From IMG/VR virus record IMGVR_UViG_3300045988_076381: DNA of 64,000 nucleotides; one strand, written 5' to 3'. Positions 1 to 64,000 of the stretch are shown here, one piece after another. Each line of letters opens with the position of its first letter. Within the stretch, counting starts at the first letter, position 1. The stretch comes from a virus. The translations under genes were made by a program, and so were the position numbers. A model generated the notes under the pieces. That model was not told the DNA's origin and searched no databases. It was given only the letters and a program-made list of their open reading frames with translations.

Positions 1-858
1 TTCGAAAGTATCTGAGATAGAAGTATTAACCCAGAAAACAGCTTTAGTAATAGATACTAATTTTTCACCTACAGCACCCATACCAGTATGATCTCTTTCG
101 CATTCATAATCAAATACATATTGATTATAAGAAGCTCCCGGTACAATCTTAGAATCATCATTATCCTGATTAAAGATACCAGTTCTGAGACTAGTCTGGA
201 TCTGTACATTTTTCAACATAGTCCAGTAAGTACCGACACCTTCTTTAGCAGTTTGAGTATGGCTACCAGTTAAGATAGTTCTGTATACTGGTTCTTTAGG
301 ATAATAATTACCTAAAGCAGCAGTACTAAAATCTTCTAATTTCTGTACTTCTAGTACATTAAATAACTGGAACTCATTAGCAGAAGTTACAGTAATTTTA
401 GCACCATCAAGATTAGCTTTAAACCGAAGATTGTTATAGAAATTACCTTGTTTATTTATAATTTCAGCTAATTTTGAAGCAATATTAGAAGCAGTATCAG
501 TACTAACTACATCTAAATTAGCATAAAACATTCTCCGACGCCTATCATCCATAGTTTCAGCGAAATATGAATCAGCAGATCCGGAAAGCTGCATACCAAT
601 AGCTAATCTAATATGATTTATTACACCAGCAGTTGTGGGTTTAACAGCATCAGTAATAGTAATTTCAGATATAGATACCTGAGGATTTGAAGCTGATGTC
701 TTATATATCTTCCCACCTTTAATATTTGCAGTTTTATAATCTCCTACACGAAGAACCCTAAAACCTTGTTCACCACTTATCTGATTATCGAACTTATTAA
801 GTCCACTAAGCGAATCTTTCGCACTATTAATAATTACTTCATTTACAAATTCAAACAT
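1..858 (-). CDS. structural-module protein, C-terminus beyond window edge
   Basis: ATG at 858-856 (MFEFVNEVIINSAKD...). Hand translation stays open for 286 codons to position 1. Missing from the ORF track only because no stop lies in the window. Same strand as, and downstream of, the capsid gene. Confidence 0.6.
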   Translation of the reverse strand, partial: MFEFVNEVIINSAKDSLSGLNKFDNQISGEQGFRVLRVGDYKTANIKGGKIYKTSASNPQVSISEITITDAVKPTTAGVINHIRLAIGMQLSGSADSYFAETMDDRRRRMFYANLDVVSTDTASNIASKLAEIINKQGNFYNNLRFKANLDGAKITVTSANEFQLFNVLEVQKLEDFSTAALGNYYPKEPVYRTILTGSHTQTAKEGVGTYWTMLKNVQIQTSLRTGIFNQDNDDSKIVPGASYNQYVFDYECERDHTGMGAVGEKLVSITKAVFWVNTSISDTFE

Positions 859-869
859 GTTTATAAATT

Positions 870-1607
870 TTATTTATTAGGGGAAATAGGTGGAGCTATT
901 GTTTGATTAACTATAGGATTGGTATTTAACCTAGGATCTCTATGTCTCTCTAAAAATAATTTCACCATAATATTAATTATCTCGTAACATACATATTTAG
1001 GAAACTCTAAGTCCTCCAGAATCTCGTCCTCACTCTCTAAATCATTTAAAGTCAGACTCAATTCATTAGGATATTTAATATAATCTATAGATATATCTGA
1101 GATATTTATATTCTTATCTTCTCCATAAAACAGCTTTATAATAACTGGAGTTCCAGTTTTAATTTGTCCAGAATCATCATTATATATATAATAATAAGGT
1201 GTTTTATATGAAGGTTTAAAGTAATAATTATTTAATATCCCAGGATATTTATCAGATGTTAATCTTCTTGCTCCCTTTTTAATTATTGAATTAGAATTAC
1301 ATTTAGCATTAGGGTTATTAAATGTAATTACACAATTTTTAAGATGAAAATAATCGCTAGGTAAAGTAAATAATGTTTTATCGTCATCTTTACTTACTAT
1401 ATTCCCTCCAGATAAAGTGGCAGTCATATTTAATACTCTAAGATCATCATCTTCTTGTTGGTTCATATCACAAAAGTTATATTTAGTATTTATATACTGA
1501 ATAACACTTTTATAATAATAATAATTAAACTCGTCTAAGAGCATACTGGGAGCTTTTTGTTTTTCTAATTCTATAAGTACTGCTTGATAGACTTGTTTTA
1601 AATTCAT
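870..1607 (-). CDS. hypothetical structural-module protein
   Basis: 245-aa ORF tightly packed between neighbouring minus-strand genes. No motif recognised. Confidence 0.55.
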   Translation of the reverse strand: MNLKQVYQAVLIELEKQKAPSMLLDEFNYYYYKSVIQYINTKYNFCDMNQQEDDDLRVLNMTATLSGGNIVSKDDDKTLFTLPSDYFHLKNCVITFNNPNAKCNSNSIIKKGARRLTSDKYPGILNNYYFKPSYKTPYYYIYNDDSGQIKTGTPVIIKLFYGEDKNINISDISIDYIKYPNELSLTLNDLESEDEILEDLEFPKYVCYEIINIMVKLFLERHRDPRLNTNPIVNQTIAPPISPNK

Positions 1608-1615
1608 ATTATGTA

Positions 1616-2626
1616 TTATTTACTAGTCTTACTAGTAGGTTTACTTTTATTCTCCAATGGAAGTTTTTCGGCATTTTCTAAATCTTTTAATATTTCGGAA
1701 TCAGACTTAGAATCATCCAGAAAACCCTGTGTTGTAGATACCTCATTCTGTGCTTTTAAATCCTCAATTCTTTTATTATCATCGGAAATAGCTTCTATAA
1801 TTACATCCTTATCCTTTACAGAAATTTCTTGAATTTCTCTTAAAATCCTATCAGTAATAAGTTTATTCTTAGGATTTTTCATAAAATCAATACAAGAATC
1901 AGCATCTCTACCTATGATATCATTATCATTATATGTATACAATCCTGCTTTCTGTCGTAAAATACCTTTCTGTTTAGCATATGTAAATGCTATTAGATAT
2001 TTAGTATCATTACTCTCAAATAAAGAAATAATCTTCTCAGCATCTTTTTTAGCAAATTCTGTTAGAAACTCTTCAATTTCCTCATCGTAAGCATCTTTTA
2101 TATATTTACCTAAAAGCATTGCTCTAATTCTTAAAGCATCTCTTGAAGCATTATAAATATAATTTAGTGCTTTATTTAGTTTCCTTGAGGCTGTATTACG
2201 TTTTTTAGTATCCTCAACAATCCTTTCTACATAATAAACTGCTTGAGGTCCGATTTTTTCATTTGGTCCTACTAACATTTTACCACTTTCATCAAATTTC
2301 CCTTTACTATCAAAAATAAGATCAGAAAATTTAATAGCTTCCCATTGTTTAGATTTAACAGGATTACTTAGATCAAACTCATCCCCATCTTTAATAAAGA
2401 ATCTATCAGTAGTTCTAACGAAATAATCCAAAGGATCATCATCTTTACCTAAGATAATATTTCCAGATGAATCCACATTTCTGACACAAGAAGGAAATTC
2501 TCTTGTTAATGGATTCTTAACTGGGGAAATTGACATTCCAGCGTGATTAGGACCAAAACGGCTACGTAAATGTATTACCGTATCAAGTTCCTCTTTTAAA
2601 GCAGTTGTACTTATACTCATATTCAT
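1616..2626 (-). CDS. hypothetical protein with acidic/Lys-rich C-terminal tail
   Basis: 336-aa ORF, first gene after the capsid terminator. No motif recognised. Confidence 0.55.
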   Translation of the reverse strand: MNMSISTTALKEELDTVIHLRSRFGPNHAGMSISPVKNPLTREFPSCVRNVDSSGNIILGKDDDPLDYFVRTTDRFFIKDGDEFDLSNPVKSKQWEAIKFSDLIFDSKGKFDESGKMLVGPNEKIGPQAVYYVERIVEDTKKRNTASRKLNKALNYIYNASRDALRIRAMLLGKYIKDAYDEEIEEFLTEFAKKDAEKIISLFESNDTKYLIAFTYAKQKGILRQKAGLYTYNDNDIIGRDADSCIDFMKNPKNKLITDRILREIQEISVKDKDVIIEAISDDNKRIEDLKAQNEVSTTQGFLDDSKSDSEILKDLENAEKLPLENKSKPTSKTSK

Positions 2627-2644
2627 TGATCATTAAATAGTTTA

Positions 2645-2677
2645 AATTTAAAATAAAGAGGGTTATTAGCCCTCTTT
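2645..2677 (-). terminator. rho-independent terminator after capsid gene
   Basis: Minus strand AAAGAGGG-CUAAUAA-CCCUCUUU followed by AUUUUAAAUUU, 13 nt after the TAA TAA stops. Confidence 0.6.
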
Positions 2678-2689
2678 ATATTTTATTTA

Positions 2690-2751
2690 TTATAGCGGAT
2701 TCTGTCTAAAGATAACAGAACGATAGGGTGCGTATACTGATACGCCGCTGT
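2690..2751 (-). CDS. putative major capsid protein, exon 7 of 7
   Basis: Starts after terminal G2752 of intron F. T3088+AC gives Tyr, then SGVSVYAPYRSVIFRQNPL, TAA TAA. Confidence 0.6.
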
Positions 2752-3087
2752 CATTTATATTTAAATAAGATCGTTACTCTTATTCGAGCGTTTGCTCCAC
2801 TATGTCGCCATAGTGATTAGACTATATCTTTAACTTAAACACTGTTACCATATTTAAGTTACTCTCCATTTCCGATAGACTTCTATCGTACTCTACTCAT
2901 TTACTTGTTATAGGATTTCTCTATAACTACACTTTCGATAGTCGTTGAACTTTATATACTACTAAATGTGATTTAGTGTATATCTTAGCTGCTGATTGTC
3001 TAAGATAGAGTTTCCAGCAATTAGAAGAGTTGTTTTCTCTAATATCGCTACTAAAGGGGGTCTAAGCTTTAAAATTTTCAGATATCA
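2752..3087 (-). mobile_element. group I intron F (ORF-less, IA-like core)
   Basis: P1 GGGGUU/GACCCC with U3088.G3062. Plus-strand copies of P at 3012-3022, Q at 2988-2997, R (tagtcgttgaac) at 2939-2950, S at 2819-2828. Two P9-type hairpins. Ends at G2752. Confidence 0.75.
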
Positions 3088-3116
3088 AACCCCAGTAAAT
3101 CATTTTCTTGAGCCTC
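3088..3116 (-). CDS. putative major capsid protein, exon 6 of 7 (29-nt micro-exon)
   Basis: G AGG CUC AAG AAA AUG AUU UAC UGG GGU U. This is the only frame that connects exon 5 (phase 2) to exon 7 (phase 1). Confidence 0.55.
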
Positions 3117-3411
3117 CTGATCATTTTTGATCAAGAATCTTCATATTTCCATGAAGAACAGACTATATTATCACTTTTAAAAGTGTCTCCTCTTTCGAAC
3201 TTATTTAAGTTCTATGCCTATTTAATAGGACTTACTAGTCGTTGAACCTTTTTCTTTATTTAAAGAAACTTGGCTGCGGATTGTCTAATATTTAACCTTG
3301 TTACTATACCGAAGTAGTTACCTTCGCCATATAATTATTGCTAATTATATTTAGTAGTTAAATCTCTAAAGATGTTCCCGCAATTTAGGAGATTAGGATC
3401 CAAAATGATTC
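3117..3411 (-). mobile_element. group I intron E (ORF-less)
   Basis: P1 GGAUCU/GGAUCC with U3412.G3401. P AAUUGCGGGAA (3375-3385) and Q AAUCCGCAGC (3273-3282) covary relative to the other five introns. R at 3236-3247, S at 3160-3168. Ends at G3117. Confidence 0.75.
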
Positions 3412-3472
3412 AGATCCTGCAACTGGTGTGCTAGCGGTTCCTCCTGAGATACCGTCGATCCCGCCTCAAAGG
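3412..3472 (-). CDS. putative major capsid protein, exon 5 of 7 (61 nt)
   Basis: Only one of three frames is open: (S)FEAGSTVSQEEPLAHQLQD(L). Flanked by terminal G3473 and the P1 of intron E. Confidence 0.6.
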
Positions 3473-4809
3473 CTATTTTCTTATATTTTCATATAAGTTA
3501 GACTATATCATTAACTTGTTATAAGTTTATTCAATATATTTAAACACAAACCCTTTACAATGTGAAGCAGTTCCTTTAAGAACCTTGCTAACATTAGCAT
3601 ATTGTTTTCTACATTCCCTAACAGTATCAAATGTTTCTAATAGATTTCCTTCAAAATCATATCTTCCTACTTTTCTTTTTTTACATGGATTGAAATTTTT
3701 GGGAATTTCTAATTTATCTACTTTCTCCCAAGACCAAAAGTATCCACCATAACTTTGATTTAGATTTATAGCATTAGATAATCTATTTTGTTTTAAATTA
3801 CAAAATTCCTTAGCTTCTTTAGAATTTTTAAAACTACGTAAAAAATTACCTTCTAAATCATACTGATAGATAGGGTCATTACTTCTTTTTCTTTCTTGAG
3901 ATTTTATTGGATAAACATCAAATTTTCTATCGGAAATATAATATTTAGATATTTTAGTTCCTAATTTTACAGCTTTCTGTATTGAACTAAGATTAACATC
4001 TAAGTATCTAGCTGTATCAGACATAGATTTAAATTCCATGAAAAATACTCCTTTAGAAGTATATAAATAAGTTGATTTCTTTTGTAAAATAGGTTTGTTA
4101 GACAGATCTAGTTTATCAACTTTTATATCAGACCAATAAAATTCTCCACTCATACTTCCATTCAATACTGCACGCCCAATTGCAGCTTCATGAATATGAA
4201 TATGATCAGATGCCTCTTTAATACTATTAAAAGATCGTAAATAGTTTCCGGATAAAGAATACTGGTATATAATTTTATTTAATAATGGAGGAGTATCTCC
4301 GCCTAATGTAATATTATATGTATCAGATCTTCCAATGAAATTTTCATTTACTAAAAATCTTTCAATATTTTCTGCTTCTTCTCTTGTATTACATATAAAT
4401 AATGTAACTCTAGAGAAAGCATCAAATCCGTATTTCTTAACAGCACTCTGAAAAGGAGTTTTTGGATGTAATATACTAGATGGTTTATATATATTTACCC
4501 CATTTCCCAAATATCCATCAAATTTATCAGGATTCTCTGTTTCGTGTATTCCAATATAAATTTTTCTGTTTTTATTATTTATCGTTAGGTATACTATAGT
4601 TTTCATATATTGTGTTTTTACTTATACATTAAGTTATTTCCCATTTCGGAAGTAGAACTTCCTACGTCTATCCAGACTAGTCGTTGAACCCAATTTTGGA
4701 GTTTACATAAGTCTTACATATCCCAAAACCTTGGCTGCTGATTAGCATGTAATATTTATATTATTTAGCTTTCCAGCAATTAGAGAAATTTATTTTTCTG
4801 CATATCACT
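3473..4809 (-). mobile_element. group I intron D carrying a GIY-YIG gene
   Basis: P at 4771-4781, Q at 4734-4743, R at 4678-4689, then ORF 3527..4606, S at 3500-3509, GNRA-capped hairpin. Ends at G3473. Confidence 0.75.
3527..4606 (-). CDS. GIY-YIG homing endonuclease (intron-encoded)
   Basis: N-terminal IVYLTINNKNRKIYIGIHET...GYLGNG...EAENIERFLV (GIY-YIG core). C-terminal repeats YQYxLxGNxLRSFxSxKEA are typical DNA-binding modules of I-TevI/Seg-like enzymes. Paralog of 6465..7547. Confidence 0.8.
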   Translation of the reverse strand: MKTIVYLTINNKNRKIYIGIHETENPDKFDGYLGNGVNIYKPSSILHPKTPFQSAVKKYGFDAFSRVTLFICNTREEAENIERFLVNENFIGRSDTYNITLGGDTPPLLNKIIYQYSLSGNYLRSFNSIKEASDHIHIHEAAIGRAVLNGSMSGEFYWSDIKVDKLDLSNKPILQKKSTYLYTSKGVFFMEFKSMSDTARYLDVNLSSIQKAVKLGTKISKYYISDRKFDVYPIKSQERKRSNDPIYQYDLEGNFLRSFKNSKEAKEFCNLKQNRLSNAINLNQSYGGYFWSWEKVDKLEIPKNFNPCKKRKVGRYDFEGNLLETFDTVRECRKQYANVSKVLKGTASHCKGFVFKYIE

Positions 4810-5328
4810 ATGCAGCGGCGCAAGCGGATCTATTTACGCCAATTACATCAGTTTTAATCATATCACAGCCCTTGAACGTCCAAGATTCAATAGCTGGTTT
4901 TCCGTTAGCTAAGTCCGGAGTTAAGTCAAGAATAAATCCAAATGCTTGATCAGGATATTCTATATTTAAAGCTTTATCCGGCATAAAAGTAATCGTATTA
5001 CCCTGATATTCATAGCTAACAAAAGTATTACCTACTTTAACACCATCAACCGTTTCACCTACTTTCTTCTTCATACCAGAAGATTTACTATACATCAAAG
5101 TAGCAGTAGGAGTCCACCTTCCAATTTCATCCATTAAGTTATCACCAACCTGATTCCAAAGTAAAGAGTTACAGATTAATACGTAATCATTACCAGTTAA
5201 ATTCTTTGCCTTAGAGGTTAAGAAACTTAATGCTTCTTTGAAGTGTGAAGTAAGTAATTGATCGAAAGAGATTAAGTATGCATATCTTTCAATTTGAGGA
5301 ATTATCATTTGTGTTAGCTTTATGTTAC
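4810..5328 (-). CDS. putative major capsid protein, exon 4 of 7
   Basis: Track ORF 4808..5308 extended 5' to the splice acceptor. Ends at T4810 (phase 1), which is required by the only open frame of exon 5. Confidence 0.7.
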
Positions 5329-5514
5329 CATAAAGATCAGACTATATCTTAATCTTATATATTTAATTATTAAGATCCCCTCCATTTCGAGAAATTTTTC
5401 TCTACTCCATATTGGATAGTCGTTGAACGTTTCTTATAAAAGACTTCGCTGCTGATTGTCTTTATATTTAAAGATGTTCCAGCAATTAGAAGGGTGTTTC
5501 AGTATTTATCACTA
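5329..5514 (-). mobile_element. group I intron C (ORF-less, only about 186 nt)
   Basis: P1 UUUAUU/GAUAAA with U5515.G5510. P at 5477-5487, Q at 5448-5457, R at 5417-5428, S at 5339-5348. P7 GACUAU/AUAGUC. Extra hairpins between P7 and P3' (IA hallmark). Ends at G5329. Confidence 0.7.
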
Positions 5515-5542
5515 AATAAAGCGGCAAATTTCTTACCGTCGC
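5515..5542 (-). CDS. putative major capsid protein, exon 3 of 7 (28-nt micro-exon)
   Basis: GCG ACG GUA AGA AAU UUG CCG CUU UAU U between terminal G5543 and the P1 of intron C. Least certain exon. Confidence 0.5.
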
Positions 5543-5849
5543 CTATATACACTATTTATACTTTATATCACTATAAAGATTAGACTATATCATCAACTTA
5601 TCTTGTAACAATTATTTTTATTTAATTATTTAAGTTGTTCCCTGCTTCCATATATAAATATGTACGTCCGAAGACTAGTCGTTGAACTTTCATTAAATAT
5701 GATATAAATATATACAATATTTAATGCTTAGCTGCTGATTGCCTTTAAGTAGCAGATTAAAGATATTCCAGCAATTCAAGGAATTTAATTTATCATACTG
5801 TTTCCAGTATGCGACCCATGTTTAACATAGACGTTTGTTAAAATTTCCC
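5543..5849 (-). mobile_element. group I intron B (ORF-less)
   Basis: P1 GACCU/GGGUC with U5850.G5817. P2 CAUACUG-GAAA-CAGUAUG. P at 5766-5776, Q at 5731-5740, R at 5676-5687, S at 5582-5591. Ends at G5543. Confidence 0.75.
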
Positions 5850-6431
5850 AGGTCTCTGCGTTTGCGAATCAATTATAGTCGGTTTTCCGTTCTTATCCAC
5901 ATTACTACGTGCCCAAAGATCATGTTTAGCTTTAACTTCCAAGAAATTCTCAATCAAGGTCTTTTCCATTGAAGTCATAGTAAACAATTTCTCACTTCCC
6001 TTAGTTTCTGTATCACTAATTTTCAAGAATACATCTTCATTAGCTAAATAGGCTTGAGATGCATCAATATCATTTCTATGTAAGGTTAAGTAGTTACGAT
6101 GAACCTCCATATTAGACTGATATTTAGTCGTTCCAAAGTCGTGATAATCAAACGGATGAGCATTTGATAAGAAGTGAGTAGTCATACCAGGTTGACACGC
6201 AGAAGTATCAAGATACGACATATAATCAGTATCGATTAATCGAACAGTGTATTCATAATATTTATTACTTCTCCAAATTGGACGAGCAGTAACATAACAC
6301 TGTTGATGTGATTTATCTATCACGAAAATATCATGTTTATCGTAGTATTTTTCTTTAAACAACATCCGAATTTCAGTTCCTCCAACACCATCGCCTTCTG
6401 GAACAGCAACAAACGGAATACGTTTAATGAA
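5850..6431 (-). CDS. putative major capsid protein, exon 2 of 7
   Basis: Track ORF 5838..6365 extended upstream in frame (FIKRIPFVAVPEGDGVGGTEIR-MLFKEK...) to the acceptor. 582 nt = 194 codons. Confidence 0.7.
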
Positions 6432-7701
6432 CCTATTCTATTTAAAGAACTTAGACTATATCATTTACTTATTAGTATGATATTTAAAGATATAATCTTT
6501 ATAATATCTATCCCCCATCTGGATATTCTTTAATTTATTTGATGGGATATTGTATTTTTCTCTTACTTCTTTTATAGTATTTAAAGTCTCTATATAATTC
6601 CCAAATTTATCATACACATCAATTATCATTCCATTAGAATAACATTTTTGTGGAACTTTAGATACTTCTGTAGTAGATATGTAATAATCCTTATACCATC
6701 CCTCGTTATAAGATAATATATTCTGAATTTTAGCCCATGAATGAAGATTTATAACCTTCATTACTTCTTTCCCTTTAAATCTTCCTATATAATTTCCTTC
6801 TTTATCATATACATAATAAATAAGATTCTTACAACTTATCCTAGCCTTCGGAATAAATTCATCTACTAACTTCTTAGATATATAATATTGATTCTGTACT
6901 AGAGACTGATTTTTAATAGCTTTACTTATATCTAATATTCCTATATATTCAGCACATTCCTTTTCTGATTGAAACTCATTTAAGAGCTTCCCTTTTTTAG
7001 AATATAAATATACAGAAATAGGTGGATTAGATTTCTTACAATATTTAATAACATCTATCTCTGGTTCTAATGCCCAATAAGAATTAAGAAATTCACATTT
7101 CTTATCTATAGCATATTGAAATTTTTTAGGAGATTGTCCGTAAAAATCAAATACTTCTAAAGAATATTCCCATTTCTTTTGTAACTCTCCAGATGTATTA
7201 AATTGATAAATTGTTTTATATAAATCTGTATTTAAATAATTATAAGTATGATCCGCTTTTAAATACTCAGTATTTATTAACTCAGATTCTTTATTATACG
7301 CCTCTTCTAGAGTATCATAAATATATAAAGTAGTTCTCTCAAATGCTTTTGTTCCATACTTTTTAACAGCATATTGAAATGGAGTTTTTGGGTACATATA
7401 AGTACTTGGTTGATCTATATAAACTCCACACCCTAAATATCCATCAAAAGTATTAGGATCATTTGTCTGATGCACTCCAATATAAATTTTATTTAACTCT
7501 CCAACTTTAGATTTTAAATTTTTAGTAAGATATACAATATATTTCATAAGTAATTCAGTTTTTTAATCTTATTTAAATAATAAGATTTACAGGTTTCCCC
7601 TAGTCGTTGAACACTGTCTTCATCAAGACCATGCTGCTGATTATCTCTAGTAGCAGTAGAGAGTTCCCAGCAATTTAAAGAATTTATTGTGAACCTCATT
7701 G
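6432..7701 (-). mobile_element. group I intron A carrying a GIY-YIG gene
   Basis: P1 GUGAAU/GUUCAC with U7702.G7694. P at 7664-7675, Q at 7633-7642, R at 7601-7612, ORF 6465..7547, S at 6453-6462. Ends at G6432. Confidence 0.8.
6465..7547 (-). CDS. GIY-YIG homing endonuclease (intron-encoded)
   Basis: IVYLTKNLKSKVGELNKIYIGVHQT...GYLGCG...EAYNKESELI plus repeated C-terminal DNA-binding modules. Paralog of 3527..4606. Confidence 0.8.
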   Translation of the reverse strand: MKYIVYLTKNLKSKVGELNKIYIGVHQTNDPNTFDGYLGCGVYIDQPSTYMYPKTPFQYAVKKYGTKAFERTTLYIYDTLEEAYNKESELINTEYLKADHTYNYLNTDLYKTIYQFNTSGELQKKWEYSLEVFDFYGQSPKKFQYAIDKKCEFLNSYWALEPEIDVIKYCKKSNPPISVYLYSKKGKLLNEFQSEKECAEYIGILDISKAIKNQSLVQNQYYISKKLVDEFIPKARISCKNLIYYVYDKEGNYIGRFKGKEVMKVINLHSWAKIQNILSYNEGWYKDYYISTTEVSKVPQKCYSNGMIIDVYDKFGNYIETLNTIKEVREKYNIPSNKLKNIQMGDRYYKDYIFKYHTNK

Positions 7702-7941
7702 ATTCACATCCACGTCCCATTCGATAGCAAAAGCATCAATACTCTTACGTCCGGGCTTAGGAATATCTTGATAAACCATATTTTCAATTCTCTCAGTTAA
7801 AGCTGATACAGTATGTCCGGGACATAAAGATGCAGCTAAACCTACTCTATGAGTAATTCGTCCCAAGAATTGGGAGAAGTCATGAAAAGTTCTTGAGCCA
7901 TTCATATTGGCTCGATTTGAAATGTATTCTGCTACAAACAT
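7702..7941 (-). CDS. putative major capsid protein, exon 1 of 7
   Basis: ATG at 7941, 19 nt after the scaffold-like gene. 80 codons ending ...EWDVDVN at the P1 splice-site U. The capsid call rests on position after the scaffold and the 506-aa spliced size. Confidence 0.7.
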
Positions 7942-7959
7942 TTTAAATTAAATTTAGAT

Positions 7960-9027
7960 CTAATCCTTTAGGTTAAGAAAACTTTTTAAATCTGAATTTT
8001 CTATTTTATTACCTTTACCTGTTGATAGATTAGATGTGTTATTACTACGTTTTTTATTTTTAAGTTTACTTAATTTCTCTAGTCTATTCTTTAGGTACTC
8101 TTCATCGTTAAGTACATTATTATAATGTTCATGAATAGCTTCAATTAGTTCGTCTCCATGAGTAGCATAAAATGCTAATTTAAATAATGTATCTGGATTA
8201 TCTAAATCACTTGCAAGTTTTGTCCTTCCCGTAATCTGGGGTTTAGTTATATAATCCATTGTACTATCTATATCTGATTCTTCAAGGTCAAAACCTCCAA
8301 TAGTCTTAATATTTTTTCCAGCCTCTCTAAGAGTACCTATTATCTTATTTAATTCTTCCTCAGATAACTGAGAGTCTTGTTCTTCTTTCTGTTTAGCTTC
8401 GGCAGATAATCTTTCTTCTTCTGCTTTATATATCTCACGTAATTTATTAACCTTTTTCTCAAAAGATTCAGAATTTTCTTTAGCTTTATTTACTTCATCA
8501 ACTAATTCATCTTCTGTTAAAATATCTCCGTAATTATTTTTTATATATAAAGCATATATATCCTCATCTGATAATTCATCTACCTTATAAACAGCTCCTT
8601 CATTTGCTAAATATTCCTCAATTCCTTTCTGTTTGTAATAATTTACTAAAGATTCGGAGTTAAGGTTATTTTCACGCATAAATGTAAGAAGATTTATCTC
8701 ATCATCGTCTAGGTTATAATCATCTTCTTCTAAATTAAGAAGTTCTATTTGTTCTTCTCTGCTTAACTCAGTAAATGGGACACTGTGAATTACTCCGGTT
8801 TCAGTATCCTCTATTTTTATATTATTAAAATCTATTCCTCTAGATTTAAGAACAGACTCTAATAAAGATTGTTCGTCTATAACAGGAGAAGTATTCTCCT
8901 CTGTATTAACTTCCTCTTGGGAAGTATCTTTTTTACCATCCACATTCTCCTCAGATGATTTTTGAGGAGTAGATTCTTCGTCTAATGAGTTGAAGATATC
9001 TAAATCATTTTCATATTCCATATACAA
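7960..9027 (-). CDS. putative scaffolding protein
   Basis: 355 aa, very acidic with long coiled-coil-like Glu/Lys stretches, immediately upstream of the capsid gene. Based on composition and position only. Confidence 0.45.
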   Translation of the reverse strand: MYMEYENDLDIFNSLDEESTPQKSSEENVDGKKDTSQEEVNTEENTSPVIDEQSLLESVLKSRGIDFNNIKIEDTETGVIHSVPFTELSREEQIELLNLEEDDYNLDDDEINLLTFMRENNLNSESLVNYYKQKGIEEYLANEGAVYKVDELSDEDIYALYIKNNYGDILTEDELVDEVNKAKENSESFEKKVNKLREIYKAEEERLSAEAKQKEEQDSQLSEEELNKIIGTLREAGKNIKTIGGFDLEESDIDSTMDYITKPQITGRTKLASDLDNPDTLFKLAFYATHGDELIEAIHEHYNNVLNDEEYLKNRLEKLSKLKNKKRSNNTSNLSTGKGNKIENSDLKSFLNLKD

Positions 9028-9033
9028 TATTTA

Positions 9034-9324
9034 TTACAGAAGTTCTATATATTCCCCAAACTCTGCTAAAGACTTCTTTCTAATATTAAAAGGAGTAGAG
9101 GAAATAGTTTCTTTAAGAGAATTTTTATATTTATCATCCAATTCAAATGATTCCGATTCTACATTCTCTTCTAAAATTTTCATAATCTCTAAATCTCTTT
9201 TAATTGTAGATAAAGTTAAAGCTTTTTGGCTCGGAACTTCATAACAAAATAACATTAAACTTACATAATTAGCCGGACGCTGTGCATCCACTTTAATGTC
9301 AATAGGCTTATTTTCAATAATCAT
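9034..9324 (-). CDS. hypothetical protein
   Basis: 96-aa ORF packed 6 nt upstream of the scaffold-like gene. Confidence 0.5.
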   Translation of the reverse strand: MIIENKPIDIKVDAQRPANYVSLMLFCYEVPSQKALTLSTIKRDLEIMKILEENVESESFELDDKYKNSLKETISSTPFNIRKKSLAEFGEYIELL

Positions 9325-9399
9325 AGTTCATTAATTTTTAGTTATTCATCCACAAAAGTAGATAATATTTGTATGTAATACAATAAATAAATAAAAATT

Positions 9400-10017
9400 T
9401 TATTTTTTAATTTTATACGATTGTATCTTTATCTTATCTTTAAAACAATCAGATGTTGCAGTAATTTTACTAATATAATGATTCCGGAATCCTATTGTAT
9501 TATATCCGAATTCTTTTCTTTTCCTAAAATTATACCAATATATAATATCTCTATAGTCTATTATAGTTATATTTATATCAAAATCTAAAGAATCTATAGT
9601 AAGATATAATTTCTCATTATTAATTTCTAGAGTTTCATGTAATGTAATACAATCAATAGATTTAATTATCGGAATACAAGTATCTTTTATTATTTCAATA
9701 TTATTTAATATAGTATCTCTAATTACTTTAGTTGTGTTTATATTAGCTTTAATTACATTGTCTAATTGTTTAATCTTTAAATCTTTTTTCTCTAATTCCG
9801 ATTTAAGTAAAGAATCCTTTGATAAAATTATTCTTTTAAATTGTTTCTCTGTTACGATATGTACTTGTTGAAGAGAATCTATTGTACATAATTCTGAGGT
9901 ATGAATATCTTTTAAATCTCTAATTTCTCTAGATTGTTTATCTACTAGTTTTATTAAATATATTAAGGATATGATAAAGATTCCTAATGTAATATATTTA
10001 ATTAGTATTGTTTTCAT
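9400..10017 (-). CDS. membrane-anchored protein (N-terminal TM helix)
   Basis: 205 aa. ITLGIFIISLIYLI hydrophobic N-terminus, then a coiled-coil-like region. Confidence 0.5.
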   Translation of the reverse strand: MKTILIKYITLGIFIISLIYLIKLVDKQSREIRDLKDIHTSELCTIDSLQQVHIVTEKQFKRIILSKDSLLKSELEKKDLKIKQLDNVIKANINTTKVIRDTILNNIEIIKDTCIPIIKSIDCITLHETLEINNEKLYLTIDSLDFDINITIIDYRDIIYWYNFRKRKEFGYNTIGFRNHYISKITATSDCFKDKIKIQSYKIKK

Positions 10018-10252
10018 TATTATTAGATTTATTTATATTCTTTCTCCATATAGATGTAATAGTGTCAGCCCCTAATAGAGTAGTACTACATATGAAGAGC
10101 ATATCTACTATTTCTGGGGATTCTATTACTTTTATTGTGCACCATATACATATAAATAAACAAACTATCCACCCAAAAAATCCACATACTCTCTTAGAAC
10201 TTAATCCTGAATGAGCTGTGAACATCTTAATAAAGAAATTATTACAGTTCAT
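9998..10252 (-). CDS. small two-TM membrane protein (holin-like)
   Basis: 84 aa with two hydrophobic helices (GFFGWIVCLFICIWCTI, MLFICSTTLLGA) and a charged C-terminus. Function inferred from topology only. Confidence 0.4.
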   Translation of the reverse strand: MNCNNFFIKMFTAHSGLSSKRVCGFFGWIVCLFICIWCTIKVIESPEIVDMLFICSTTLLGADTITSIWRKNINKSNNNENNTN

Positions 10253-10280
10253 TTTAGAATCTGATTATAATATTATATAC

Positions 10281-10655
10281 TTATTCACCTTTAAAACCAG
10301 GAAAATATTTTTTATAATTTTCTGTAAACCATTTAGCGAGATCTTTTTTCATTTTGATTTCTTCTCCAGTTTTCATGCTTTCTTGTATAGCCGCGTCTAA
10401 TGAATATGGAGGTCTTGTATAATCAATTAATTTTCCTGTTTTCTTATCTTTTTGTACAGATGGATAAACATATCCATGAATACCATCATCACTCCATCCC
10501 ATTTTATGTGTTGCAATTGATAAAGGATCCACCCAGTCTTGAATAAATTCTCTATTTGGATCCTTTAATCTATTGATAAAATCAATATTTTTTATATTTT
10601 TAATTGCAGTTATTAATTTAGATGTGTCTGTAATATGTGATAAATCAACTGGCAT
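10281..10655 (-). CDS. hypothetical protein
   Basis: 124-aa ORF. No motif recognised. Confidence 0.5.
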   Translation of the reverse strand: MPVDLSHITDTSKLITAIKNIKNIDFINRLKDPNREFIQDWVDPLSIATHKMGWSDDGIHGYVYPSVQKDKKTGKLIDYTRPPYSLDAAIQESMKTGEEIKMKKDLAKWFTENYKKYFPGFKGE

Positions 10656-10812
10656 TTTGTTTAATATTTAAATTTGTAGTATATTTAATTTAGACAGTAT
10701 AAGAGTTAATAATTCATTATTCTCTTTTACATAATCTAATATACATAATATTTGTTGGGATTGGGGACATTTATCACATCCTTTACATTCCCTTAAAGAA
10801 TCTTCCATATTA

Positions 10813-11586
10813 TTAAGCGTCTATTGTTAAATATTCTATAATCATTCTGGGATTATTGTAATCTATATTACCTTCTTGTATACCTCCGATTTGTAGTCCA
10901 ATAGAATCTAATGGGATAGCATTAACATTTCCAAAATCCCATAAAAGTGCTCTTATACTATTTGATTCATTGATATGATATAACTTATTATTTATATATT
11001 CTATTGCGAAAATATTAGCTTTTCCCATATCTCCTCCATATATTATAGGATGATTAATTGGATCAGCATTTCCATTAACGTCTTGTACTACTATTTTAAT
11101 TGTTGGGTTAGTAGTATCTGTACTTCTTAATATACTTAAATACTTTCTATCATTAGTATCTGATACTAAAAGAGTTAATAAACAATTATAAGAATTTTCA
11201 GAACTTCCAATAGCAGTAATAGTATATCTAAAAGAAACTCTCCAATTATTTTTTCGATTCTCGAATAGATTAGCTATTAATATAGATGAATAATCTTTCA
11301 TAAACATGGCTCCAGTGCTACTATGCGAAATTGCTCCTACTTTTCGAATAACTGAAGTAACAGAAGATGTAGTTGTATTAGATGCTCCATTATATAAAAA
11401 GATCCGAGATAATATTTTAATTATATCATCATCTGCTGGAAAATCATATAAACTATAACTACTAAGTGGAGTAGGATCGGCTCCAGAGAGAATAGCTCCA
11501 TCTTTATGTATAAAATTCATATTTGTACTACTAGGAGATCCTAATCTATTAGCAGCATCTTTAAAAGTTAAAAAATCCTTACTCAT
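10813..11586 (-). CDS. hypothetical tail-fibre-module protein
   Basis: 257-aa ORF, last gene of the fibre/RBD cassette. Confidence 0.5.
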   Translation of the reverse strand: MSKDFLTFKDAANRLGSPSSTNMNFIHKDGAILSGADPTPLSSYSLYDFPADDDIIKILSRIFLYNGASNTTTSSVTSVIRKVGAISHSSTGAMFMKDYSSILIANLFENRKNNWRVSFRYTITAIGSSENSYNCLLTLLVSDTNDRKYLSILRSTDTTNPTIKIVVQDVNGNADPINHPIIYGGDMGKANIFAIEYINNKLYHINESNSIRALLWDFGNVNAIPLDSIGLQIGGIQEGNIDYNNPRMIIEYLTIDA

Positions 11587-11590
11587 ATTT

Positions 11591-11905
11591 CTAAGTTTTA
11601 GTTCCGAATACTATCCAATCTATAGTTTTTGGATCTTTTCCTCCACTATACAATTCTATATATGTCTTTGTTACACCCATAACATTACAAGAATATCCAG
11701 CTTCATTATTTCCCCGAAATGAACATACAGCAGTTCTTGGTATATAATCTCCTTGTAACGATACTCTAGTTTCAGTATGTCCCTCACATAAAGTACTTCC
11801 TATCTCAAATACCAAAGGACCTAATGTCATGACTACATGACCTGGTCTAATTATATCATGTGTAGTCTCTAATATATTATCTAATTCCGTTATAAACTCC
11901 GCCAT
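11591..11905 (-). CDS. small receptor-binding-domain-like protein, paralog c
   Basis: MAEFITE... N-terminus, RGNNEAGY and GGKDPKTIDWIVFG motifs shared with 11943, 12224 and 12670. Resembles the C-terminal tip domain of tail fibres. Confidence 0.6.
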   Translation of the reverse strand: MAEFITELDNILETTHDIIRPGHVVMTLGPLVFEIGSTLCEGHTETRVSLQGDYIPRTAVCSFRGNNEAGYSCNVMGVTKTYIELYSGGKDPKTIDWIVFGTKT

Positions 11906-11942
11906 AATTGATTATTTACTGATAATCCTATTATTAAAAATG

Positions 11943-12221
11943 TTACAGTTTTATCATCTTTTCCCCCAGAGAAAATGTTACTCCTGTAGTATTTAAACTA
12001 GATATACTTATAGCATATCCTTGTTCATCATTATTTTTTAATGAAGCCATTCCGGTAATTATCCCACTAAATCCTTTTAATGGTACAGAAACAACATCAT
12101 ACCCAGGACAAGTAGTAGTTCCATAAGCGATTCGTAGTCCTTTATAATTTATATATGTAACAGGATCTACCATTTCCACGGAATAGTCCTCTAAATTATC
12201 TTCTGTTAAAAATTCAGCCAT
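11943..12221 (-). CDS. small receptor-binding-domain-like protein, paralog b (C-terminus displaced to -1 frame)
   Basis: MAEFLTE..., LKNNDEQGY. The annotated frame ends ...SLGEKMIKL*, but the family motif GGKDDKTVTFLIIG is encoded in the -1 frame from the G5A4 run (11963-11967) to the stop at 11890. Confidence 0.55.
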   Translation of the reverse strand: MAEFLTEDNLEDYSVEMVDPVTYINYKGLRIAYGTTTCPGYDVVSVPLKGFSGIITGMASLKNNDEQGYAISISSLNTTGVTFSLGEKMIKL

Positions 12222-12223
12222 AT

Positions 12224-12517
12224 TTAATCACTTTCTCCTATTATTAAATAATAAAATTCTTTAGGATCTTTCCCTCCGAGTATGAAAATAGCCGAGGTAT
12301 TAGTATAAGAGGATAAATTTACTGTATAACCTGCTTCATTATTATTTTTTAAACAACAGAATACTCCATATACTGATTTAAATCCGGAATAAGTAATTGT
12401 TATACCTCTACTAGTTATAGAAGAATATCCTCCAACCATTCTGAGTCCTAAACCTTCAATCCCTCCAGATCCAGTAGAATCTAAAGCTCTATCGTCTACA
12501 GTTAGATATTCTGCCAT
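12224..12517 (-). CDS. small receptor-binding-domain-like protein, paralog a
   Basis: MAEYLTV..., LKNNNEAGY, GGKDPKEFYYLIIG. Confidence 0.6.
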   Translation of the reverse strand: MAEYLTVDDRALDSTGSGGIEGLGLRMVGGYSSITSRGITITYSGFKSVYGVFCCLKNNNEAGYTVNLSSYTNTSAIFILGGKDPKEFYYLIIGESD

Positions 12518-12518
12518 A

Positions 12519-12659
12519 TTATATTATTTTAGCTCTTTGTTTTAATCGATGTACATCATCTTCTAAAGATTGGATTTTGTCTTTTATTATATTTAATTCT
12601 AAGGAATCTTTTTTAATAAAGATTCTATGTAAAAATGTTTTAATTTTATTTAGTAACAT
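12519..12659 (-). CDS. short coiled-coil ORF (46 aa)
   Basis: ATG at 12659, MLLNKIKTFLHRIF...LEDDVHRLKQRAKII. Its stop overlaps the ATG of 12517. Below the track's size cutoff. Confidence 0.3.
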   Translation of the reverse strand: MLLNKIKTFLHRIFIKKDSLELNIIKDKIQSLEDDVHRLKQRAKII

Positions 12660-12669
12660 ATTAATTTAA

Positions 12670-13008
12670 TTAATATCCTATAGCTAACCAAAAAAATTCA
12701 CTTCTGGTATTTACTGGAGGAGTTCCTACTAATTCTACTGTACATGAGGAATTTGTGAAGGATTTGATGGTTAAAACATCTCCTTTAGACCAATGACCAT
12801 AATAATTATTAGGAGTGAGTTGCACTACACAGCATTTAGTAGGAAATGTTTTTGGATACGATACTGTTGCAGTCATACTTCCAGTATTAAAGTTACTAAG
12901 TCCTGACTGAATTAATATCCCCCCCCCTTGTAAGATATCTGCTCTTGTAGGAGCTGCTTTAGAGAATAAGGTATTTAAATTATCTCTGGTTATAAATTCC
13001 TTTGCCAT
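12670..13008 (-). CDS. small receptor-binding-domain-like protein, paralog d (contains G9 tract)
   Basis: MAKEFITRDNL..., YPKTFPTKCCVV..., FFWLAIGY C-terminus typical of fibre tip domains. In-frame G9 (plus-strand C9 at 12919-12927) encodes GGG. Confidence 0.6.
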   Translation of the reverse strand: MAKEFITRDNLNTLFSKAAPTRADILQGGGILIQSGLSNFNTGSMTATVSYPKTFPTKCCVVQLTPNNYYGHWSKGDVLTIKSFTNSSCTVELVGTPPVNTRSEFFWLAIGY

Positions 13009-13038
13009 TTATTAATATTTTATTTAATTGTTATATAT

Positions 13039-13911
13039 TTATGTTAATTTTTTATATGTATTTCCACTTCTAATTAATTCTGTCCACCATATATCTCCTT
13101 TATAATTGATGAGTTCTGGAAGAATTCCTACAAGTCCAAACTCTTTTACCTCACTGTGGGCATAAATATCAAGTAAATAAGGATATGATTTTTGGTTAGG
13201 TATAGACATACTTATACATTTATTACTTCCATATATTAAACATCTCACAAAAAACCTTGTAATAACTTCTCTAGAAGGAATAGGATATGTTTGTTGCCAT
13301 GACGTGCGCCAATCCCAAGTATTACTAATTGTTATATAATTCTGACCATTCTCATCTATATACCATGTACTGTACCGACCTGTATCTTCTTTAGTAAGAA
13401 CTTGAGAATACATAGTAGGACTAACATCCTTTCCTTTAGTATAAGAACATGAATCGTTAGTCTCATTTACATATAATCTAGCTACACTCCTATACGTTTC
13501 TCCAACATCAAAATACGCATAATGATAATTATCAATTTTCTCTACATAAAAAAAAGATCTTGGGTATTTAAAATTACTACCAGTATAAGCAGCTATAGCA
13601 GTGAGAGTATTATTAGATGTATTTAATTTATATATTCTGAATTGCGTATCAGCATCTGGAGAAGATCCACTACAACAAAATAGATAATTACCTGATAAAG
13701 CCGAAGTAGCTATATTATACCAATATCCAGTAGAACCACCCAGAGATATAGGTGTAGTAACCATTGTACCATTAACCACAACTCCGAAAGTGATATGTTT
13801 AAAATCGGAAGCTGCATAAACAAACGGAATTCTTTCATCATCAGGATTTGCTACAACACCTATACGACAATAGACACTTCTGTAGAAAGAAAATCGTTTA
13901 AAACCTGCATA
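13039..13911 (-). CDS. fibre-module protein, frame open about 44 codons upstream of its first start codon
   Basis: Track ORF 13039..13779 uses a GTG. The same frame is open back to 13911 with no ATG/GTG/TTG and overlaps ORF 13860..14045 in the -1 frame. Confidence 0.55.
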   Translation of the reverse strand, partial: YAGFKRFSFYRSVYCRIGVVANPDDERIPFVYAASDFKHITFGVVVNGTMVTTPISLGGSTGYWYNIATSALSGNYLFCCSGSSPDADTQFRIYKLNTSNNTLTAIAAYTGSNFKYPRSFFYVEKIDNYHYAYFDVGETYRSVARLYVNETNDSCSYTKGKDVSPTMYSQVLTKEDTGRYSTWYIDENGQNYITISNTWDWRTSWQQTYPIPSREVITRFFVRCLIYGSNKCISMSIPNQKSYPYLLDIYAHSEVKEFGLVGILPELINYKGDIWWTELIRSGNTYKKLT

Positions 13912-14045
13912 TTATCAATAGACTTTTGTACTTTCGATAGAGGTATGAATTCCATAGAAGAATACGAAGTTAATAAATCCTCTCTTGCTCCTCCGGAGAT
14001 TGCCTGAATTTTAGCTACAAATTCAGACCCCCCCCCCACCTCCAT
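13860..14045 (-). CDS. 61-aa ORF, probable upstream (zero-frame) part of a -1 frameshift gene
   Basis: ATG GAG GTG G9 UCU... starts 33 nt after the fibre gene stop. Contains a G10 tract and an in-frame U_UUA_AAC. Confidence 0.45.
   Translation of the reverse strand: MEVGGGSEFVAKIQAISGGAREDLLTSYSSMEFIPLSKVQKSIDNMQVLNDFLSTEVSIVV
13896..13902 (-). other. candidate -1 programmed frameshift heptamer U_UUA_AAC
   Basis: Minus strand GUU UUA AAC = codons 48-50 of ORF 13860..14045. A -1 slip gives UUU AAA CGA, exactly the frame of 13039..13779. A possible hairpin (CUACA...UGUAG) lies 10 nt downstream. Confidence 0.5.
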
Positions 14046-14078
14046 TTATAGAAGATCCTAAAATATTATTTGTTTGTG

Positions 14079-16463
14079 CTATAGTAGCAAATTCTTCTGA
14101 CATAATTCTTTTAAATTACTTATTTCCTGTTCTAAATATTTTATTTTTTTCTCAAATTCTTTCTGAGATTTAATTCTTAAATTATATTCCTCTTTTAAAG
14201 CCTCTTGAAGAAGGATTGTATATCTTTCATATGAAAATGTTAAAATAGAATTATTTATTTCTTTTACAAGCTCTGGATAATATTTATTCCAGTATTGAGC
14301 TGAGGTTCCTATACATAAATCATTCTCGTCCATCCAATTATATTTAAATCCGGGAGAATTTAATACTAAAGATAATGTATTAGATAAATTCTCTATATTA
14401 TGCTTGTATCTAATATCAGATACAGAAGTTGTTCCAGCTCCATTTGTATGAACAGTATGTTTTGTGAAAGTGATTTCGTCAAGACTATTAATCTTAGCCA
14501 TTATTGTTTCAGGTGTTTCTCCGGAAGAATTCATTAATGTATCTACATCAACCCTTAAACTAAGAATATTCTGTTGTAATGGAACTAAATCAGATAGATA
14601 AGATATTTCATTATCTCCCCATGTAATCCTTCTATTAAAAGTGCTAGGTATATTAAACACGTTATTAGTCCCCTCTTTATTTGGAATCCATACTCGAAAA
14701 TCAGTATCCATACCTAGTATCGACCAGTTTATTTCTTTTGTAGAAGGTGCAGATAATTTAAGCATTCCGTTTATCTCACAATCTCCTTTTAATCTTATAT
14801 ATCTACAATACACTTTTTCAGAATAGACTCCGTATATATCAGAACCTAATAAAGTATCAAAATATATAGGATCTCTAATACCTTCTAAACACCCTAATCT
14901 TAATCTAGGAGATAAGGGTGTAACTTCATCATTTATACCTAAATAAGATTTATCTAAACATTCTCCAGTCTTAGGATTTGTTTCTCTAATACTATGTAAA
15001 TATAAAGAATCTTGAGTTTTTAAATATAAAATATCCCCAACTTCTGGAAGTTTTTCTAATTCTCTCTTTCTTTCCTCATCAGTAGTTTTATCTAAATACT
15101 CTTCTAAATCCTTATCTAAAACATTCCCATCGATAGTAGCAACTATATTACATCCAGAAATTGTAAAAGTACCCTCATCATAAATCCATTCTAATTTTTC
15201 AATCTTAATTCTTCCTTTAGATATTATTTTAGTAGTAGGAATTAAAGTACTTACATCAATCCCTTCCTCAGAATTTTCTGGGATTTCTACATTATATCCA
15301 TAAGAATGCTTCTCAAAATATAAATAATCTCCTATTTTTATATTATAAATCCCATTTATAGATATCTCATATTTAATAGGAATAACTTCTCCAGATTCTC
15401 CAGATTCTTCTTCATCAGGAACTATTTCAGATATACTAGATACAATTCCTTGTGGTTCAAAGAAATAATTAGTATTTAATCCTCTAGTAATAAAATCCTT
15501 CTCTTTAGATGAACTATCCCCAAACGGGCCTTTAGCAGAATTTCTCACTATTAAATTATCTACTTCTAAAGTCCACTCTGAATTTATATTCTCTAATCTA
15601 TATCCAGCCATTCCCTCTATGAAATTATCAGATATTATTCCAGAATTAAGAACAGCTTTATCTTTCACATATATATTTCCATCTACCTCAAAATTATAGT
15701 TATAAGTTGGGGGATATCCTATAGATATATATTTTCCATTTATATATGTGATACCTTCTTTAGAATTAAATTTAATTCCAGAAGTATTAGTATCTAAAAC
15801 TATTTCATTATTATTAACTACTATATTTAAATAATCTTGTTGATTTTTTACCTGCAACCCGTTTGGACCAATTACATTAAGATCTCCGGACCCATGGAGA
15901 TTATTTTCTAAATTAATAGTCACTTTATCTTTAACTATTCCTCCAGAGGATAGATTTAGATATAATTCTACTAAAGTTCCATTGTTATTATAGTAATGAA
16001 CTTTATCATCAGAATTAAAATAAACAAAATCAGTAGGTAAGATTGCAATATTATCTTGGTTATCTATAATAACTTTTAAATTCCTTTGAGCAGTTCTGAT
16101 TTGTTCTAGAGTAAGATTTTGATTATAATTGATAGCTAAATAATCCTCAGAAGTTTCTACGTCGTCTCTATTAGATAATATTGGATATAGCACTCCATTT
16201 ATTTGAAAATAAATTGAATCTTCTGATTTTACAAAATACCAACCATCAGCAGCTCCTATATCATTTTTATTCTGAACAATATTTATACTATTAGTATCAT
16301 CAGTAGTCTTACATACCTTTCCATTAGAAATAAGATCTAAAAAAGAATTTCCGAATCTAACTTTTATATTACCTTTTCCATTAAGAATAATATCAGTATC
16401 AGCAGATCCTACCATTAAATATGGCTTTCCTAGAATCTTTTCTACTTTAATAAGTTCTCCCAT
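14079..16463 (-). CDS. tail fibre/spike with C-terminal S74 intramolecular chaperone domain
   Basis: 794 aa. C-terminus TSVSDIRYKHNIENL...FKYNWMDEND...GTSAQYW...FSYERYT matches the autoproteolytic chaperone domain of endosialidase-type fibres and is followed by a coiled coil. Confidence 0.8.
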   Translation of the reverse strand: MGELIKVEKILGKPYLMVGSADTDIILNGKGNIKVRFGNSFLDLISNGKVCKTTDDTNSINIVQNKNDIGAADGWYFVKSEDSIYFQINGVLYPILSNRDDVETSEDYLAINYNQNLTLEQIRTAQRNLKVIIDNQDNIAILPTDFVYFNSDDKVHYYNNNGTLVELYLNLSSGGIVKDKVTINLENNLHGSGDLNVIGPNGLQVKNQQDYLNIVVNNNEIVLDTNTSGIKFNSKEGITYINGKYISIGYPPTYNYNFEVDGNIYVKDKAVLNSGIISDNFIEGMAGYRLENINSEWTLEVDNLIVRNSAKGPFGDSSSKEKDFITRGLNTNYFFEPQGIVSSISEIVPDEEESGESGEVIPIKYEISINGIYNIKIGDYLYFEKHSYGYNVEIPENSEEGIDVSTLIPTTKIISKGRIKIEKLEWIYDEGTFTISGCNIVATIDGNVLDKDLEEYLDKTTDEERKRELEKLPEVGDILYLKTQDSLYLHSIRETNPKTGECLDKSYLGINDEVTPLSPRLRLGCLEGIRDPIYFDTLLGSDIYGVYSEKVYCRYIRLKGDCEINGMLKLSAPSTKEINWSILGMDTDFRVWIPNKEGTNNVFNIPSTFNRRITWGDNEISYLSDLVPLQQNILSLRVDVDTLMNSSGETPETIMAKINSLDEITFTKHTVHTNGAGTTSVSDIRYKHNIENLSNTLSLVLNSPGFKYNWMDENDLCIGTSAQYWNKYYPELVKEINNSILTFSYERYTILLQEALKEEYNLRIKSQKEFEKKIKYLEQEISNLKELCQKNLLL

Positions 16464-16485
16464 AAAAGTACTTTGCTATATTTTA

Positions 16486-16493
16486 CAAATATA
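16486..16493 (-). promoter_or_regulatory. Bacteroidota-type -7 box TATATTTG
   Basis: Minus-strand TAnnTTTG about 22 nt upstream of ATG 16463, just after a terminator. Confidence 0.35.
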
Positions 16494-16531
16494 ATAATTC
16501 TAGGTAAAGAATCCAATAATTGGTATATAAT

Positions 16532-16560
16532 AAAAAAAAGAAGAGAATCCCTTCTCTTCT
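16532..16560 (-). terminator. rho-independent terminator
   Basis: Minus strand AGAAGAGAA-GGGA-UUCUCUUCU followed by U8, 15 nt after the stop of 16575..17270. Confidence 0.6.
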
Positions 16561-16574
16561 TTCATTTTAGATAG

Positions 16575-17270
16575 TTAATCTCTATCTTCCTTATGTTTAT
16601 GTTTTAAATGCTTCATATAATGATAGAAAGCTTTTCCCTCTGGAATAGCTTTATCACGTAACCATAAATATGTAAGCTTAGCACACATTTGAATATCGTC
16701 TTTACATAAATCCTTAAATAAATGATAACAGATATTTAATGCATAATGCCAATCATGTTCATTAAAATCCTCAAACTCAACTCCGAATTTTTTAGCGACT
16801 TGTTTTGATTCCTCATATTCAAATTCAGCTTCTTTTGCTTTATAATCTTCCATAATACATTCAAGAGCTTCTTCACATAAATCTTTTGTGAAATGAGGGC
16901 CATTAATCATTTCATAGAGTTTAAATTTAATTATATGATACATTTCAGGACATTCCTCTTTTAAAGATTCCATTGCATCAATAAATTTATCCTCTAAATC
17001 TTCAAATAATTCAGAATCATCATCTTCATCATCTTCGAATAATCTAGATCTTTTATGTTTATATTTATATTCTTCATCATCTTTCTTAAACTTCTTATTA
17101 GTTCCTACATATTCCTCATCACTTCCCTCATTCTCATCATCTTCTCTAAATCCTCTATATTTCTTAGATTCTTTAGCTTCGTATGGATAATGTTTCTTAT
17201 GGGATTTCTTTTTACTTCCCATCTCCGACATCTCCCGTAGTAATTTCTTCATTCCTTCGATTGATTCCAT
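16575..17270 (-). CDS. highly charged (Asp/Glu/Lys-rich) protein
   Basis: 231-aa ORF. N-terminal half is low-complexity and charged; C-terminal half looks globular. Confidence 0.55.
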   Translation of the reverse strand: MESIEGMKKLLREMSEMGSKKKSHKKHYPYEAKESKKYRGFREDDENEGSDEEYVGTNKKFKKDDEEYKYKHKRSRLFEDDEDDDSELFEDLEDKFIDAMESLKEECPEMYHIIKFKLYEMINGPHFTKDLCEEALECIMEDYKAKEAEFEYEESKQVAKKFGVEFEDFNEHDWHYALNICYHLFKDLCKDDIQMCAKLTYLWLRDKAIPEGKAFYHYMKHLKHKHKEDRD

Positions 17271-17772
17271 TGCTTATAATTTTAGTAAGTTCTTCAATTT
17301 TCTTTTCTAAAGCTAATATCCTATTATCATCAGAAGAAATTCGTCCAAGTGAAGGATTATCCCCTAATAATTCTTGTTCTACTTTTTCACATTCTTCTAC
17401 TATTTTATTATATCTATCTAAAGATTTAAGTTGATTAGTAGCGTCAGTTTTCCTTACTCTGATTTCCTGTAATACATCCTCTTTAGTGATACATACAGTA
17501 CGTGTATCAGCTCTAGCTATAGACATATCCCTAGTTACAGTAAATGGGAATTGAACACCATTAAATAATGCGGTAATAGTTAAACTCTGAACCGGTTGAT
17601 TAATTCCGGTCTTCTGCATAAGAGTTTGGTATACATTATTTAAATTCTCTTTAGGAGGTTCATTAACAATAACTGTTTGGACTAATCCTTTTATATAAGT
17701 TAAATCCTTTTTAAATTGATTATAATCAATTAAATATAAAACATCACCTGGTTTTAATTCTCCGAAATTCAT
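17212..17772 (-). CDS. hypothetical protein
   Basis: 186-aa ORF. Overlaps the next gene by 59 nt. Confidence 0.55.
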   Translation of the reverse strand: MNFGELKPGDVLYLIDYNQFKKDLTYIKGLVQTVIVNEPPKENLNNVYQTLMQKTGINQPVQSLTITALFNGVQFPFTVTRDMSIARADTRTVCITKEDVLQEIRVRKTDATNQLKSLDRYNKIVEECEKVEQELLGDNPSLGRISSDDNRILALEKKIEELTKIISNGINRRNEEITTGDVGDGK

Positions 17773-17801
17773 AAGATATTATTTTATTTAAATATTAAAC
17801 A

Positions 17802-18230
17802 TTACGCACCAGGAGTAGCTGCTACAGCAAACTCTAATGCTACATTTCTTGAAAATTTATTAAATGCTCCATCTGGACATCCACCGCAAGTATTAGTAAA
17901 CGTTTCAGCATCATTTAAAGTAGTTGTGGTAGTTATAGTAGGAAGAGTACCTACAGAAGGAGGAGTAGTTAATTCTAGAGGAATAGTTATAGTATACTTC
18001 TTCACAGTAGTTTTAAGAACTGAACAAGAAACAGGTCTATAAGTTATCGTGTGCACTAGCGAATAATTTAATAGAAACACATTAGAAGTACCTATTCTAG
18101 TTATAACAGGATCTTCGATAGTAATTGTACTGGAAAATCCTTCTCTACATATTAAAGATGGGAATCTTTCTACTATTTGGAGATAAGTAACTCCTTCATT
18201 AACGAATCCTTTATTATTTATTACACTCAT
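17802..18230 (-). CDS. hypothetical Thr/Pro-rich protein
   Basis: 142-aa ORF, GC-richer than its surroundings, TTPPSVGTLPTITTTTT tract. Confidence 0.55.
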   Translation of the reverse strand: MSVINNKGFVNEGVTYLQIVERFPSLICREGFSSTITIEDPVITRIGTSNVFLLNYSLVHTITYRPVSCSVLKTTVKKYTITIPLELTTPPSVGTLPTITTTTTLNDAETFTNTCGGCPDGAFNKFSRNVALEFAVAATPGA

Positions 18231-18240
18231 AACAGTATTG

Positions 18241-18268
18241 TATTAAATAAGGGAGATTTCTCTCCCTT
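18241..18268 (-). terminator. hairpin terminator candidate
   Basis: Minus strand AAGGGAGA-GAAA-UCUCCCUU then AUUUAAUA, 19 nt after the stop of 18287..19237. Confidence 0.5.
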
Positions 18269-18286
18269 ATGATGTTAATATTTAAA

Positions 18287-19237
18287 TTAAGCAGGAGTTA
18301 CAGTTGTTGAAGACGGACATCCACACCCATTATTGCATCCGTATCCGTTATTATATCCATAGGGATAAGCTTGGTAAGCAGGAACTGGTCTCGGAGGAAT
18401 TATACATTCGAGATAGTCCAATTTAGCGGTAATAGGATTAATTAAAGCTTGTAAAGCGTTATATTGCTGTAAGGTCTGAACACTGTTATTCAATTCAGCA
18501 TTTCTAGTTTGAAGAGCTTCGATCTTGTAATCACACATCATGTCTTTAATAGACTGGAATCCTTGGTTAATAGCTATAGTCTGTGCATCTATTTTAGATC
18601 CTACATTAGCAAAACCTTGGTTCATGTTATTATTTATATTACAAGTTTGTTCCTGACAACGTAATTGTTCCTGATAACCTAAACTAGTTAAATTTAAATT
18701 AACAGCATCTATTGATCTCTGAGTAGAGCAGCAACATTGATTAATAGCTTGTTCTATAGAACATCCAGTAGATTGAACAGTACTTAAGATAGCACTATTA
18801 GATGCACAGATTTGATTGATTATATCTTTCTGACCAAGACCTACAGTCTGACCAACCTGATTAATAGCATTCTGAATTGCGTTAGTATCACAATTTAACT
18901 GAGTAGCTAAATTCTGTACAAAATTCACATTATCTCTAGATGCAGAATTAATAGCAGTTAGTAAGTATTCATTAGATAATGCTGACTGTACTTCCGGAGT
19001 TCCAAAACCAGCACCGAATCCATTACGCCCAAAGCCACCAAAACCACCATTACAGAAAGCTAGGATAAAAATAAGCCAAACAGCCCATTGACCTCCCCAA
19101 CCATCATTATTATTTCCATCTTTAGATAAAGCTAAAAGACCTGCTAAATCATTTATTCCACTACCAGACTTTCCAGCTTCTGGAATAAAATTAAAAATAT
19201 TAGGCATTCCACTGCCCATTTCGGTAAAATTTGCCAT
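18287..19237 (-). CDS. membrane-anchored Cys/Gln/Asn-rich protein
   Basis: 316 aa. One TM helix (WAVWLIFILAFC), Gly-rich linker, then a long Q/N/C-rich region and a GYGCNNGCGC tail. Confidence 0.6.
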   Translation of the reverse strand: MANFTEMGSGMPNIFNFIPEAGKSGSGINDLAGLLALSKDGNNNDGWGGQWAVWLIFILAFCNGGFGGFGRNGFGAGFGTPEVQSALSNEYLLTAINSASRDNVNFVQNLATQLNCDTNAIQNAINQVGQTVGLGQKDIINQICASNSAILSTVQSTGCSIEQAINQCCCSTQRSIDAVNLNLTSLGYQEQLRCQEQTCNINNNMNQGFANVGSKIDAQTIAINQGFQSIKDMMCDYKIEALQTRNAELNNSVQTLQQYNALQALINPITAKLDYLECIIPPRPVPAYQAYPYGYNNGYGCNNGCGCPSSTTVTPA

Positions 19238-19301
19238 AGATTAAATAAGTTTAAATTAGACATAAAAAAACTATCTTCGCGCTCTGATTGTTTTCATAGC
19301 A

Positions 19302-19309
19302 CAAAGATA
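19302..19309 (-). promoter_or_regulatory. Bacteroidota-type -7 box TATCTTTG
   Basis: Minus-strand TAnnTTTG in the intergenic region upstream of 19237. Confidence 0.35.
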
Positions 19310-19349
19310 GTTAATATATGATTTATTTAAACTTATTTTCTATCTGCAA

Positions 19350-19628
19350 CTAACACATGTGGTATTTTAATTTAAATTCTTTATCATAGTTCTTTAAATA
19401 TTCACATTTATTTACAGCTCTTATTATAGTAGAATGGTGTTTATTATAAATCTTTGATAAACGATAGAAAGAAATTCCATATTTAACATGTAAGAAGTAG
19501 AATAAAATACTTCTTGCATCTGTATGAGATCTAAGCTTTCTATTATCTCTCAATTCTTCTATTGTTATATTGAATATATTAGAGATTATACTTTCTAATT
19601 TATTTATTATTTCTTCCATAGAAATCAT
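19350..19628 (-). CDS. DnaA domain IV-like helix-turn-helix protein
   Basis: 92 aa. RSHTDARSILFYFLHVKYGISFYRLSKIYNKHHSTIIRAVNK resembles the DnaA C-terminal DNA-binding domain. Confidence 0.45.
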   Translation of the reverse strand: MISMEEIINKLESIISNIFNITIEELRDNRKLRSHTDARSILFYFLHVKYGISFYRLSKIYNKHHSTIIRAVNKCEYLKNYDKEFKLKYHMC

Positions 19629-19720
19629 ATTTTAAATTTTATATACACACTCTCTAGTATCAAAACGTATATATAAGCTATCATATCTATGGAAATCATA
19701 GTAGATAAATTATAAAATTA

Positions 19721-22700
19721 TTATATTAATTTTTGTATTAAAGAAGTTAAATCATTTAATCTAGTATTTAAAGAGTTGATATCTTCTTTAAATTTCTTTC
19801 TTTCTTCTTCTCTTAATCTATGTTCTTCTTTTAAAGCTTTTTGTAGTACTACTGTATATCTTTCATATGAGAAAGTTTTTGTTCCATCCTCCATCTCATG
19901 TACTAATTCCGGAATTTTATCTTCCCAATATTGTGCTGAGGTACCTATAGAGGTAGTTGTTTCATCCTTCCAGTTATATGTAAATTCTGGAGCATTGAGG
20001 ACTTTATTTAAAGTATCATCTGGTAAAGAATTAAAATTAGATTTGAATCTTATATCTGATGTAGATTGTAACCCTGCTCCAGCTGAACATACTACATGCT
20101 TCGTAAAAGTAATCTCGGATTGAGAATTAATTTTTGACATAATAGTAGCAGCTGTCTCAGCACTTGGAATAGAAGGCCTGTTACTTAAATCATTATAACT
20201 TCCGGATGTAGCTACGGTAGCAAATGATGGTTTACTTGTGACTTCACTCCAAGATGGCCAACGAGTCACATAAGCTGAGGGTGCAGCCTTTAACAAAGCA
20301 TCCCAAGAAGCTTGTAGATCACTAATATCAGATAAAGGATGTGTGTGACTTGACGGAGTAAAGGTACTTGGTTTACTTGTTATCTCAGACCAAGAATAAG
20401 AAGGCTTACTTGGTGCTTTTGCCCACGCATACACATCAGAAGCAGGCATTGAAGACGGAAAATCTGTTATCTGAGACTTGGCATGTGTATGACTAGAGGG
20501 TGCGGCTTCAATAAGCGTTCTTACCTCAGAAGGTGCAATATCTCTAAATACTTTGCATCCATTTACTAATGTTTTATCAATACCCACAAGATGTGATGCT
20601 GTAGAAGCAGTTAATCCATATCCATTATAAGCAAGCTGGATGTTATTGCTACCCCCACCTGAATCCAATATATATGTTGCCGGACCCCCAGCACTAGGAG
20701 AAGCAGCATAATTATGGGTATGAGAACTAGCAGCTGCCCCAATAGCAGCAGGAGTGATATTCACAGTTTTAGCTGCATTAGGAGCATATGTGGTATTAGT
20801 AGATCCGTTGAATTTGATAGTTAATGCTGCTATGTTAGACGTATCTAAAATAGTATATTGTGTACCATTTTTGCAGTGCATTAAATTAGTATTACTTGAT
20901 CGCAGTATCATTTGATCTACCACGGTACCAATTTCTACTTGTGTATTAGTTACTCCATCAACTCCAGCTTGATGGTAGGCTAGTAGAGCATTACCATCTA
21001 TACTTTCTATATAATTTGTGTTAATTCTGGGAACAGTTAACCTTCCAGTAAGAGTACCACCAGTAAGAGGCAAATAACCACTCAAATGAGTAGTAGTAGC
21101 TAACTCCTTCCAAGCTGTGTGTTCATCCTTATTACTTCCTGCTGGTGATCCAGCTCTAACAAACCATCTGTTAGAAGTATAGGTTCCATAGATTTGACTT
21201 GAACCATCATATACTCCGGGAATGACGATAAGAGATCCTGCTTGCTGTATTGGGTATCCTCTGTCTGTAGTAGCATCACTATTAGCTGGTTGAGCAGCCA
21301 TCATCGGAAAATGATTAAACGAACTATTTAAGCTTGTAGTTCCGAGATTCCTTGAGAAATTATAAGAATCAAATATCAGACAATGCACACCATTTCTATA
21401 ATGTAGTAGATCAGAACTATTTGATCTAAATACCAGTTGAGAGTCTGGTGTGCCTACTCCTACTTGTGTATTACTTACTCCAGTCCAATCTGTTGGATGA
21501 TAACTCAATAATCCGAGTTGCTCACGAGTAGTCGATATTGAATCTACATTTAACTTATTATAAATAATTACAGGAACATTTGTACCTGACGGCCCTCCTA
21601 CTACAATCCTATTATCGGATCCCATGTATATCCCTTCCACCCATGTTCCTCCGGTCTGCTTAAAAAGAATCCCATAAGTATTAGATAATACAGGCCTTCC
21701 ATCTGCAGTTATAGACATTTGCCCTCTGCCATTATAAGGATAGTATACAGTACTTAAATCTGATATATCATCTTTAAAAGCTAATTCTTTATACCAAGTA
21801 ATCTTTCCACTGTCCCCACCTCCAATAACAGCTTTCATAATATTACCTTCGTGTGCTACACTAAGGTAAGCATGAGTATCCCCGATGGCCCATCCTAAAG
21901 AGGCAGCATGAGCTCCGGCAGTTCCTAGGTCTGCCGAACCACTTCTGAAAGGCACTACCCAAGAAACACCGGAATTTGACCCCCAGATAGTTTCTGGAAA
22001 CTTATTTATAAGATTATCCCCAAAAGATGAAGAGGAAACTGATTTTATTCTAGTAGCTTTAGGAGTCCCTATAATATTTCCCTCTAAAGTGTAATTTAAT
22101 AAAAGTTCTTCTACATTTAAGTTACTAGTATCATAGACTGTGTACTCAGCACCATTCTTATAATGTTTTATATCATTGTCTCCTATAGTATGAATCGTAG
22201 TCTGTGAATTCTGATCATTTCCGGAAGTAATTATTCCAGATTTAATATTTCCATTAACATCAGTATACCCTAATCTAGTGACATAACTATTTCCGGAATT
22301 ATCTATATTTAATAATGCAGTATTGCCTAAATCACCTCCTATTAAAGTTTCATAATCCCCGAAGCTTCCTAGATATAAAGAAGTACCATTAGTACTATTC
22401 CTCATAAATAAAGCCCATGCATTTTCTCCAGTATCAGTCTTATTTACTAACGCGGAAGTTGGAGAAAAATATAAAGGACCAGTTAAAGCATTTGTAGATC
22501 CGGCACTTAGAGGTAAGTAATGACCAACTAAAGATTCTACGGTAGCAAAGGGTTTTCCATCTTTATCACAGAAATTTCCCCACATTGGAAAATTAACATG
22601 TAATGGAGTATATGTTGAATTAAGATTATATGTAACACTTCCATCAGATCCTGTAGTTTCAGTAATTTCTATAGTATTTTGTTCAATATCTGGGACATTA

Positions 22701-25672
22701 CTACTAGAAGATATAGAGAATCCCCCATTTACATAATGTAATGTTAATTTCTTATTAGGGTCATTTGGATTAACAACTACGAGACTATCAAATCCATCTA
22801 TAGAAGTAATAACATTGGTATTACTATCCCAAGCTAAATATTTCTTATTTAAATTCCAATAATTAGCAAATACTATCTGAGATAAATCGGAGGTTCTAAA
22901 TCCAGTAGGAATTATTATACTAACACTAAATCCTAATTCCAGAGAATTTGTCTTGATTAAAGAACGATCCCGAGAAGGGATAAATTGTATAGTATCACCA
23001 GCTATATCAAATGTAAAACTATCAGTACCTCCATAAAATTGACAACTTTGATCTTTAAATCCAATATATGAATCTAGAATAATAGGATTAGTAAATCCTA
23101 AGGCTTTATGTGAGCTAGTTAATATATCTAATATAGGAATTTTATAAACAGCCTCTCTTGTCAAAGTAACTCTTGGAGATATAACAAGATTCCATGCATT
23201 TGATGCTTTAAGCCCTGCAATATCAAAATTCCCATTTTGGGTTGATAATTTAACTTGATTATCAACATCATCAATACTAGGGAAAAAATCTAATCCTCCT
23301 TTATCAGTATATACAGCATTTAAGGCTTTGATTGTTTTTTTATCCGAATCGTATTGTAAAAACATTCTATCCGATATATCAGGATCGATAAAAGCTAGTT
23401 CGTATCCATCATCTCTTTTAAAAGTTGAAGCCCAAATTTCTTTATCAAATACATATTTAGTAGCAGAAGGACTAGATTTAAATAAAATATCATCTAAAAC
23501 CCTTAAACTTAAATATTTATCATTAGTATCTCCATATTGTAGATATAAATCATTATCAACTCTTTTAAATATAATATCTGTATCTTTCTCAGATAGATTT
23601 TGTAATGCAAACCTTAAAGCCAATTGAATTGGAACAGTACTAGTAGTTTGTGCTCTTTTAAATGTAGAATTCCAGGTTAAGAAAGCACCATCTACCATAT
23701 CAGGTTCATTATCTCGAAGCATTAAAGGGAATTGATTTCCCTCAGTACCACATTTAAATCTATCATCAGATTCATCAAAGATAATAAAATAATTCGGAAG
23801 TTTTCCTCTATCAATCTCCAATCCAGAGATTCCTTTAGTGACGCCTTCACCTTGTTCTCCACTATTTAAAGTAAGAATATTATCAGTTACTTTTACTTCT
23901 TCTGTATCTATAATGAAAGCACTTCCACCAAATACTATATCCTCTTTAATAGTTAAATTTCTAACTATTAAATCTCCATATTCTGTATCATCCTCATTTC
24001 TAACACTAAATCCTTCTTTTTCATTCTTCAATATCTGATCTCCTATTTTCCATGTTTTAGATGGTGTTCCTTCATATGTAAGAGGAGTTCCATTAACATC
24101 CTTTAATCCTTGTATTACATTGAAATCTGTTGAAGTAATAGATCCGGCAATGGTAGATGTAGCCATTGGGAGAGAATAATATTTATCTTCGTAGGTATTT
24201 AAAAAGGGATTATATGATTGATAATGTATAATTGCTTGAGTTGCAGATGTTGTGTCGGTATCTATTAAATCTGTTAGATATTTAACTACATTATCTAGTT
24301 TCCCTTTATCAGATGAAGACATTACTCCCGCTTTTTCCGAAGTGGCAGATTTAAATACTATCTGTACTGGTTCTTCTACTCCAGTTTGTGGGTTATTAGT
24401 AACTAAATTTAATATAACAGAATTAGAGTTGTACGTATTATCAGATACAGCTTGGACAATAGAAGAAATATTTCCTAATTTATTCTTCTCCATTGCTGTG
24501 ATTAATCCGGCAGTAGATGAGGTAGCAGCATCTAATACTAAATATTTAGACGTTACTTTTTTAGATATAGGATCATATATAGGAAATATTATTTGTAGAT
24601 CTTGTCCAGTATATTCTTTAGTAGGATCTCCTGTGTAATAACTCTTTAGCGAATCTATATAATCCTTATATTTAGGAGACATTAATCCGGATATTGCAGA
24701 AGATACATCAGGGAAGCTAAGTATCTTAGAACTAGATTCTCCAATAGTAGGATCTTTAGTAGTCACTTTAAGAGAAGCTCTATTATTAGCCTCAGCATAC
24801 TCTACATTTTCTACATAATCAAAGATTTGATTTATTTTAAATATCTGAGAAGTATCTAATAAATCCTTTCCAGGAGCGACATCTACTTTTTTATTTAATA
24901 ACTCCTGTACTTCTTCTTTTGTGTATATATTATTAGTAACAGTATTTAATAATCTAGAAAGATTTAAACAAGCCTCCTTAGACATTAAACCATTCTGATT
25001 TATATTAGCCTCCCGAATTGGTAAGGATTTAGTTCCATCACTACTAACTATATCTAACACTAAAGTATCAGCTCCAGAAAATGATATTTCTTTTACATAT
25101 TTAGTAATTGAATCTAATTTAGTTTTATCCTCCTTACTAAATAATCCGGGAGTGGTTGGTGAAGCGACAGGAAGTGTAACACCATCCCCAGAAGAATTTA
25201 ATATCTGAATATTATCTTGATTTATTTTCATACTTAAATGGATAGTAGAAATATCTACTAAAGCTCCATTATTATATCTATACTCTTTTGAATCCTTTTT
25301 ATTAAAGAACTCATATCCATCTTTTAATTGTATTCTATCCCAATATTTAAGAGTATCTCTCCAAGTACAATGGTAATATTTATCCTCTACTCTTAATATA
25401 TAAGATACTCCACTTTCAGCATTGCTTGGAATATTATCTACTATATCTTCTACGGGACTTAAATGTGTAGGTTCTGAAACATCATTTAATTGAAGAATGT
25501 CTGTGGATATGACAACATCTGGAGATTGTTTGATTATAAGTTTTTTGGTGATAGGATTAAATTCTATTTCTTTTATCCTAAAATCCTCTACTCTCTTATC
25601 AAAACAAGATTCAGGTGTTATATTATATATCTTACTTTCACATCCACTGGAATTTTGTGCTTTGGTAATCAT
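19721..25672 (-). CDS. giant tail fibre (1983 aa) with S74 chaperone C-terminus
   Basis: Six N-terminal xGLMSxxDKxKLDxI-type repeats, three (A/P)SSHTH repeats, C-terminal STSDIRFKSNF...FTYNWKDE...FSYERYT chaperone domain homologous to that of 14079..16463. Confidence 0.85.
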   Translation of the reverse strand: MITKAQNSSGCESKIYNITPESCFDKRVEDFRIKEIEFNPITKKLIIKQSPDVVISTDILQLNDVSEPTHLSPVEDIVDNIPSNAESGVSYILRVEDKYYHCTWRDTLKYWDRIQLKDGYEFFNKKDSKEYRYNNGALVDISTIHLSMKINQDNIQILNSSGDGVTLPVASPTTPGLFSKEDKTKLDSITKYVKEISFSGADTLVLDIVSSDGTKSLPIREANINQNGLMSKEACLNLSRLLNTVTNNIYTKEEVQELLNKKVDVAPGKDLLDTSQIFKINQIFDYVENVEYAEANNRASLKVTTKDPTIGESSSKILSFPDVSSAISGLMSPKYKDYIDSLKSYYTGDPTKEYTGQDLQIIFPIYDPISKKVTSKYLVLDAATSSTAGLITAMEKNKLGNISSIVQAVSDNTYNSNSVILNLVTNNPQTGVEEPVQIVFKSATSEKAGVMSSSDKGKLDNVVKYLTDLIDTDTTSATQAIIHYQSYNPFLNTYEDKYYSLPMATSTIAGSITSTDFNVIQGLKDVNGTPLTYEGTPSKTWKIGDQILKNEKEGFSVRNEDDTEYGDLIVRNLTIKEDIVFGGSAFIIDTEEVKVTDNILTLNSGEQGEGVTKGISGLEIDRGKLPNYFIIFDESDDRFKCGTEGNQFPLMLRDNEPDMVDGAFLTWNSTFKRAQTTSTVPIQLALRFALQNLSEKDTDIIFKRVDNDLYLQYGDTNDKYLSLRVLDDILFKSSPSATKYVFDKEIWASTFKRDDGYELAFIDPDISDRMFLQYDSDKKTIKALNAVYTDKGGLDFFPSIDDVDNQVKLSTQNGNFDIAGLKASNAWNLVISPRVTLTREAVYKIPILDILTSSHKALGFTNPIILDSYIGFKDQSCQFYGGTDSFTFDIAGDTIQFIPSRDRSLIKTNSLELGFSVSIIIPTGFRTSDLSQIVFANYWNLNKKYLAWDSNTNVITSIDGFDSLVVVNPNDPNKKLTLHYVNGGFSISSSSNVPDIEQNTIEITETTGSDGSVTYNLNSTYTPLHVNFPMWGNFCDKDGKPFATVESLVGHYLPLSAGSTNALTGPLYFSPTSALVNKTDTGENAWALFMRNSTNGTSLYLGSFGDYETLIGGDLGNTALLNIDNSGNSYVTRLGYTDVNGNIKSGIITSGNDQNSQTTIHTIGDNDIKHYKNGAEYTVYDTSNLNVEELLLNYTLEGNIIGTPKATRIKSVSSSSFGDNLINKFPETIWGSNSGVSWVVPFRSGSADLGTAGAHAASLGWAIGDTHAYLSVAHEGNIMKAVIGGGDSGKITWYKELAFKDDISDLSTVYYPYNGRGQMSITADGRPVLSNTYGILFKQTGGTWVEGIYMGSDNRIVVGGPSGTNVPVIIYNKLNVDSISTTREQLGLLSYHPTDWTGVSNTQVGVGTPDSQLVFRSNSSDLLHYRNGVHCLIFDSYNFSRNLGTTSLNSSFNHFPMMAAQPANSDATTDRGYPIQQAGSLIVIPGVYDGSSQIYGTYTSNRWFVRAGSPAGSNKDEHTAWKELATTTHLSGYLPLTGGTLTGRLTVPRINTNYIESIDGNALLAYHQAGVDGVTNTQVEIGTVVDQMILRSSNTNLMHCKNGTQYTILDTSNIAALTIKFNGSTNTTYAPNAAKTVNITPAAIGAAASSHTHNYAASPSAGGPATYILDSGGGSNNIQLAYNGYGLTASTASHLVGIDKTLVNGCKVFRDIAPSEVRTLIEAAPSSHTHAKSQITDFPSSMPASDVYAWAKAPSKPSYSWSEITSKPSTFTPSSHTHPLSDISDLQASWDALLKAAPSAYVTRWPSWSEVTSKPSFATVATSGSYNDLSNRPSIPSAETAATIMSKINSQSEITFTKHVVCSAGAGLQSTSDIRFKSNFNSLPDDTLNKVLNAPEFTYNWKDETTTSIGTSAQYWEDKIPELVHEMEDGTKTFSYERYTVVLQKALKEEHRLREEERKKFKEDINSLNTRLNDLTSLIQKLI

Positions 25673-25859
25673 TATTTAAAAAATATTCGATGATTGAATT
25701 AAATAGCGAGTCTTTTATACAATCTATTTCATTATATTTGAGGAATAAAACTTCTTCAACTATGAAACTTTCATCTATATAATTACCGTATTGATATTCT
25801 TCTATTAAGGAGTGGTAGTCCTTAATTGCTTTTTCTAGTAATTGATTTATTTTATCCAT
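25638..25859 (-). CDS. hypothetical small protein
   Basis: 73-aa ORF overlapping the fibre start by 35 nt. Confidence 0.4.
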   Translation of the reverse strand: MDKINQLLEKAIKDYHSLIEEYQYGNYIDESFIVEEVLFLKYNEIDCIKDSLFNSIIEYFLNNDYQSTKFQWM

Positions 25860-25880
25860 AATTAATATTTTACGTAATAT

Positions 25881-26762
25881 TTATCTCCATTCCTCTGGGA
25901 TATCATAATAATTTGGTATTGAAGAACAATTCTCAAAACAATGTATTCCATTTATTATTCTAGGAAATTCATCATAACTTGTACGTTCCCATAATTCTAT
26001 ATTATTAATTCCAGAAGGAGTTATTGATATATTACATTGCTTAAAACAACTACCAAAATTAGCTATCTTAAAGCAATTATCAAATAAATTATTTGAAATT
26101 TGAGAAAGATTATAACAATAACAAAAACAATATCTAACAGTTTCTACTTCTGGAGTATATTGAAACAAATCCTCAGGTATAGTTTTTAAATTAGAGCACA
26201 TATACCAACACTCCTCAAAACTAGTTATTTTATTATTATTAATAAATAATTTTTCTGGAATATAGGTTAATGAGTCACAGCCAGCAAAACAGCCCTCTAT
26301 ATATTTAAGATTAGGGAAATAAATAAATAGTTCTTTTGGAATCTCAGATAATAGTTGACAATTTCTAAATATATTTATAATACTAATTACATTTGAACAA
26401 CCTTTAAATAAATCCTCACTTACTTTATATAAATTAAAACATCCATAAAAACATCCAGTTAAATTAGTCTGTAATGGTATAAATTTAACATAAATTTTAT
26501 GCCTTCCAGGATCTTTAAATATTACATCCAAAGCAGAAGTATTTGACTTTTTATTACTTAATAAATCTCTTCCTTTATCATCATAAATATACTCAAAATA
26601 CTCCCATCTATTAGTTATTCTAATAATTTCATTAGAATTTACCGTAGTATATATCAAAGTAGAAGAATCTTCTGGAGGGGACCAAGATACAATGTGAGAA
26701 TTATAATTCTCACACTTATAACTTTGCGATCCTAATATAGTAACTACTTCTGATTTCTTCAT
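25881..26762 (-). CDS. BspA-type leucine-rich repeat protein
   Basis: Repeats of the form CFxGCxNLxxIPxxLF about every 23 aa (CFYGCFNLYKV, CFAGCDSLTYIPEKLF, CWYMCSNLKTIPEDLF...). Confidence 0.7.
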   Translation of the reverse strand: MKKSEVVTILGSQSYKCENYNSHIVSWSPPEDSSTLIYTTVNSNEIIRITNRWEYFEYIYDDKGRDLLSNKKSNTSALDVIFKDPGRHKIYVKFIPLQTNLTGCFYGCFNLYKVSEDLFKGCSNVISIINIFRNCQLLSEIPKELFIYFPNLKYIEGCFAGCDSLTYIPEKLFINNNKITSFEECWYMCSNLKTIPEDLFQYTPEVETVRYCFCYCYNLSQISNNLFDNCFKIANFGSCFKQCNISITPSGINNIELWERTSYDEFPRIINGIHCFENCSSIPNYYDIPEEWR

Positions 26763-27562
26763 TATTTTCTACAATTGCAAGAATTAAATCCAGAGGAGTA
26801 TTTAAGATAGTCATTATTACAAAATCCCCCACAAACCTGAATTTCTTCTATAATTCTCTCTGCTTCGTAATAACTACATTTATCTATTAATCTATGTATT
26901 AATTCTAAAGCTATAAATACCATATTTCTATCTCTAAATACCTGAGAAATATTATTATCATTTTTTATATTACATCTAGTATACAATTTATTATAATAGA
27001 TATATTTTAATTTATTCTCATAACAATATTCTAAATTCCCTAAAAGAAATGTCTCTTCTTCAATCCCTATTATATTAGAGTTAGATTGATTACTATATAA
27101 ATCCATTATAGATACTTTCTTTTCAGTATAACTTCCGGATATAATAGTTATTTCATAGATCTCTACTTCTCCATTTGAAAGTTCTTTCGCGGAATAGAAT
27201 ATTTCCCCTTCCATATTTAAACTAGATGGAGATACTCCATGAACCCATTCGTAATTAGGTAATGCTAAATGATCTATTATATGCCATCCATCTATTTTAG
27301 TAGAATAATTTAATTTATAATCAGTATATTCTTGATCTGAATGACATACATAATAAAAATCAGATACTTTAGGATCTTCAATAGTATTTAAAGTAATCAA
27401 ATCAATAAATACAATATCTTTTGTTCTTAAATAATTAGAAGATATCTGTGATACTTCTGGATAGATACTACTAGTACTTATACCAGTAGTATCCTTCAAT
27501 GTAAATCCAGATATTCCATATTCAGTTAATGAAATGCTTAAATTTAATGAAATATTTTTCAT
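26762..27562 (-). CDS. hypothetical virion-module protein
   Basis: 266-aa ORF with start/stop overlaps to both neighbours. Confidence 0.55.
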   Translation of the reverse strand: MKNISLNLSISLTEYGISGFTLKDTTGISTSSIYPEVSQISSNYLRTKDIVFIDLITLNTIEDPKVSDFYYVCHSDQEYTDYKLNYSTKIDGWHIIDHLALPNYEWVHGVSPSSLNMEGEIFYSAKELSNGEVEIYEITIISGSYTEKKVSIMDLYSNQSNSNIIGIEEETFLLGNLEYCYENKLKYIYYNKLYTRCNIKNDNNISQVFRDRNMVFIALELIHRLIDKCSYYEAERIIEEIQVCGGFCNNDYLKYSSGFNSCNCRK

Positions 27563-29796
27563 TTTCCAAAATTTACTTCGTTATTTCTAGGATTGTTATC
27601 AAATAATTGTGCCCATTCAATATCAGCTTTCTTTTCTTCAATCTTATTTCTCTCTTTATCATTTTCATCTTTAGATTTAGCAGTAAACCATTTAATAGAG
27701 GAATCTTGTTCTTTTTGTTTTAGATTTTCTACTTCTTTAATAGATTTTTGCAATTCCTCTTGAAGTTGCTGTATCTGTTGTTGAGCTTCTTTAAGAGCTT
27801 GATCATATTGCTGTATCTGCTGTTGAGCTTGTTGTATTTGATTATTCTCCTCTTTTTGACGTTTAATTGCGTCTAATGTTATTTGTTTATATTCTGTGAT
27901 ACTCTTACATCCAATAGCTTGTACTAATACATCAGCTGTTAATTGTCCCGATTTAATTAACTCAAGATTATATGCTTTTATAGTTTCTAAGTCTTGTAAA
28001 GCGGATTGAGTATCAGCAATATTTATATCAAAGTCTGTTACTGTATAATGTTCTGGAAGTGCTGTGAAAATAGCTTTTTGTTTCTCTCCAAGAATTATAG
28101 TTCCTTGAAATCCATCTTTATATACTACTTTAGCTATATTTAAACTATCTAAGAATAATTCTCTTAAAGCTAATGCCATGTTAGAGAAGTATATTTTTGT
28201 GACAATTAGTGATTGATTAATTCCGGTTCTAACATTAGTAACAGCATCTCTAGTTTCAACTCCTCCAATAGCTTCTCTAAATGCTCCTGTTATATTAGAT
28301 GCGAGTTGTTCTATTTTTTCTATAGCTAAATCTAGAGCTTGCATTGATTGGTAGGATAAACTCATATCATATGTATTAAATACAGCATTTGGCATAGATT
28401 GTCCAGCCTCACTTTGGGAAGTATCTAATGCTGCGAATCCTTGTTTTACATACGCCATGAATTTAAGTAATCTGTTTGTTTCATCTTCCTCGTCTAAGAA
28501 TGTGGGGATTTTAGAGAAATCTACTGCAATACCTTTTGTCCCACTTACTGCAATGGCATTATTTCGAAGGAAAAATAGTATATTATACATATCTTGCAAA
28601 TCTGCTGTAGCTAATACTAAACTAAACGGGATATTTTGTCTCGTTGTCATAAATAACCCATTAACAGATAATGTACATTCCTTAGGATTATCCATAGATC
28701 TAACTACATTTAAATCTACATCCCTAACAATATAAATATCACTAGCAATTTTAACTACAGAGTATCTATGCATTACACCATCTTTTCCTGTCTCTATATA
28801 TTCTACCTCATATACAGTAATTAATCTATTATTATATCCATACATTCCAGTATTCCCATCCCAAACAGGAGTTACCTCTAGTCCCCCTAATATTCCGGTA
28901 GCAAATTCCGAATCCTCTGTAGTAGCAGCATTTATTGGTCCGGTAGATCTTATTATATACTTCTGATTATCAGTATAATATGCCTTCTCTAATTCATCTC
29001 TTAACTTAGTTTTATCAGCTTCTGTTAATTCTGAATTATATTTAGATAAGATCTGATCTACTGTCATGTAATATCTACAAACAGCTCTAGGAGATTTATT
29101 TAAATAATAACTATTAGGATTTTTCTCCACAAAAGTATTAATAGGATTTAATCCTTCTATATCCACATTATTCCCACTTCTAGAAGGTTGTGTTTTAAAA
29201 TAAAGTGTTCCGGAGATTAATAAATCCGTCATTAATAATCTAGCTTTTATATCTAAATCAATACTTTTAGATTGAGATAAATATGTTATAATATTCTGTG
29301 CTGCTATTTCATATTCAGAAATAAAATTTTTATCTATATCTTCCTTTAATAATTGTAGAGACTTTTCAGTTAGAGGATCTTTTGTTATAGGAGTATTCTG
29401 ATCTCCGAATTTAGAGAGAATAGTATTATATAAATTACTCATATATAATTCCCTAACTCCATCTAATACTTTAAGCTGTCTCTCTCTATTTATTAAAGAT
29501 AATGTCTTTTGATCTTTACATGTAATTTGCATATTTAATGGAGCATCTAGAAACTTCCCAACTAAATAATCTATGTGCTTTTTTATAAGTGGTATAAATT
29601 GTATTTGTGTCGGAGTTCCTATTCCATAATTTTCTTCGAAATGCTTATATTGATCTAAATCCATCTTCCCGTGATAGTAGTTATAAGCTTTTCTTATCGC
29701 TACTTTATCATACACGAGATCAGAAATAGCTTGATTAGCCTTCTGAATTTGATAGTCTTTTGATCCTCGTTTGTACTCGACGCTCATCCAAATCAA
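27559..29796 (-). CDS. putative portal protein
   Basis: 745 aa, about 260 nt downstream of the large terminase (a 108-aa ORF, 29735..30061, spans the gap). Gln-rich coiled coil near the C-terminus. Based on size and position, no motif-level proof. The real start is possibly Met4. Confidence 0.55.
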   Translation of the reverse strand: MIWMSVEYKRGSKDYQIQKANQAISDLVYDKVAIRKAYNYYHGKMDLDQYKHFEENYGIGTPTQIQFIPLIKKHIDYLVGKFLDAPLNMQITCKDQKTLSLINRERQLKVLDGVRELYMSNLYNTILSKFGDQNTPITKDPLTEKSLQLLKEDIDKNFISEYEIAAQNIITYLSQSKSIDLDIKARLLMTDLLISGTLYFKTQPSRSGNNVDIEGLNPINTFVEKNPNSYYLNKSPRAVCRYYMTVDQILSKYNSELTEADKTKLRDELEKAYYTDNQKYIIRSTGPINAATTEDSEFATGILGGLEVTPVWDGNTGMYGYNNRLITVYEVEYIETGKDGVMHRYSVVKIASDIYIVRDVDLNVVRSMDNPKECTLSVNGLFMTTRQNIPFSLVLATADLQDMYNILFFLRNNAIAVSGTKGIAVDFSKIPTFLDEEDETNRLLKFMAYVKQGFAALDTSQSEAGQSMPNAVFNTYDMSLSYQSMQALDLAIEKIEQLASNITGAFREAIGGVETRDAVTNVRTGINQSLIVTKIYFSNMALALRELFLDSLNIAKVVYKDGFQGTIILGEKQKAIFTALPEHYTVTDFDINIADTQSALQDLETIKAYNLELIKSGQLTADVLVQAIGCKSITEYKQITLDAIKRQKEENNQIQQAQQQIQQYDQALKEAQQQIQQLQEELQKSIKEVENLKQKEQDSSIKWFTAKSKDENDKERNKIEEKKADIEWAQLFDNNPRNNEVNFGK

Positions 29797-30061
29797 TTTT
29801 TTGTCCTACGAAGTATCTAGTTAGATTTAAACCTCGAAGGTGTAGTTCTTTCTTTATTTTTTCTAAAAACTTCTCTTTACTATCACATTGGATATATATA
29901 CATAAAGGAGTTAGGTAATCTTCTGTTATATACATTTTAAGTATATAACCATCCTCTGTTTTAATTATATCCATTGATTTATTATATATCGCCCCATATA
30001 ATTCTAATATGTATTCTTTAATCATACATATTAAATATTCTTTTTCAGTCGTATTAATCAT
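29735..30061 (-). CDS. hypothetical protein
   Basis: 108-aa ORF between terminase and portal. Confidence 0.5.
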   Translation of the reverse strand: MINTTEKEYLICMIKEYILELYGAIYNKSMDIIKTEDGYILKMYITEDYLTPLCIYIQCDSKEKFLEKIKKELHLRGLNLTRYFVGQKIDLDERRVQTRIKRLSNSEG

Positions 30062-30234
30062 ATACTGAATCTGTTCTAGATATTAATACTTTTAAATCCT
30101 CAGGAATTCCATCATCTGTAGGTATTTTTCCAAAATGTTTTACTCCATTAGAATCATAATAATATCCTATTTTACTTATTTTAATTTTTTTCTTCTTCTC
30201 ACCAATTCCTCCTAGTAATCTTAGTTCTTGATCG
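30054..30234 (-). CDS. terL: terminase large subunit, exon 4 of 4 (assignment tentative)
   Basis: A 60-codon open frame that is in frame with exon 3 only if the intron ends at G30235 (AU+C=Ile: ...AAMGI-DQELRLL...). Confidence 0.5.
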
Positions 30235-30515
30235 CCCATTTCGCACCATATTTGTTATCTATAAGGCTTTTTATCCTTATATTCTTATAATTTCTTATAA
30301 GCTCAGCATATATTTTCATCTTATATTTAAATAAGATGTTCCGCACTCGTGGAAGGATTATTACTCTCATTAACGTTCACCTTCTATGCGTTACAATGGC
30401 TAACGATGTTTTAGCTTATCTCGGTATTAGCATGGTATTTAAACTTTAACTTTCACCGATTTTGCGGAATTATTTTATTACCTTAAATTTCTTTAAGGAG
30501 GGACATGCAAGGTCT
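30235..30515 (-). mobile_element. group I-like intron T3 (ORF-less, second family)
   Basis: P1 GGGAU/GUCCC with U30516.G30504. P2 CCUUAAA-GAAA-UUUAAGG. P3 UUCCGCA/UGCGGAA. J3/4 AAA. P4 UCGGUG/UACCGA. 3' end ...GAAAUGGG. Confidence 0.65.
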
Positions 30516-31534
30516 ATCCCCATTGCAGCGATAATATCAAACTTCCTCTTATTCTCATAAGAATAATCCTTTAACTCATTTAACATCTCTATACAATCAA
30601 TTCTATCCCAGAATTCATTAACATAATCCTGAATAAGTTCAAGATAATACTCAATAACTCTTTTTGAGGGATAAATACCGTACATACTAGAATTTAAAGA
30701 TTTCTTCTTAGATACATCTGTACTATTCGGAGATTGTAATTTTTTCATTAATAAATATTGTTTTCCTTTATCCTGAAAATAACTTACAATAGCTGTTCTG
30801 GAACTTTCTAATACTGCTTTTGCTCCATACCATTCTAATAATAGAATTGTCTGATTATAAGCTGTTCTAATATTCTCAGGCCTATCTTTATATATAGCTA
30901 CATATTTATTTCCATCAAGTCCATAATTCCTCTTCTTTATAACTAAACAGAAATCAGATGTATCCTTCTGCCCAGTAGACTGATCAATACCTTGGTCAAT
31001 AGAGTCAATTCCAGCAACATAAAGATTAGGTATTAAATCACCATTCTCATCTCTTATAGGCTCTTCAAATATTTTAACTTTACCATTAGGAGAAGAGATG
31101 AATTTAATATTATCTCTACCTCCATCTGTGGCTAAAGCAAGTATACCAATTTTTGGTTTTATTCCGTAGCCATGAACTTCTATATCTGTTAATCTTTGTG
31201 CGATTAAATTCTGATTGAACATATTATCTCCTTTCCTAGATAAAGCTTCTTGGAAAGTCCAACAATACTCTGCACAATGTACCATATAAGCAAAGGGATC
31301 ATTTGAGTATCTTTGACGTTCAATCATTAAAAATTCTTCTGCTTTCTTACGTATTGTAACTCCTCGATTATCTATTATCCCAGGTTGCATTACTATGGCA
31401 GTAGATGGGATAAAGTATGCTGTATAGACTGTACGATTATCTGAGGAGTGATTATGTTTATATGGTAAGATTCCGAAGGAAATTGGATCAAGAAACATCC
31501 GTTCTAGTCCTTCTAAAGATGGACCACTATCTCC
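30516..31534 (-). CDS. terL: terminase large subunit, exon 3 of 4
   Basis: Nuclease-domain part (LYVAGIDSIDQG..., ...KFDIIAAMG). The track start (GTG at 31537) is really the intron 3' end. Confidence 0.75.
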
Positions 31535-31818
31535 CACTTTGTTATCTCTAGAGCTTTTTATCTCTAGATTCTTACACTTCTTAATTTATGTAAGGTCAGC
31601 ATATATTTTCATCTGTTCTAGATGTCGAACACTCGTGGTAGGATTATATTTATTCACCTACTATGCGTTACAGTATCAATTAACCTTTCGCAATTTAATT
31701 GATTACCTCGGGATTGGCATCACAGCTTTCCCCGATTTTGCTCGATTTTCTCAATGAAGATTCCTCTTCAAGCCGGCAAAATTTTATATTTTCTTTCTAA
31801 ATAAATACTGGAATATTT
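31535..31818 (-). mobile_element. group I-like intron T2 (ORF-less, second family)
   Basis: P1 CCGGU/GCCGG with U31819.G31777 and a 41-nt L1. P2 UGAAGA-GGAA-UCUUCA. P3 UCGAGCA/UGUUCGA. P4 UCGGGG/UCCCGA. Ends ...AAAGUG. Confidence 0.65.
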
Positions 31819-32229
31819 ACCGGTACCATAACCAATCTTAAATCCAACTCTTTGTCCAATTACCTTAATAAGAGCATCTCCTTGAATCCATTTCTTAATC
31901 AACTCGGGGTCAGAACCACATTCTTCGTATATAAGTAATTCACATCGATCACCTCTGACTTTAGAAGGTTTATCCGCTACAATACCTGTTATCATAGATT
32001 TAAATCCGGATTCATTACCTTCTCTATCCTTCTTTGATGCTCTTTTTTGGACCATAGTATTTATCGCTTGGCGTAAATGCTTAAATCCATTCTCTGTTTC
32101 TGTATTTAAATAATCCAATTGTACCCAACATTTCTCTAATGTCTTAGCTAAGAAATCACTAGTTGCTGCGGTATATATAGATTGAGACTCTGGTTCACAT
32201 GTATACATTGCAACTCCATTATTTGCTCC
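31819..32229 (-). CDS. terL: terminase large subunit, exon 2 of 4
   Basis: 137 codons containing a Walker B-like CELLIYEECGS. Ends ...KIGYGTG at the splice-site U. Confidence 0.75.
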
Positions 32230-32536
32230 CATTTCACTGAAACCGCTTCTGTTATCATAAAGACTTTTTATTCTTTATTTCCTGGAGTTTCCTCCTTACT
32301 ATATTTAGATTTAATCATCTAAAGGATCGGCGCACGTTTTTATCTCATATTTAAATAAGATATTCCGAACTCATGGGAAGATTATTACTCTCTTAACGTT
32401 CACTTCCTGCGCTCTACGATAATTAATTGATATTTAATCATCTCGGCATTAACATAGTTTATATTTAAACCTTAGTCTTTACCGATATTTCGGAATTTAT
32501 TACCCTTAAATTACTTTAAGGGAGGCCCGGTATTTT
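32230..32536 (-). mobile_element. group I-like intron T1 (ORF-less, second family)
   Basis: P1 GGCUU/GGGCC with U32537.G32528. P2 CCCUUAAA-GUAA-UUUAAGGG. P3 UUCCGAA/UUCGGAA. P4 UCGGUA/UGCCGA. Ends ...GAAAUG. Confidence 0.65.
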
Positions 32537-33346
32537 AAGCCCACGTCCCTTTAAAACAAGAGCATCTTTATTTGTTTTCCTACATAATTCCAGATAATGA
32601 AAATATTCATATTGTTTTGCTAGAAACATTGGAAAAGATGTAGCACGTTTACCTTTTTTTGTTCCTCCTGTATCTAATATAATCGGAGTTTGCATTCGAT
32701 AGAAATTTAAATAAAAATAATTCCATCCAGTTATAGTATACCCATGTGAAGTATAGCCCTCAGTACATCTTCTGAATCTCTCATCCCAGAAATTATTATA
32801 TGCAGGACCTTTATAAGCATACATCTCATACTTCCCTGTAGCTTCTTTAGTCATTGCATCTTCTCTGAACCAATCAGGATTAAAATCTAATCCTTGTGTT
32901 TCTGTTATAGGTCTATACCCAGTAAGTTCATACGAAAGTTCGGGATCAAAGAAATCTACTGGATCTCCTATTTTAACATCCCAATCAGTAAATGCTTCTG
33001 ATTGTTCTAGAGCTTTAGTCTTTAATTTACTATATAAATAATCATCTATTTCAACTTCATCTCTAGCAATTTTATAGTTAGATAAATCTTTAGATATATA
33101 AGAATTATCATATAATTTCTGCTCTTCCGATTCCTCTTCTTTTAACTTTTCGGGGGTATCATAGGTACTAAGATCTCTTACTATTGTTTCAGTATCTAAA
33201 GAATTTAAAAGTTCCTTTGTAGTAGGTTTCTTTTTTACAACTCTTTTAGGTTTTTCTGGTTCGGAATCTACTTTTTTAGGAATATCTTTCTTTGCCTTTA
33301 CTTTAGATACATTACCTTTTGCTCCATATGTAATTTTCCTAGCCAT
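32537..33346 (-). CDS. terL: terminase large subunit, exon 1 of 4
   Basis: 270 codons ending ...ALVLKGRGL. Splicing to exon 2 gives KGRGLGANNG (Walker A-like region). Confidence 0.75.
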
Positions 33347-33348
33347 AT

Positions 33349-33930
33349 TTAATCTCTATATCCAGGTTCATAATCCCCTTTTATTTTAGATTGTTTTTCT
33401 ATATCTCTCTTATATCTATCCTCTGCTGCCCTAACTTCATCCAGAAGAGGGCCTATTCCTTTAGCTTCTGCGATTACGTCTTTAGCTTTATATCTTAATT
33501 GTCCTGTTTCATCATTTACATCACTTAAATCAACTAAGTCATTAAAATATATCGTTAATTTATCTATTACAGTATATACGGATTTAAGTAATTTATATGT
33601 TCTAAAAGAATCTCTTAATTCCTCATATTTCCTACAAGCTGCTCTAAATAAAGGATCAGAAAATTCTTCATCTGTTATAGCTGCTTGCCTTCTTGCTTCT
33701 TTATTCCTATTTTGTTCTGGGAAATCATATATAGGAGATTGCCAATCTAACATTAAATAAATATATTTAAATTCCCTAAACGCTCGTAATTTAAACCTTC
33801 CAGCAGGATCTTCTGGACATTTATTTCTCTCAGACTCCATTAAATCATTAAATTCTTTAAGTAATAGAATCTCCTCCTTATTTAATTCTAAGGATCCGGT
33901 TTGATTATTATAATTAAAAAACTTTACCAT
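33349..33930 (-). CDS. possible terminase small subunit
   Basis: 193-aa ORF ending 3 nt before the terL start. Based on position only. Confidence 0.35.
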   Translation of the reverse strand: MVKFFNYNNQTGSLELNKEEILLLKEFNDLMESERNKCPEDPAGRFKLRAFREFKYIYLMLDWQSPIYDFPEQNRNKEARRQAAITDEEFSDPLFRAACRKYEELRDSFRTYKLLKSVYTVIDKLTIYFNDLVDLSDVNDETGQLRYKAKDVIAEAKGIGPLLDEVRAAEDRYKRDIEKQSKIKGDYEPGYRD

Positions 33931-33997
33931 AGTACATATCCATATTTAGCAAGAAAGAGTGATATAAATAAGGAGATTACTTATATCACTCTTCATA

Positions 33998-34225
33998 TCA
34001 TACCTTTTCTAAATCTTTAGTCGAGAATACTCCTTCGCACATATCTCGATTAGAATTAAACCATACACACCTCATTCCAAGAAATGAAATTTCATTTTCT
34101 GATGAATCTACAACTTTTTCCACTATAAGCATTTTAGGCTTAAATGGCATATCGTGTTTTAATTGAACCAAATCTCCTGGTTTTAGAAATATTTTAGGTT
34201 CTTGATATTTAAGACAATTCTTCAT
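33998..34225 (-). CDS. hypothetical small protein
   Basis: 75-aa ORF overlapping the upstream gene by 17 nt. Confidence 0.45.
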   Translation of the reverse strand: MKNCLKYQEPKIFLKPGDLVQLKHDMPFKPKMLIVEKVVDSSENEISFLGMRCVWFNSNRDMCEGVFSTKDLEKV

Positions 34226-34748
34226 GGTTATTAATTTTCTTAGAACTACAAGCTAATACATTTTGCTCTTGAATAATCCATAAAACAGTATCTCCAGTTC
34301 CGTCAGTATCAATTGGGAGATCTCTTTCACTATTAGCTATATACATTATATCCATTCCCGGGGTAACTGTTTTACAATCGGGACCTACATCTATTACACT
34401 ACCTACAGAAATAAAGCGTTCATTCCAAATATCTATATCTTCTCCAGAACGAGGATCATGTTTAACGTCCCGTTTTAATATAATTCCTCCCTTAGATTTA
34501 GGGTTTTCATAAGGACTAGCAGGATATTTAGAGAAGATTAAATAAGTTCCCATTGGTTTAATTTCCCAATTATTTACTTTATCCTCAAAAAACTCTACTT
34601 GTTTCTGGAGTTCTTCGTCAGAGACATTTTTTATTTTCTCATCGATTCCTATCGATTTAAGAGCTTTGTCAGTATTTAATTCTGACCTAACATTCTCCGG
34701 AACATATAATCCGGAATAATCATTTTTCATTACTTTTCCCATATACAT
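34209..34748 (-). CDS. GroES-like co-chaperonin (tentative)
   Basis: KPMGTYLIF..., GGIILK..., VGSVIDVGPDC...VTPGMDIMY follows the GroES/gp31 pattern (KPLGDRVLV, GGI, GxVvavGpG, vkvGDkV). Confidence 0.4.
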   Translation of the reverse strand: MYMGKVMKNDYSGLYVPENVRSELNTDKALKSIGIDEKIKNVSDEELQKQVEFFEDKVNNWEIKPMGTYLIFSKYPASPYENPKSKGGIILKRDVKHDPRSGEDIDIWNERFISVGSVIDVGPDCKTVTPGMDIMYIANSERDLPIDTDGTGDTVLWIIQEQNVLACSSKKINNHEELS

Positions 34749-34768
34749 TTAAATTTAACATAAAACAT

Positions 34769-35035
34769 TTACCATTTATTTAATACACAATGATTATTTT
34801 TATTTCTTGTCTTTGCCATTAGTCTACATCCACATCCTTTAACCCATCCAACCATTTCTACATTAGATACCTGACCAGTACGAGGATTTATCCATAATTT
34901 AGGATCACAATAGCCTCCATATTTTTCTGAATATAAAGGACATTCTTTACATATCTCCAATCTTTTTAAATATAATTTTTCATTTATATTTAAAAATTCC
35001 TTTGCGTGTCCTGATAATATATCTTTAATACTCAT
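34769..35035 (-). CDS. Cys-rich small protein (zinc-binding?)
   Basis: 88 aa with CKECP...C...GCGC...HC pattern. Confidence 0.5.
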   Translation of the reverse strand: MSIKDILSGHAKEFLNINEKLYLKRLEICKECPLYSEKYGGYCDPKLWINPRTGQVSNVEMVGWVKGCGCRLMAKTRNKNNHCVLNKW

Positions 35036-35040
35036 GATAT

Positions 35041-37020
35041 TTAAAATATTATAGGTTTATTTTCTTCTTCATATTTCCGGAGAATTAACTGCTTTTTATA
35101 GTATTTAAGCATCTTCTCTATATCAGATTTTAAATATTCTAGAACATACTCATTAACTTCACCATCGTGAGTAAAGTGAACAATTCTTAGCTCATCAATA
35201 ATTAAATCCGGATTTTGTTTTTGAAGCATCCATGCGTAAAGAGATAATTGAAGAGTATAATGTAAGAAGTTACAATCCATTATATTATTTAAAGGGTATT
35301 TCATCATTTGATACTTCTTCTTTTTAGGATCAAAATAGGATTTTTGTTTTAATTTCTTATTAGTATTATGTGTTGGAATCATAGAATATCCAAACAAAAA
35401 AGTATGAGAAGGACTATCTACTTCAATACATTGTGTTGGAATAGTATCTACTTTTTCTACAGATTTAATATTTCTATAATGATTCTTAGACCCATTAGAT
35501 AATTCAATATTTTGATTTCTAGTTAAAAAAGGGTTTAAATCATTACTAGAAAAACAAATATCATATCCTAGAAAAATTTTACCATCACACTTCTTTTTTA
35601 CATTAAATATTGTTCCTTTTAAACCTAAACTAGATATTAATTTAATTGTATCGTCTGCTTGCCATCTTTGAGTAGTTGACATTACAAATCTTCTCCTTTC
35701 TTTATGATAGTATCCGTCAGTATCCATCAGTCCTCTAAGAAGATCTAATCGTTGTTCAAATGAAGCCCTCAGATATATATCAGGAATATGTTTATATTCT
35801 AATACTCCTAATTGTTTTAGCTTTGTACGTAAACCATAAATTGTTTTACATTCTACATTAGCTCTATCTGGATTATGTTGAGCATTTTCTCCTATATCAT
35901 ATCCTCTAGATTTAATTTCTTCCCATAATGGAGAATCTTTTCTTTGAGTAATTAGTCCACATGATTTTGAACCGTCACCAAGCCAACAACCTAATACATA
36001 TGGATCTATAGGTAAATCTGCTTTTGGGAGATTTAAAGGTTTAGCATTAAGTATTTTTGGAAGTTCTTCTGATTTAATTTTTATTCTTTTTTCTTTTCTA
36101 TTATTTATATCTTCTAATAGATAATGTAATTCCTCAGTTGTCATTACTTTATTTGTATATTTTTTGTTTTTTAAGAAGGATATAAACCAACGATGTTCGT
36201 GATCTGCTATAATACTTTCAGAATTATCAAAAGTTATTTTATAACAAGGATTATAATGTATTTCAGATTTATGTACTACTTTAGTTATATTTCCATCCTT
36301 ATCAAAAATTTCTTCTCCTTCTTTAATATCCTTTATAGTTGTCCATCCAGATTTAGTTGCAATTGGCGTGTCTAAAGGTAATCCTTTCCAGTCCCATACT
36401 TTGATATGATTTCCATTTTTAATAATTAAATCAGATTGTCCAGCAATACGTAACATTCCTTCTGGATCTATATAAGAAATTAACATTTCCGGTATAATTC
36501 CTGTATCTATATCTAAATTATGATGATTTTTATATACAGGAATAGTTCCTCCTAAATTAAATCTCTTAATCATTTTCTCAGCATGATTATAAAATCCAGT
36601 TTCTTGTTCTGCATGTATCTCAGTACCATACTCACAAGCTATCCTATTTGTTTCTCCCCAATCTTTTACATATTTATTACAAGTCTCTTCAAATACTTCT
36701 TTTGTAATACTATCTGGAATATAAGAATCATCCCATTTTTTAGTATTTAATAAAGAACTCTTTACATTAATAAAATCATTTCCCATTAACTCTTCTAACG
36801 CCTTATACTTCTTCCAAAAATCTGAATCAAACTTATTCTCGAACTCTCCAATTAAAGTAGTTACAGAAATAAATTTTTTTCCTTCACCTACTCCCTTTTT
36901 ACCTACATACACATGTTTCTCATCATTGTATGTAACATCATCGTTTTCCTTATCGACGATTAAATCATTACCATCGAAGGAGAAGTATTTAACATCTCCT
37001 TCATTCATACTCATAGTCAT
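35041..37020 (-). CDS. PD-(D/E)XK (RecB/Cas4-like) nuclease interrupted by an intein
   Basis: Extein motifs GTEIHAEQE, GQSDLII, VWDWK|T (DxK-T) and YTLQLSLYAW. About 340 aa of Hint+LAGLIDADG sequence is inserted between K212 and T553. Confidence 0.7.
   Translation of the reverse strand: MTMSMNEGDVKYFSFDGNDLIVDKENDDVTYNDEKHVYVGKKGVGEGKKFISVTTLIGEFENKFDSDFWKKYKALEELMGNDFINVKSSLLNTKKWDDSYIPDSITKEVFEETCNKYVKDWGETNRIACEYGTEIHAEQETGFYNHAEKMIKRFNLGGTIPVYKNHHNLDIDTGIIPEMLISYIDPEGMLRIAGQSDLIIKNGNHIKVWDWKGLPLDTPIATKSGWTTIKDIKEGEEIFDKDGNITKVVHKSEIHYNPCYKITFDNSESIIADHEHRWFISFLKNKKYTNKVMTTEELHYLLEDINNRKEKRIKIKSEELPKILNAKPLNLPKADLPIDPYVLGCWLGDGSKSCGLITQRKDSPLWEEIKSRGYDIGENAQHNPDRANVECKTIYGLRTKLKQLGVLEYKHIPDIYLRASFEQRLDLLRGLMDTDGYYHKERRRFVMSTTQRWQADDTIKLISSLGLKGTIFNVKKKCDGKIFLGYDICFSSNDLNPFLTRNQNIELSNGSKNHYRNIKSVEKVDTIPTQCIEVDSPSHTFLFGYSMIPTHNTNKKLKQKSYFDPKKKKYQMMKYPLNNIMDCNFLHYTLQLSLYAWMLQKQNPDLIIDELRIVHFTHDGEVNEYVLEYLKSDIEKMLKYYKKQLILRKYEEENKPIIF
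35365..36384 (-). mobile_element. intein with LAGLIDADG endonuclease, class-3-like (WCT)
   Basis: Block A GLPLDTPIAT (no Cys/Ser1), block B ADHEHRW, LAGLIDADG motifs LGCWLGDGS and LLRGLMDTDGY, block F TQCIEVDSPSHTFLF, block G MIPTHN followed by Thr+1. Confidence 0.65.
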
Positions 37021-37032
37021 AATATATAAATT

Positions 37033-37743
37033 TTAATTTCCTTTCACTATAGCTAAATCTATTATAGCTCTTGCACAAGTTGTTGTATAATAAAACATTT
37101 GATCATGCGAAAGTGGGGATTCTTTTGAATAACTTATTCCAATAAATCCTCTGGGAGTTCCATCAATTTCTATTAAATAAAGAAATAATTGTTTAGCTCC
37201 ATTCTTTTTTAACATTGTATATAAAATCGGATCTGATTCTTTAATATTCTCTATATCTAATAGATTATATACTTTCTTTTCGTTAAGTTCTACATTAAAT
37301 CTAAAATTATCAGTACTTTGTTGTTGATATTGCTGTTTAATTCCCGCTACTCCAGAAGCATTTTGTTCATTCCTCATTGTGAAGTATGTAAAAAGATTTC
37401 CGCTTAATGAAGTTAAACTATTACCATATTCACAGAAAAATACCCTATCAGCTTTAAGAGTTTGTTGAAGTTTACGTAATTCATTATCTATTTTAGGGGG
37501 AATAGTTAGTGCGGTATTTACTAATTCCGTATGTTTCTCAGATCTCTCTTTCTCTCTTTGATTGAATACATTACTTATTTCAATTCTAACAGTTTCCTTT
37601 ATCGTTTCGTTTAAATATCTTTCTACATAGTTAGAAAAATATAAAGTACATAGTACAATAACTACACAAAGTACCAATTTAGAATCTTTTATAATTTTAG
37701 ATTTAATCAAACTATTTATGAGGGGTAGAATTTTGTCTATCAT
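37033..37743 (-). CDS. membrane-anchored hypothetical protein
   Basis: 236 aa. TM helix LVLCVVIVLCTLYF near the N-terminus. Confidence 0.5.
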   Translation of the reverse strand: MIDKILPLINSLIKSKIIKDSKLVLCVVIVLCTLYFSNYVERYLNETIKETVRIEISNVFNQREKERSEKHTELVNTALTIPPKIDNELRKLQQTLKADRVFFCEYGNSLTSLSGNLFTYFTMRNEQNASGVAGIKQQYQQQSTDNFRFNVELNEKKVYNLLDIENIKESDPILYTMLKKNGAKQLFLYLIEIDGTPRGFIGISYSKESPLSHDQMFYYTTTCARAIIDLAIVKGN

Positions 37744-37787
37744 TTAACTTATTTTCTATTTTTAATACACACTTATTTTGAATAGTG

Positions 37788-37795
37788 CAAATATA
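37788..37795 (-). promoter_or_regulatory. Bacteroidota-type -7 box TATATTTG
   Basis: Minus-strand TAnnTTTG about 45 nt upstream of ATG 37743, at the head of the long minus-strand block. Confidence 0.35.
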
Positions 37796-37881
37796 TTAAT
37801 AACTTGCAGTCAAAACAAGATTTATATATTTAAATTTAAAAATATAAGAAATAATATGTTTAACGCGTTAAATTATAGAGT

Positions 37882-38196
37882 ATGAAATTTAATCTTAGTA
37901 AAATAGACTTTAGTCTATTAAAAGTTCCAGATTTGGATTTAGAGGAATTTAATAATGTTATAGAGAAGTATTTAGGTAAAGAATCTGCGGAATTTCTTAA
38001 AAAGGGCGGGAAAATTTATATTAAGAAAAAGAATCGTGGAAAATTTACAGAGTCTGCTAAAAGAGCTGGACAATCTGTTCAAGAACATGCTAGATCAGTA
38101 TTAAATGATCCAAATGCTACACCTCTACAAAGGAAAAGAGCTAACTTTGCACGTAATTCTGCTAAATGGAAACATAAAGGAAAAAAGAAGAAGTAG
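37882..38196 (+). CDS. Lys/Arg-rich hypothetical protein
   Basis: 104-aa ORF at the start of a short plus-strand unit. Confidence 0.55.
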   Translation: MKFNLSKIDFSLLKVPDLDLEEFNNVIEKYLGKESAEFLKKGGKIYIKKKNRGKFTESAKRAGQSVQEHARSVLNDPNATPLQRKRANFARNSAKWKHKGKKKK

Positions 38197-38532
38197 GATT
38201 TATATATAATCTTATATTTAAATGATATCTAATACTTCCAATAGCAAAATCCCACCCCTTCCTGTCTGGGCGATATTATTTAAATCTTCTTCCAAACCAG
38301 AACTCTTTCTACTAATTCTCAAGAAATTCAATATTTTACATCTAAAGAATCCGTATATAAAGAAATGATTCAATCTAATCCAAAATTTGATGCTGAAGTT
38401 GATTTGGATAATATAAAACGAAGGGTTCTTTCATAAGAATTTAATAAAGAGTAGGAATATTATATATAATAAACCTTCAGGAATAATGTCTAATATTATA
38501 TAATAATATAAAAACAAGTAATATATAAATAA

Positions 38533-38979
38533 ATGAGCACTGATTATTTAAATGAGGATAAAATAATAGCATTATTAAAAAAGACTCAAGCAATGGTTGC
38601 CGGAACAGCCAATGTTTCAAGTGGAACACTACAAACAATCTTTTATAATCACGAATATATAAATAACGTTACTGCTTCTATAATCTCTAATTCAGATGAT
38701 AAAGGGATAAGAATAACAGTAGGATATAAAAACTCTACTTTAGCTTCTAGATATAAAAATTTATTATGTATAACTCCTTTTCTATCAGAGAATGTAAATG
38801 TCTCGGATGAAAATTATCTATCTACAACATTTAAATCTGCAATAAGTGGAAGTACTGTCGTCTCTTATTATATATATATTTATGATACAAATAATGGAGC
38901 AAATCTTAAACAAGGTAACTATATAAGCTTCTTAATTCCTAATATTAATGATTCTAATGAACTATTAAGTAACAACTAA
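38533..38979 (+). CDS. hypothetical protein
   Basis: 148-aa ORF. Confidence 0.55.
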   Translation: MSTDYLNEDKIIALLKKTQAMVAGTANVSSGTLQTIFYNHEYINNVTASIISNSDDKGIRITVGYKNSTLASRYKNLLCITPFLSENVNVSDENYLSTTFKSAISGSTVVSYYIYIYDTNNGANLKQGNYISFLIPNINDSNELLSNN

Positions 38980-38992
38980 ATAATATTTAACT

Positions 38993-39217
38993 ATGAAAAA
39001 TTTTTGGAATAAAGTAAAGGGATTCTTTTATAAAATCCTAAATTATAAAGCTGTTAAGGTTATTATCTCAGTTTTATTATCTGCCGGATTAACTTATTTA
39101 TTTAAATCTGCATTAGTATTTTTCTGCTTCTTAGTATTATGGTATTTATTATATATCTTAATAGATAAGTGGGTAAAGAAAAATGACAATGAGGAATTAA
39201 ATAAATTACATATTTAA
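38993..39217 (+). CDS. small membrane protein
   Basis: 74 aa with two hydrophobic helices. Followed by a strong terminator. Confidence 0.5.
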   Translation: MKNFWNKVKGFFYKILNYKAVKVIISVLLSAGLTYLFKSALVFFCFLVLWYLLYILIDKWVKKNDNEELNKLHI

Positions 39218-39228
39218 ATTTTATATAT

Positions 39229-39272
39229 AAAAAAATACCCTATAACAATTAAGTTATAGGGTATTTTCATTT
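39229..39272. terminator. bidirectional terminator hairpin
   Basis: 12-bp perfect stem ATACCCTATAAC/GTTATAGGGTAT (39235-39246/39253-39264) flanked by an A-run and a T-run, between convergent genes. Confidence 0.6.
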
Positions 39273-39308
39273 AACATTATTAACACATAAATAAACACGC
39301 AAAGAAGA

Positions 39309-39938
39309 CTACTTGCTTATATTTTCAATCATCTCCTTAATAAAATTAAGGGATTTAAGATAATCGTCATTTGTTATATATTCTATATCAGAACTTTTTA
39401 ACATTTCCTTTACCATCTCTCCGAAATTAGAAAATAACTCATTTATATCAGGACTAGTACATTTAACCTGATCTATCGGTAATTTATTACTAGCTATAGG
39501 TGCTCCGATAGTAATCCCAACTTTAGCATAATCTGGAATTTTATCTAAATCAGGATTATTTAATTTATTTTCTAACTCATCTAAAGAATCTTCTTCTTCG
39601 TTAGGAATTTTATTTAAAGTTCTATCTAATTTCTCATCGATAAGATTTAACGATGTCTCTATATCAATTCCATCATAGTCTTCTTCTCTATGGAAGTTAT
39701 CTAACTTAGATAATATCACTTTAAGTCTATCCTCAATCATATCAAAATAATCAGAGAAGCTCTTATTCATTTCTAATAGTTCTCTTAAATTCTTTTTATT
39801 CTCACAATCTCCTTCATTAAAATACTGAATAATTTGAACTAATTTCTCAATTCCGATTTTAGCATTATTCATTACATCCATCATAGAAGCATTTATACAT
39901 TCTAACTCCTTATCACTAATAAGTTTTTCCATAATCAT
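39309..39938 (-). CDS. acidic hypothetical protein
   Basis: 209-aa ORF. Confidence 0.55.
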   Translation of the reverse strand: MIMEKLISDKELECINASMMDVMNNAKIGIEKLVQIIQYFNEGDCENKKNLRELLEMNKSFSDYFDMIEDRLKVILSKLDNFHREEDYDGIDIETSLNLIDEKLDRTLNKIPNEEEDSLDELENKLNNPDLDKIPDYAKVGITIGAPIASNKLPIDQVKCTSPDINELFSNFGEMVKEMLKSSDIEYITNDDYLKSLNFIKEMIENISK

Positions 39939-40005
39939 ATTTTTAATTTAACATATACAAATATACTAAGATTATAGATCTAATCCTAAGATTAAATGTT
40001 AAATT

Positions 40006-40245
40006 TTATAAATTAAGATTTTTTCTTAATTCCGGAATAATATTATTCAAATCCTTCTTCACAGCCCCTTGTCTATCTAAATACGATAGTTCTGGATATT
40101 TAATCTTTCCAAATTCATCTATAAACTCTATTGAATCCTGAGATTTAAATTCAGGATCTGATATTATTATTGTTTTTATTTTATTTAAGTTATTCATTAC
40201 ATAACTATACATCACTAATACATTTTGCATTATATTACCGTCCAT
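40006..40245 (-). CDS. hypothetical small protein
   Basis: 79-aa ORF with a TAnnTTTG box upstream. Confidence 0.5.
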   Translation of the reverse strand: MDGNIMQNVLVMYSYVMNNLNKIKTIIISDPEFKSQDSIEFIDEFGKIKYPELSYLDRQGAVKKDLNNIIPELRKNLNL

Positions 40246-40280
40246 ATACTATTTGTTTAACTTTATAAATTATGTCACTA

Positions 40281-40288
40281 CAAAGATA
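40281..40288 (-). promoter_or_regulatory. Bacteroidota-type -7 box TATCTTTG
   Basis: Minus-strand TAnnTTTG about 35 nt upstream of ATG 40245. Confidence 0.35.
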
Positions 40289-40354
40289 GTATATCTTTAA
40301 TATTTAAAGAATGTATATATTATATAACAATAACATGTGCAATTTAATTTATAC

Positions 40355-40807
40355 CTAATCAATTGCCCCTCCATTTGCTGGCGGAAGTTTTGGAGAGGTA
40401 TTAGTTACAATAGTATCTAATTTAGTATTTGCCTGAATTAAATTAGTATCTATACTAGAGGTATTCGTATGTATAGAAGTAGTTGTATCCTTTATCTGTC
40501 CTAAAGTTTCTTTAACAGGATCTAAATCAACATCAATATTAGCTAGAGATGCTAATGCTGTATCTAATTTAGCACTAAATGTAGTAGTTAAATTCTCTAT
40601 TTTAGTTATTAAATCTTGTATTTTAGTATTTGTCGTATCTATCTTAGTATTAGTAGTATTTAATTCATTTACTACTGCTGATAATTTCTCTGTTAATAAA
40701 GCTATATTCTCTGTATTAAAATCTCCTACTCCTTCCTTAATCCCTTGTAAAAGTTGGAGGTATAGCTCATTGTAATTGGTTGTTTTATAAAAATCGTTTA
40801 CGTTCAT
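40355..40807 (-). CDS. Thr/Asn-rich coiled-coil protein
   Basis: 150 aa with NTTNTKIDTTNTKIQDL-type heptad-like repeats. Confidence 0.55.
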   Translation of the reverse strand: MNVNDFYKTTNYNELYLQLLQGIKEGVGDFNTENIALLTEKLSAVVNELNTTNTKIDTTNTKIQDLITKIENLTTTFSAKLDTALASLANIDVDLDPVKETLGQIKDTTTSIHTNTSSIDTNLIQANTKLDTIVTNTSPKLPPANGGAID

Positions 40808-40817
40808 TGTGATATAT

Positions 40818-41027
40818 TTAAATTATAAGTTCTATTATTTTAGTATTGTCTGTATTTAAAATTTCTTCATTTTTGCATGGTTGAAGTTTATATGTATAAC
40901 TCTCCTCTTCTGGAGTATATTTAGGTTCGGAGATTATTTTATAATATCGTTGTAGTCCTTCTTTTATATAAAATGATTCTGGAAAAGTTAATGTTATTGG
41001 TGTAGATTCAAAAGTTGGATTTTGCAT
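40818..41027 (-). CDS. hypothetical small protein
   Basis: 69-aa ORF. Confidence 0.45.
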   Translation of the reverse strand: MQNPTFESTPITLTFPESFYIKEGLQRYYKIISEPKYTPEEESYTYKLQPCKNEEILNTDNTKIIELII

Positions 41028-41089
41028 AAAAGGATTGATTGTTATGATTTACAAAGGTATGTGGTTTTTGTGAGAAATCCTAAAGAAGA

Positions 41090-41844
41090 TTAAGATTTAA
41101 TTATATTATCATATTTAACTCCATTCCAATAAGGATATAGATAATAATCATCAAGTTTAGCATTTCCGATTCCTACATATTTTTCAAATTCGTCTAATTC
41201 ATTTATTGGAGTATTCTTGAAATCATCTATTAAACGAGTATAAAAATCTAGAATAGTAAAATTATTAAATAATACTGTACTTTCTTTATATCTTTCTACT
41301 TTTATAAAACCTAAATCCTCTAACAATTTCTCTCTTTTAATTAAAATATTTTTAGATTTAATCTTTAAAAGTTTTTGTAATAGAGATTTAGTAATAATTA
41401 ATTTTGGATTTAAGTTATATTGTTTGAAAAATGAAGTTAGTAATAAACATATAACTCTAATTTCTATATTTCCAACAGGACTACATACAATATATAAATC
41501 ACTAAAATTATCGCAGAAAGTATATTCATAAACATACTCTCCACTATGAGAGATTACATTTTCTTCTGCTTGTTCTTTTGTTTTATCTTCTTCTTTTTTA
41601 TCTTCTTTGATTGGGATATAATCTTTAAAGATTGTAACAACTTTATCTGAATTAAACCATTCTGGCGATCTATTCTATATTCTTCACATAATTTATGTAA
41701 ATTAGATTCATCTTTACGACTTCCTTCTTTCGAATCTAATAATATGGCTGTAGGGTTATGTTGTTTATATTGATCAAATCTATGTTCTAAATTAGTAGTA
41801 TATCCTATTTTATATAAATTTCCTGATTGAATTAAGTATATCAT
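41090..41844 (-). pseudogene. T5orf172/GIY-YIG-like gene split by a frameshift near 41665
   Basis: N-terminus IYLIQSGNLYKIGYTTNLEHRFDQYKQHNP. The expected EWF motif (RSPEWFNSDKVV) and about 190 further codons are in the -1 frame, open from 41674 to 41090 with no start codon before 41326. Confidence 0.55.
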
Positions 41845-42302
41845 TCTATTTCGTATTTAATAATAGTGTTAAATTCTCTACAATTTTTTAATGCTTCTTC
41901 AATTTGGTTTGTATTTCCTTTAAAAAAATATCTCGGATTTAAATAATAGATTCCTTTATATGTAGGATCTTTAAATATAACATTTTTTTTACATAAGGAA
42001 GTTAAACAATTTTTTATTGTTCCTTCTGTAATTCCACAATTATTTATTATATCCGCTTTTAATTTCATATTAATAACTATCTGATTTCCATATTCCTTAT
42101 CTACTTCTTTTATATATTGTGAATTTTTCCATAAATATAAAAGTACTTTATATTCACTCATCGTTTTTATTCCAAGTAATCCTGTTATATCCTCTAAATA
42201 TACTTGAATAAATTCACTAGATTTAGTTTTCTTTACTATTTCAAACTCTTGAAGAGTTTCTCCCGCAAAAGTGTTAGTAATTTCTTCTTTAGTTATATTC
42301 AT
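41841..42302 (-). CDS. winged-helix DNA-binding protein, RepL-like initiator (tentative)
   Basis: 153 aa. ...FIQVYLEDITGLLG...SEYKVLLYLWKNSQ...GTIKNCLTSLCKKNVI pattern of wHTH replication/regulatory proteins. Adjacent to a repeat-rich non-coding region. Confidence 0.4.
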   Translation of the reverse strand: MNITKEEITNTFAGETLQEFEIVKKTKSSEFIQVYLEDITGLLGIKTMSEYKVLLYLWKNSQYIKEVDKEYGNQIVINMKLKADIINNCGITEGTIKNCLTSLCKKNVIFKDPTYKGIYYLNPRYFFKGNTNQIEEALKNCREFNTIIKYEIE

Positions 42303-42593
42303 AATTATTTAATTTTACATTACAAATATAATAATATAAATTTATATTACCAAATATAAAAGACTGAAATTTTTAATCACTCCCCAAATGACTTATGTCA
42401 TTCCCCAGATGACTAACCATAATTTGGGGAATTACTAATTCTCTTGTAACTAGTTGATTGTCAGTATGTTATATAAAATTCTCTTATCTAAAGATTTAAC
42501 CTCAATCATCTCCGATGATTTCGGATCTACCCCTACCCCCTTCAAAGGGGTAAGTTTTTTTGCTTCGCAAAAAATCTTGAGCTGGGAGTCTCT

Positions 42594-42685
42594 TTATATT
42601 TAAAATTTATCTATTATATAAAATTTATATTTAAATACCTCATATATTTAAAATTCCCATATATCTTAAATATTTTATATTTAAT
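42594..42685. repeat. iteron-like direct repeats (T/A)TATATTTAA(A/T) x4
   Basis: Copies start at 42594, 42625, 42642 and 42675, in a 497-nt non-coding region that also holds other direct and inverted repeats. Confidence 0.4.
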
Positions 42686-42799
42686 ACAATCTTCATACCT
42701 CATTCCGAAGAAAATTTAAAAATTTTATTTTATTTAAATCCTAAAATTTCATACTTTTCCTCTTAAGAAATTGTAAAATGGAGGAGAAATTTATTGTAT

Positions 42800-43828
42800 T
42801 TATATTAAATCTATATTATTTAAGTTATTATATATATTCACAATCCTTTCCTTAAATTCTTTAATAGATAAATTACTCTTCATTACATTAATCTTATCCT
42901 CACAAATAACAATATTTCCTTTTATATATCCTTTATTAGAATCTATCCTATCCACAGAAGGTCTATAATCTTTTGAAAACGGGATTCCAGAATAATAACA
43001 TTTCCCCTCTTGTGCTTTGTACATCTCATTTAAATATTCTTCTGTAATATCCAATTCCTTTTTTATATTATTTTTATTACTATAATTATATTTTCTATAC
43101 TCACAATTTCTTTTACATTTATCTAATAACCACTTTCCTATATTTTCCCATTTCTTTTCTTCCTCTTCATCTCGTGCACACTTACTACATAAGAAATTTC
43201 TATGCTTATCAAATTTAGAAGGATCTGTTTCTCCACATTTTATACATAATTTATCAGAGTGTTTATATATAACCCTTTCTTCAGTATTCTCACCTTTTAA
43301 TAATTTAGAATTAACTTGATATCCTTTAGGTGTTTTTAAAAGAGTGTACTTAGGATGTGAGATTTTTAAAGTTATATCTTTTGTATTCTTAAGTATTCCA
43401 AATAAACCTTCTGTATTAAATTCTTTTAATCTTCTTGTAATATTATAAATAGTTCCAATAACACAATCTATATTATTATCATCTAAAATTCGTTTTAATT
43501 CTCTAGCTGGAATTTTATCATATGATGGTAGAATGTTATAAAACATTAGAATGAAAGCTTTGTTGTTTAATGTTAGATCTGGATTAGTTAAAAAATCTGG
43601 ACAAGATAATGATGTATGAATTTTAAATCTTGGAGCGAAGCCATTGCTGGAACAATCTTCAATATCTCCAGATGAAATTAAATGTTTTGTGGATACTTTT
43701 ATTACTTCATCACTTATACCGTAAGTAGATAATTGGGAAGATAAAATACTTGCAATTTCGTCTTCTTCTTTAAATGCATTAAGGATTCTTAATACTACTT
43801 CTAATTTAAAATTTTCAATTGTTTTCAT
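42800..43828 (-). CDS. free-standing HNH-type endonuclease
   Basis: 342 aa. CxxC pairs (CIKCGE...CSKCARD) and C-terminal CYYSG...SVDRIDSNKGYIKGNIVICEDKINVMKS. Confidence 0.6.
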   Translation of the reverse strand: MKTIENFKLEVVLRILNAFKEEDEIASILSSQLSTYGISDEVIKVSTKHLISSGDIEDCSSNGFAPRFKIHTSLSCPDFLTNPDLTLNNKAFILMFYNILPSYDKIPARELKRILDDNNIDCVIGTIYNITRRLKEFNTEGLFGILKNTKDITLKISHPKYTLLKTPKGYQVNSKLLKGENTEERVIYKHSDKLCIKCGETDPSKFDKHRNFLCSKCARDEEEEKKWENIGKWLLDKCKRNCEYRKYNYSNKNNIKKELDITEEYLNEMYKAQEGKCYYSGIPFSKDYRPSVDRIDSNKGYIKGNIVICEDKINVMKSNLSIKEFKERIVNIYNNLNNIDLI

Positions 43829-43854
43829 ATTATGTTTTTTGTTGTTTAGTTATA

Positions 43855-43862
43855 CAAAGATA
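43855..43862 (-). promoter_or_regulatory. Bacteroidota-type -7 box TATCTTTG
   Basis: Minus-strand TAnnTTTG 27 nt upstream of ATG 43828, in a divergent intergenic region. Confidence 0.35.
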
Positions 43863-44072
43863 GAGTAGATAATCTAAATAAAAAATAATTTTTAAAATTT
43901 TTTGTATTTTAAAGTAGATAGGGTTTTTAGTTTTATATTGTTCTATAATAACTAAGCAAAAATAAAAATTTTTTTATAAAAAATTTCTGTAGCTCTGAAA
44001 ATTTAAGATCTATCACACCCTACACCCCGTGACCATCTTTGAATAAAAAACATTAAATAAAACGTAAAGATT

Positions 44073-44498
44073 ATGAAAGGTAGAAGTAAATTTTCACAAG
44101 GTCTGTCTAAAGAATTATTAAATTCCCCAGTTATAGTTCGTAACGCAGAAGGCGGACGTGAAATTGGAGACGTTGTCGACTTAAGTAATGCAACATTTAA
44201 CCCTGAATATAAGTTCACAACTCAGGATGGACAAGAACGTGTTGTTCAAGGTTTTGTTCGTGGAGAGGGAGAAGCACAAACACTGGTTATCTCTTTATCT
44301 CAGCTCGTAAACAGAGTCAATGGACTGGATGAGGCAAAATCGGGGTTAATGAAGCAACTCCGGAAATGCACGACCTTAGGAGAAATCCTAGAGGTTATGG
44401 ATGATGTTGAAGCTGTCAAAGTCATTGACGTGAAACGCGTCCCGAATCGTTTCGTTCCTGGCACAGAAAGAACTCTGTGTCTCTGGGATGAGGCTTAA
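44073..44498 (+). CDS. hypothetical protein in a GC-rich island
   Basis: 141-aa ORF with clearly higher GC (about 42% by eye) than its neighbours. Followed by a terminator. Confidence 0.6.
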   Translation: MKGRSKFSQGLSKELLNSPVIVRNAEGGREIGDVVDLSNATFNPEYKFTTQDGQERVVQGFVRGEGEAQTLVISLSQLVNRVNGLDEAKSGLMKQLRKCTTLGEILEVMDDVEAVKVIDVKRVPNRFVPGTERTLCLWDEA

Positions 44499-44501
44499 TA
44501 T

Positions 44502-44533
44502 AAAGGATAGCTAATGCTATCCTTTATTTATAT
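44502..44533 (+). terminator. rho-independent terminator
   Basis: AAAGGATAGC-TAAT-GCTATCCTTT then ATTTATATT. Confidence 0.6.
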
Positions 44534-44568
44534 TATGTATTATTATTAAAAAATTAACACAAGATATC

Positions 44569-44979
44569 ATGAAAAAGATTAAAAATTTAACACAAGAAGA
44601 TTACAAAGAACTGAGTCAAAAACTTAACTCACTCAAAAGAGAAAATCTACATCATCCAATGGAGAAATCCTATATAAGAAAGGAATTAGCTAAAATTCTC
44701 CCAATTAGAGAAGGATTAATTTTAAAATTCCTGTCTGAGGTAGGTATTTTAGAAAATACTTCCACAAGAACTGTGGACTGGACTGATGAAAATCCTATTT
44801 ATGTAGGAAAAGTTAAAAGTGCTCTGGAATTATTTAGAGAATATAATCTAGAACGTAATATGAGTATTACAGAAGCAAGAAAGCAAAAATCATTCTCTGT
44901 TGAGGATGCGATAAAACTATTGCTCGAAACAGGAGAGTATAAAATATATAAAAGAAAAATCGAATGGGTTGAAATATGA
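44569..44979 (+). CDS. hypothetical protein
   Basis: 136-aa ORF. Confidence 0.55.
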   Translation: MKKIKNLTQEDYKELSQKLNSLKRENLHHPMEKSYIRKELAKILPIREGLILKFLSEVGILENTSTRTVDWTDENPIYVGKVKSALELFREYNLERNMSITEARKQKSFSVEDAIKLLLETGEYKIYKRKIEWVEI

Positions 44980-45321
44980 CCTATTCGATTTACCTAGAAT
45001 GGTTAATGAAGGTTCGTTTCCTTCACTAGGTACTAAGGGAGTTGTGATAATATTTTTTAAGTGATAATATTTTTCAAGTGATTAGAAGTGAGAGATGGGA
45101 TTTTTGTGATTCTAAACCACAAATTTCCCCCTTCTCACAGCATTAATCCACAACACCACTAAAAATTTTCTCCATAGTTCGTAAAACCATGGAAAATCCT
45201 GTGTTAATGAAAGAGGTGAGACAAGTTCTAATCTTGAACCCTAATCACCTCTTATTTGCCTCTAGTATCAATAAATATATAAGCTGTCGTGTCTATAATT
45301 TATAACTTTAAATTTAAAATT

Positions 45322-45471
45322 ATGGAATCAATATTAATTATTTTAACAGTACTTAATGCAGTATGTATAACTGCGTTAATAGTATTATTACAAAACATTA
45401 AAAAGACAGCTAGTCCTTGGATGTATAGAATATATCTATTCTTTACAATATTAGCTCTTCTCTTTTGTTAA
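45322..45471 (+). CDS. small hydrophobic peptide
   Basis: ATG at 45322 inside track ORF 45289..45471. MESILIILTVLNAVCITALIVLL... Confidence 0.35.
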   Translation: MESILIILTVLNAVCITALIVLLQNIKKTASPWMYRIYLFFTILALLFC

Positions 45472-45628
45472 ATAAGAGTTATAATATAAATTACAAGGAT
45501 TGTTAGATAAAGATCTATGATATATTATCTAGATCAACATATTCAGATCGCTAGAAATATGATTATGATATATGTTTAAACATATGATGATAAGTATATA
45601 ATTATATATCTTATTTAAGGATATGTAA

Positions 45629-45701
45629 GGTCCCATAGCGTAAAGGTTAACGCAAAACACTCATAATGTTGAGATTCTAGGTTCAAGTCCTAGTGGGACC
45701 A
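45629..45701 (+). tRNA. tRNA with CAT anticodon (Met or lysidine-Ile)
   Basis: Hand-folded cloverleaf: acceptor GGTCCCA/TGGGACC, D stem GCGT/ACGC, anticodon loop CTCATAA, T arm CTAGG-TTCAAGT-CCTAG. Confidence 0.85.
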
Positions 45702-45824
45702 CGATATTGATTTTCAGGATTTCTGAGGTTTAGAATTTCTGGATTAATGTTTTTTGTAATTTTTTTCATGATCAGTGTTTAACATTAGCAACATTTAATG
45801 AGATGTGATATCTCCTTCCTTATT

Positions 45825-45849
45825 AAGGAGAGTTAATACTCTCCTTTTT
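45825..45849 (+). terminator. hairpin terminator candidate
   Basis: AAGGAGAGT-TAAT-ACTCTCCTT followed by TTTT. Confidence 0.5.
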
Positions 45850-45965
45850 AAATTTGTTTATTATGAGAAAGATAGATATAAAATACATAATGACAATAAT
45901 AGGAATATTTATATTTCTATTATTATTATCTTCATTAGAATCAATCATTAATTCTATTTAAATAA

Positions 45966-46039
45966 GAGCGAATATCCAAATTGGTTAAGGGAATAGTCTG
46001 CAAAACTATATTGTGAGAGTTCGAATCTCTCTTCGCTCT
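45966..46039 (+). tRNA. tRNA-Cys (GCA)
   Basis: Acceptor GAGCGAA/TTCGCTC, anticodon stem ATAGT/ACTAT with loop CTGCAAA, T arm GAGAG-TTCGAAT-CTCTC. Confidence 0.85.
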
Positions 46040-46156
46040 CATTAAATATTATATTTAAAAGGTTATATTCGGAAATATATAAGAATGATATCTTTTAAAT
46101 ACTTTAAAATTATATTAATTAAAATAAATAAAAATAATCTTTTAAATATAATAATT

Positions 46157-46426
46157 ATGAAGATCGTGATTAATAGATCCGGAATTGGATTAAATCTATC
46201 TCTACCAGCTATAGAGTATTTAATTAAATATAAAGTAATTAAGTCTCCATTAGATATGAGAAATATTAATAGGAGTAGCCCAAGATTGGTAAGATGTATC
46301 GAAGTATTAGGAGATAACGCATCTTTAGATATGTTAGAAACGATAACAGTTAGAGATGATTTTAAATATAAAATCTCTGAAATCCAAATAGGTAACATCC
46401 ATAGAGAAATTATCCTCATGGAGTAA
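46157..46426 (+). CDS. hypothetical protein
   Basis: ATG at 46157 (MKIVINRSGIGLNLS...) inside track ORF 46085..46426. Preferred over the low-complexity antisense ORF 46063..46419. Confidence 0.45.
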   Translation: MKIVINRSGIGLNLSLPAIEYLIKYKVIKSPLDMRNINRSSPRLVRCIEVLGDNASLDMLETITVRDDFKYKISEIQIGNIHREIILME

Positions 46427-46594
46427 GATATTTACATATGTAAATCTAATTAGTGTACAATAATTAGATATTCCAAGCTCTACTGGTTACAGAGTATAAA
46501 TAAACCTAGATTTTTAGATTTCCAAATTGACCTAAAATCTAATATCTTAGGATTAGATATAAAATAAGCGTGGAATACTTATTGTTAAATCAAC

Positions 46595-46664
46595 TTCTTA
46601 GTAGTTTAACTGGTGAAAATGTCATATACAGTAGGAAATATTAGTTCGAATCCAATCTAAGAAG
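46595..46664 (+). ncRNA. tRNA-like element with unpaired anticodon arm (pseudo-tRNA?)
   Basis: Acceptor TTCTTAG/CTAAGAA, U8-A9, D arm GTTT-AACTGGTGA-AAAT, T arm ATTAG-TTCGAAT-CCAAT. No 5-bp anticodon stem can be drawn in 46621-46639. Confidence 0.35.
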
Positions 46665-46710
46665 TGATAAAGAAACTCATATAATTCATATCTTAATATT
46701 AACCCGAAAA

Positions 46711-46796
46711 AAGGGCAACAGTAGGGTTGGGGTGGGTTCAGTGCCCTTGAGATAGTATCAAAATCAGCAATAATGCAGATGAGCTGTAACCACCCC
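46711..46796 (+). ncRNA. structured spacer RNA candidate (pseudoknot-like)
   Basis: AAGGGCA(46711-17)/TGCCCTT(46742-48). The loop sequence GGGGTGG(46729-35) is complementary to CCACCCC(46790-96), which is followed by TTTT. Confidence 0.3.
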
Positions 46797-46824
46797 TTTT
46801 ATTAATAATTTTGTTTATATTCTA

Positions 46825-46896
46825 TGCGAGATAGTGTAAAGGTAACATCCTAGGCTCATAACCTAGAGGATGGTGGTTCGAATCCATCTCTCGCTA
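46825..46896 (+). tRNA. tRNA with CAT anticodon, U1:U72 mismatch
   Basis: Acceptor TGCGAGA/TCTCGCT (first pair mismatched), D stem GTGT/ACAT, anticodon stem CTAGG/CCTAG with loop CTCATAA, T arm GGTGG-TTCGAAT-CCATC. Confidence 0.8.
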
Positions 46897-47132
46897 CTAT
46901 ATAATAGACTTCAGATATTTAACGCGGAATATAGAAGTTTGTTATATTTTATAATTATGCATGCTAATTATAAATCCCAACTCATCCTATGTCTAAGGGG
47001 AGTATAAATTAAAAGCAGATCCATCTTTTTGAGTTTGTATTGGTAATGAGAATAACTCTATAACTTAGAAATGTTATAAAACTTTCTTGAATTTAAGATA
47101 TAAGGTTTGGGAACTTACATCATTAAATTAAC

Positions 47133-47207
47133 TCCTCAGTAGCTCAGTTGGCTAGAGCAGCGGACCGTTAATCCGTAGGATCGTAGGTTCAAGTCCTACC
47201 TGAGGAG
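47133..47207 (+). tRNA. tRNA-Asn (GTT) with C at position 33
   Basis: Acceptor TCCTCAG/CTGAGGA, D arm GCTC-AGTTGGCTA-GAGC, anticodon stem GCGGA/TCCGT with loop CCGTTAA, T arm GTAGG-TTCAAGT-CCTAC. Closely parallels the E. coli tRNA-Asn layout. Confidence 0.8.
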
Positions 47208-47651
47208 CATAATAAAGAGTGTAGTACTAGTGTAGGACTCAACGTAACTTATAGGTTTTGTATTGTACATATAAATTTAGTCCTATTGGGTGTCGTATAA
47301 CCCAACTTAGCTATCGAGTACGGTTAATGATAGCATTTTTATCGAACTTTCATAAAAATAATTATATGAGAAACAAGCATTATTTCCTAATAGATTAATC
47401 TGATAAACCGTATATTGGAGTTGATACACTTATAATTGTCTAATGCAGCTTCGTATTATAAGAAGCAAGTCAATATAAGAAATCAGTTCAGAATAATGTA
47501 TTGTATTCGACGTGGGATTTAAAATTGTATTTATGTGATAGATGTATAGAGAGAAGATTAAGACGGAAAATATCTGGAGAAGATCTAATTCCAAATGATC
47601 CTGTTAATAATTTATATATACAAATATGTCTAGATTTATAATTTATTAATT

Positions 47652-48035
47652 ATGAAAAAGAGAGAACTCCCAAAAGAAGTAAAGAGATGGATTAAATTTT
47701 TTATAAAAACTAATGCTTATTATAATTTTGATTGGGCATTTATGTTAGATGTAGAAAAAGAGAAATTAACTCAATGTATTAAATTTTTTACTGATAACGG
47801 ATGTCATATTAATAATTCCAGAATAATTTCGAAGATGCAATTGGCTGTGAGATTATTAGATATTGCTAGGGATGAGGATTTAGATTTTAAAGGTTATGTA
47901 AATACTAAGAATATAAATAGATTTATTTCTATAGATAAATATGATATTGATATTCTCCCAACTCTTCGAACTGAAAAAGCGTGGTATTTATATAATAAAT
48001 TAAGATATTATTATATGAAAGAATGGTGGGATTAA
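47652..48035 (+). CDS. hypothetical protein
   Basis: 127-aa ORF embedded in the tRNA cluster. Confidence 0.55.
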   Translation: MKKRELPKEVKRWIKFFIKTNAYYNFDWAFMLDVEKEKLTQCIKFFTDNGCHINNSRIISKMQLAVRLLDIARDEDLDFKGYVNTKNINRFISIDKYDIDILPTLRTEKAWYLYNKLRYYYMKEWWD

Positions 48036-48044
48036 ATATATTAT

Positions 48045-48130
48045 GCTAGAATGGTGAAATTGACAGACACTCAGGACTTAAAATTCTGTGGATAGTAATA
48101 TCCGTGTGGGTTTGAATCCCACTTCTAGTA
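48045..48130 (+). tRNA. tRNA-Leu (TAA), long variable arm
   Basis: Acceptor GCTAGAA/TTCTAGT, anticodon stem CAGGA/TTCTG with loop CTTAAAA, variable arm TGGATAGTAATATCCG, T arm GTGGG-TTTGAAT-CCCAC. Confidence 0.85.
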
Positions 48131-48422
48131 CTATCTAGATGTAGCAAAATCAGTGAAGTTAAATACAGAAATACGCTTCGTAAGAGAACCTGTAGTCCTT
48201 AAAGGATAGTGGTGACACTGAGCCAATCTATTTATATAGAAGGTGAGATTCCAAAAACTACAATATTTATAGGGAATCAATCATATAAGAAATTATATGA
48301 AATCTCTGATAATCTATAGTGCCTTATAGAAAAACAGGGGATGAAGTTAAGGCACAAACTTCATTGGGATATATTCCCGGCGAAAGAGATTTTATATATC
48401 TCTGGATCTGATTATTTAATAG

Positions 48423-48485
48423 TACTTTGTGCATCGGATGCACTCCGAGGGATGTGAGGTTAAGGTTCGACTCCTTACAAAGTGC
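48423..48485 (+). ncRNA. truncated tRNA-like element (acceptor + T arm)
   Basis: TACTTTG/CAAAGTG acceptor and TAAGG-TTCGACT-CCTTA T arm. Only about 29 nt lie where the D and anticodon arms should be. Confidence 0.3.
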
Positions 48486-48515
48486 CTAAGTAGTAATTAT
48501 TTAAATATTCATATT

Positions 48516-49415
48516 ATGGAAATTAGAAATGAGAATAAAGTATTTTTTGGAGAGAGTGGTATTACTTCTACTTCTGCTACATATTTATGTAACATTGCTA
48601 GGGAGTTATTAAAAGATATAGAATCATCTTTAAATAATATCTCCTTCATTACTGAGGAAGTAACACTCTTTGGATCTGAGAATAAGATTAGAACTAAAGA
48701 AGGATATAATTTATCCGAACTATCTGATCTAGATTCTAAACTTACTAAAGCTGCACAACTAAAAGCATTTATAGCATGGATGAGTGAAGGAATCAAAGCA
48801 AAAGATGTGGAAAGTGAGAAACTTAGAGAATATACTTTATCTGATTTTATAAAGGATTTCCCTGAATATGTAGTACAGAGGTCTAAAGATTCTACACTAG
48901 ATCCTAATTATGGACTTGGGAAATTAGATGTTTCAGAACGGGTTAAATATCTCTTCTCAGAAGCTTTAACTTCTTCAATTGGGAAATATATTCATAATAA
49001 TGGTGCTTTAAGAAAAGCTTATAGCGAGCTTTTAAATATTGCACATAACAAAGTGAATATAACCACAGAAGCAAAAGATTCTATAGTTGTAGTCACTAAT
49101 AAAATCCCAAGTGTGGATACTAAAAAAGTAGAAAAGATTATGCTTAAATATCAAGATTTACGAAGAGAGAATGAGAAGGTTCTGAACTCTTTGAAATCTA
49201 AGATAAAAAGTTATGATCATGAATATCAAATATATCTTACTCTTGAAGATAAAGCAGCTTCAGAGTCGTATAATGAAAAGATGGAAGTAGTACGTTCAAA
49301 ATATAATGAATATGTATTAAATAAGAGATCGGAAATTGAGAAACTTAAAATCATCATCCCAGATGGTTTAAGGAGTATTTATAACGATCTTCATACCATC
49401 TCAAAAGAAAAATAA
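48516..49415 (+). CDS. hypothetical protein
   Basis: Start moved to ATG 48516 (MEIRNENKVFF...) because the track's upstream extension overlaps the tRNA-like element. Confidence 0.6.
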   Translation: MEIRNENKVFFGESGITSTSATYLCNIARELLKDIESSLNNISFITEEVTLFGSENKIRTKEGYNLSELSDLDSKLTKAAQLKAFIAWMSEGIKAKDVESEKLREYTLSDFIKDFPEYVVQRSKDSTLDPNYGLGKLDVSERVKYLFSEALTSSIGKYIHNNGALRKAYSELLNIAHNKVNITTEAKDSIVVVTNKIPSVDTKKVEKIMLKYQDLRRENEKVLNSLKSKIKSYDHEYQIYLTLEDKAASESYNEKMEVVRSKYNEYVLNKRSEIEKLKIIIPDGLRSIYNDLHTISKEK

Positions 49416-49693
49416 ATAAAGTAGGTAATACTTAAATCCATTTGGATGGAGGTATTTTTATATGTATAGATTATATATATAATAAAATTTAGCTAAATAA
49501 TATAGACGATAATATAAACTATTAATGCGAAAGAATCCTCAAAAGATGTTTTTATTTAAATAAATATACTTATTTAAATATAAACTATACTCCTCTTTCT
49601 GTCTTAACCTTAGTCCTTGAGAGGATTCTTGCCCTTGACATATTCTTTGGCTGTATTTATATAATCTATACATAACTATTTTTAATAAACATT

Positions 49694-49764
49694 TGTCCTA
49701 TAGTATAATGGTAATACATCTGGTTTTGGTCCAGAGAATTGAGGTTCAAATCCTCGTAGGACAA
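49694..49764 (+). tRNA. tRNA-Gln (TTG)
   Basis: Acceptor TGTCCTA/TAGGACA, D arm GTAT-AATGGTA-ATAC, anticodon stem TCTGG/CCAGA with loop TTTTGGT, T arm TGAGG-TTCAAAT-CCTCG. Confidence 0.85.
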
Positions 49765-50147
49765 CAATTCTATAATGGGAATTTTTAGATTGATTATTTC
49801 TTATAGAAAAGTCTGGACAAATTTTGTTTGGACTTTTCTTTTCATTCAATAGATATTGAAAAATTCGAAAACATATGATAAATTCTCCAAATAGTTATTT
49901 AACTGAATATTATATAAATAAAGTTTTGTTTATATAACTCTTTAAAAGACTGTAAAATATTAAAATTTCAAAACTAAACGGATTCTATGGCTTATAAGTA
50001 GAATACCCCTTTCTGTCTATTTTATCAAGCCTAGATACTCTAAAACTATTTTTAAGTCAACTTCCAGATATGGTATGTTTGGACTATTATAGATTTTTGG
50101 AGTTCTAGGCTTTTTTATTTTCATTTTTCAAACTCGGATTTTCAAGT

Positions 50148-50501
50148 ATGATTATCGTGAATGTATTAATTAGATATAATGATCTCGTTTTATTATTTAA
50201 AAAGAGGCATAAAAATGTTTGGGATTCTCTTGAAGGTCCATTATTTAGAGCTGAAACAATGGAATCTTGTGCTAGTAGAATAGTGAAAGATTCTATTAAT
50301 CATAGGTTTAAAAGAGAGAAGTTTATAAGGGTTGATAGAGACAATGATTTAGATGGACAGAGATATTTCTATTCTATTACTTTAGATCATATTCCGGAAT
50401 TTATACAGCTTCCAGAAGATTTAATTTCTTGTAAATGGTTTAGTATGCAGGATTTAAAACATGTTAAAATATCTAAGAATTTAAAAGTATTGTTTAATTA
50501 A
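50148..50501 (+). CDS. Nudix-like protein with degenerate Nudix box
   Basis: GPLFRAE-x7-RIVKDS only partly fits Gx5Ex7REUxEExGU. Confidence 0.4.
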   Translation: MIIVNVLIRYNDLVLLFKKRHKNVWDSLEGPLFRAETMESCASRIVKDSINHRFKREKFIRVDRDNDLDGQRYFYSITLDHIPEFIQLPEDLISCKWFSMQDLKHVKISKNLKVLFN

Positions 50502-50601
50502 ATATTATTATTATGGCAGAATATAAAAATGAAGATAGTGCTGGAGTAATTGCTTTTGGAGTTATTTTAATAATCTTAACTCTTTTAGGAATAATAAATC
50601 C

Positions 50602-51075
50602 ATGAGAATAACTTCCAGAGAGAGATTTAAGGATTATTTTAAATCTACTAAGACTATATATGGGAGAACTGTTAAAGGTACCTCTAATATATTAGATCTT
50701 AGAGAGAATAGGGTATTTAAAACAAATGGTAAATTTGGGGTTAATTGGATGGGATGGATGATATTAAAGTCCTCCGGATTTGGGTATTGGTCTATCTCAT
50801 CCATGAAACCTCATCCTATTTATTCTATAAAAGAGGATGGGGATAAATATGATTTAAATGTGATAAAAGATACCTTAAACAAGAGAAGTACTAAAGATTA
50901 TCCCAATTTATCTATAAAAGAATTATTCGATATAATCTCCCCAGAATTTAATGGAATGGTTTATATAGGAGATGAGCTTGATAGCGATCAATCATTCTTA
51001 AATTCTCTTAGATATAAATTAAATCCCAAATTTGATTTAAATAGTGTTAAAAGTAAAAAGATGTTTATATATTAA
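50602..51075 (+). CDS. hypothetical protein
   Basis: 157-aa ORF. Confidence 0.55.
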   Translation: MRITSRERFKDYFKSTKTIYGRTVKGTSNILDLRENRVFKTNGKFGVNWMGWMILKSSGFGYWSISSMKPHPIYSIKEDGDKYDLNVIKDTLNKRSTKDYPNLSIKELFDIISPEFNGMVYIGDELDSDQSFLNSLRYKLNPKFDLNSVKSKKMFIY

Positions 51076-51087
51076 AATACACAAAAT

Positions 51088-51438
51088 ATGAATGAAGGAG
51101 TTACTAAAGCTACATATTTAAATAGCATCATTTCAAGTTTATCTGACAAAATTGATACTAGATTTATTTCGGATGGAAAACATACATTTGGGGAATTATA
51201 CGATTATATAGCATATTTAGAAGCTTTATATTTAACTCAGACCAATGTATATAAAGCAGTTAAACGTACCATAAATAATACTACTTTTATAGTAGTAAAA
51301 TCTCGTGAATTCCCTCAGGGAGATGTAATTCAGACAAGTAAACTATATCCGATTAAATATATAGATCTATTTGCAGATATTCCAGAGGATAAGGAAATAT
51401 CTCTAGTTAATATTCCACTCACTGATTTTTATATATAA
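51088..51438 (+). CDS. hypothetical protein
   Basis: 116-aa ORF. Confidence 0.55.
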   Translation: MNEGVTKATYLNSIISSLSDKIDTRFISDGKHTFGELYDYIAYLEALYLTQTNVYKAVKRTINNTTFIVVKSREFPQGDVIQTSKLYPIKYIDLFADIPEDKEISLVNIPLTDFYI

Positions 51439-51440
51439 TT

Positions 51441-51680
51441 ATGAGTACAGAAATACTTTCATATAATAAATTCCAAGAGGTTTTAAATCCTTATAAGGAA
51501 TTTTGTGTGGAGATGTGTGAGGTTTTAGATACTACAAGAGTTCTTATATCTGAAATATTATCTATCACTCCTCTTAATTTAGAGCTTCCGGATATAAATA
51601 GAATTATTGAAGAGAATCAATTAGATTTAGATTTAACAACTGAGAAATTATTACTTGAAATTGATAAAATGTTTGTGTAA
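51441..51680 (+). CDS. hypothetical protein
   Basis: 79-aa ORF, 2 nt after the previous stop. Confidence 0.5.
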   Translation: MSTEILSYNKFQEVLNPYKEFCVEMCEVLDTTRVLISEILSITPLNLELPDINRIIEENQLDLDLTTEKLLLEIDKMFV

Positions 51681-51916
51681 TGGATATTATATATTTAGAA
51701 TGTGAATGTAATTGCTCTGAACATTTAATTCGCTTCATCTCTTATGAAGGGGAAGAGGAGATTTATATAGAATATTATTTAAATCCGGAATTGAGTTTTT
51801 GGAAGAGATTGAAAATTGCTATTAAATATTTATTTAATAGAAAATGTAAATTCGGAGCATTTGATGAAGTAATTGTAAATAAGGAAAGATTAAAAGATCT
51901 TTTAAATAAATTATAA
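51680..51916 (+). CDS. hypothetical Cys-containing small protein
   Basis: 78-aa ORF with a TAATG overlap to the previous gene. Confidence 0.5.
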   Translation: MDIIYLECECNCSEHLIRFISYEGEEEIYIEYYLNPELSFWKRLKIAIKYLFNRKCKFGAFDEVIVNKERLKDLLNKL

Positions 51917-52087
51917 TAAAATGTATATTATTGTAGGTTTTATATTATTATTATTGTCATGGGGTATATACTACCATGCTGAGAATTACTGTGAGTTAGA
52001 GCTTGGAGAATTTGAAAAGCTTATAGCCATAATACTAATGATGTTCAGTCTATTGTTAATTCCTATAGCAATATTTCAGAAATTATT

Positions 52088-52759
52088 ATGATAAATATAG
52101 CAGAAATAATAAAAAGATTTCCAGAAAATTTTAAGTATTATAACATACTTACTGGAATTTGTACAGTAGAAATACTTGAGAATGATGATATTGAAATTTT
52201 TCCAGGAAATATTATACTAAATAAATATGGACAACATTCATCTTTTGAAGCTTCTGAATGTATCTTATTTCCTAAAAAAGACTATCGGGATTGGGAGACT
52301 TATTTGATTGATTCTGGATATAGAATAAATATCTTTTCTAGATTGGCAGGATTAGATATATCCAATAGAATGTTTTATTATGAGGGTATTGGAGATTGCA
52401 AGATTGAATTGAATTTCGAAAAACATACTATTGAAGTATATACATCTACTTCACCTGATTGCGTAGATATATTAAATGAATTTGGATTTGGTTACACATT
52501 TTTAAAACTTTCTAAATATTCTTCTTATTTAGACTGGTTGAATATTCCTAAAGAGTTACCACTTGGAGCTTTAGTAGTTGCATCAAATAATAAAACATTT
52601 TGGTCAATAGGAACATATGAAGGAAATCAATGTGTAACTACAACTTTTCCAAAAAGGATAAGTACAAGATATCAGTATATAGTTCTATATAATTTATTCA
52701 ATTTAGAAACAGGAGAATTTCCGGAATCTGAAAATTATGGATGTGCTAAAAAGGATTAG
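52088..52759 (+). CDS. hypothetical protein
   Basis: 223-aa ORF. Confidence 0.55.
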   Translation: MINIAEIIKRFPENFKYYNILTGICTVEILENDDIEIFPGNIILNKYGQHSSFEASECILFPKKDYRDWETYLIDSGYRINIFSRLAGLDISNRMFYYEGIGDCKIELNFEKHTIEVYTSTSPDCVDILNEFGFGYTFLKLSKYSSYLDWLNIPKELPLGALVVASNNKTFWSIGTYEGNQCVTTTFPKRISTRYQYIVLYNLFNLETGEFPESENYGCAKKD

Positions 52760-52818
52760 AATGAAGTATATTATATTCATTACCGGATATATTATAGCTA
52801 TATCTGCATTTATTAAAT

Positions 52819-53259
52819 ATGAAATATATAGTTTATACAGATGGATCTTACAGAGCCTCCAGAAAACAAGGAGGATATGCAGTAGTCTTTTATGATTCCG
52901 ATATGAATCTTATTAAATACGTATTTAAAGGAATTAAGAATACAACTAATAATCGTTGTGAGTTAATGGGATTTATTTCAGCATTGAAACATCTCCCATT
53001 TAACTCCGAAGTTGTTATATATTCTGATTCTGAATATGTATTAAATCCGATTAAAAAAGGATGGATTTATAATTGGATAAAGACTAATTTTAAAGATAAA
53101 AAGAATGAAGATTTGTGGAGAGAAGTTATTGATTTATTACCTCATTATAAATTATCTCTTGAGTGGGTTAAAGGACATGAGGAAGATGAAGGAAATAATT
53201 TCGCGGATATGTTAGCTCAACATTCATCAATAATTGATTTAAAAGATAATGAAGACTAA
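52819..53259 (+). CDS. rnhA: ribonuclease HI
   Basis: YTDGSY (Asp), NNRCELMG (Glu), IYSDSEYV (Asp), VKGHEEDEGNNFADMLA (His...Asp) = the RNase H DEDD pattern in canonical order. Confidence 0.8.
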   Translation: MKYIVYTDGSYRASRKQGGYAVVFYDSDMNLIKYVFKGIKNTTNNRCELMGFISALKHLPFNSEVVIYSDSEYVLNPIKKGWIYNWIKTNFKDKKNEDLWREVIDLLPHYKLSLEWVKGHEEDEGNNFADMLAQHSSIIDLKDNED

Positions 53260-53494
53260 AAAGACATTAAACGATTTCTTGATATGGTTAAAGTGTTCTG
53301 GTTTATTAACGGTATATTTTGAAACAATCAATAATATATCATCTTCCTATAATATAATAAGAAATTTAGATGCAAATAATCCAGATACTTTATTTGATAT
53401 TATTCCTAAGGATCTAGGACAAGAATCAGTATTACCGAAAATAGATTGGGATTATATAAAAGCGTTATATACTCATTGGTTATTAGATATTTAA
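53249..53494 (+). CDS. hypothetical protein
   Basis: 81-aa ORF overlapping the rnhA end. Confidence 0.5.
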   Translation: MKTKKTLNDFLIWLKCSGLLTVYFETINNISSSYNIIRNLDANNPDTLFDIIPKDLGQESVLPKIDWDYIKALYTHWLLDI

Positions 53495-53609
53495 TATATG
53501 TTTAACTAGATCTAATCTATATCAAAATAAGTAAAAGGAGTTTTTATTATAAAAATTATAATAATCTGTGTATAGCAGCTGAAATAGAATATTTACTAAT
53601 TTATTACAT

Positions 53610-53897
53610 ATGATAATAATAGAAAGCGACTTTAAAATAGAAGAAGGTTCATCTCCTGCTAGATATGATCTATATCTAAAGAAGATTATAAATAAAGGAA
53701 AAAAAGATACCTCCGGAAAGAGTTTAGAGAGAGAGGATTGGATATTAGAAGGATATGATATATCAATGCCTACAATCCTCAAAACTCTTTCTCATCATTT
53801 AACAGATAAAAAGTTAAACGAATGTTCCTTAAAAGAATATATAAAAGCGTATAAAGACACTATTAATCATTTAAATACTATAATAAATGATTGCTGA
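53610..53897 (+). CDS. hypothetical protein
   Basis: 95-aa ORF. Preferred over antisense ORF 53522..53782. Confidence 0.5.
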   Translation: MIIIESDFKIEEGSSPARYDLYLKKIINKGKKDTSGKSLEREDWILEGYDISMPTILKTLSHHLTDKKLNECSLKEYIKAYKDTINHLNTIINDC

Positions 53898-54129
53898 AAT
53901 AAAAGTAATAATCAATAAGGAAGAGCTTGAACAAGCGGATAAAATGGGAGTATACAAAGAACCAGTCTATACCACTACTCCATTTGGATTTCATCTAGAT
54001 GATGTAGAATTATTTTACTTAAATGATAATAAGAATAAAGAAATAACACTTAGAATAGATAGAGAGTATTTTGTTATTAAATACGATCTTTCTATTTTAA
54101 ATAAATTAAAACTTAAATTTAATAATTAA
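53887..54129 (+). CDS. hypothetical protein
   Basis: 80-aa ORF in an overlapping gene chain. Confidence 0.5.
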   Translation: MIAEIKVIINKEELEQADKMGVYKEPVYTTTPFGFHLDDVELFYLNDNKNKEITLRIDREYFVIKYDLSILNKLKLKFNN

Positions 54130-54434
54130 TGAAAAGTTGGTATGTATATATTGTAGATTTTAATTCTACTAAATTAGAGCAGTATGATGTAATGCCTTAT
54201 TTCTTAGGAAGTGCAAGACAGCAGAAATTTGAATCTTCTGATTTAGAAGAGTGTAAAAAATTTATAAAGAAAGAAGGTATGTATATGTTTTGGGCTAGAT
54301 GTGAGTGGGAAATTCTAATTTCTCCTTGGCCTTCTGTAAAAGATAAATACTTTAAAATAGATGTCTGGGATCAGATAAATATGAATTTAGATGTTTTTGC
54401 AACTGTATTTATTGAAAATTTAAATAATAAATAA
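54129..54434 (+). CDS. hypothetical protein
   Basis: 101-aa ORF with a TAATG junction. Confidence 0.5.
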   Translation: MKSWYVYIVDFNSTKLEQYDVMPYFLGSARQQKFESSDLEECKKFIKKEGMYMFWARCEWEILISPWPSVKDKYFKIDVWDQINMNLDVFATVFIENLNNK

Positions 54435-54435
54435 A

Positions 54436-54786
54436 ATGAAAGAAATAATACAATATATAGAAGATGTTTTTACTGATAATAATGGGTGTCAACGAAAATT
54501 TATTATCTGTGCTGTAACCATCTCAAACTCATCTGGAAAATTTACTCGTTTCGGGATTTCTGTAGCAAGAAAGGAGGATATGGCTAAATATTCTTTAGAG
54601 TTAGGAAAGAGGATAGCATACGGAAAGGCTTGTAAACGTCCTTTTATATTTGTTGAATGTAACAGAATAGAAGGAATGAATCAAGAAATTTGCAATACTT
54701 ATTTAAAAACATTTGCTAAGTATTTTAAAGAAGATCCCTCATTTGCTCTTAAATGGTTTAAATCTCCACGTAATAATAAAAAATAA
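54436..54786 (+). CDS. hypothetical protein
   Basis: 116-aa ORF. Confidence 0.5.
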   Translation: MKEIIQYIEDVFTDNNGCQRKFIICAVTISNSSGKFTRFGISVARKEDMAKYSLELGKRIAYGKACKRPFIFVECNRIEGMNQEICNTYLKTFAKYFKEDPSFALKWFKSPRNNKK

Positions 54787-55079
54787 TGTCTCGAATTTTT
54801 AAGAAGAATAATTCTTATATATATCCTACAGAAGAATTTATTTATGAAGTTTTATTATATAAACGAGAAGGTAATATTATCTCAATTCAAGATAGTAAAA
54901 CTTTAAAATCTAAGACATATATTCCGGAAAAGACAATAGCTCCTAAAAAGTCTAATACATTTACGTATATGGATTTAATAGGAGCTCCAGAAAAATGGTT
55001 ATATGATAATGGATATATTGAAACTGATTCGGAGGAATTAGTAAAAAAGAAATTTAGGAAAAATAAAAGTAATATTTAG
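54786..55079 (+). CDS. hypothetical protein
   Basis: 97-aa ORF. Confidence 0.5.
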   Translation: MSRIFKKNNSYIYPTEEFIYEVLLYKREGNIISIQDSKTLKSKTYIPEKTIAPKKSNTFTYMDLIGAPEKWLYDNGYIETDSEELVKKKFRKNKSNI

Positions 55080-55106
55080 TATTAATAATTATAAATAAAA
55101 TATCTT

Positions 55107-55439
55107 ATGGAAAGTTATTATAATCTCGGAATCGTTAAAATGACAACTGGAGAATCAAGTAGAGGATTAATTCTTAAAAGAGAACTTTCTTTGGATGAAT
55201 GTAAGTATATTCTTTCTGAAATATTTGGAATTAAATTATACACACGTGAAGATTTTGATGATGAAGAAGAATATCAAGAGCAAATGGATAAGTATAAAGA
55301 TACTATAAACGCTTGGCTTAAGGGAGACCGTGACGATCAATATATATTAGATTCTTATATGAGTTATTTGGTGAATAGCCTAGGGATAATGAATATGGTT
55401 TTAATCATTGATTATTTGAAAAAATTATCAGTTATTTAA
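55107..55439 (+). CDS. hypothetical acidic protein
   Basis: 110-aa ORF. Confidence 0.5.
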   Translation: MESYYNLGIVKMTTGESSRGLILKRELSLDECKYILSEIFGIKLYTREDFDDEEEYQEQMDKYKDTINAWLKGDRDDQYILDSYMSYLVNSLGIMNMVLIIDYLKKLSVI

Positions 55440-55609
55440 AAGTTAAAAAGAAAAAGATTCTAAAGGAAATTACTTATGTTTACTACACCTTGTTTTATCG
55501 GAAAATACTTCAGAACTTCGCAAGAAGTTAGAGGAATTGGATACTATCTCCACCATCTGAAAAGAAACTTTATGAACAATAGTAGAAGAATTAATTTCAC
55601 ATTTTAAAC

Positions 55610-55888
55610 ATGAAAACAAAACTTCTTAAGAAACTTAGAAGAAAAGTAAAGAATGACATTAAATATAGCTATATAGATGACTTAGTATATTTATGTGATT
55701 CAAACCTTGAAATTTATCTTACTTTAAAATATCCAGAATTTATAAAAACATCTGATAAATATCTATATAAAGTATTAAAAGAACATAGAATAGAGAGAAT
55801 ACTAGAATATATTAAAGAACTTAGAAAGAATAAAAATTTTAAGAAGTCTAATATGGAGAATAGAATTAATTATATAAATAACTTATGA
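55610..55888 (+). CDS. basic small protein, paralog of 57116..57409
   Basis: MKTKLLKKLRRKVKN... versus MKVKLLKRLRKKSIKN... Confidence 0.5.
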   Translation: MKTKLLKKLRRKVKNDIKYSYIDDLVYLCDSNLEIYLTLKYPEFIKTSDKYLYKVLKEHRIERILEYIKELRKNKNFKKSNMENRINYINNL

Positions 55889-55904
55889 AAAATATAACTA
55901 TTGA

Positions 55905-56358
55905 AGTTCAGATAATTGTAAATTAATTAAAGAAGACGATACAACTTTTAAAGTAATTACAGAAAGAGAACCTAAAACTTGGAAAGATTTTTGTGATATT
56001 GTACCAGTTATAAATGAATATTATATAGATCAATTTTCAAACGTGCGTTCGATAAGCTCTGGTAAAAGAGATCCTATGTATGATAGAAATTTATGTGCAA
56101 CCAGAGAAGAAGCAGAAGCTATTGTAGCCCTTATTCAACTAAGAAGATTAAAAGTTGAATGGGATAAATATGAGAAAAAATATTTGTTCAAAAGGTATTT
56201 TTAAATACTATATTATATGGGACTACGGCAATAGTTGTTTAACTATAGGTGAAGGACTTTCAAACCATCTCTTGGAATTTAACTCTAGAGATAGTGCCTC
56301 AGAATTTATAACTTGTTCCAGTTATTTACTTGAAAAAGCTAAATTATTTTTACATTAA
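55905..56358 (+). pseudogene. gene distributed over two or three reading frames
   Basis: Frame-0 segment 55905..56204 (about 100 codons, no start codon until late) joins track ORF 56155..56358 by a +1 shift in an A6 run (56175-56180). The nearest ATG (55885) is in the other frame. Confidence 0.35.
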
Positions 56359-56363
56359 TTTCA

Positions 56364-56723
56364 ATGAAGCAAGAATTAAAAGATAAGGAAGTAATATTAT
56401 GTGCAGCTATTCACTATGATAATGGATTAGAATATCCACATCAATCCATTTACGGAGTTAAAACTGGATTTGTTTTATGTGGATATAGACATCTAAATAT
56501 TATCGGAATACTTCCTACTAATATCTATTTTAAAAAGACTAATGAAAATAGTGTACAGGTAGCATGGAACGAAAATTGTCCAAAGCATGAAAGTTATCAA
56601 GGATTTCTTACTTCTACTGGTAGATTTGTTGGTAGAAGAGAAGCAGCACAAATAGCGTTACACTCAGGACAAATTAAAGAGTTAAAATTTGGAATTGAAT
56701 TATATAGTGAAGATTTATATTAA
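56364..56723 (+). CDS. hypothetical protein
   Basis: 119-aa ORF. Confidence 0.55.
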   Translation: MKQELKDKEVILCAAIHYDNGLEYPHQSIYGVKTGFVLCGYRHLNIIGILPTNIYFKKTNENSVQVAWNENCPKHESYQGFLTSTGRFVGRREAAQIALHSGQIKELKFGIELYSEDLY

Positions 56724-56735
56724 TTAAAATATGTT

Positions 56736-57002
56736 ATGCCACTTATTATTGTTGTTAGTTTTATTATTATAGGTGTATATGTAATAATAAATATAATTGA
56801 TGAAGAGTTTGATTTAAAAGATTATATCTATTTTATCCTAATTACACTCGGAATATTTTTGGGAGGTATAATTGAAGACTACAAACAAGAATCTCAAAAC
56901 AGTTCTAAATCTAAAATAGACTACACAAAAAATTCAGAAGTATTAAATAGTATAGATACTCTAGTTACATACAGAGATAGTGTTCTCCTTATATTTAAAT
57001 AA
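56736..57002 (+). CDS. small membrane protein
   Basis: 88 aa with two hydrophobic helices. Confidence 0.5.
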   Translation: MPLIIVVSFIIIGVYVIINIIDEEFDLKDYIYFILITLGIFLGGIIEDYKQESQNSSKSKIDYTKNSEVLNSIDTLVTYRDSVLLIFK

Positions 57003-57115
57003 AGCATATTTATGGCTACAAGGATCTTTAATATGGAAGGATAATGGAAAGGTTTCTATTGTAGATCTATCTCTCATTCTAGAATATCTAAAGGGAATAA
57101 TATTATCTGAATAAT

Positions 57116-57409
57116 ATGAAAGTAAAACTGTTAAAAAGACTAAGAAAAAAATCTATTAAAAATATTTATATACGTCCTCCGAAATTTCCTTGGGAATCTT
57201 ATAAAATTATCACTCCTATACAAGATGATGTAGTAGTAATATATTTTTATACTCTAAAAGATATAAAAATCAGTGAAAGAATGCTTATAAATAAAAGGAG
57301 GGAGTATGTCTTAGATATAATTTATTCCATGCGATCACAATTTAATAAAATTATAGCTAAGAAATATTTTACTAAGGAATTAAATAGAATTAATAAATTA
57401 ATACCCTAA
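57116..57409 (+). CDS. basic small protein, paralog of 55610..55888
   Basis: Shared N-terminal MK(T/V)KLLK(K/R)LR(R/K)K. Confidence 0.5.
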   Translation: MKVKLLKRLRKKSIKNIYIRPPKFPWESYKIITPIQDDVVVIYFYTLKDIKISERMLINKRREYVLDIIYSMRSQFNKIIAKKYFTKELNRINKLIP

Positions 57410-57413
57410 ATTT

Positions 57414-57638
57414 ATGTGGATAGCGAGAGAAGAAAATGATGATTTATATTTATTTAGATATAAACCTTATAAATCTGTACGTCATTGGGTTGCTGATGAA
57501 CAAGATCCGTCTAAATATCGTTTTAGAATAGATAGAGAATTATTCCCAGAAATTACTTTTTATAATAGTCCCAAAGAAGTTATTCTTCAGCTTAAGGAGA
57601 AAATAACTAAAGTATCAATATTAAACCAGACTATATGA
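57414..57638 (+). CDS. hypothetical protein
   Basis: 74-aa ORF. Confidence 0.5.
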   Translation: MWIAREENDDLYLFRYKPYKSVRHWVADEQDPSKYRFRIDRELFPEITFYNSPKEVILQLKEKITKVSILNQTI

Positions 57639-58222
57639 GAAAAATAGGAATATTCTTAGGAAACTTTGATCCTCCTACTATATGTCATCAAAATATAATT
57701 AGGAATATTGTAAATTATAATTTCTTAGATGAAATCTTTATTGTTCCTAAATATAGAAGTGTTAAAGAATCATATTCCACACTTTTTACAGATAGAGTAA
57801 CTATGTGTAAGAGAGCGTTTAAACCATTTAAAAAGGTTACTATATCTAATATGGAAAGTTTAATAGCTTCTACAGATATGAAAACCTATAGAGAAGGGGT
57901 TCCATCTTGGAAGACTATTGAATTCTTTAAGAATATAAAAGATATTGAATTATATATAATAACTACATTCCCTGGATATTCCAAAATTCCTAATTGGGAT
58001 AAGGGTGAGGAGATATTAAAGGATAATAAATTTATTGTTCTTTGTGAAACTAAAGATTTAGGGAAATTATCTGAAGATATTATTAGTATACCTTTATATG
58101 ATCATATCAATATTACATCTAATAAAATTCGGAATTATATAAGATTAGATTCTAATCCGTTTCCCTTAGTTCAGAAAGATGTACTTGATTATATTTACAA
58201 ACATAATCTTTATATAGGATGA
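57635..58222 (+). CDS. NadD-like nicotinate/nicotinamide mononucleotide adenylyltransferase
   Basis: IGIFLGNFDPPTICHQ (GxFxPxHxGH-type motif with Cys-His), ITSNKIRNYI (ISSTxIR-like), VLDYIYKHNLY (V..YI...LY). Confidence 0.7.
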   Translation: MRKIGIFLGNFDPPTICHQNIIRNIVNYNFLDEIFIVPKYRSVKESYSTLFTDRVTMCKRAFKPFKKVTISNMESLIASTDMKTYREGVPSWKTIEFFKNIKDIELYIITTFPGYSKIPNWDKGEEILKDNKFIVLCETKDLGKLSEDIISIPLYDHINITSNKIRNYIRLDSNPFPLVQKDVLDYIYKHNLYIG

Positions 58223-58587
58223 GATATTATATTACAGGACATCGAGATTTATCTAAAGAGGAGTTTAGTAAAATTTATATTCCGGAAATAGATAGAATTA
58301 TTCAGGAAGATTCTAATGCAGTATTCTTAGTTGGAGTATGTGAAGGTGTTGATTTATATACTATACAGTATTTAAATAAATACTCTATTCCAGTTCAAGT
58401 ATACGGTCCGAATTTGGATATTAAAAATGATCTTATAAGATTACATTTATATCCAAGTTATGAAAAATCTGCTTTAGAGATGATTAAAAATTCAGATAAA
58501 ACTATCGGATTTATTAAACCTGGTAGAGAAAATTCTAGTTTTACTGCTCTAAATGTTTTAAAAAGGTATATAATAAACAAATCTTAA
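58219..58587 (+). CDS. SLOG/DUF2493-like protein (tentative)
   Basis: YYITGHRDLS...FLVGVCEGVDLYTIQYL resembles the Rossmann-like SLOG pattern. Its start overlaps the adenylyltransferase stop by 4 nt (58219-58222). Confidence 0.35.
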   Translation: MRYYITGHRDLSKEEFSKIYIPEIDRIIQEDSNAVFLVGVCEGVDLYTIQYLNKYSIPVQVYGPNLDIKNDLIRLHLYPSYEKSALEMIKNSDKTIGFIKPGRENSSFTALNVLKRYIINKS

Positions 58588-58598
58588 ACTTAAATAAT

Positions 58599-59008
58599 AT
58601 GAATAGAAAAGAAAGAACTATCTCCGAAAATATGGAGAAATTAATGATAGACCAAATCTCAAGAGAATTATATAATCATAATGTATATAGAACATATGCG
58701 AATTACTATTATGTAAGAGGATTGTTTAAATTACATCTTTATTATGAGATGAGATCTAACGAGGAATATAATCATCATCAATGGATTGTTGATAGATTAT
58801 ATAGAGCCGGAGTTGATTTTAATTATCCAGAAGTACCAGCTATTAAATCTAATCATGTTATATTAAAGCCAGAAGATAGTTTTCAGAAAGTAGTAGATTT
58901 AGAGATTGAAACTACTATGTATATAAATAAAATGATAGAAACTGCGAAAGAGGAGAAGGATTGGCAGACGGAGGGATGGTTAAAGAGGACGTTAAATGAA
59001 GAGCAGAT
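58599..59008 (+). CDS. ferritin-like protein, exon 1 of 2
   Basis: ELYNHNVYRTYANYY, NEEYNHHQWIVDRL and DLEIETTMYINKMIE follow the ferritin helix A-C ligand pattern. Exon ends ...LNEEQ + AU at the P1 splice-site U59008. Confidence 0.7.
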
Positions 59009-60177
59009 AAACTTTTGTCTGAAAGTATGGTAACATACAGGTGAATAGATCAAAATCGATGAAGTCTAATTTAGATAATATCGAGGTAAGTATGAATTTA
59101 AAGGATTCATACCACTGTAACGCGTAGGTGTTGAAACTATTAATTATTTATAAATTATATTTTTGCAGAAGAGATAATTGTTTTTATCGTGGAAGAATAT
59201 TAACTTTGTATTTATTACATTTTAATATTTAAATTCTTATGGATAAAAACAGAAAACTAGAATTTGAGGGAAAGATATTTCCTACGAATAATTGTGGCGA
59301 GCTAAAAATCATCGAATATAATGGAGCAACTAATGTAGTGGTGGAGTTTATTACTACTAAAACTATACATTCTACCACTATGAATAACATCAAGAAAGGA
59401 TCAGTATCCGATCCTATGTATCCAACAGTATATGGAATAGGATATATGGGTATAGGAGAGTATAAAAGTAGGACTGGGACTAGTCCTCAAACAACTTGCT
59501 ATAAACGATGGAAAGAAATTCTTAATCGATGCTATAATCCTAAATGTTCTGCTTATAAATTTTATGGAGGAAATGGAGCAATTATATGTGAAGAATGGAA
59601 AAATTTCCAAAATTTTGCATCTTGGTGGTATTCTAACTTTCCAAATTGGGAAGGAATTAAAATTGCTATAGATAAAGATTTATTATGTAAGGGAAATAAG
59701 GAATATTGTCCTGAATACTGCTGCTTTTTACCTCAAGAAATAAACGAAGCTCTTACTTTAAGAAAAAAGGAAAGAGGGGATTATCCAGTTGGAGTACGGT
59801 TAAAAGAAGGAAAAATTATTGCTCAAATTAATTACATGGGAAATAAAAAACATTTAGGAACATTTTCCACTGTTGAAGATGCTTTTGCAAAATATAAAAT
59901 AGAAAAGGAAAAGTGTATGAAAGAATATGCTGATAAATACAAAAATATACTTTCGGAGAGAGTGTATCAAGCATTATATAACTACACTATAAATATAGAT
60001 GATTAATAGAATAAAATATACCCAAGAGTGATCTACTCCTACAGGTAATGCTGAGGATGAAAATGTACGCTGAACCGTCTGATGATTAAATCAGAATATC
60101 TTTATTTACATCTTCAATAAAGTAAGGAGGAGACTCCCGGAAGTAAGAGATAAAAAACTCTTACGATAACAAAATTG
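59009..60177 (+). mobile_element. group I-like intron (terminase-intron family) carrying an AP2-domain gene
   Basis: P1 CAGAU/GUCUG with U59008.G59017. P2 GUAUG-GUAA-CAUAC. P3 UAGAUCA/UGAUCUA. J3/4 AAA. P4 UCGAUG/UAUCGA. 3' end GAUAACAAAAUUG like intron T2. Ends at G60177. Confidence 0.65.
59239..60006 (+). CDS. AP2-domain homing-endonuclease-like protein (intron-encoded)
   Basis: VGVRLKEGKIIAQINYMGNKKHLGTFSTVEDAFAKYKIEKEK is an AP2/ERF-type DNA-binding domain, common in phage HNH/AP2 homing endonucleases. I did not identify a catalytic motif. Confidence 0.6.
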   Translation: MDKNRKLEFEGKIFPTNNCGELKIIEYNGATNVVVEFITTKTIHSTTMNNIKKGSVSDPMYPTVYGIGYMGIGEYKSRTGTSPQTTCYKRWKEILNRCYNPKCSAYKFYGGNGAIICEEWKNFQNFASWWYSNFPNWEGIKIAIDKDLLCKGNKEYCPEYCCFLPQEINEALTLRKKERGDYPVGVRLKEGKIIAQINYMGNKKHLGTFSTVEDAFAKYKIEKEKCMKEYADKYKNILSERVYQALYNYTINIDD

Positions 60178-60340
60178 GGAAGAAGAAGATGTTAGCCGAA
60201 TAATCCTAACAATGTCTGAGGAAGATACTGACTGGCAGACTAAGGAAGATACTATTCTATCATATTATAATGGATTGAATAGAGTAATAGAAGGAGATAG
60301 AGATATTATTGACAATAACTCTTTTCTTAAACAAAGATAA
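60178..60340 (+). CDS. ferritin-like protein, exon 2 of 2
   Basis: AU+G then GAA GAA GAA... gives EEQ-MEEEDVSRIILTM, which parallels E. coli FtnA SEQ-HEEEKLFKSIIDKL. Stops TAA TAA at 60338-60343. Confidence 0.6.
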
Positions 60341-60359
60341 TAATTTAATATAATAACTT

Positions 60360-61004
60360 ATGTTAGTTCTAGATAATATTAATTCAGTCTCGGATGTAAT
60401 TACAAATTCCTCATCGGAATTATTTGTAATAAACGATAAAAATACTACATTAGACCATCTTAAGAATATAATCAATCCTATATTAGATGGTTATTATGAA
60501 CCATTTGTATTTAATTTAGATACGTTTAGAAAATGGGTAGAAAGTTCCGAAGAGGATAATTCTACGGATATAGACGCATGTTTTCAGACTATATACGACT
60601 GGTTCATTGATTTAGAGTGTCCTAGTGGTTTAACTTACTATATTAGGGATACTCTTTATAAGTTACGGTTAGAGGACTATATTAAATTAGAAAATAGTCT
60701 ACTTAAAGAATTATACGCGGAATTAATTAAAAAGTATGATACTAATTATTCCTCATATAAAGAAATTGAAGCTTTTCTTCAAACATATGATGAAGACAAA
60801 ATAAACAAAATCATAGACTATTTGCTAAATACAAATTTCGAATATGACATTCGAAAATTAAATGGAAAGATTATTCTCCTTTCCGAGGAGGAGAATTCCA
60901 TTTCATGTAGTAGAAAATTTAACCGCTCAGAATTTGCGGAAGATTCTGATGTATTTCAATGGCTTGAGCATAATTTTAATATTACATATTATCATTTAGG
61001 ATGA
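60360..61004 (+). CDS. TNSSSE-motif protein, paralog 1
   Basis: N-terminal INSVSDVITNSSSELFVI, shared with the next two genes. Confidence 0.55.
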   Translation: MLVLDNINSVSDVITNSSSELFVINDKNTTLDHLKNIINPILDGYYEPFVFNLDTFRKWVESSEEDNSTDIDACFQTIYDWFIDLECPSGLTYYIRDTLYKLRLEDYIKLENSLLKELYAELIKKYDTNYSSYKEIEAFLQTYDEDKINKIIDYLLNTNFEYDIRKLNGKIILLSEEENSISCSRKFNRSEFAEDSDVFQWLEHNFNITYYHLG

Positions 61005-61426
61005 GATTTAAAATACATTCAATATCAGATATTATAACAAACAGTAGTTCAGAAGTATTTCTTGTTTCTAAAGATAGTGAGATAAAGAATATAAAAGGAT
61101 TGCAAGAGAAACTGAATTTAGGAGACGTATCTGATTTACTAAAGTTTATACATACTTATAGTTGGGGTATAGATAAAGACTATAATTATGGAGATTTATG
61201 TATAACACTTGATCATATACGTGATATAACTAATGCTTTCAGTAACTACTTCAATGATAGTGACTGGGATGATAATATCTCAAAAATAGGTATATTACGT
61301 GATGAGATGTACAAAGTATTTGCTGAGAGTTTTAAAGATATAGTAGCTATAGTAATAGATAATGGCTATTATTATGAATTTATTGCAAATAATCCAAATT
61401 TAAAATATGAAAACTTTCCATATTAA
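61001..61426 (+). CDS. TNSSSE-motif protein, paralog 2
   Basis: IHSISDIITNSSSEVFLV. Overlaps both neighbours. Confidence 0.55.
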   Translation: MRFKIHSISDIITNSSSEVFLVSKDSEIKNIKGLQEKLNLGDVSDLLKFIHTYSWGIDKDYNYGDLCITLDHIRDITNAFSNYFNDSDWDDNISKIGILRDEMYKVFAESFKDIVAIVIDNGYYYEFIANNPNLKYENFPY

Positions 61427-61715
61427 AATTCATTCTATTTCAGATATTATTACTAATAGTAGTTCCGAGACCTTTTGTTTTATTTATAGTGAAGATATAT
61501 CTAAAGTATTAAAAGTATTATCTCCTTATTTTGGGAACTATGATGTTTTTGATGAATGTTGTGCACAAATATATGGTCCTTTTCAAGAAGGTATAGAGGA
61601 TCCTTATATTGAAATTAGATGTTCCGAAGATTATAGACCTTCGTTACTAGAAGAAGGATTAAGATATGTATTAGATAAAAATAATATTGATTATACAATA
61701 TCAAAAGAAGAATAA
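61407..61715 (+). CDS. TNSSSE-motif protein, paralog 3 (N-terminal part?)
   Basis: IHSISDIITNSSSETFCF. Only 102 aa versus 214 for paralog 1. Confidence 0.55.
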   Translation: MKTFHIKIHSISDIITNSSSETFCFIYSEDISKVLKVLSPYFGNYDVFDECCAQIYGPFQEGIEDPYIEIRCSEDYRPSLLEEGLRYVLDKNNIDYTISKEE

Positions 61716-61999
61716 AAAATATCTTTATATATGGAGTCAATAATAGAGTTCCAATAATTTTTGTATTTGATTCTAAATACTATAATGAAACTACTATAAG
61801 TAATATATTAAATAAACTATTAGAGCCTGAGGGAAGATCATACGAAGATTTCTTTAGAAAGATCCAACCGGCTATTGAAGTAACAACATGCTGCAATCCT
61901 AAAGACTTAGTAGTACTAACTTATGAGATACCCTATTGGATGAGACTTTATTTAGAGAATTTACATAATGTAAAAGGTTATAGTTGTTTAACTTTATAA
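61691..61999 (+). other. start-less open frame, probable -1 continuation of paralog 3
   Basis: About 100 sense codons with no in-frame ATG/GTG/TTG until near the end. Overlaps the end of 61407..61715 in the -1 frame. The C-terminus PYWMRLYLENLHNVKGY resembles FQWLEHNFNITYY of paralog 1. Confidence 0.35.
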
Positions 62000-62007
62000 A
62001 TTAAGAG

Positions 62008-62475
62008 ATGAAAGATTTTAAACACTTTGGAGTTAGGTTTAAAGGTATAAGTAGTTGTAATTATACCGCAATATGGAGTAATTTAATTACAATACGTCTT
62101 GGAGATAAAGAGATTAAAGAACTTCCAGCAGATAAAGCTGAGTTTTATGACGTTTCATTAGGAGATAAATGTGTTACTGGGAAATGTAATTTCTGCTTAG
62201 TACCAGAAACACATATACTTACTAATGAGGGTGATAAATATATAACAGACATAAAAACAGAAGACTTAGTGTTTTCTTACAATGAGTGTAGTGGAGATAT
62301 TGAGTTAAAAAAAGTAGACCAAGTATTTGAAAGAGTATATGAAGGAGAACTTATTGAAGTGGTTACAGAAATCGGAACTTTAAGACTGACTCCGAATCAT
62401 AAAATATATACTAGAAATAGAGGATGGATTGCAGCGTGTAATCTACAAGTGTCAGACGAATTGTTAGAATTTTAA
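62008..62475 (+). CDS. radical-SAM-like protein N-fragment fused to split-intein N-part
   Basis: Extein ...GDKCVTGKCNF, then CLVPETHILT (block A) ... LRLTPNHKIYT (block B) ... ELLEF*, about 93 aa of Hint N-half ending in a stop. Confidence 0.7.
   Translation: MKDFKHFGVRFKGISSCNYTAIWSNLITIRLGDKEIKELPADKAEFYDVSLGDKCVTGKCNFCLVPETHILTNEGDKYITDIKTEDLVFSYNECSGDIELKKVDQVFERVYEGELIEVVTEIGTLRLTPNHKIYTRNRGWIAACNLQVSDELLEF
62194..62472 (+). mobile_element. split intein, N-fragment (IntN)
   Basis: Starts at Cys63 (TGC 62194). Size and blocks A/B are comparable to DnaE-type IntN (about 100 aa). Confidence 0.65.
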
Positions 62476-62547
62476 TATCCGAAAAGTTGGAAGTATTAAA
62501 ATAGATTATTATTTTTGTATATAAAATAATAACTAATTTTAATACTT

Positions 62548-63669
62548 ATGAAAACATGTAAATATTGTGGATGTGATATATCCCACCTAAGAGCTAATGC
62601 TACCACTTGTGGATCGAGAGAATGTATAAATGCGTATAGAAGAGAACGTAAATCCAAACCTAAGGAGCCAAGAACTTGCGAAATTTGTGGAACGTCTATA
62701 GACGATCTTCCTGGACAAAGGAGAATTTGTAAAAATCCAGAATGTGAAGCGGAGCAAAAAAGAAGAAAATATGCACAGGCCTTAAAAGAAAAAATATGTA
62801 AAAAATGTGGAGATACTTTCCTTGGCACTTCTAAACAAACCTGTTGTGAAAACTGTAGAAAACATAAAGATATAACATTTAAAGTTATAGAACAGAAAGT
62901 AGTTTGTGAAGATTGTGGAGCCTTACTAAGGACCGAAAGTAAAAAAGTTAATGGAAAAACTAAGGAGATTATAGCAAAAGGAATGTGTGATGATTGTAAA
63001 CAAAAACATAGAGAGAAACTTAGTTTACAAATGAAAGAACATAATCCTATGTTTGATCCTGAGATAGTTAAAAAAACTTCGGAGACAAGACGATATAAGT
63101 ATCTACAAAAATGTGAAGAAGAAGAAAGGCTTCCTTATGTAAGAAAAGGATGTAAAGGTGAAACTAGGGAAGAAATGATTCAAAGAATGAAAGAACACAA
63201 TCCTATGTTTGATCCTGAAACTAGAGCAAAGGTCAGCAAAACTCTTAAAGAAAAAATTTTATCTGGAGAAATTATTTATGCTAAAGGTCCAGAACATCAT
63301 TTGTGGAAAGGTAATAGAAATTTTAATAAGGCAGTACGTATAGAATTAAGAAAATGGGTTAAAGAACAAATGGAAAAGGTTCATTATATATGCCAAAAAT
63401 GTGGGAAAACACGCACCGAATTACATGTACACCATTTACATCCATTAAGGGATATAATTTTGGATACTTTAAATAAAAATAATTTAACTATCATAGATAT
63501 AAATAGTATGGAGGGTTCAGAACAATATTTTGATATAATTAAACAAATAATTGAATATCATTATCAACATAATGATATCGGAATTGTTGTTTGTCCCCAA
63601 TGTCATAATGAACTAGATAGTTATTATAAAAGAAAAACTCATGAAAATAGTAAGTATAAAGAAAGTTAA
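62548..63669 (+). CDS. HNH homing endonuclease with zinc ribbons and NUMOD3-like repeats
   Basis: Four CxxC...CxxC ribbons, two KEHNPMFDPE repeats, C-terminal ELHVHHLHP...N...CPQCHNELD. Lies between the two intein halves. Confidence 0.75.
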   Translation: MKTCKYCGCDISHLRANATTCGSRECINAYRRERKSKPKEPRTCEICGTSIDDLPGQRRICKNPECEAEQKRRKYAQALKEKICKKCGDTFLGTSKQTCCENCRKHKDITFKVIEQKVVCEDCGALLRTESKKVNGKTKEIIAKGMCDDCKQKHREKLSLQMKEHNPMFDPEIVKKTSETRRYKYLQKCEEEERLPYVRKGCKGETREEMIQRMKEHNPMFDPETRAKVSKTLKEKILSGEIIYAKGPEHHLWKGNRNFNKAVRIELRKWVKEQMEKVHYICQKCGKTRTELHVHHLHPLRDIILDTLNKNNLTIIDINSMEGSEQYFDIIKQIIEYHYQHNDIGIVVCPQCHNELDSYYKRKTHENSKYKES

Positions 63670-64000
63670 TTATAATGGAAAGGTATATAATATTGGAGTG
63701 AGAGATAATAATAATTATTTTGCATCTAATATTTTAGTACATAACTGCTATGTATCTTCTAATCCAAATGGGGAGTATTATACTAATGTATGTGAAACAT
63801 GGAAGAAGTTTATTGCTACATTTGCTCCAGATAAGAAAGAAAAGAATATCACTATCACAGAAAAACCCTTTCAAATAGCGATTGGATCTGAAGGCTCTGC
63901 GGACGAGTCGCCGGAGTTCTGTGATTTCTTGGAAACTGTATATAATACTGGAGTAGTTCCTAATTATACTACTAACGGAGTAATTCTATCATATTATGAT
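63641..64000 (+). CDS. split-intein C-part (35 aa) fused to radical-SAM-like C-fragment (runs off window)
   Basis: ATG at 63641 (overlaps the HNH end): MKIVSIKKVNYNGKVYNIGVRDNNNYFASNILVHN|CYVSSNPNG.... HN-Cys+1 at 63740-63748. Not in the ORF track because no stop lies in the window. Confidence 0.65.
   Translation, partial: MKIVSIKKVNYNGKVYNIGVRDNNNYFASNILVHNCYVSSNPNGEYYTNVCETWKKFIATFAPDKKEKNITITEKPFQIAIGSEGSADESPEFCDFLETVYNTGVVPNYTTNGVILSYYD

Follow-up and report, generated by a model that had tools for sequence, protein, structure and literature searches.

Genes and features of the locus

The window analysed here is a stretch of viral DNA 64,000 nt in length (IMG/VR record IMGVR_UViG_3300045988_076381). 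The minus strand between 7941 and 2690 very probably encodes the major capsid protein of a crAss-like (Crassvirales) gut phage, in a gene interrupted by six group I introns (Table 1). The ORFs visible in this region are fragments only, located at 7696-7941, 5838-6365 and 4808-5308 on the minus strand as the first-pass annotation had described, and the tandem TAA codons and terminator hairpin that it placed at the end of the gene are present.

In our revised model, seven exons (240 + 582 + 18 + 470 + 55 + 19 + 59 nt) form an ORF of 1443 nt that encodes 481 aa. The spliced product matched the Pfam family Crass_capsid (PF23898) at 47.3 bits (E = 1.4e-12), passing the family cutoff of 27 bits, and exon 2 is covered by this family. 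The majority of the 66 homologs identified for the product are annotated as PF23898. Alignment of the 481-aa product with 15 uninterrupted homologs was free of gaps, consistent with intron excision restoring an uninterrupted host gene.

Table 1. Features of the interrupted capsid gene, with predicted splice-site pairings
Feature	Coordinates	Strand	Description
Exon 1	7941-7702	minus	240 nt, aa 1-80, ATG at 7941; tblastn match to P0001 aa 1-80
Intron A	7701-6432	minus	1270 nt, group I with inserted putative homing endonuclease gene; terminal G6432; P1 UGUGAAU/GUUCACA, 7 bp (exon 1 end GUGAAU, U7702 in U.G with guide GUUCAC); P10 UUCAUU/AAUGAG, 6 bp
Intron A ORF	7547-6465	minus	360 aa, putative homing endonuclease of GIY-YIG + NUMOD1 family
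Exon 2	6431-5850	minus	582 nt, aa 81-274; tblastn to P0001 aa 81-274, 73% identity
Intron B	5849-5553	minus	297 nt, ORF-less group I; boundary ambiguous by 1 nt (alternative 5848-5552); P1 GACCU/GGGUC, U.G pair; P10 GUGU/ACAU, 4 bp, contiguous with P1 on guide
Exon 3	5552-5535	minus	18-nt micro-exon GUGUAUAUAGGCGACGGU, encodes VYIGDG (aa 275-280); alternative version 15 nt, 5549-5535
Intron C	5534-5306	minus	229 nt, ORF-less group I; P1 CGGU/GCCG
Exon 4	5305-4836	minus	470 nt, aa 281 to first two bases of codon 437; tblastn to P0001 aa 281-437, 68% identity
Intron D	4835-3467	minus	1369 nt, group I with inserted putative homing endonuclease gene; P1 UGGCGU/GCGCCG, U.G pair; P10 AGGCGGG/UCCGCUU, 7 bp
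Intron D ORF	4606-3527	minus	359 aa, predicted GIY-YIG catalytic domain, then repeated NUMOD1 DNA-binding modules
Exon 5	3466-3412	minus	55 nt, completes V437 then GGIDGISGGTASTPVAGS; tblastn to P0001 aa 438-455; no gaps in alignment with homologs
Intron E	3411-3107	minus	305 nt, ORF-less group I; compensated P4 (GCGGG/CCGC), long P5 insert; P1 AGGAUCU/GGAUCCU, U.G pair; P10 AAAAUGAUUU/GAAUCAUUUU, 10 bp
Exon 6	3106-3088	minus	19-nt micro-exon AAAAUGAUUUACUGGGGUU, KMIYWG + first base of Y462; tblastn match KMIYWG
Intron F	3087-2752	minus	336 nt, ORF-less group I; P1 GGGGUU/GACCCC
Exon 7	2751-2690	minus	59 nt + TAA stop (2692-2690), second TAA after; tblastn match SGVSVYAPYRSVIFRQN
GTTCAACGACTA copies	2939, 3236, 4678, 5417, 5676, 7601	minus
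Intrinsic-terminator-like hairpin, then T run	2679-2653	minus	directly past the stop codons

Ribozyme cores

The Rfam covariance model RF00028 (Intron_gpI) matched all six non-coding blocks. Introns C (107.2 bits, the best match), F (88.2), B (77) and E (66.1) scored above the curated gathering score of 50 bits, whilst introns A (36.3 bits, E = 1.2e-6) and D (47 bits for the 5' part and 26.3 bits for the 3' part, E = 6.8e-10) fell below it because each holds an ORF insert of ~1.1 kb. The core strands P3/P4, P6, P7 and P7' lie in canonical order in every intron, far above chance expectation, as AAUUGCKGGRA...AAUCMGCAGC...GUUCAACGACUA...AUAUAGUCU. The P...Q pattern occurs five times where none is expected, and intron E carries a version with a compensatory P4 change. 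The 64 kb contain exactly six copies of the R element, GTTCAACGACTA, every one of them on the minus strand; by chance, 0.14 copies would be expected. The S element, ATATAGTCT, was found in all six blocks. The first-pass annotation had recognized all four elements, with R at the same six positions and the altered P4 in intron E, and each was borne out.

Introns B-F contain inserts of 29-67 nt between the 5' strand of P7 and P3', each of which folds as predicted into two hairpins. Such P7.1/P7.2 hairpins are typical of subgroup IA; the RF00028 alignment showed no corresponding insert in intron A. The earlier suggestion of subgroup IA, made from these hairpins, is upheld, with five of the six introns showing them. 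All six probably form one subfamily of IA type.

We considered whether the capsid gene could be decaying or simply fragmented and unspliced, yielding separate polypeptides or no functional product, with the intron-like sequences as dead relics. Unexplained forms of gene fragmentation have been noted in Zeta-group phages by Yutin et al. (PMC7886860), which gives this explanation some footing. However, every one of the six ribozyme cores is intact, no second capsid gene was seen within the window, and segments as short as exons 3 and 6 (18 and 19 nt) cannot be genes in their own right. Furthermore, joining the exons gives a complete ORF that is conserved across 22 independent contigs, regardless of the combination of introns that each one carries. 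We consider a decaying or unspliced gene very improbable.

Splice-site pairing and a model for splicing

The proposed model begins with a single pre-mRNA of ~5.25 kb carrying the six introns. Each intron would use a private guide to pair with the last 4-7 nt of its upstream exon (P1, with U.G at the cleavage site), and the guides of introns A, B, D and E would also pair with the 4-10 nt that open the downstream exon (P10). The seven exons would then be joined into the 1443-nt ORF by guanosine-initiated self-splicing. The pairings identified conform to this scheme: the U preceding the 5' splice site forms a U.G wobble in P1 in six of six introns, and the terminal nucleotide is G in introns A, C, D, E and F. 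No convincing P10 was found for introns C and F. Guide pairing takes up 16 of the 19 nt of exon 6, through P10 of intron E on one side and P1 of intron F on the other.

Six to eight ribozymes with near-identical cores must each choose their own splice sites within one transcript. The long private P10 helices, together with micro-exons that are almost fully paired, suggest how exon skipping is avoided.

Natural intron-minus alleles

Support for the splice sites came from 21 related IMG/VR contigs that carry natural intron-minus alleles. Junctions B, C, D and F are reproduced at the nucleotide level by such alleles, and junctions A and E agree with the uninterrupted gene in locus L023. At junction B, the intron-minus alleles (L001, L002, L003, L010 and L011) read AGACCC followed directly by GTTTATATTGG; at junction C (L007, L008, L013 and L015), GGCGATGGA runs directly into ATTATTCCT. 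Five loci have exon 3 joined directly to exon 2 and five have it joined to exon 4, and around exon 3 all homologs read RP-[IVL]YIGDG-IIPQ. An in-frame TAA between 5318 and 5306 in L004 and L017 excludes an earlier 3' splice site for intron C. Junction D was confirmed by L009-L012, intron E is absent from L013, L015, L016 and L020, and junction F is uninterrupted in seven loci, two of which are identical over 36 nt. Position -1 is C or A in the intron-minus alleles, in contrast to the required U in intron-bearing alleles.

Intron A is present in 21 of 21 related loci. Overall, the relatives carry four to eight introns at eight sites in the same capsid gene, and intron presence varies even among near-identical genomes; locus L021 has all eight, each supported by RF00028. 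The insertion sites fall in conserved segments of the protein (P = 0.014 for the six sites and P = 0.004 for the eight). This presence/absence polymorphism among near-identical gut phages constitutes a data set for studying homing, intron turnover, and how endonucleases are gained and lost.

The same comparisons bear on the exon map of the first-pass annotation, which had correctly recognized one capsid gene of seven exons separated by six group I introns, as RF00028, Crass_capsid and the homolog alignment now indicate. That map (7941-7702, 6431-5850, 5542-5515, 5328-4810, 3472-3412, 3116-3088 and 2751-2693) does yield, as claimed, 1518 nt and 506 codons with no internal stop, but the true product is not this 506-aa protein. 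It shows three insertions (11, 7 and 7 aa) that are not homologous to anything in the 15 aligned homologs, and the true junctions are visible in the intron-minus alleles. Its Crass_capsid score is also lower (32.6 bits over aa 94-263); the range of aa 94-315 matched by the revised product means that the alignment now passes through junctions B and C.

Of the 12 splice sites, six were kept and six proved misplaced according to homologs, intron-minus alleles and P1/P10 pairing. The start of exon 3 moved from 5542 to 5552 and its end from 5515 to 5535; exon 4 now starts at 5305 (previously 5328) and ends at 4836 (4810); and exons 5 and 6 start at 3466 (3472) and 3106 (3116), so that the small exons measure 18, 55 and 19 nt rather than 28, 61 and 29 nt. 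Half of the map was wrong because P2 of intron C was taken for P1 and a U-A pair was chosen for intron D, and several 3' splice sites because they had been placed to keep the ORF open and not by homology. Amongst the five P1 helices proposed earlier, those of introns A, B, E and F were upheld. The fifth, UUUAUU/GAUAAA, is possible as a 6-bp helix with a U.G pair; Rfam, however, aligned it as P2 of intron C and placed the U.G pair on U5535. For intron D, the earlier P1 has a U-A pair and no P10, in contrast to the U.G pair and 7-bp P10 of the revised site. The earlier splice map was rejected on the basis of the homolog alignment and intron-minus alleles, and the chance that it is right after all is negligible.

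The ends of intron B

Intron B poses a particular problem: a U before the 5' splice site, a terminal G and a protein collinear with its homologs cannot all hold, and with a collinear protein one end is non-canonical at either boundary. With such a product and a 5' splice site after U5850, the intron ends in A5553, so that the earlier statement that every intron ends in G holds for the other five introns and may fail for this one. Tentatively, and with rather less than even confidence, we propose that intron B splices without the canonical terminal G (ending in A5553, or cleaving after G instead of U) beside an 18-nt exon whose every end is guide-defined by two different introns. The proposal extends to the broader view that this capsid gene population, with eight sites, four to eight introns per genome, and both ORF-bearing and ORF-less forms, would surpass in density every polymorphic group I intron system known from protein-coding genes. 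If so, the population would be a natural model of how tandem ribozymes splice in order.

In a fully canonical intron B, the 5' splice site would follow U5850, the terminal nucleotide would be G5550, and a 15-nt exon 3 (5549-5535) would give a 480-aa capsid without Val275, the rest of the model being unchanged. The product remains in frame, and intron B has the same P7 guanosine-binding helix as the other five introns, which speaks against a change at the terminal nucleotide. Moreover, nearly all group I introns have U at position -1 and end in G. Against this, a canonical intron B has no P10, whereas the 18-nt exon 3 allows a 4-bp P10 contiguous with P1. A hydrophobic residue between RP and YIGDG is kept in 46 of 46 homologs and in the intron-minus alleles, and in locus L022 a related canonical intron interrupts the gene precisely at the boundary of codons 274 and 275. 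We regard the canonical form as unlikely, and retain the 18-nt exon 3 with an intron B that may end in A.

Putative intron-encoded homing endonucleases

The ORFs of introns A and D are paralogs (37% identical, E = 9e-52), and the remaining four introns are ORF-less, both in agreement with the first-pass annotation. The intron A ORF matched NUMOD1 and PHROG 314 'homing endonuclease', and the intron D ORF matched NUMOD1 (77 bits) and I-HmuI_NUMOD-like (37 bits). With the GIY-YIG model PF01541, the intron D ORF scored 18.7 bits, below the 22.6 cutoff, and the intron A ORF had no match; 25 of the 32 full-length members of the family did match (best E = 3.6e-7), and paralogs at sites X1 and B scored 25.4 and 25.6 bits. 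An AF2 model of the intron D ORF (pLDDT 87.7) had as its best PDB match the catalytic domain of I-TevI (1mk0; probability 1.0, target TM 0.70). I-TevI was absent from the results of a profile search against PDB sequences. Residues Y6, Y17, G19, R66, E82 and N98 do not vary across the family alignment, the intron A ORF included, and would correspond to the GIY-YIG catalytic set (Tyr, Tyr-x-Gly, Arg, Glu, Asn).

These matches and the structural model identify both ORFs as putative paralogous GIY-YIG/NUMOD1 homing endonucleases, with predicted cleavage activity. Their genes occupy P8, the region that separates P3' from P7'. In co-infection, the endonucleases presumably cut intron-minus alleles, which would lead to intron spread.

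Relation to known intron systems

The introns of T4 td (with I-TevI), Twort and SPO1 type share the P7.1/P7.2 hairpins from which the subgroup was judged here, as well as insertion into conserved parts of essential genes. The putative endonucleases likewise resemble the T4 td/I-TevI type in combining a GIY-YIG catalytic domain with modular DNA-binding repeats, encoded in a peripheral loop. The T4 td, Twort and SPO1-type introns number one to three per gene, and the genes concerned are those of nucleotide metabolism or polymerases. Here, in contrast, six to eight introns occupy a structural gene with micro-exons almost wholly paired to guides.

Intron-riddled capsid genes are already known in crAss-like phages. 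An 'unprecedented density' of group I introns was described in the Delta and Zeta groups, including an MCP in five fragments in cMAG OLRF01000054 (Yutin et al. 2021, Nat Commun 12:1044, PMC7886860). Given this precedent, and close relatives with up to eight introns in the same gene, the earlier claim that six introns in a phage structural gene are exceptional was overstated. As in the Delta/Zeta cases of Yutin et al., Crass_capsid is split by several group I introns, some with endonuclease ORFs, and the genome size class is similar, with related contigs of up to 167 kb. Judged solely by those contigs, which reach 160-167 kb, the phage is probably of the large-genome 'Zeta' type (145-192 kb in Yutin et al. 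2021). The locus differs from the five-fragment MCP in having six introns and seven exons, with up to eight introns in relatives, and in the exact splice sites mapped here, including those of 18- and 19-nt exons.

A very short exon between two group I introns also has a counterpart in the gene for 23S rRNA in the bacterium Coxiella burnetii. Raghavan et al. (2007, J Bacteriol 189:6572) reported two introns flanking a 34-bp exon, one of them without a canonical terminal G, as may be the case for intron B. That gene encodes rRNA and has two introns, whereas the gene described here encodes a protein, its shortest exons measure 18 and 19 nt, and the non-canonical end proposed for intron B is deduced from collinearity. 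Jumbo gut (Jug) phages of Bacteroides/Phocaeicola, with ~18.5 short group I introns per genome, offer a third comparison: they too are gut phages with introns splitting essential genes, such as terL and nrdD, and splicing was validated by metatranscriptome reads for 37 of 76 predicted introns (PMC12880540). They belong to another lineage, and the genes involved are different and divided into two to three fragments (PMC12880540).

Intron counts have so far been obtained mainly via endonuclease ORFs. The four ORF-less introns of the window would be missed by an endonuclease-domain search as used in Yutin et al. 2021 (PMC7886860), and ORF-less introns and 18-19 nt micro-exons would explain part of the 'unknown fragmentation' in Zeta-type crAss-like phages. 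Gene callers fragment the essential capsid gene, and public protein sets contain truncated capsid ORFs (for example, P0002-P0006). The mapped exons provide correct capsid sequences for taxonomy and structural work; junction-spanning peptides of the predicted spliced capsid include RPVYIGDGIIPQIER and TPVAGSKMIYWGYSGVSVYAPYR.

Group I introns in the capsid gene

Between positions 7941 and 2690 on the minus strand, capsid-related ORF fragments of appreciable size number just three, and two ORFs of ~360 aa lie in the same stretch. The largest capsid fragment matched Pfam PF23898 (Crassvirus major capsid protein) and a PHROG 'major head protein', and a megablast search of GenBank phages (INPHARED) with the capsid region gave no match. 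Elsewhere on the same strand, the window encodes a P22-like portal of 745 aa and two large proteins, of 794 and 1983 aa, each with the Peptidase_S74 intramolecular chaperone domain at its C-terminus, a domain typical of tail fibres or spikes. The structural module of a crAss-like podovirus would be expected to encode such portal and S74 proteins, and none of the three appears to be intron-interrupted. The window also carries a six-tRNA cluster. No suppressor tRNA was found in the window, and the capsid gene has no sign of stop-codon reassignment.

The whole window was scanned with Rfam. At curated thresholds there were four Intron_gpI matches, all on the minus strand and all within the capsid gene, and permissive filters recovered matches in the two ORF-holding blocks. 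The 64 kb contain exactly six copies of the conserved 'R' element recognized in the first-pass annotation (GTTCAACGACTA), precisely where they had been placed, against 0.14 expected. The P...Q pattern described alongside it was likewise borne out, with five occurrences (none expected) and a sixth copy, in intron E, carrying a compensated GCGGG/CCGC pair. The six-intron capsid gene is a real observation and far beyond chance. The catalytic core is near-identical across the six introns (A to F, in the order of transcription), while overall identity is only 52–67%; judged by their sequences, they form one subfamily and are not recent duplicates. Introns B to F have an insert of 29–67 nt between P7 and P3', folding into two hairpins, P7.1 and P7.2, a hallmark of subgroup IA; intron A is without this insert. 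No further group I intron was detectable in the remaining 56 kb of the window (8000-64000). Three more exact copies of the P7' motif ATATAGTCT lie outside the capsid gene on the minus strand (50651-50659, 57628-57636 and 60586-60594); 2.55 copies are expected by chance, no covariance-model match supports the three, and they are probably fortuitous.

Coordinates of features in the window
Feature	Coordinates	Strand	Details
Capsid-related ORF fragment	7696-7941	minus	
Capsid-related ORF fragment	5838-6365	minus	
Capsid-related ORF fragment	4808-5308	minus	
ORF in intron A (A-ORF)	6465-7547	minus	~360 aa
ORF in intron D (D-ORF)	3527-4606	minus	~360 aa
Exon 1	7941-7702	minus	240 nt
Exon 2	6431-5850	minus	582 nt
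Exon 3	5552-5535	minus	18 nt, VYIGDG
Exon 4	5305-4836	minus	470 nt
Exon 5	3466-3412	minus	55 nt
Exon 6	3106-3088	minus	19 nt
Exon 7	2751-2693	minus	59 nt, then TAA TAA
Intron_gpI, curated	5544-5318	minus	107 bits
Intron_gpI, curated	3081-2798	minus	88 bits
Intron_gpI, curated	5838-5561	minus	77 bits
Intron_gpI, curated	3479-3139	minus	66 bits
Intron_gpI, permissive (block with D-ORF)	4845-4610	minus	47 bits, E = 7e-10
Intron_gpI, permissive (block with D-ORF, 3' end)	3574-3480	minus	26 bits
Intron_gpI, permissive (block with A-ORF)	7739-7535	minus	36 bits, E = 1e-6
Two S74 tail-fibre/spike proteins and the portal, in this order	14079-16463, 19721-25672, 27559-29796	minus	
Six-tRNA cluster	45629-49765	plus	Met, Cys, Met, Asn, Leu(UAA), Gln(UUG)
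Weak extra tRNA match	46595-46664		Rfam alone

A corrected exon map

The exon join first proposed was arithmetically sound (1518 nt, 506 codons, no stop), but its product contains three insertions, of 11, 7 and 7 aa, that are not homologous to related proteins. A protein search returned 66 homologues, including an uninterrupted protein of 482 aa (P0001) that is 66% identical over its whole length. By mapping P0001 back onto the DNA and aligning 15 full-length homologues, we obtained a gap-free solution of seven exons that sum to 1443 nt (481 aa), in which 6 of the 12 original splice sites had to be moved. The Pfam score of the product rose from 32.6 bits (aa 94–263) to 47.3 bits (aa 94–315), so that the alignment now runs through junctions B and C. 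We regard the corrected model of six introns and seven exons as very likely to be right.

Simple causes account for the misplaced splice sites. For intron C, the helix taken as P1, which pairs the guide with the upstream exon (UUUAUU/GAUAAA), is P2 in the Rfam alignment, which puts the U.G pair on U5535; for intron D, a U-A pair at 4810 had been accepted, whereas the true site, U4836, has a U.G pair. A consensus scan called a terminator-like hairpin at 5538-5522 on the minus strand, which is false, the structure being the P1 stem of intron C (CGGUAAG...UUUGCCG). A 3' splice site for intron C at G5318, the end of both the P9 hairpin and the Rfam alignment, would insert LTQM; it was ruled out because the inserted residues are absent from intron-minus alleles and the 12 nt made coding contain an in-frame TAA in two related loci (L004 and L017).

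The guide sequences support the revised map independently: in it, a U paired with G precedes all six 5' splice sites. Beyond P1, the same strand of the guide also pairs with the downstream exons as now placed, forming P10 in introns A (6 bp, UUCAUU/AAUGAG), B (4 bp, GUGU/ACAU), D (7 bp, AGGCGGG/UCCGCUU) and E (10 bp, AAAAUGAUUU/GAAUCAUUUU), whereas the exon starts proposed earlier allow a P10 of 0–4 bp. For introns C and F, P1 was taken from the Rfam alignment and the sequence itself instead of the automatic P1/P10 scorer, whose G.U-rich alternatives were set aside. Exon 6 is almost wholly engaged in guide pairing, as 16 of its 19 nt are paired to one or other of the guides of introns E and F, which suggests that a private guide for each ribozyme may prevent exon skipping between neighbouring near-identical cores.

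The unusual junction of intron B

The mRNA has to read ...AGA CCU GUG UAU AUA GGC... to satisfy collinearity with all homologues, the sequences of intron-minus alleles and the unbroken register of P1 and P10, and at this junction intron B does not fit the splice rules. With the 5' splice site after U5850, A5553 has to be the last intron nucleotide; with the terminal G at 5552, cleavage has to come after G5849. The 3' end is identical in about ten independent contigs and is, therefore, not a sequencing error. A fully canonical intron B could be drawn with its 5' splice site after U5850 and its terminal G at 5550, leaving an exon 3 of 15 nt, but this would delete Val275 and offer no P10, and we consider it rather unlikely. 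Combining U5850 with G5552 causes a frameshift into a UAG stop, the local P1 of the Rfam alignment (U at 5829) was rejected because an in-frame TAA at 5841-5839 comes before it, and other nearby U residues have no P1 and entail deletions or insertions of several residues. On balance, we favour the collinear exon 3 of 18 nt. A Coxiella group I intron without a terminal G, adjoining a 34-bp exon, was reportedly described by Raghavan in 2007.

Site B is also occupied in related loci. In L022 this site holds a related, fully canonical intron whose P10 is 6 bp long. A second intron type lies 2 nt downstream (CCUGU^C versus CCU^GUG), with canonical ends and a separate guide of its own (GCAGG), and was seen in seven loci (L009, L012, L014, L016, L018, L019 and L020; for example, L014:3777-4076); the copy in L020 contains a GIY-YIG ORF.

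Intron polymorphism among related loci

Scanning IMG/VR identified 21 related loci (L001–L021) on contigs of up to 167 kb, with 93–100% amino-acid identity in the exons. Their capsid genes have differing subsets of introns at eight insertion sites overall (after aa 80, 180, 274, 280, 385, 437, 455 and 462), with between four and eight introns per genome. The window has six, the sites after aa 180 and 385 being empty; L018 has seven, and L021 (IMGVR_UViG_3300045988_084568, 6494-12299) has eight, all supported by RF00028. At the nucleotide level, alleles lacking the intron match the ligated sequences predicted for junctions B, C, D and F, and the uninterrupted gene of a further locus, L023, matches those for junctions A and E. 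At position -1, intron-minus alleles have C or A, in contrast to the required U of intron-bearing alleles (AGACCC versus AGACCU at site B, GGA versus GGU at site C and GAAC versus GAAU at site A). Exon-flank divergence, as a sign of co-conversion, was set aside in favour of these direct junction comparisons, since the alignments ran into neighbouring introns. Compared with random positions, the insertion sites fall where the protein is better conserved (P = 0.014 with six sites, P = 0.004 with eight).

At site D, the ORF-less intron of L021 (10113-10421) and the ORF-bearing intron D of the window (4835-3467) have approximately the first 45 nt in common, including P1-P2 and the guide, followed by ~65% identity. 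A simple deletion was ruled out, as only those ~45 nt are common, and the comparison suggests mosaic or recombinant introns rather than loss of the ORF alone.

Intron-encoded endonucleases

The A-ORF and D-ORF are paralogues (37% identical, E = 9e-52), both carrying DNA-binding repeats of the NUMOD1 type and, at the C-terminus, an I-HmuI-type NUMOD-like region. Their own sequences point only weakly to the GIY-YIG family: PF01541 scored 18.7 bits on the D-ORF, under the 22.6 cutoff, and did not match the A-ORF. Paralogues at other sites of the capsid gene scored above the cutoff, and PF01541 matched 25 of 32 full-length family members, in a sample that favoured members already so annotated. Neither phmmer with the D-ORF nor a profile of 32 homologues found I-TevI among PDB sequences, returning spurious weak matches only, so a fold comparison was needed to make this link. 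The best PDB match to the AlphaFold model of the D-ORF (pLDDT 87.7) was the I-TevI catalytic domain (probability 1.0, target TM 0.70). Across the family, residues Y6, Y17, G19, R66, E82 and N98 do not vary.

ORF-bearing and ORF-less forms occur side by side in the population at sites B, C, D, F and X1, the last being a site other than those of introns A to F. At site C, the window has a 229-nt ORF-less intron, and the long form elsewhere is a 901-nt intron encoding an endonuclease of a different family, LAGLIDADG_2 (89 bits; L001:7093-7999, L016:8599-9505), at the same insertion point. Repeated rounds of homing, loss of the endonuclease and re-invasion would be expected to leave such a mixture.

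Relation to known phages and to public annotation

CrAss-like phages in the Delta group, and above all in the Zeta group (145–192 kb), carry group I introns and inteins at an 'unprecedented density', with up to 14 introns per genome and, in one Zeta-group example, a major capsid protein (MCP) gene in five fragments (Yutin et al. 2021, PMC7886860). The same phenomenon is known in gut jumbo phages, in which splicing was validated by metatranscriptomics (PMC12880540). Our locus belongs to this published phenomenon; the first-pass annotation recognized the right kind of gene, with half of its coordinates in error, but the claim of an unprecedented number of introns was overstated, as an intron-split crAss-like MCP gene had already been published (PMC7886860). 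Only the length of the related contigs, up to 167 kb, suggests membership of the Zeta group. Introns in the earlier study were recognized chiefly via endonuclease domains, and further fragmentation was left unexplained (PMC7886860), whereas four of the introns in the window have no ORF and would escape a search of that kind. What is added here is a nucleotide-exact exon map with micro-exons of 18 and 19 nt, six introns in one gene and up to eight in its relatives, their presence/absence polymorphism and the odd junction of intron B.

Public gene calls for five relatives of the capsid protein (P0002–P0006) stop or start at intron boundaries. P0003 ends in ...TNRPKLLRIAA, reading into an intron, and P0004–P0006 begin at an internal Met; the five are truncated, and intron-blind annotation thereby puts capsid fragments into databases.

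Follow-up and report, generated by a model that had tools for sequence, protein, structure and literature searches.

How twelve self-splicing insertions could come to lie in five genes of one stretch of viral DNA, and whether each of them is genuine, is the question raised by this locus. Here, we focus on the window, meaning the whole stretch of 64,000 nucleotides that was analysed, for which an original prediction had proposed ten group I introns in the capsid, terminase and ferritin genes, one contiguous intein and one split intein. Its count, host genes and element types are borne out. With the insertions removed, each of the five genes is collinear with an uninterrupted homologue, and all twelve insertions exist at or near the predicted positions. 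At the level of sequence, all twelve are confirmed as real: ten are group I introns, from two families, and two are inteins, one contiguous and the other split. It is highly probable that the window represents about 64 kb of the genome of a crAss-like (Crassvirales-related, Zeta-type) gut phage, and that self-splicing selfish elements have entered its genes for capsid, terminase, a ferritin-like protein, a PD-(D/E)XK exonuclease and a Cys-motif protein, none of which could be produced unless the elements are taken out. The direct results are the insertions and their exact borders, collinear spliced products, RNA folds backed by covariation, family membership and presence/absence polymorphism. 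The proposed comparison with related phages reveals both empty and occupied alleles at every site among close relatives.

The first intron family interrupts the major capsid protein gene. An uninterrupted capsid homologue (P0001, 482 aa, 67% identical) maps onto seven exons by tblastn, and the coding sequence after splicing is 1446 nt long, in frame, and encodes 481 aa; homologues of the protein contain PF23898.

2690-7941, minus strand: major capsid protein gene (PHROG major head protein), seven exons and six introns
7941-7702, 6431-5850, 5552-5535 (18 nt), 5305-4836, 3466-3412 (55 nt), 3106-3088 (19 nt) and 2751-2690, minus strand: capsid exons
6432-7701, minus strand: intron I1, td-like group I, 1270 nt, carrying endonuclease ORF 6465-7547; P1 UGUGAAU/GUUCACA with U·G, last base G
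5553-5849, minus strand: intron I2, 297 nt, no ORF; RF00028 77 bits; P1 GACCU/GGGUC with U·G
5306-5534, minus strand: intron I3, 229 nt, no ORF; RF00028 107 bits; U at -1, last base G
3467-4835, minus strand: intron I4, 1369 nt, carrying endonuclease ORF 3527-4606; P1 UGGCGU/GCGCCG, last base G
3107-3411, minus strand: intron I5, 305 nt, no ORF; RF00028 66 bits (a match that overruns exon 5), nhmmer 3410-3122; P1 AGGAUCU/GGAUCCU, last base G
2752-3087, minus strand: intron I6, 336 nt, no ORF; RF00028 88 bits; P1 GGGGUU/GACCCC with U·G, read manually from the sequence

Two of the capsid exons are only 18-19 nt long. The six introns are, as judged from their sequences, T4 td-like (IA2-type) group I introns, because RF00028 scores four of them and a split I4, and all six share conserved cores. 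The Rfam scan that had been proposed as a check was successful in part: RF00028 exceeds its gathering threshold for I2, I3, I5 and I6 (66-107 bits), while the terminase and ferritin introns have no Rfam match. For I4, the RF00028 matches (47 bits at 4610-4845 and 26 bits at 3480-3574) flank the ORF, as do matches by nhmmer. I1 gave no Rfam match; it shares the cores AATTGCTGGGAA, AATCAGCAGC, GTTCAACGACTA and GATATAGTC with the other capsid introns (nhmmer E 3.6e-28). Removal of I6 restores KMIYWG-Y-SG, as in the uninterrupted homologue. Capsid genes of relatives offer at least eight insertion sites with variable occupancy, two of which are empty in the window; I2 is missing from L204, L205 and L213, and I3 from L210, L211, L216 and L218.

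The second family is found in the terminase and ferritin-like genes. An uninterrupted terminase homologue (P0018, 821 aa, 81% identical) maps by tblastn onto four exons, which after splicing give a coding sequence of 2448 nt (815 aa).

30054-33346, minus strand: terminase large subunit gene (PHROG terminase large subunit), four exons and three introns
33346-32538, 32245-31819, 31534-30516 and 30246-30054, minus strand: terminase exons
32246-32537, minus strand: intron A, 292 nt, no ORF, between KGRGL and GFSEMG; U at -1, P1 GGGCU/GGCCU (read manually), last base G
31535-31818, minus strand: intron B, 284 nt, no ORF, another sub-lineage of the terminase family; P1 CCGGU/GCCGG with U·G, last base G
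30247-30515, minus strand: intron C, 269 nt, no ORF, terminase family; P1 GGGGAU/GUCCCU with U·G, last base G
58599-60340, plus strand: ferritin-like gene, exons 58599-59008 and 60178-60340; after splicing, the protein matches Pfam Ferritin at 1.5e-16
59009-60177, plus strand: ferritin intron, 1169 nt, RNA family of the terminase introns, ORF in the P7.1 loop; P1 CAGAU/GUCUG with U·G, last base G

Intron A lies at what we read as a Walker-A-like motif, and is present in some relatives and absent from others; terminase genes of relatives contain between zero and three introns, at the same three sites, and L003 and L017 hold identical copies of intron C. The predicted ferritin junction, EEQ|M|EEED, is identical to that of the uninterrupted alleles L275-L277. 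The ferritin intron has family matches by nhmmer at 59040-59140 and 60007-60088, and P3 (UAGAUC/GAUCUA) and P7 (GCGUA/UACGC) were read manually. It is absent from some relatives and in others is about 320, 740 or 1170 nt long, L100 holding a version without an ORF.

The fold of this family comprises a P3/P7 pseudoknot, P4, P6, P7.1, P8 and P9. Among 73 diverse members, 90.7% of cells are paired, compared with 67% after shuffling and 33-46% with the partner slid, and both sides change in 29 of 38 pairs. The long-range P3 helix is 86% paired, with covariation in all six pairs, while pairing reaches 100% in P7, 99% in P7.1, 93% in P8 and 95% in P9. Independent scripts agree on the covariation, which supports a model of these elements as P7.1-bearing, IA-like group I introns; Rfam being silent, the assignment follows from our own structural model. 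The alternative that they are self-splicing (or host-assisted) RNAs of a separate class not yet described, group I-like only in topology, is improbable, if slightly less so than the others considered. It would account for the failure of the four window copies and 33 further members to match RF00028 or any other Rfam 15 family (at a threshold of E<=10 for the terminase region and 13 of the 33), and the family is large and diverse, occurring in at least 120 IMG/VR contigs. However, the order of elements, P1-P2-P3-P4-P5-P6-P7-P7.1-P3'-P8-P7'-P9, is that of subgroup IA, the pseudoknot is backed by covariation, and all four window copies combine a U·G pair at the 5' splice site with a last base G. 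J6/7-P7 and J8/7-P7' (GUAACGCAUAG ... AAAAUAUAUGC) parallel the td-type UUCAACGACUA ... GAUAUAGUC, and a copy in a Bacillus phage lies within a split helicase gene whose neighbour is annotated 'mobile intron protein'. Furthermore, group I subgroups outside the RF00028 seed alignment are known to be missed by RF00028 (PMC11878797).

Group I introns of both families obey common splice-site rules. U occupies position -1 in all ten, and the last base is G in nine, the exception being I2 if its -1 is taken as U; in I2 the two are mutually exclusive, such that either the last base is A or -1 is G. Guide pairing with the intron's own 5' exon, through a U·G pair, was found in ten of ten (computed, two of the pairings manually), and the guide sequence varies between introns to match each one's own exon. 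The departure of I2 from the canonical combination would fit a different history, in which some insertions, notably ORF-less introns such as I2, have lost the ability to splice through decay, and the window stems from a defective or declining lineage with capsid or terminase pseudogenes. A frameshifted T5orf172 gene lies in the same window, and viability is not provable from metagenome assemblies. Such decay is nevertheless slightly less probable again than a separate RNA class: every exon is open and in frame, many independent contigs carry the exons at 93-100% identity, and the spliced products match intron-less homologues throughout, internal length included. Conserved cores and the examined paired elements are intact in every intron copy, and the I2 allele is met again, its junction unchanged, in further contigs (e.g. 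L210 and L216).

Every element probably splices efficiently in vivo, and splicing is probably obligatory for virion formation. Given the essentiality of capsid and terminase, their production should need nine RNA splicing events, a number that we accept from the original prediction on those grounds. Its figure of about 5.3 kb of intron RNA in the late operon was some 0.65 kb too high: we measure 4.65 kb in the two late genes, or 5.82 kb with the ferritin intron added. The junction peptides predicted for spliced products include RPVYIGDGIIPQ, VAGSKMIYWGYSGV, LKGRGLGFSEMG, VWDWKTNKK and GKCNFCYVSS.

35041-37020, minus strand: PD-(D/E)XK exonuclease gene (PHROG exonuclease, weak Pfam PDDEXK_1), intein-interrupted
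35365-36384, minus strand: class 3 (WCT) intein, 340 aa, residues 213-552 of the ORF, with a LAGLIDADG domain
62008-62475, plus strand: N-half of the fractured Cys-motif gene, a 62-aa N-extein ending CX4CNF, the N-intein and a stop codon
62194-62472, plus strand: N-intein, 93 aa, blocks A and B; Pfam PT-HINT, and Intein_splicing positions 2-92
63641-64000, plus strand: C-half of the gene, truncated where the window ends, with its own ATG, the C-intein and a C-extein whose first residue is Cys
63641-63745, plus strand: C-intein, 35 aa, ending ILVHN; Pfam Intein_splicing positions 122-155 at residues 2-35

Sequence motifs assign the contiguous intein to class 3 (WCT), as defined in PMC2807308. 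Its first residue is Gly, it contains HRW, TQCIEV and PTHN, and Thr follows; compared with the class 3 DnaB inteins in PDB entries 6BS8 and 6RIX (E 6e-20), W, C and T are aligned. Matches to LAGLIDADG_3 and Hom_end fall below Pfam cut-offs. The intein lies between DWK and T of the nuclease motif, and exactly this 340-aa segment is missing from sixteen related loci, fifteen of whose alleles are 85-100% identical. The split intein has blocks A and B in its N-half and F and G in its C-half, and the Cys-motif gene runs uninterrupted across the junction in 16 relatives (93-97% identity) and 10 more distant ones, reading GKCPWCYV in L243. A family search for this host gene gave no recognised family. 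The three-ORF layout is kept in three relatives at 95-96% nucleotide identity; each of the two inteins is present in only a few relatives.

Endonuclease genes accompany several of the insertions.

3527-4606, minus strand: homing endonuclease encoded in I4, GIY-YIG-like with NUMOD1 repeats
6465-7547, minus strand: homing endonuclease encoded in I1 (NUMOD1; PHROG homing endonuclease 1e-11)
59239-60006, plus strand: endonuclease encoded in the ferritin intron (HNH families phrog_953 1e-60 and phrog_2081 2e-47)
62548-63669, plus strand: free-standing HNH endonuclease between the split-intein halves (phrog_1271 HNH 3.5e-16, weak Pfam HNH)
42800-43828, minus strand: free-standing endonuclease VII/HNH-like gene outside all interrupted genes (phrog_3322, phrog_1035 and phrog_3118, 1e-19 to 1e-14)
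41093-41844, minus strand: frameshifted T5orf172 (GIY-YIG-related) gene; Pfam T5orf172/MUG113 on 41554-41844

The two genes in capsid introns, originally labelled GIY-YIG, are paralogues (37% identity, E 9e-52) and do belong with homing endonucleases: the I4 gene matches Pfam NUMOD1 (1e-21), I-HmuI NUMOD-like sequence and PHROG homing endonuclease (6e-23), while GIY-YIG itself appears in this ORF only, as a weak match below cut-off (E 0.002). An AP2-type label for the ferritin intron gene is unconfirmed, since a Pfam search gave no match and its PHROGs are HNH families. The two HNH genes stand as HNH or endonuclease VII-like, that between the intein halves being intact in L260 and L261 (95-96% nucleotide identity). 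So does the frameshift in T5orf172, in which ORF 41554-41844 is broken and the EWF motif carries on in another frame, open from 41674 to 41093 (194 aa).

The lineage of the window is indicated by its terminase, which is 28-30% identical to Crassvirales terminases, and one homologue carries the name 'Crassvirales sp.' on contigs of 170-182 kb; the assembled contigs of relatives reach 167 kb and mostly measure 80-167 kb. Membership of the Zeta group is suggested by homology and the contig sizes of relatives rather than by phylogeny. The sequence is not chimeric, a possibility that the original prediction had raised against itself, because independent IMG/VR contigs show the same order of genes and also share single insertions with it. 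An artefact of assembly, through fusion of intron-plus with intron-minus strains or mis-joining of repeats, is a very improbable source of the pile-up: the introns are repeated sequence families on one contig and related strains with differing intron sets share samples, but the paralogues, at 52-71% identity, are too divergent for mis-assembly, contig 104602 independently shows an intein allele identical to that of the window, together with the three terminase introns and an unchanged order of genes, and the reading frame is exactly restored at every junction.

Expansion by intragenomic spread, as had been proposed, is not supported, since several window introns are closer to introns of other phages than to their paralogues. 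For every capsid intron, a relative on another contig matches the catalytic core (75-87%) at least as well as the best window paralogue does (70-77%). Terminase intron C is 74% identical to L144 and L080, compared with 71% to A and 70% to B; the nearest relatives of B are L175 (best, 78%), L096 and L136 rather than A or C, and both B and the ferritin intron belong to a different sub-lineage. Many related phages have the same introns at identical sites, a pattern that fits homing within a phage population and repeated acquisition from a broad pool. Seven of the ten introns have no ORF, as predicted, and are most likely reduced derivatives.

In the mechanism that we propose, an internal guide sequence would pair with the last 4-7 exon bases to form P1, with U·G at the cut site, and each intron would excise itself by two guanosine-dependent transesterifications, restoring the reading frame exactly. 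The homing endonuclease genes of three introns could copy them into intron-less alleles upon co-infection. Exonuclease would be restored at the protein level by the class 3 intein, whose internal block F Cys would act as first nucleophile, and the Cys-motif protein by trans-splicing of two separately translated halves of an intein that was presumably broken through insertion of the free-standing HNH gene.

The capsid introns resemble those of T4 td, nrdB and nrdD and Twort orf142, which are of subgroup IA2, in their td-type core (RF00028), ORFs in peripheral loops and GIY-YIG-type endonucleases; Twort orf142 also has several introns in one gene. Here, however, a single structural gene contains six introns instead of between one and three, and the host gene is capsid instead of a nucleotide-metabolism gene. 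Fungal mitochondrial cox1 likewise carries many group I introns in one essential gene, with very short exons between them and presence/absence polymorphism among strains, but it belongs to an organelle rather than a virus and its splicing is often maturase-dependent.

In Bastillevirinae phages of Bacillus (PMC11878797), two or three group I introns similarly interrupt the gene for the terminase large subunit, phrog_2081-type endonuclease families lie within introns, and introns outside the classical IA2 definition are detected by Rfam in part; these phages belong to another phage order and host phylum, and their splicing was shown by cDNA sequencing, whereas ours is predicted. The split-intein locus is arranged identically to the fractured genes described in 2009, which occur mainly in phages (N-extein and N-intein, endonuclease ORF, C-intein and C-extein; PMC2677866). 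In half of those published loci the endonuclease belongs to a Vsr-like family, whereas that of the window is HNH. The host differs too: it is an uncharacterised CX4CX2C protein, while the eight hosts named in that study are enzymes of DNA synthesis or repair. The contiguous intein shares with the class 3 inteins of mycobacteriophage Bethlehem DnaB and of Mycobacterium smegmatis and M. chimaera DnaB (6BS8, 6RIX) a non-nucleophilic Gly first, the W/C/T triplet and Thr at +1, but lies in the (D/E)xK motif of a PD-(D/E)XK nuclease instead of the P-loop of a helicase-like ATPase, and also carries a LAGLIDADG domain.

Finally, such an overload of selfish elements was already published in 2021 for Zeta-group crAss-like phages, with group I introns and inteins in core genes (Yutin et al. 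2021, PMC7886860); the novelty implied by the original prediction was thus overstated, while the elements themselves stand. Those phages are likewise Crassvirales-related and from the human gut, with complete genomes of 145-192 kb against our relatives' contigs of mostly 80-167 kb. Introns were detected there through endonuclease domains, an approach that would miss seven of the ten window introns because they have no ORF. In the window, a probable member of the Zeta group, the capsid gene has seven exons, two of 18-19 nt, relatives use at least eight sites, and the present analysis defines splice junctions, RNA families and empty alleles at single-base resolution.

Six group I introns interrupt the minus-strand capsid gene. 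Searching a database with the joined capsid ORF pieces recovered an uninterrupted homologue of 482 aa (P0001; 67% identity), which tblastn aligns to seven collinear minus-strand pieces of the window; at the threshold used (E<=1000) the matches are mainly noise, and the seven collinear HSPs alone were retained. Junctions were placed by three criteria: a preserved reading frame, U as final exon base and G as final intron base.

Capsid gene of the window, with exons from the P0001 mapping
7941-7702, minus strand, exon
7701-6432, minus strand, intron I1
6431-5850, minus strand, exon
5849-5553, minus strand, intron I2
5552-5535, minus strand, exon
5534-5306, minus strand, intron I3
5305-4836, minus strand, exon
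4835-3467, minus strand, intron I4
3466-3412, minus strand, exon
3411-3107, minus strand, intron I5
3106-3088, minus strand, exon
3087-2752, minus strand, intron I6
2751-2690, minus strand, exon

Removal of the introns gives a CDS of 1446 nt (481 aa), with two micro-exons of 18 nt and 19 nt, and restores a frame that runs collinear with that of intron-less alleles. The gathering score of RF00028, the Rfam group I covariance model, is 50 bits, and four introns exceed it (I3, 107; I6, 88; I2, 77; I5, 66 bits). I4 is matched at 47 and 26 bits, its ORF dividing the match, while I1 has no RF00028 match and is found by a profile of the six introns (nhmmer E 3.6e-28), which finds nothing else in the window. 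Alignment shows that AATTGCTGGAA, AATCAGCAGC, GTTCAACGACTA and GATATAGTC, the core blocks of the td type, are common to all six; a P9 hairpin comes next, with a loop of four bases that in five introns is GUGA, GUAA, GAAA or GCGA. Every intron has a guide that pairs with its own 5′ exon via U·G (P1), that of I6 having been read manually. The four scores above 50 bits and the common td-type core bear out the original prediction that these are group I introns, and guanosine-initiated self-splicing is predicted for them from sequence.

The final intron base is G in five cases, the exception being I2 (5553-5849), whose site reads CCC GTT in intron-less alleles and CCT/G...A/GTG when occupied (slashes mark the borders). 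Here a G is common to both borders, so that U at -1 and a final G are impossible together; I2 would either end in A, with U at -1, or have G at -1 with a final G. The same junction is found in related contigs such as L210 and L216, which excludes an assembly error. A reading in which one codon is deleted, with the 3′ splice site after AUAGUG, was rejected, as the Val codon is present in intron-less alleles and is needed for the spliced product to equal the homologues in length.

The terminase gene contains introns of a second family. An uninterrupted homologue of 821 aa and 81% identity (P0018) maps onto four window exons, separated by insertions of 292, 284 and 269 nt with a mean column identity of 69%. 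The same family is found in a ferritin-like gene.

Introns of the terminase/ferritin type
32537-32246, minus strand, terminase intron A
31818-31535, minus strand, terminase intron B
30515-30247, minus strand, terminase intron C
59009-60177, plus strand, ferritin intron

The spliced terminase CDS is 2448 nt long (815 aa) and collinear with P0018, and the group I fold covaries across the family, in agreement with the prediction of three ORF-less introns. At the 5′ splice site all four elements have a U·G pair in P1, and all four end in G; each guide complements its own 5′ exon and varies with it (exon/guide GGGCU/GGCCU, CCGGU/GCCGG, GGGGAU/GUCCCU and CAGAU/GUCUG for A, B, C and the ferritin intron). 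For the terminase insertions group II introns can be dismissed, since 269-292 nt is too short, P1 is of group I type and the terminal base is G. Rfam is blind to the family: a 2.4 kb search at E<=10 gave no match of any kind to the terminase introns, neither the gathering threshold nor E<=1 gave an RF00028 match to these or to the ferritin intron across the whole window, permissive thresholds gave chance matches only (snoRNA, miRNA) in the terminase region and other family members, and a further 33 members yielded no group I match.

Sequences and MFE predictions place the elements of the terminase introns in the order P1-P2-P3-P4-P5-P6-P7-P7.1-P3′-P8-P7′-P9-P9.1, which is that of subgroup IA group I introns. 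The core pattern of the three copies matches IMG/VR contigs of many different environments, at least 120 in number, and yields 110 distinct core sequences. P7 occurs in three covarying versions and is fully paired in all 91 scorable sequences; P7.1 has 63 different 5′ strands, and 118 of 129 sequences have four of its positions paired; perfect pairing of P3 is seen in 67% of sequences compared with 13% in controls. Pairs were formally counted on a MAFFT alignment of 73 diverse cores, used instead of alignment A1, in which intron B is misplaced in P4-P6. Among these 73 members 90.7% of cells are paired, against 67% after shuffling and 33-46% with the partner slid, and 29 of 38 pairs have changes on both sides; no observed measure was reached by any of 500 shuffles. 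By helix, pairing is 86% (P3), 100% (P7), 99% (P7.1), 92% (P6), 93% (P8) and 95% (P9), and covariation supports the P3-P8 and P4-P6 domains and the P3/P7 pseudoknot. On this modelled fold we conclude that the terminase/ferritin-type elements are group I introns, of a sub-family outside RF00028 coverage, and they too are predicted to self-splice by guanosine initiation. That RF00028 fails to cover some group I subgroups has been noted for other subgroups (PMC11878797).

Related elements are detected by blastn in phages of Staphylococcus, Streptococcus, Clostridium/Clostridioides and Bacillus. In Bacillus phage vB_BsuS_PJN02 (L413 = NC_071050.1, 2585-9814) an unannotated family member lies between 'exonuclease V' and 'Dda-like helicase' ORFs, which are probably two halves of one helicase gene, and adjoins ORFs annotated 'mobile intron protein' and 'endonuclease'. 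An unrelated environmental contig, L080 (IMGVR_UViG_3300025737_000034), holds both intron families within 4 kb (6646-6730 and 10210-10279), so their co-occurrence is not restricted to crAss-like phages.

The group I-like intron predicted in the ferritin-like gene is upheld by the P1 U·G pair, the final G, two matches to the family profile (59040-59140 and 60007-60088, flanking ORF 59239-60006) and a predicted junction, ...EEQ-M-EEED..., that is the same in three uninterrupted alleles. The ORF is placed in the P7.1 loop, and the same hairpin is ORF-less in contig L100. In relatives (L278-L292) the site is empty or holds an intron of about 320, 740 or 1170 nt, size classes that suggest stepwise gain or decay of the endonuclease ORF. 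Immediately upstream of the ferritin-like gene are genes for an RNase H (52819-53259, plus strand; Pfam 1e-32) and a cytidylyltransferase-like protein of NMN adenylyltransferase type (57635-58222, plus strand).

The ORF in the ferritin intron had been labelled an AP2-type endonuclease, and this label is not sustained: no AP2 domain is recognized by Pfam, even when the C-terminus is searched alone at E<=10, and PHROG assigns the ORF to HNH-endonuclease families (1e-60). The capsid intron ORFs 3527-4606 and 6465-7547 are 37% identical to each other and match NUMOD1 and PHROG homing-endonuclease families; only one of the two matches Pfam GIY-YIG (E 0.002), at 18.8 bits and below the cut-off of 22.6. 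PDB sequence searches with all three intron ORFs returned no match. Elsewhere on the minus strand (41093-41844) a T5orf172/MUG113 gene is frameshifted, as proposed, with the EWF motif of the domain in a different frame that is open for 194 aa; the explanation may be decay to a pseudogene, programmed frameshifting or an error.

Comparison of intron-plus and intron-minus alleles, which the original prediction had proposed as a check, finds both kinds at the insertion sites. The terminase genes of relatives have the same three intron sites, of which none to all three are filled. In relatives whose capsid exons are 93-100% identical, introns of this gene occupy at least eight sites, following residues 80, 180, 274, 280, 385, 437, 455 and 461. 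The window has no intron at 180 or 385, two sites that are filled among L203, L207, L208 and L212-L224; in at least one contig, L224, seven or eight of the eight appear filled. This variable occupancy indicates that the insertions are mobile and polymorphic and that the window is no outlier in its lineage. The introns had been thought to have spread within this genome. Across the P3-P7 core of the capsid introns, which like the other cores compared is short and conserved and so offers limited resolution on kinship, the external relative (75-87%) is each time as close as or closer than the best paralogue (70-77%); terminase intron C is likewise nearest to outside loci (L144 and L080), as is B (L175), and the ferritin-type intron is nearest to L193. 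Intragenomic spread thus finds no support, and nothing in these sequences would speak for duplication inside the genome rather than for acquisition from a common pool and later homing between co-infecting relatives.

Two inteins are present as well.

Intein features of the window
36384-35365, contiguous intein in the exonuclease ORF
62008-62475, N-half of the fractured gene
62548-63669, HNH ORF
from 63641, C-half of the fractured gene

ORF 35041-37020 encodes a PD-(D/E)XK exonuclease with a 340-aa insertion. Exactly this segment is absent from 16 related exonuclease loci, which in L227-L241 read VWDWK/TNKK across the site (slash at the insertion point). The insertion has the motifs Gly1, ...HEHRW, TQCIEV and PTHN, then Thr at +1. 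Class 3 inteins are recognized by a non-nucleophilic first residue, Trp (block B), Cys (F) and Thr (G), Ser/Thr at +1 and a C-terminal His-Asn (PMC2807308); the exonuclease intein has Gly1, the W/C/T triplet, Thr at +1 and a His-Asn end. Its splicing domain aligns with the class 3 DnaB inteins 6BS8 and 6RIX at E 6e-20, signature residues included, and Gly1 is kept in L226, a host allele of only 56% identity. The predicted contiguous intein is thereby established as a precise in-frame insertion of class 3 signature; its mid-part has a weak LAGLIDADG model match.

The split intein is likewise as predicted. The N-half of the fractured gene comprises a 62-aa N-extein ending CX4C-N-F and a 93-aa N-intein (blocks A and B), then a stop codon; a 373-aa HNH ORF follows, and the C-half has its own start codon and a 35-aa C-intein (...ILVHN; blocks F and G), then Cys. 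Relatives have the gene uninterrupted (...GKCPWCYV...), and the three-ORF layout recurs in three contigs despite 4-5% nucleotide divergence. Trans-splicing of the two halves is predicted. The host protein has no family recognized by Pfam or PHROG, and a 'radical-SAM-like' guess from its CX4CX2C motif was dropped for want of Pfam or PHROG support.

The window is AT-rich (about 29% G+C). Late genes are on the minus strand (1 to about 44 kb), and the plus strand beyond has other genes and a tRNA cluster. The portal, terminase and capsid proteins match crAss-like PHROG families; the portal shows 40-43% identity to unannotated contigs of human-gut phages and about 20% to named crAss-like phages, and identity of the terminase to its Crassvirales counterparts is 28-30%. 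A terminase cluster at 57% identity contains GenBank 'Terminase large subunit [Crassvirales sp.]', from contigs of 170-182 kb, and dozens of close relatives occur in IMG/VR on contigs of up to 167 kb. A megablast search of GenBank phages with 12 kb of the window gave no match, which points to a lineage with no close cultured or deposited relative. The Zeta group was defined here by crAss-like capsid, portal and terminase genes, a genome of 145-192 kb and many introns and inteins; homology and the contig sizes of relatives would tentatively place the phage in it. Transcription switches from minus to plus strand at about 42300-44100, where cumulative GC skew has its minimum and which may be an origin or divergent promoter region; a 497-nt gap at 42303-42799 has no ORF of >=80 aa. 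The tRNA cluster comprises two tRNA-Met, Cys, Asn, Leu(UAA) and Gln(UUG), with no suppressor tRNA in the window, and Rfam adds a seventh tRNA (46595-46664, plus strand; 37.7 bits) missing from the ARAGORN list. Small paralogous ORFs occur in tandem, four on the minus strand at 11591-13008 (about 92-112 aa, starting MAEF/MAEY/MAKEF...T.D) and three on the plus strand at 60360-61715 (common N-terminal motif S(I/V)SD(I/V)ITNSSSE). Two tail-fibre-like proteins of 794 and 1983 aa (14079-16463 and 19721-25672, minus strand) both have a C-terminal Peptidase_S74 intramolecular chaperone domain.

The introns sum to 5820 nt of RNA; 4651 nt of this is in the capsid and terminase genes, rather than the roughly 5.3 kb estimated for the late operon. 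One capsid mRNA requires six ribozyme excisions, some around exons of 18-19 nt, and the terminase mRNA three; from the essentiality of both proteins we infer nine RNA splicing events. The window is a base-resolved case of how heavily selfish self-splicing elements can burden essential phage genes. Gene callers will fragment such interrupted genes, counting by endonuclease genes overlooks seven of the ten introns here, and Rfam overlooks an entire family of phage introns; the alignment of 73 sequences and its structure could seed a model for it. For homing dynamics in the gut virome, the many intron-plus and intron-minus alleles of near-identical phages offer a natural data set. Three further propositions follow. 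The terminase/ferritin-type RNA, which is found in cultured phages as well as in IMG/VR contigs, may be a widespread phage group I subclass that lacks a model in Rfam 15 and is perhaps not formally described. Published counts (up to 14 per genome) may be substantial underestimates, given that most introns in these crAss-like phages are ORF-less. Since the capsid gene is a hotspot offering at least eight alternative sites, with micro-exons of 18-19 nt, the removal of as many as eight ribozymes in order from one mRNA could limit or time virion production. That all three hold together we consider unlikely.

An overload of introns and inteins has already been reported for Zeta-group crAss-like phages by Yutin et al. 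2021, who found introns via endonuclease domains (PMC7886860), and a 2025 paper restates the observation; as the phenomenon was published for this phage group in 2021, current understanding is not overturned. What is added here is a majority of ORF-less introns, two micro-exons, a capsid hotspot of at least eight sites, one Rfam-invisible intron family and a class 3 contiguous intein sited in a nuclease motif. In Bacillus phages, two or three group I introns per terminase gene are already known (PMC11878797), and the fractured gene has the same arrangement of N-half, endonuclease and C-half as that described by Dassa et al. 2009 (PMC2677866).

Follow-up and report, generated by a model that had tools for sequence, protein, structure and literature searches.

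The question raised by this locus is whether a run of ten consecutive G residues in the tail-fibre region of an uncultured gut phage (roughly 165 kb, 28% GC) is a length-variable switch acting on a surface protein, or whether it reflects chance, gene decay, recoding or error. In the window (the whole stretch of 64,000 nucleotides analysed here, GC content 28.7%), the plus strand at the focal tract reads CCCCCCCCCC, a C10 run that is G10 on the coding minus strand. A preliminary description, made from the sequence before any comparison with other genomes, had placed this run directly after the start codon of a frameshift gene, as a candidate for slipped-strand ON/OFF switching or transcriptional slippage, and in the ON frame. 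We consider it likely that G10 is a hypermutable contingency tract, changing length by slipped-strand events, located towards the 5′ end of a gene for an accessory receptor-binding or tail-fibre protein. In support of the earlier proposal, the run is non-random, its length varies, stops follow within 2–4 codons in the wrong frames and it lies in a fibre cassette; the position immediately after a start codon did not survive comparison with relatives.

Relatives and comparison of alleles

Relatives were gathered by protein, by tract-flanking DNA patterns and by exact-protein look-ups; about 180 contigs bore homologues. All comparisons are between assembled consensus genomes, no pair of which is isogenic genome-wide. 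Duplicates aside, the cassettes are at most 98% identical to one another, and pairs of tracts were compared by their near-identical flanks; at the scale of the cassette, no isogenic genome pair differing in the tract alone was found. Tract length was counted between the conserved anchors TTAGGATCTTCTATA and CTGAAT, for which the in-frame distance is 19 nt.

The G10 run is real and non-random

Read on the minus strand from the ATG at 14045, the sequence is ATG GAG GTG GGG GGG GGG TCT, and the preliminary description was literally correct in placing G10 just 3′ of an ATG from which a 61-aa ORF is open. Its judgement that such a run is improbable by chance also holds, with 0.0003–0.005 C runs of at least ten expected per window (0.00035 if bases are independent and identically distributed, 0.0045 if they follow a first-order Markov chain). 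The 64 kb contain just two G/C runs of six or more, namely the focal C10 and a C9 on the same strand in the adjacent paralogous gene, and both sit inside the fibre cassette (Table 1). A/T runs of 5–8 number in the hundreds in the window, and GGG accounts for 11.6% of the Gly codons of the genome.

The window lies within contig k99_146551 of ENA ERZ27261765 (165,736 bp), a short-read k-mer assembly. A second, separately built assembly, Logan ERR1137566_916, matches the window without a difference over 2627 nt that include G10, the 61-aa product and the deletion at 13882 considered below, which shows that G10 is not the artefact of one assembler. The run is confirmed as real and non-random.

Table 1. 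Features of the fibre cassette and of the focal tract, in window coordinates
Feature	Position	Strand	Remarks
Further cassette genes with the M[AS]xEF[IL]T N-terminal motif	10813..12517	-	257, 104, 92 and 97 aa
92-aa paralogue (MAEFLTEDN...)	11943..12221	-	C-terminus truncated by G5
Third G tract	11963..11967	-	near 3′ end of the 92-aa paralogue; G5 here
112-aa gene	12670..13008	-	Pfam Gp53-like_C tail-fibre C-terminal domain; tract at junction of N-terminal motif and domain
G9 tract of the neighbouring fibre-tip gene	12919..12927	-	QGGG, in frame, ON here; G7-G12 in relatives
C-terminal coding segment, frame A again	13039..13911	-	~290 aa; predicted beta-propeller
61-aa ORF, frame B	13860..14045	-	mid-part of the ancestral gene; ends early via the deletion at 13882
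1-nt deletion, strain-specific, outside the tract	13881..13884	-	second frameshift; TCTACCAGAAG in relatives, TCTACAGAAG here
T_TTA_AAC heptamer, frame B	13896..13902	-	incidental; also in relatives needing no shift
Native 5′ end of the gene, frame A	14023..14103	-	N-terminus conserved in L005 and P0002/P0009/P0010; ends at the TGA that results from G10
G10 homopolymer, focal tract	14028..14037	-	part of Gly5-6 linker; 1 nt above in-frame G9
794-aa tail fibre	14079..16463	-	C-terminal Peptidase_S74 intramolecular chaperone domain; directly upstream of the focal gene

Position of the tract within the native gene

The native start of the focal gene is the ATG at 14103 (MSEEFATIAQ...), which is conserved in relatives and overlaps the 3′ end of the upstream fibre gene. 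Counted from this start, the tract occupies codons 22–25, and not codons 3–6 directly after a start codon as had been claimed, and it encodes a Gly5-6 linker between the N-terminal motif and the predicted beta-propeller domain. The ATG at 14045 is formed by a native-frame Asn codon, AAT, together with the following G, and the same AAT is found in in-frame relatives (104602, P0002 and P0009). The 61-aa ORF that begins there is no gene of its own; it is the middle of the focal gene read from an incidental start.

Three-frame translation from ATG 14103 yields MSEEFATIAQTNNILGSSINGGGGGV in frame A and then, right behind the tract, TGA at 14023–14025, after which frame A is open again from 13911 to 13039. 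Relatives, among them Dulem virus 41 (PP511520.1) and genomes from IMG/VR, ENA and Logan, carry one uninterrupted ORF of 351–363 aa which, when aligned to the window, corresponds to frame A in its N-terminus, to frame B in its middle and again to frame A in its C-terminus. The N-termini of P0002, P0009 and P0064 (MSEEF/MAEEFATIAQTNNILGSSINGGGGGS) are what the window would encode if the tract were G9, the in-frame length. With G10 the sequence reads GGG GTC TGA, a stop two codons on, and with G8 or G11 it reads ...CTG AAT TTG TAG, a stop after four codons, so that a gain or loss of one nucleotide at the tract entails early termination in both other frames. These nearby stops fit a slipped-strand ON/OFF reading. 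The native frame reaches TGA because G10 is 1 nt too long, and the focal gene of the window, as judged from its reading frame, is thus OFF, the reverse of the ON state assigned to it earlier.

Joining of the 61-aa ORF to the 246-aa ORF by an altered G-tract length was ruled out by four stops in the frame of the second ORF between the tract and 13911. Reassignment of a stop codon for read-through in frame A was rejected as well, the stops in question being a mixture of TGA and TAA.

A second frameshift confined to this strain

Further downstream, ORF 13860..14045 is split from ORF 13039..13779 by the loss of one nucleotide at 13882 (coding strand CC to C). At this site relatives have a TCTNCCAGAAG-like sequence with one base more than the window, and the deletion was seen in none of the ~30 relatives aligned; since it is present in this strain only, it does not represent a programmed shift. 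What had been called a frameshift gene is therefore a gene with a strain-specific deletion. Another 1-nt deletion, independent of this one, affects the focal gene in ERZ28659473 (L031). With both G10 and the deletion at 13882 in place, a single slip, or indeed any one change in a tract, would be unable to restore the full protein in this strain.

It could be argued that full-length protein is nevertheless obtained by recoding, either through transcriptional or +1 ribosomal slippage on G10 or through a −1 shift at U_UUA_AAC, since ten identical bases can support slippage of RNA polymerase or of the P-site tRNA, and since T_TTA_AAC is a canonical X_XXY_YYZ heptamer with the appropriate zero frame (frame B) 14 nt upstream of the deletion. 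Such a rescue is highly improbable. It would require two independent events, and the two-frame layout is not conserved, all relatives having the extra base and a single ORF; the stop behind the tract lies two codons off and not in the A site. The heptamer occurs equally in relatives that need no shift, and no stimulatory structure was found 3′ of it (MFE −17.2 kcal/mol versus a shuffle mean of −17.4, z = 0.06). As for programmed transcriptional slippage, there is a run of suitable length, but run lengths vary and the DNA of most relatives is already in frame. Programmed −1 frameshifting at U_UUA_AAC is ruled out by the single-ORF relatives, by the occurrence of the heptamer where it is not needed and by a downstream fold no stronger than that of shuffled sequences.

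Allele variation at the focal tract

De-duplication left 23 distinct alleles at the focal site; the frame is kept in 14 and lost in 9, in each case of loss through a length change inside the G-rich stretch. ON alleles include forms with 19 nt between the anchors (GGTGGAGGTGGAGGTGGAT, which has no tract; GGT-G8-A-G6-T; GGTGGAGGT-G9-A; GGT-G11-A-G3-T) and one with 16 nt (GGT-G8-A-G3-T). OFF alleles include forms with 20 nt (GGTGGAGGT-G10-A; AATGGAGGT-G10-T, the allele of the window; GGT-G9-A-G6-T; GGT-G5-A-G10-T; GGT-G6-A-G5-A-G3-T), with 18 nt (GGT-G5-T-G8-T) and with 27 nt. Comparison of related genomes, which the preliminary description had proposed as a check, thus revealed different lengths, with ON and OFF alleles on identical or near-identical flanks. 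L004, L020 and L050 match one another at all 385 flanking nt and yet carry G10A, G9A and G9AG6T, respectively; L014 and L042, with G8 and G9, show 2 mismatches in 630 flanking nt. Where gene calls in the Logan and ENA assemblies place the start within the tract itself (MGGGGGSEF, MVGGGSEF and similar), the allele is likewise OFF, and the corresponding N-truncated proteins (P0027, P0031, P0032, P0061 and P0066–P0071) come from independent assemblies.

In stretches 97–99% identical to the window, indels of 1–2 nt occur at 0–1 per 4 kb and are clustered at the three G tracts and the 13882 deletion, and the hundreds of A/T runs are essentially stable between relatives; together these observations argue against generic homopolymer error. 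Several sequencing platforms are liable to errors in long G runs and the data are consensus contigs, and an artefact of sequencing or assembly, with miscalls producing both G10 and its length variation, would be a natural concern. It has very little to recommend it, however, given that the contig of the window was assembled from short reads by k-mers and that its G10 and deletion recur in the independent Logan assembly, that A/T runs of 5–8 are almost free of indels, and that the variants, drawn from GenBank, IMG/VR, ENA and Logan, include base interruptions (G8AG6, G5TG8). Long-read homopolymer noise in particular is ruled out by the short-read origin of the window's contig and by the stability of the A/T runs. 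The only A/T homopolymer found to vary among close relatives is an intergenic T8 run at 16532, which is T7 or T9 in two of them.

In many relatives the focal linker is interrupted and non-slippery (GGTGGAGGTGGAGGTGGA), and the G tract is therefore not a conserved feature of the focal gene. Eight contigs with the identical intact protein P0010 also have the same neighbouring gene products, which indicates that within a strain the consensus state is rather constant. In L009, TCTATAAATA-G7-AGAGGGAG (3932–3938) is found 5′ of a version of the focal gene that has another N-terminus, and it resembles what is left of the focal tract region; N-terminal and C-terminal modules may thus have recombined at the Gly tract.

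Neighbouring tracts and the fibre cassette

Six consecutive genes (10813–14103) have M[AS]xEF[IL]T-like N-termini. Their 97-, 92/110- and 104-aa products are paralogues (E-values 1e-10 to 1e-15); a relationship was also seen between the 112-aa and 97-aa proteins, and the 257-aa protein has its first ~90 residues in common with the focal protein. G tracts are present in three paralogues of this one cassette and nowhere else in the 64 kb.

The G tract of the neighbouring 112-aa gene has no interruption in any of its 23 alleles despite divergence of its flanks, with lengths of G7–G12 that leave 12 alleles ON and 11 OFF. Dulem virus 41 (G12) and IMG 177824 (G10) differ here in tract length with 0 mismatches over 350 flanking nt, and it is because of G12 that the homologue in Dulem virus 41 is annotated in GenBank as two CDS. 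The third tract is G5 in the window and in ERZ28659473, G6 in seven alleles and G11 in one (OHEX01001257); the G5 state shortens the paralogue from 110 to 92 aa, with loss of the conserved GGKDxK...IIG C-terminus.

The 257-aa gene (ORF 10813..11586) has a T6 run at codons 4–6 (11570–11575), which is T7, and out of frame, solely in IMG 072084 / ERZ28638702. A poly-T switch in this gene was ruled out, T7 being restricted to one strain and hence a lineage-specific frameshift and not a hypervariable site. In SRR30938714 the same gene is split at another site, into 82 and 164 aa.

These data bear on the possibility that a fragile G-rich linker lies in a dispensable, decaying gene, the OFF alleles being steps in pseudogenisation and not states of a selected, reversible switch. 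Ordinary frameshifts in the focal gene, at 13882 outside the tract here and independently in ERZ28659473, fit relaxed selection as well as switching, and the mixed-codon linkers of many relatives and the stable consensus state across eight contigs of one strain can be read in the same way. Decay is nonetheless an unlikely account of the locus as a whole. In-frame and out-of-frame alleles are interspersed on near-identical flanks, which suggests repeated gain and loss; the neighbouring tract has stayed pure G in the face of both flank divergence and a strong codon bias against GGG; and three separate paralogues of this cassette have G tracts, against none in the rest of the 64 kb. A neighbouring tract that remains pure, and ON and OFF alleles that share their backgrounds, point instead towards maintained switching.

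Predicted structure and function of the focal protein

The focal gene is located directly after the Peptidase_S74 fibre gene and before the Gp53-like_C fibre-tip gene. Searches of PHROG and Pfam gave no match for its product. An AlphaFold2 model of the close homologue P0002 (pLDDT 79, pTM 0.80) opens with an N-terminal helix, is disordered at residues 20–25, which correspond to the Gly tract, and continues through a small helical region into a C-terminal domain that is all beta. A Foldseek search returned only generic beta-propellers (the prolyl oligopeptidase propeller, sialidases and kelch; TM 0.4–0.5), along with a 66%-identical uncharacterised protein labelled "CrAss-like virus". From the position of the gene and a generic propeller fold at these TM-scores, the product may bind a receptor or glycan, and the shared N-terminal motif presumably docks it on the virion.

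Sharing of the fibre module between phages

The window at 12670–13916 and Dulem virus 41 at 12841–14087 (PP511520.1) share a fibre module with 81% nucleotide identity. With IMG/VR contigs of 144–166 kb and a window contig of 165.7 kb, the genome size is put at about 160 kb, which sets Dulem virus 41 apart as a different phage. The crAss-like Dulem virus 41 (93 kb, 40% GC) has only this 1.2-kb module in common with the window and was absent among the matches listed in a tblastn search with the window's portal, a protein that is ~20% identical to crAss-like portals. That the module is common to an otherwise different phage with 40% GC suggests that the fibre module, with its polyG tract, has moved horizontally between phages. 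The only other long G run in Dulem virus 41 (L039) is a G10 at 28865–28874, near the 3′ end of the hypothetical CDS XCD04923.1 (28487..28951) and immediately ahead of the overlapping CDS 28948..30069, and may mark a further frameshift-prone junction. Bacterial genomes scanned for the pattern of the neighbouring tract, as a means of host identification, gave no matches.

Other features of the window

Two ORFs on the minus strand have similarity to the large terminase subunit: a 659-aa ORF (35041–37020) with terminase-large-subunit, PD-(D/E)XK and LAGLIDADG/Hom_end matches, and a separate 355-aa ORF (30470–31537) matching the C-terminal part of TerL. The terminase gene may be split, or interrupted by an intein or homing endonuclease. 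On the plus strand, six tRNA genes (Met x2, Cys, Asn, Leu-TAA and Gln-TTG) at 45629–49765 adjoin the point at ~44 kb where gene orientation and GC skew switch sign.

Proposed mechanism

Our results suggest how a contingency tract of this kind would operate. The product of the intact gene consists of four parts, in which a flexible Gly5-6 linker, written in some lineages as a near-pure G run, separates the N-terminal motif from a small helical region and the predicted beta-propeller domain. During replication of phage DNA, polymerase slippage would add or remove one G. A G9 template would be read through, G10 would lead to TGA after 2 codons and G8 to TAG after 4 codons, and progeny would consequently vary in whether they make the focal fibre protein. 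Slippage in replication as the cause of the variation, its reversibility, the incorporation of the protein into virions and an adaptive benefit in host range are elements that we infer from the sequences compared.

With G tracts of their own, the two neighbouring paralogues could extend this to combinatorial ON/OFF repertoires. The window would then represent one such combination, with the focal gene OFF (G10) and further disabled by the 13882 deletion, the neighbour ON (G9) and the third paralogue truncated (G5). We put forward, as a tentative extension that may well prove too broad, that the cassette constitutes a combinatorial phase-variable receptor-binding repertoire of at least three paralogous tip proteins, which share a docking motif, have their own polyG tracts in the linker or near the C-terminus, and belong to a module that moves horizontally between unrelated gut phages.

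Implications

The signature of a polyG switch is now seen in an abundant group of uncultured gut phages, at a time when contingency loci in phages, as a general idea, are a recent proposal. All three G tracts lie within the fibre cassette, about half of their alleles are out of frame, and at least one tract gene is shared with a crAss-like phage. If the tracts do switch, they would offer gut phages a simple means of matching hosts whose surfaces themselves phase-vary; if the repertoire is combinatorial, bet-hedging would require neither an invertase nor a diversity-generating retroelement. Annotation is affected as well. Gene callers split or truncate tract genes, as in the two CDS of PP511520 and the in-tract starts of Logan and ENA, and host prediction based on receptor-binding proteins can be expected to misread them.

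Comparison with known systems

Among bacteria, Campylobacter jejuni cj1421 and cj1422 are polyG genes subject to phase variation through homopolymeric tracts. The locus described here resembles them in having a tract near the 5′ end of an ORF, a product that is probably a surface-interaction protein and a mixture of ON and OFF lengths among strains, but the tract is viral and is replicated probably by phage enzymes. Phages are known to switch tropism by other routes, namely the invertible tail-fibre segments of Mu and P1 and the diversity-generating retroelement of Bordetella phage BPP-1. The outcome would be the same in the present case, alternative receptor-binding repertoires within one lineage, although the proposed mechanism is different.

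Contingency loci have been described in T2, T4 and a survey of BASEL phages, where homopolymers in ORFs undergo reversible frameshifts by polymerase slippage and are viewed as bet-hedging, and where repeats of at least 6 are under-represented in coliphage tail fibres (Gomez, Barrick & Waters, 10.1101/2025.10.21.683753). The concept of homopolymer frameshifting in phage ORFs is the same here. Unlike in the coliphage survey, long tracts are confined to the fibre cassette and lie far above the background length.

Campylobacter Fletchervirus phages are, to our knowledge, the only ones in which experiments have demonstrated switching of receptor-binding proteins by polyG tracts. The genes in question contain tracts of 7–11 G (Sorensen 2021, as cited in 10.1101/2025.10.21.683753). 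So far as these phages are characterised through that citation, the present cassette is similar in that G runs of 7 to ~11 lie inside probable receptor-binding or fibre genes and shift the frame by their length, that several tract genes occupy one putative receptor-binding region, and that the genomes are low in GC. It differs in belonging to an unrelated ~165-kb gut phage, in encoding proteins without detectable homology and in placing the tract in a Gly linker. By analogy, the focal tract is best regarded as probably working like the Fletchervirus tracts without being homologous to them, since lineage, proteins and tract position all differ.
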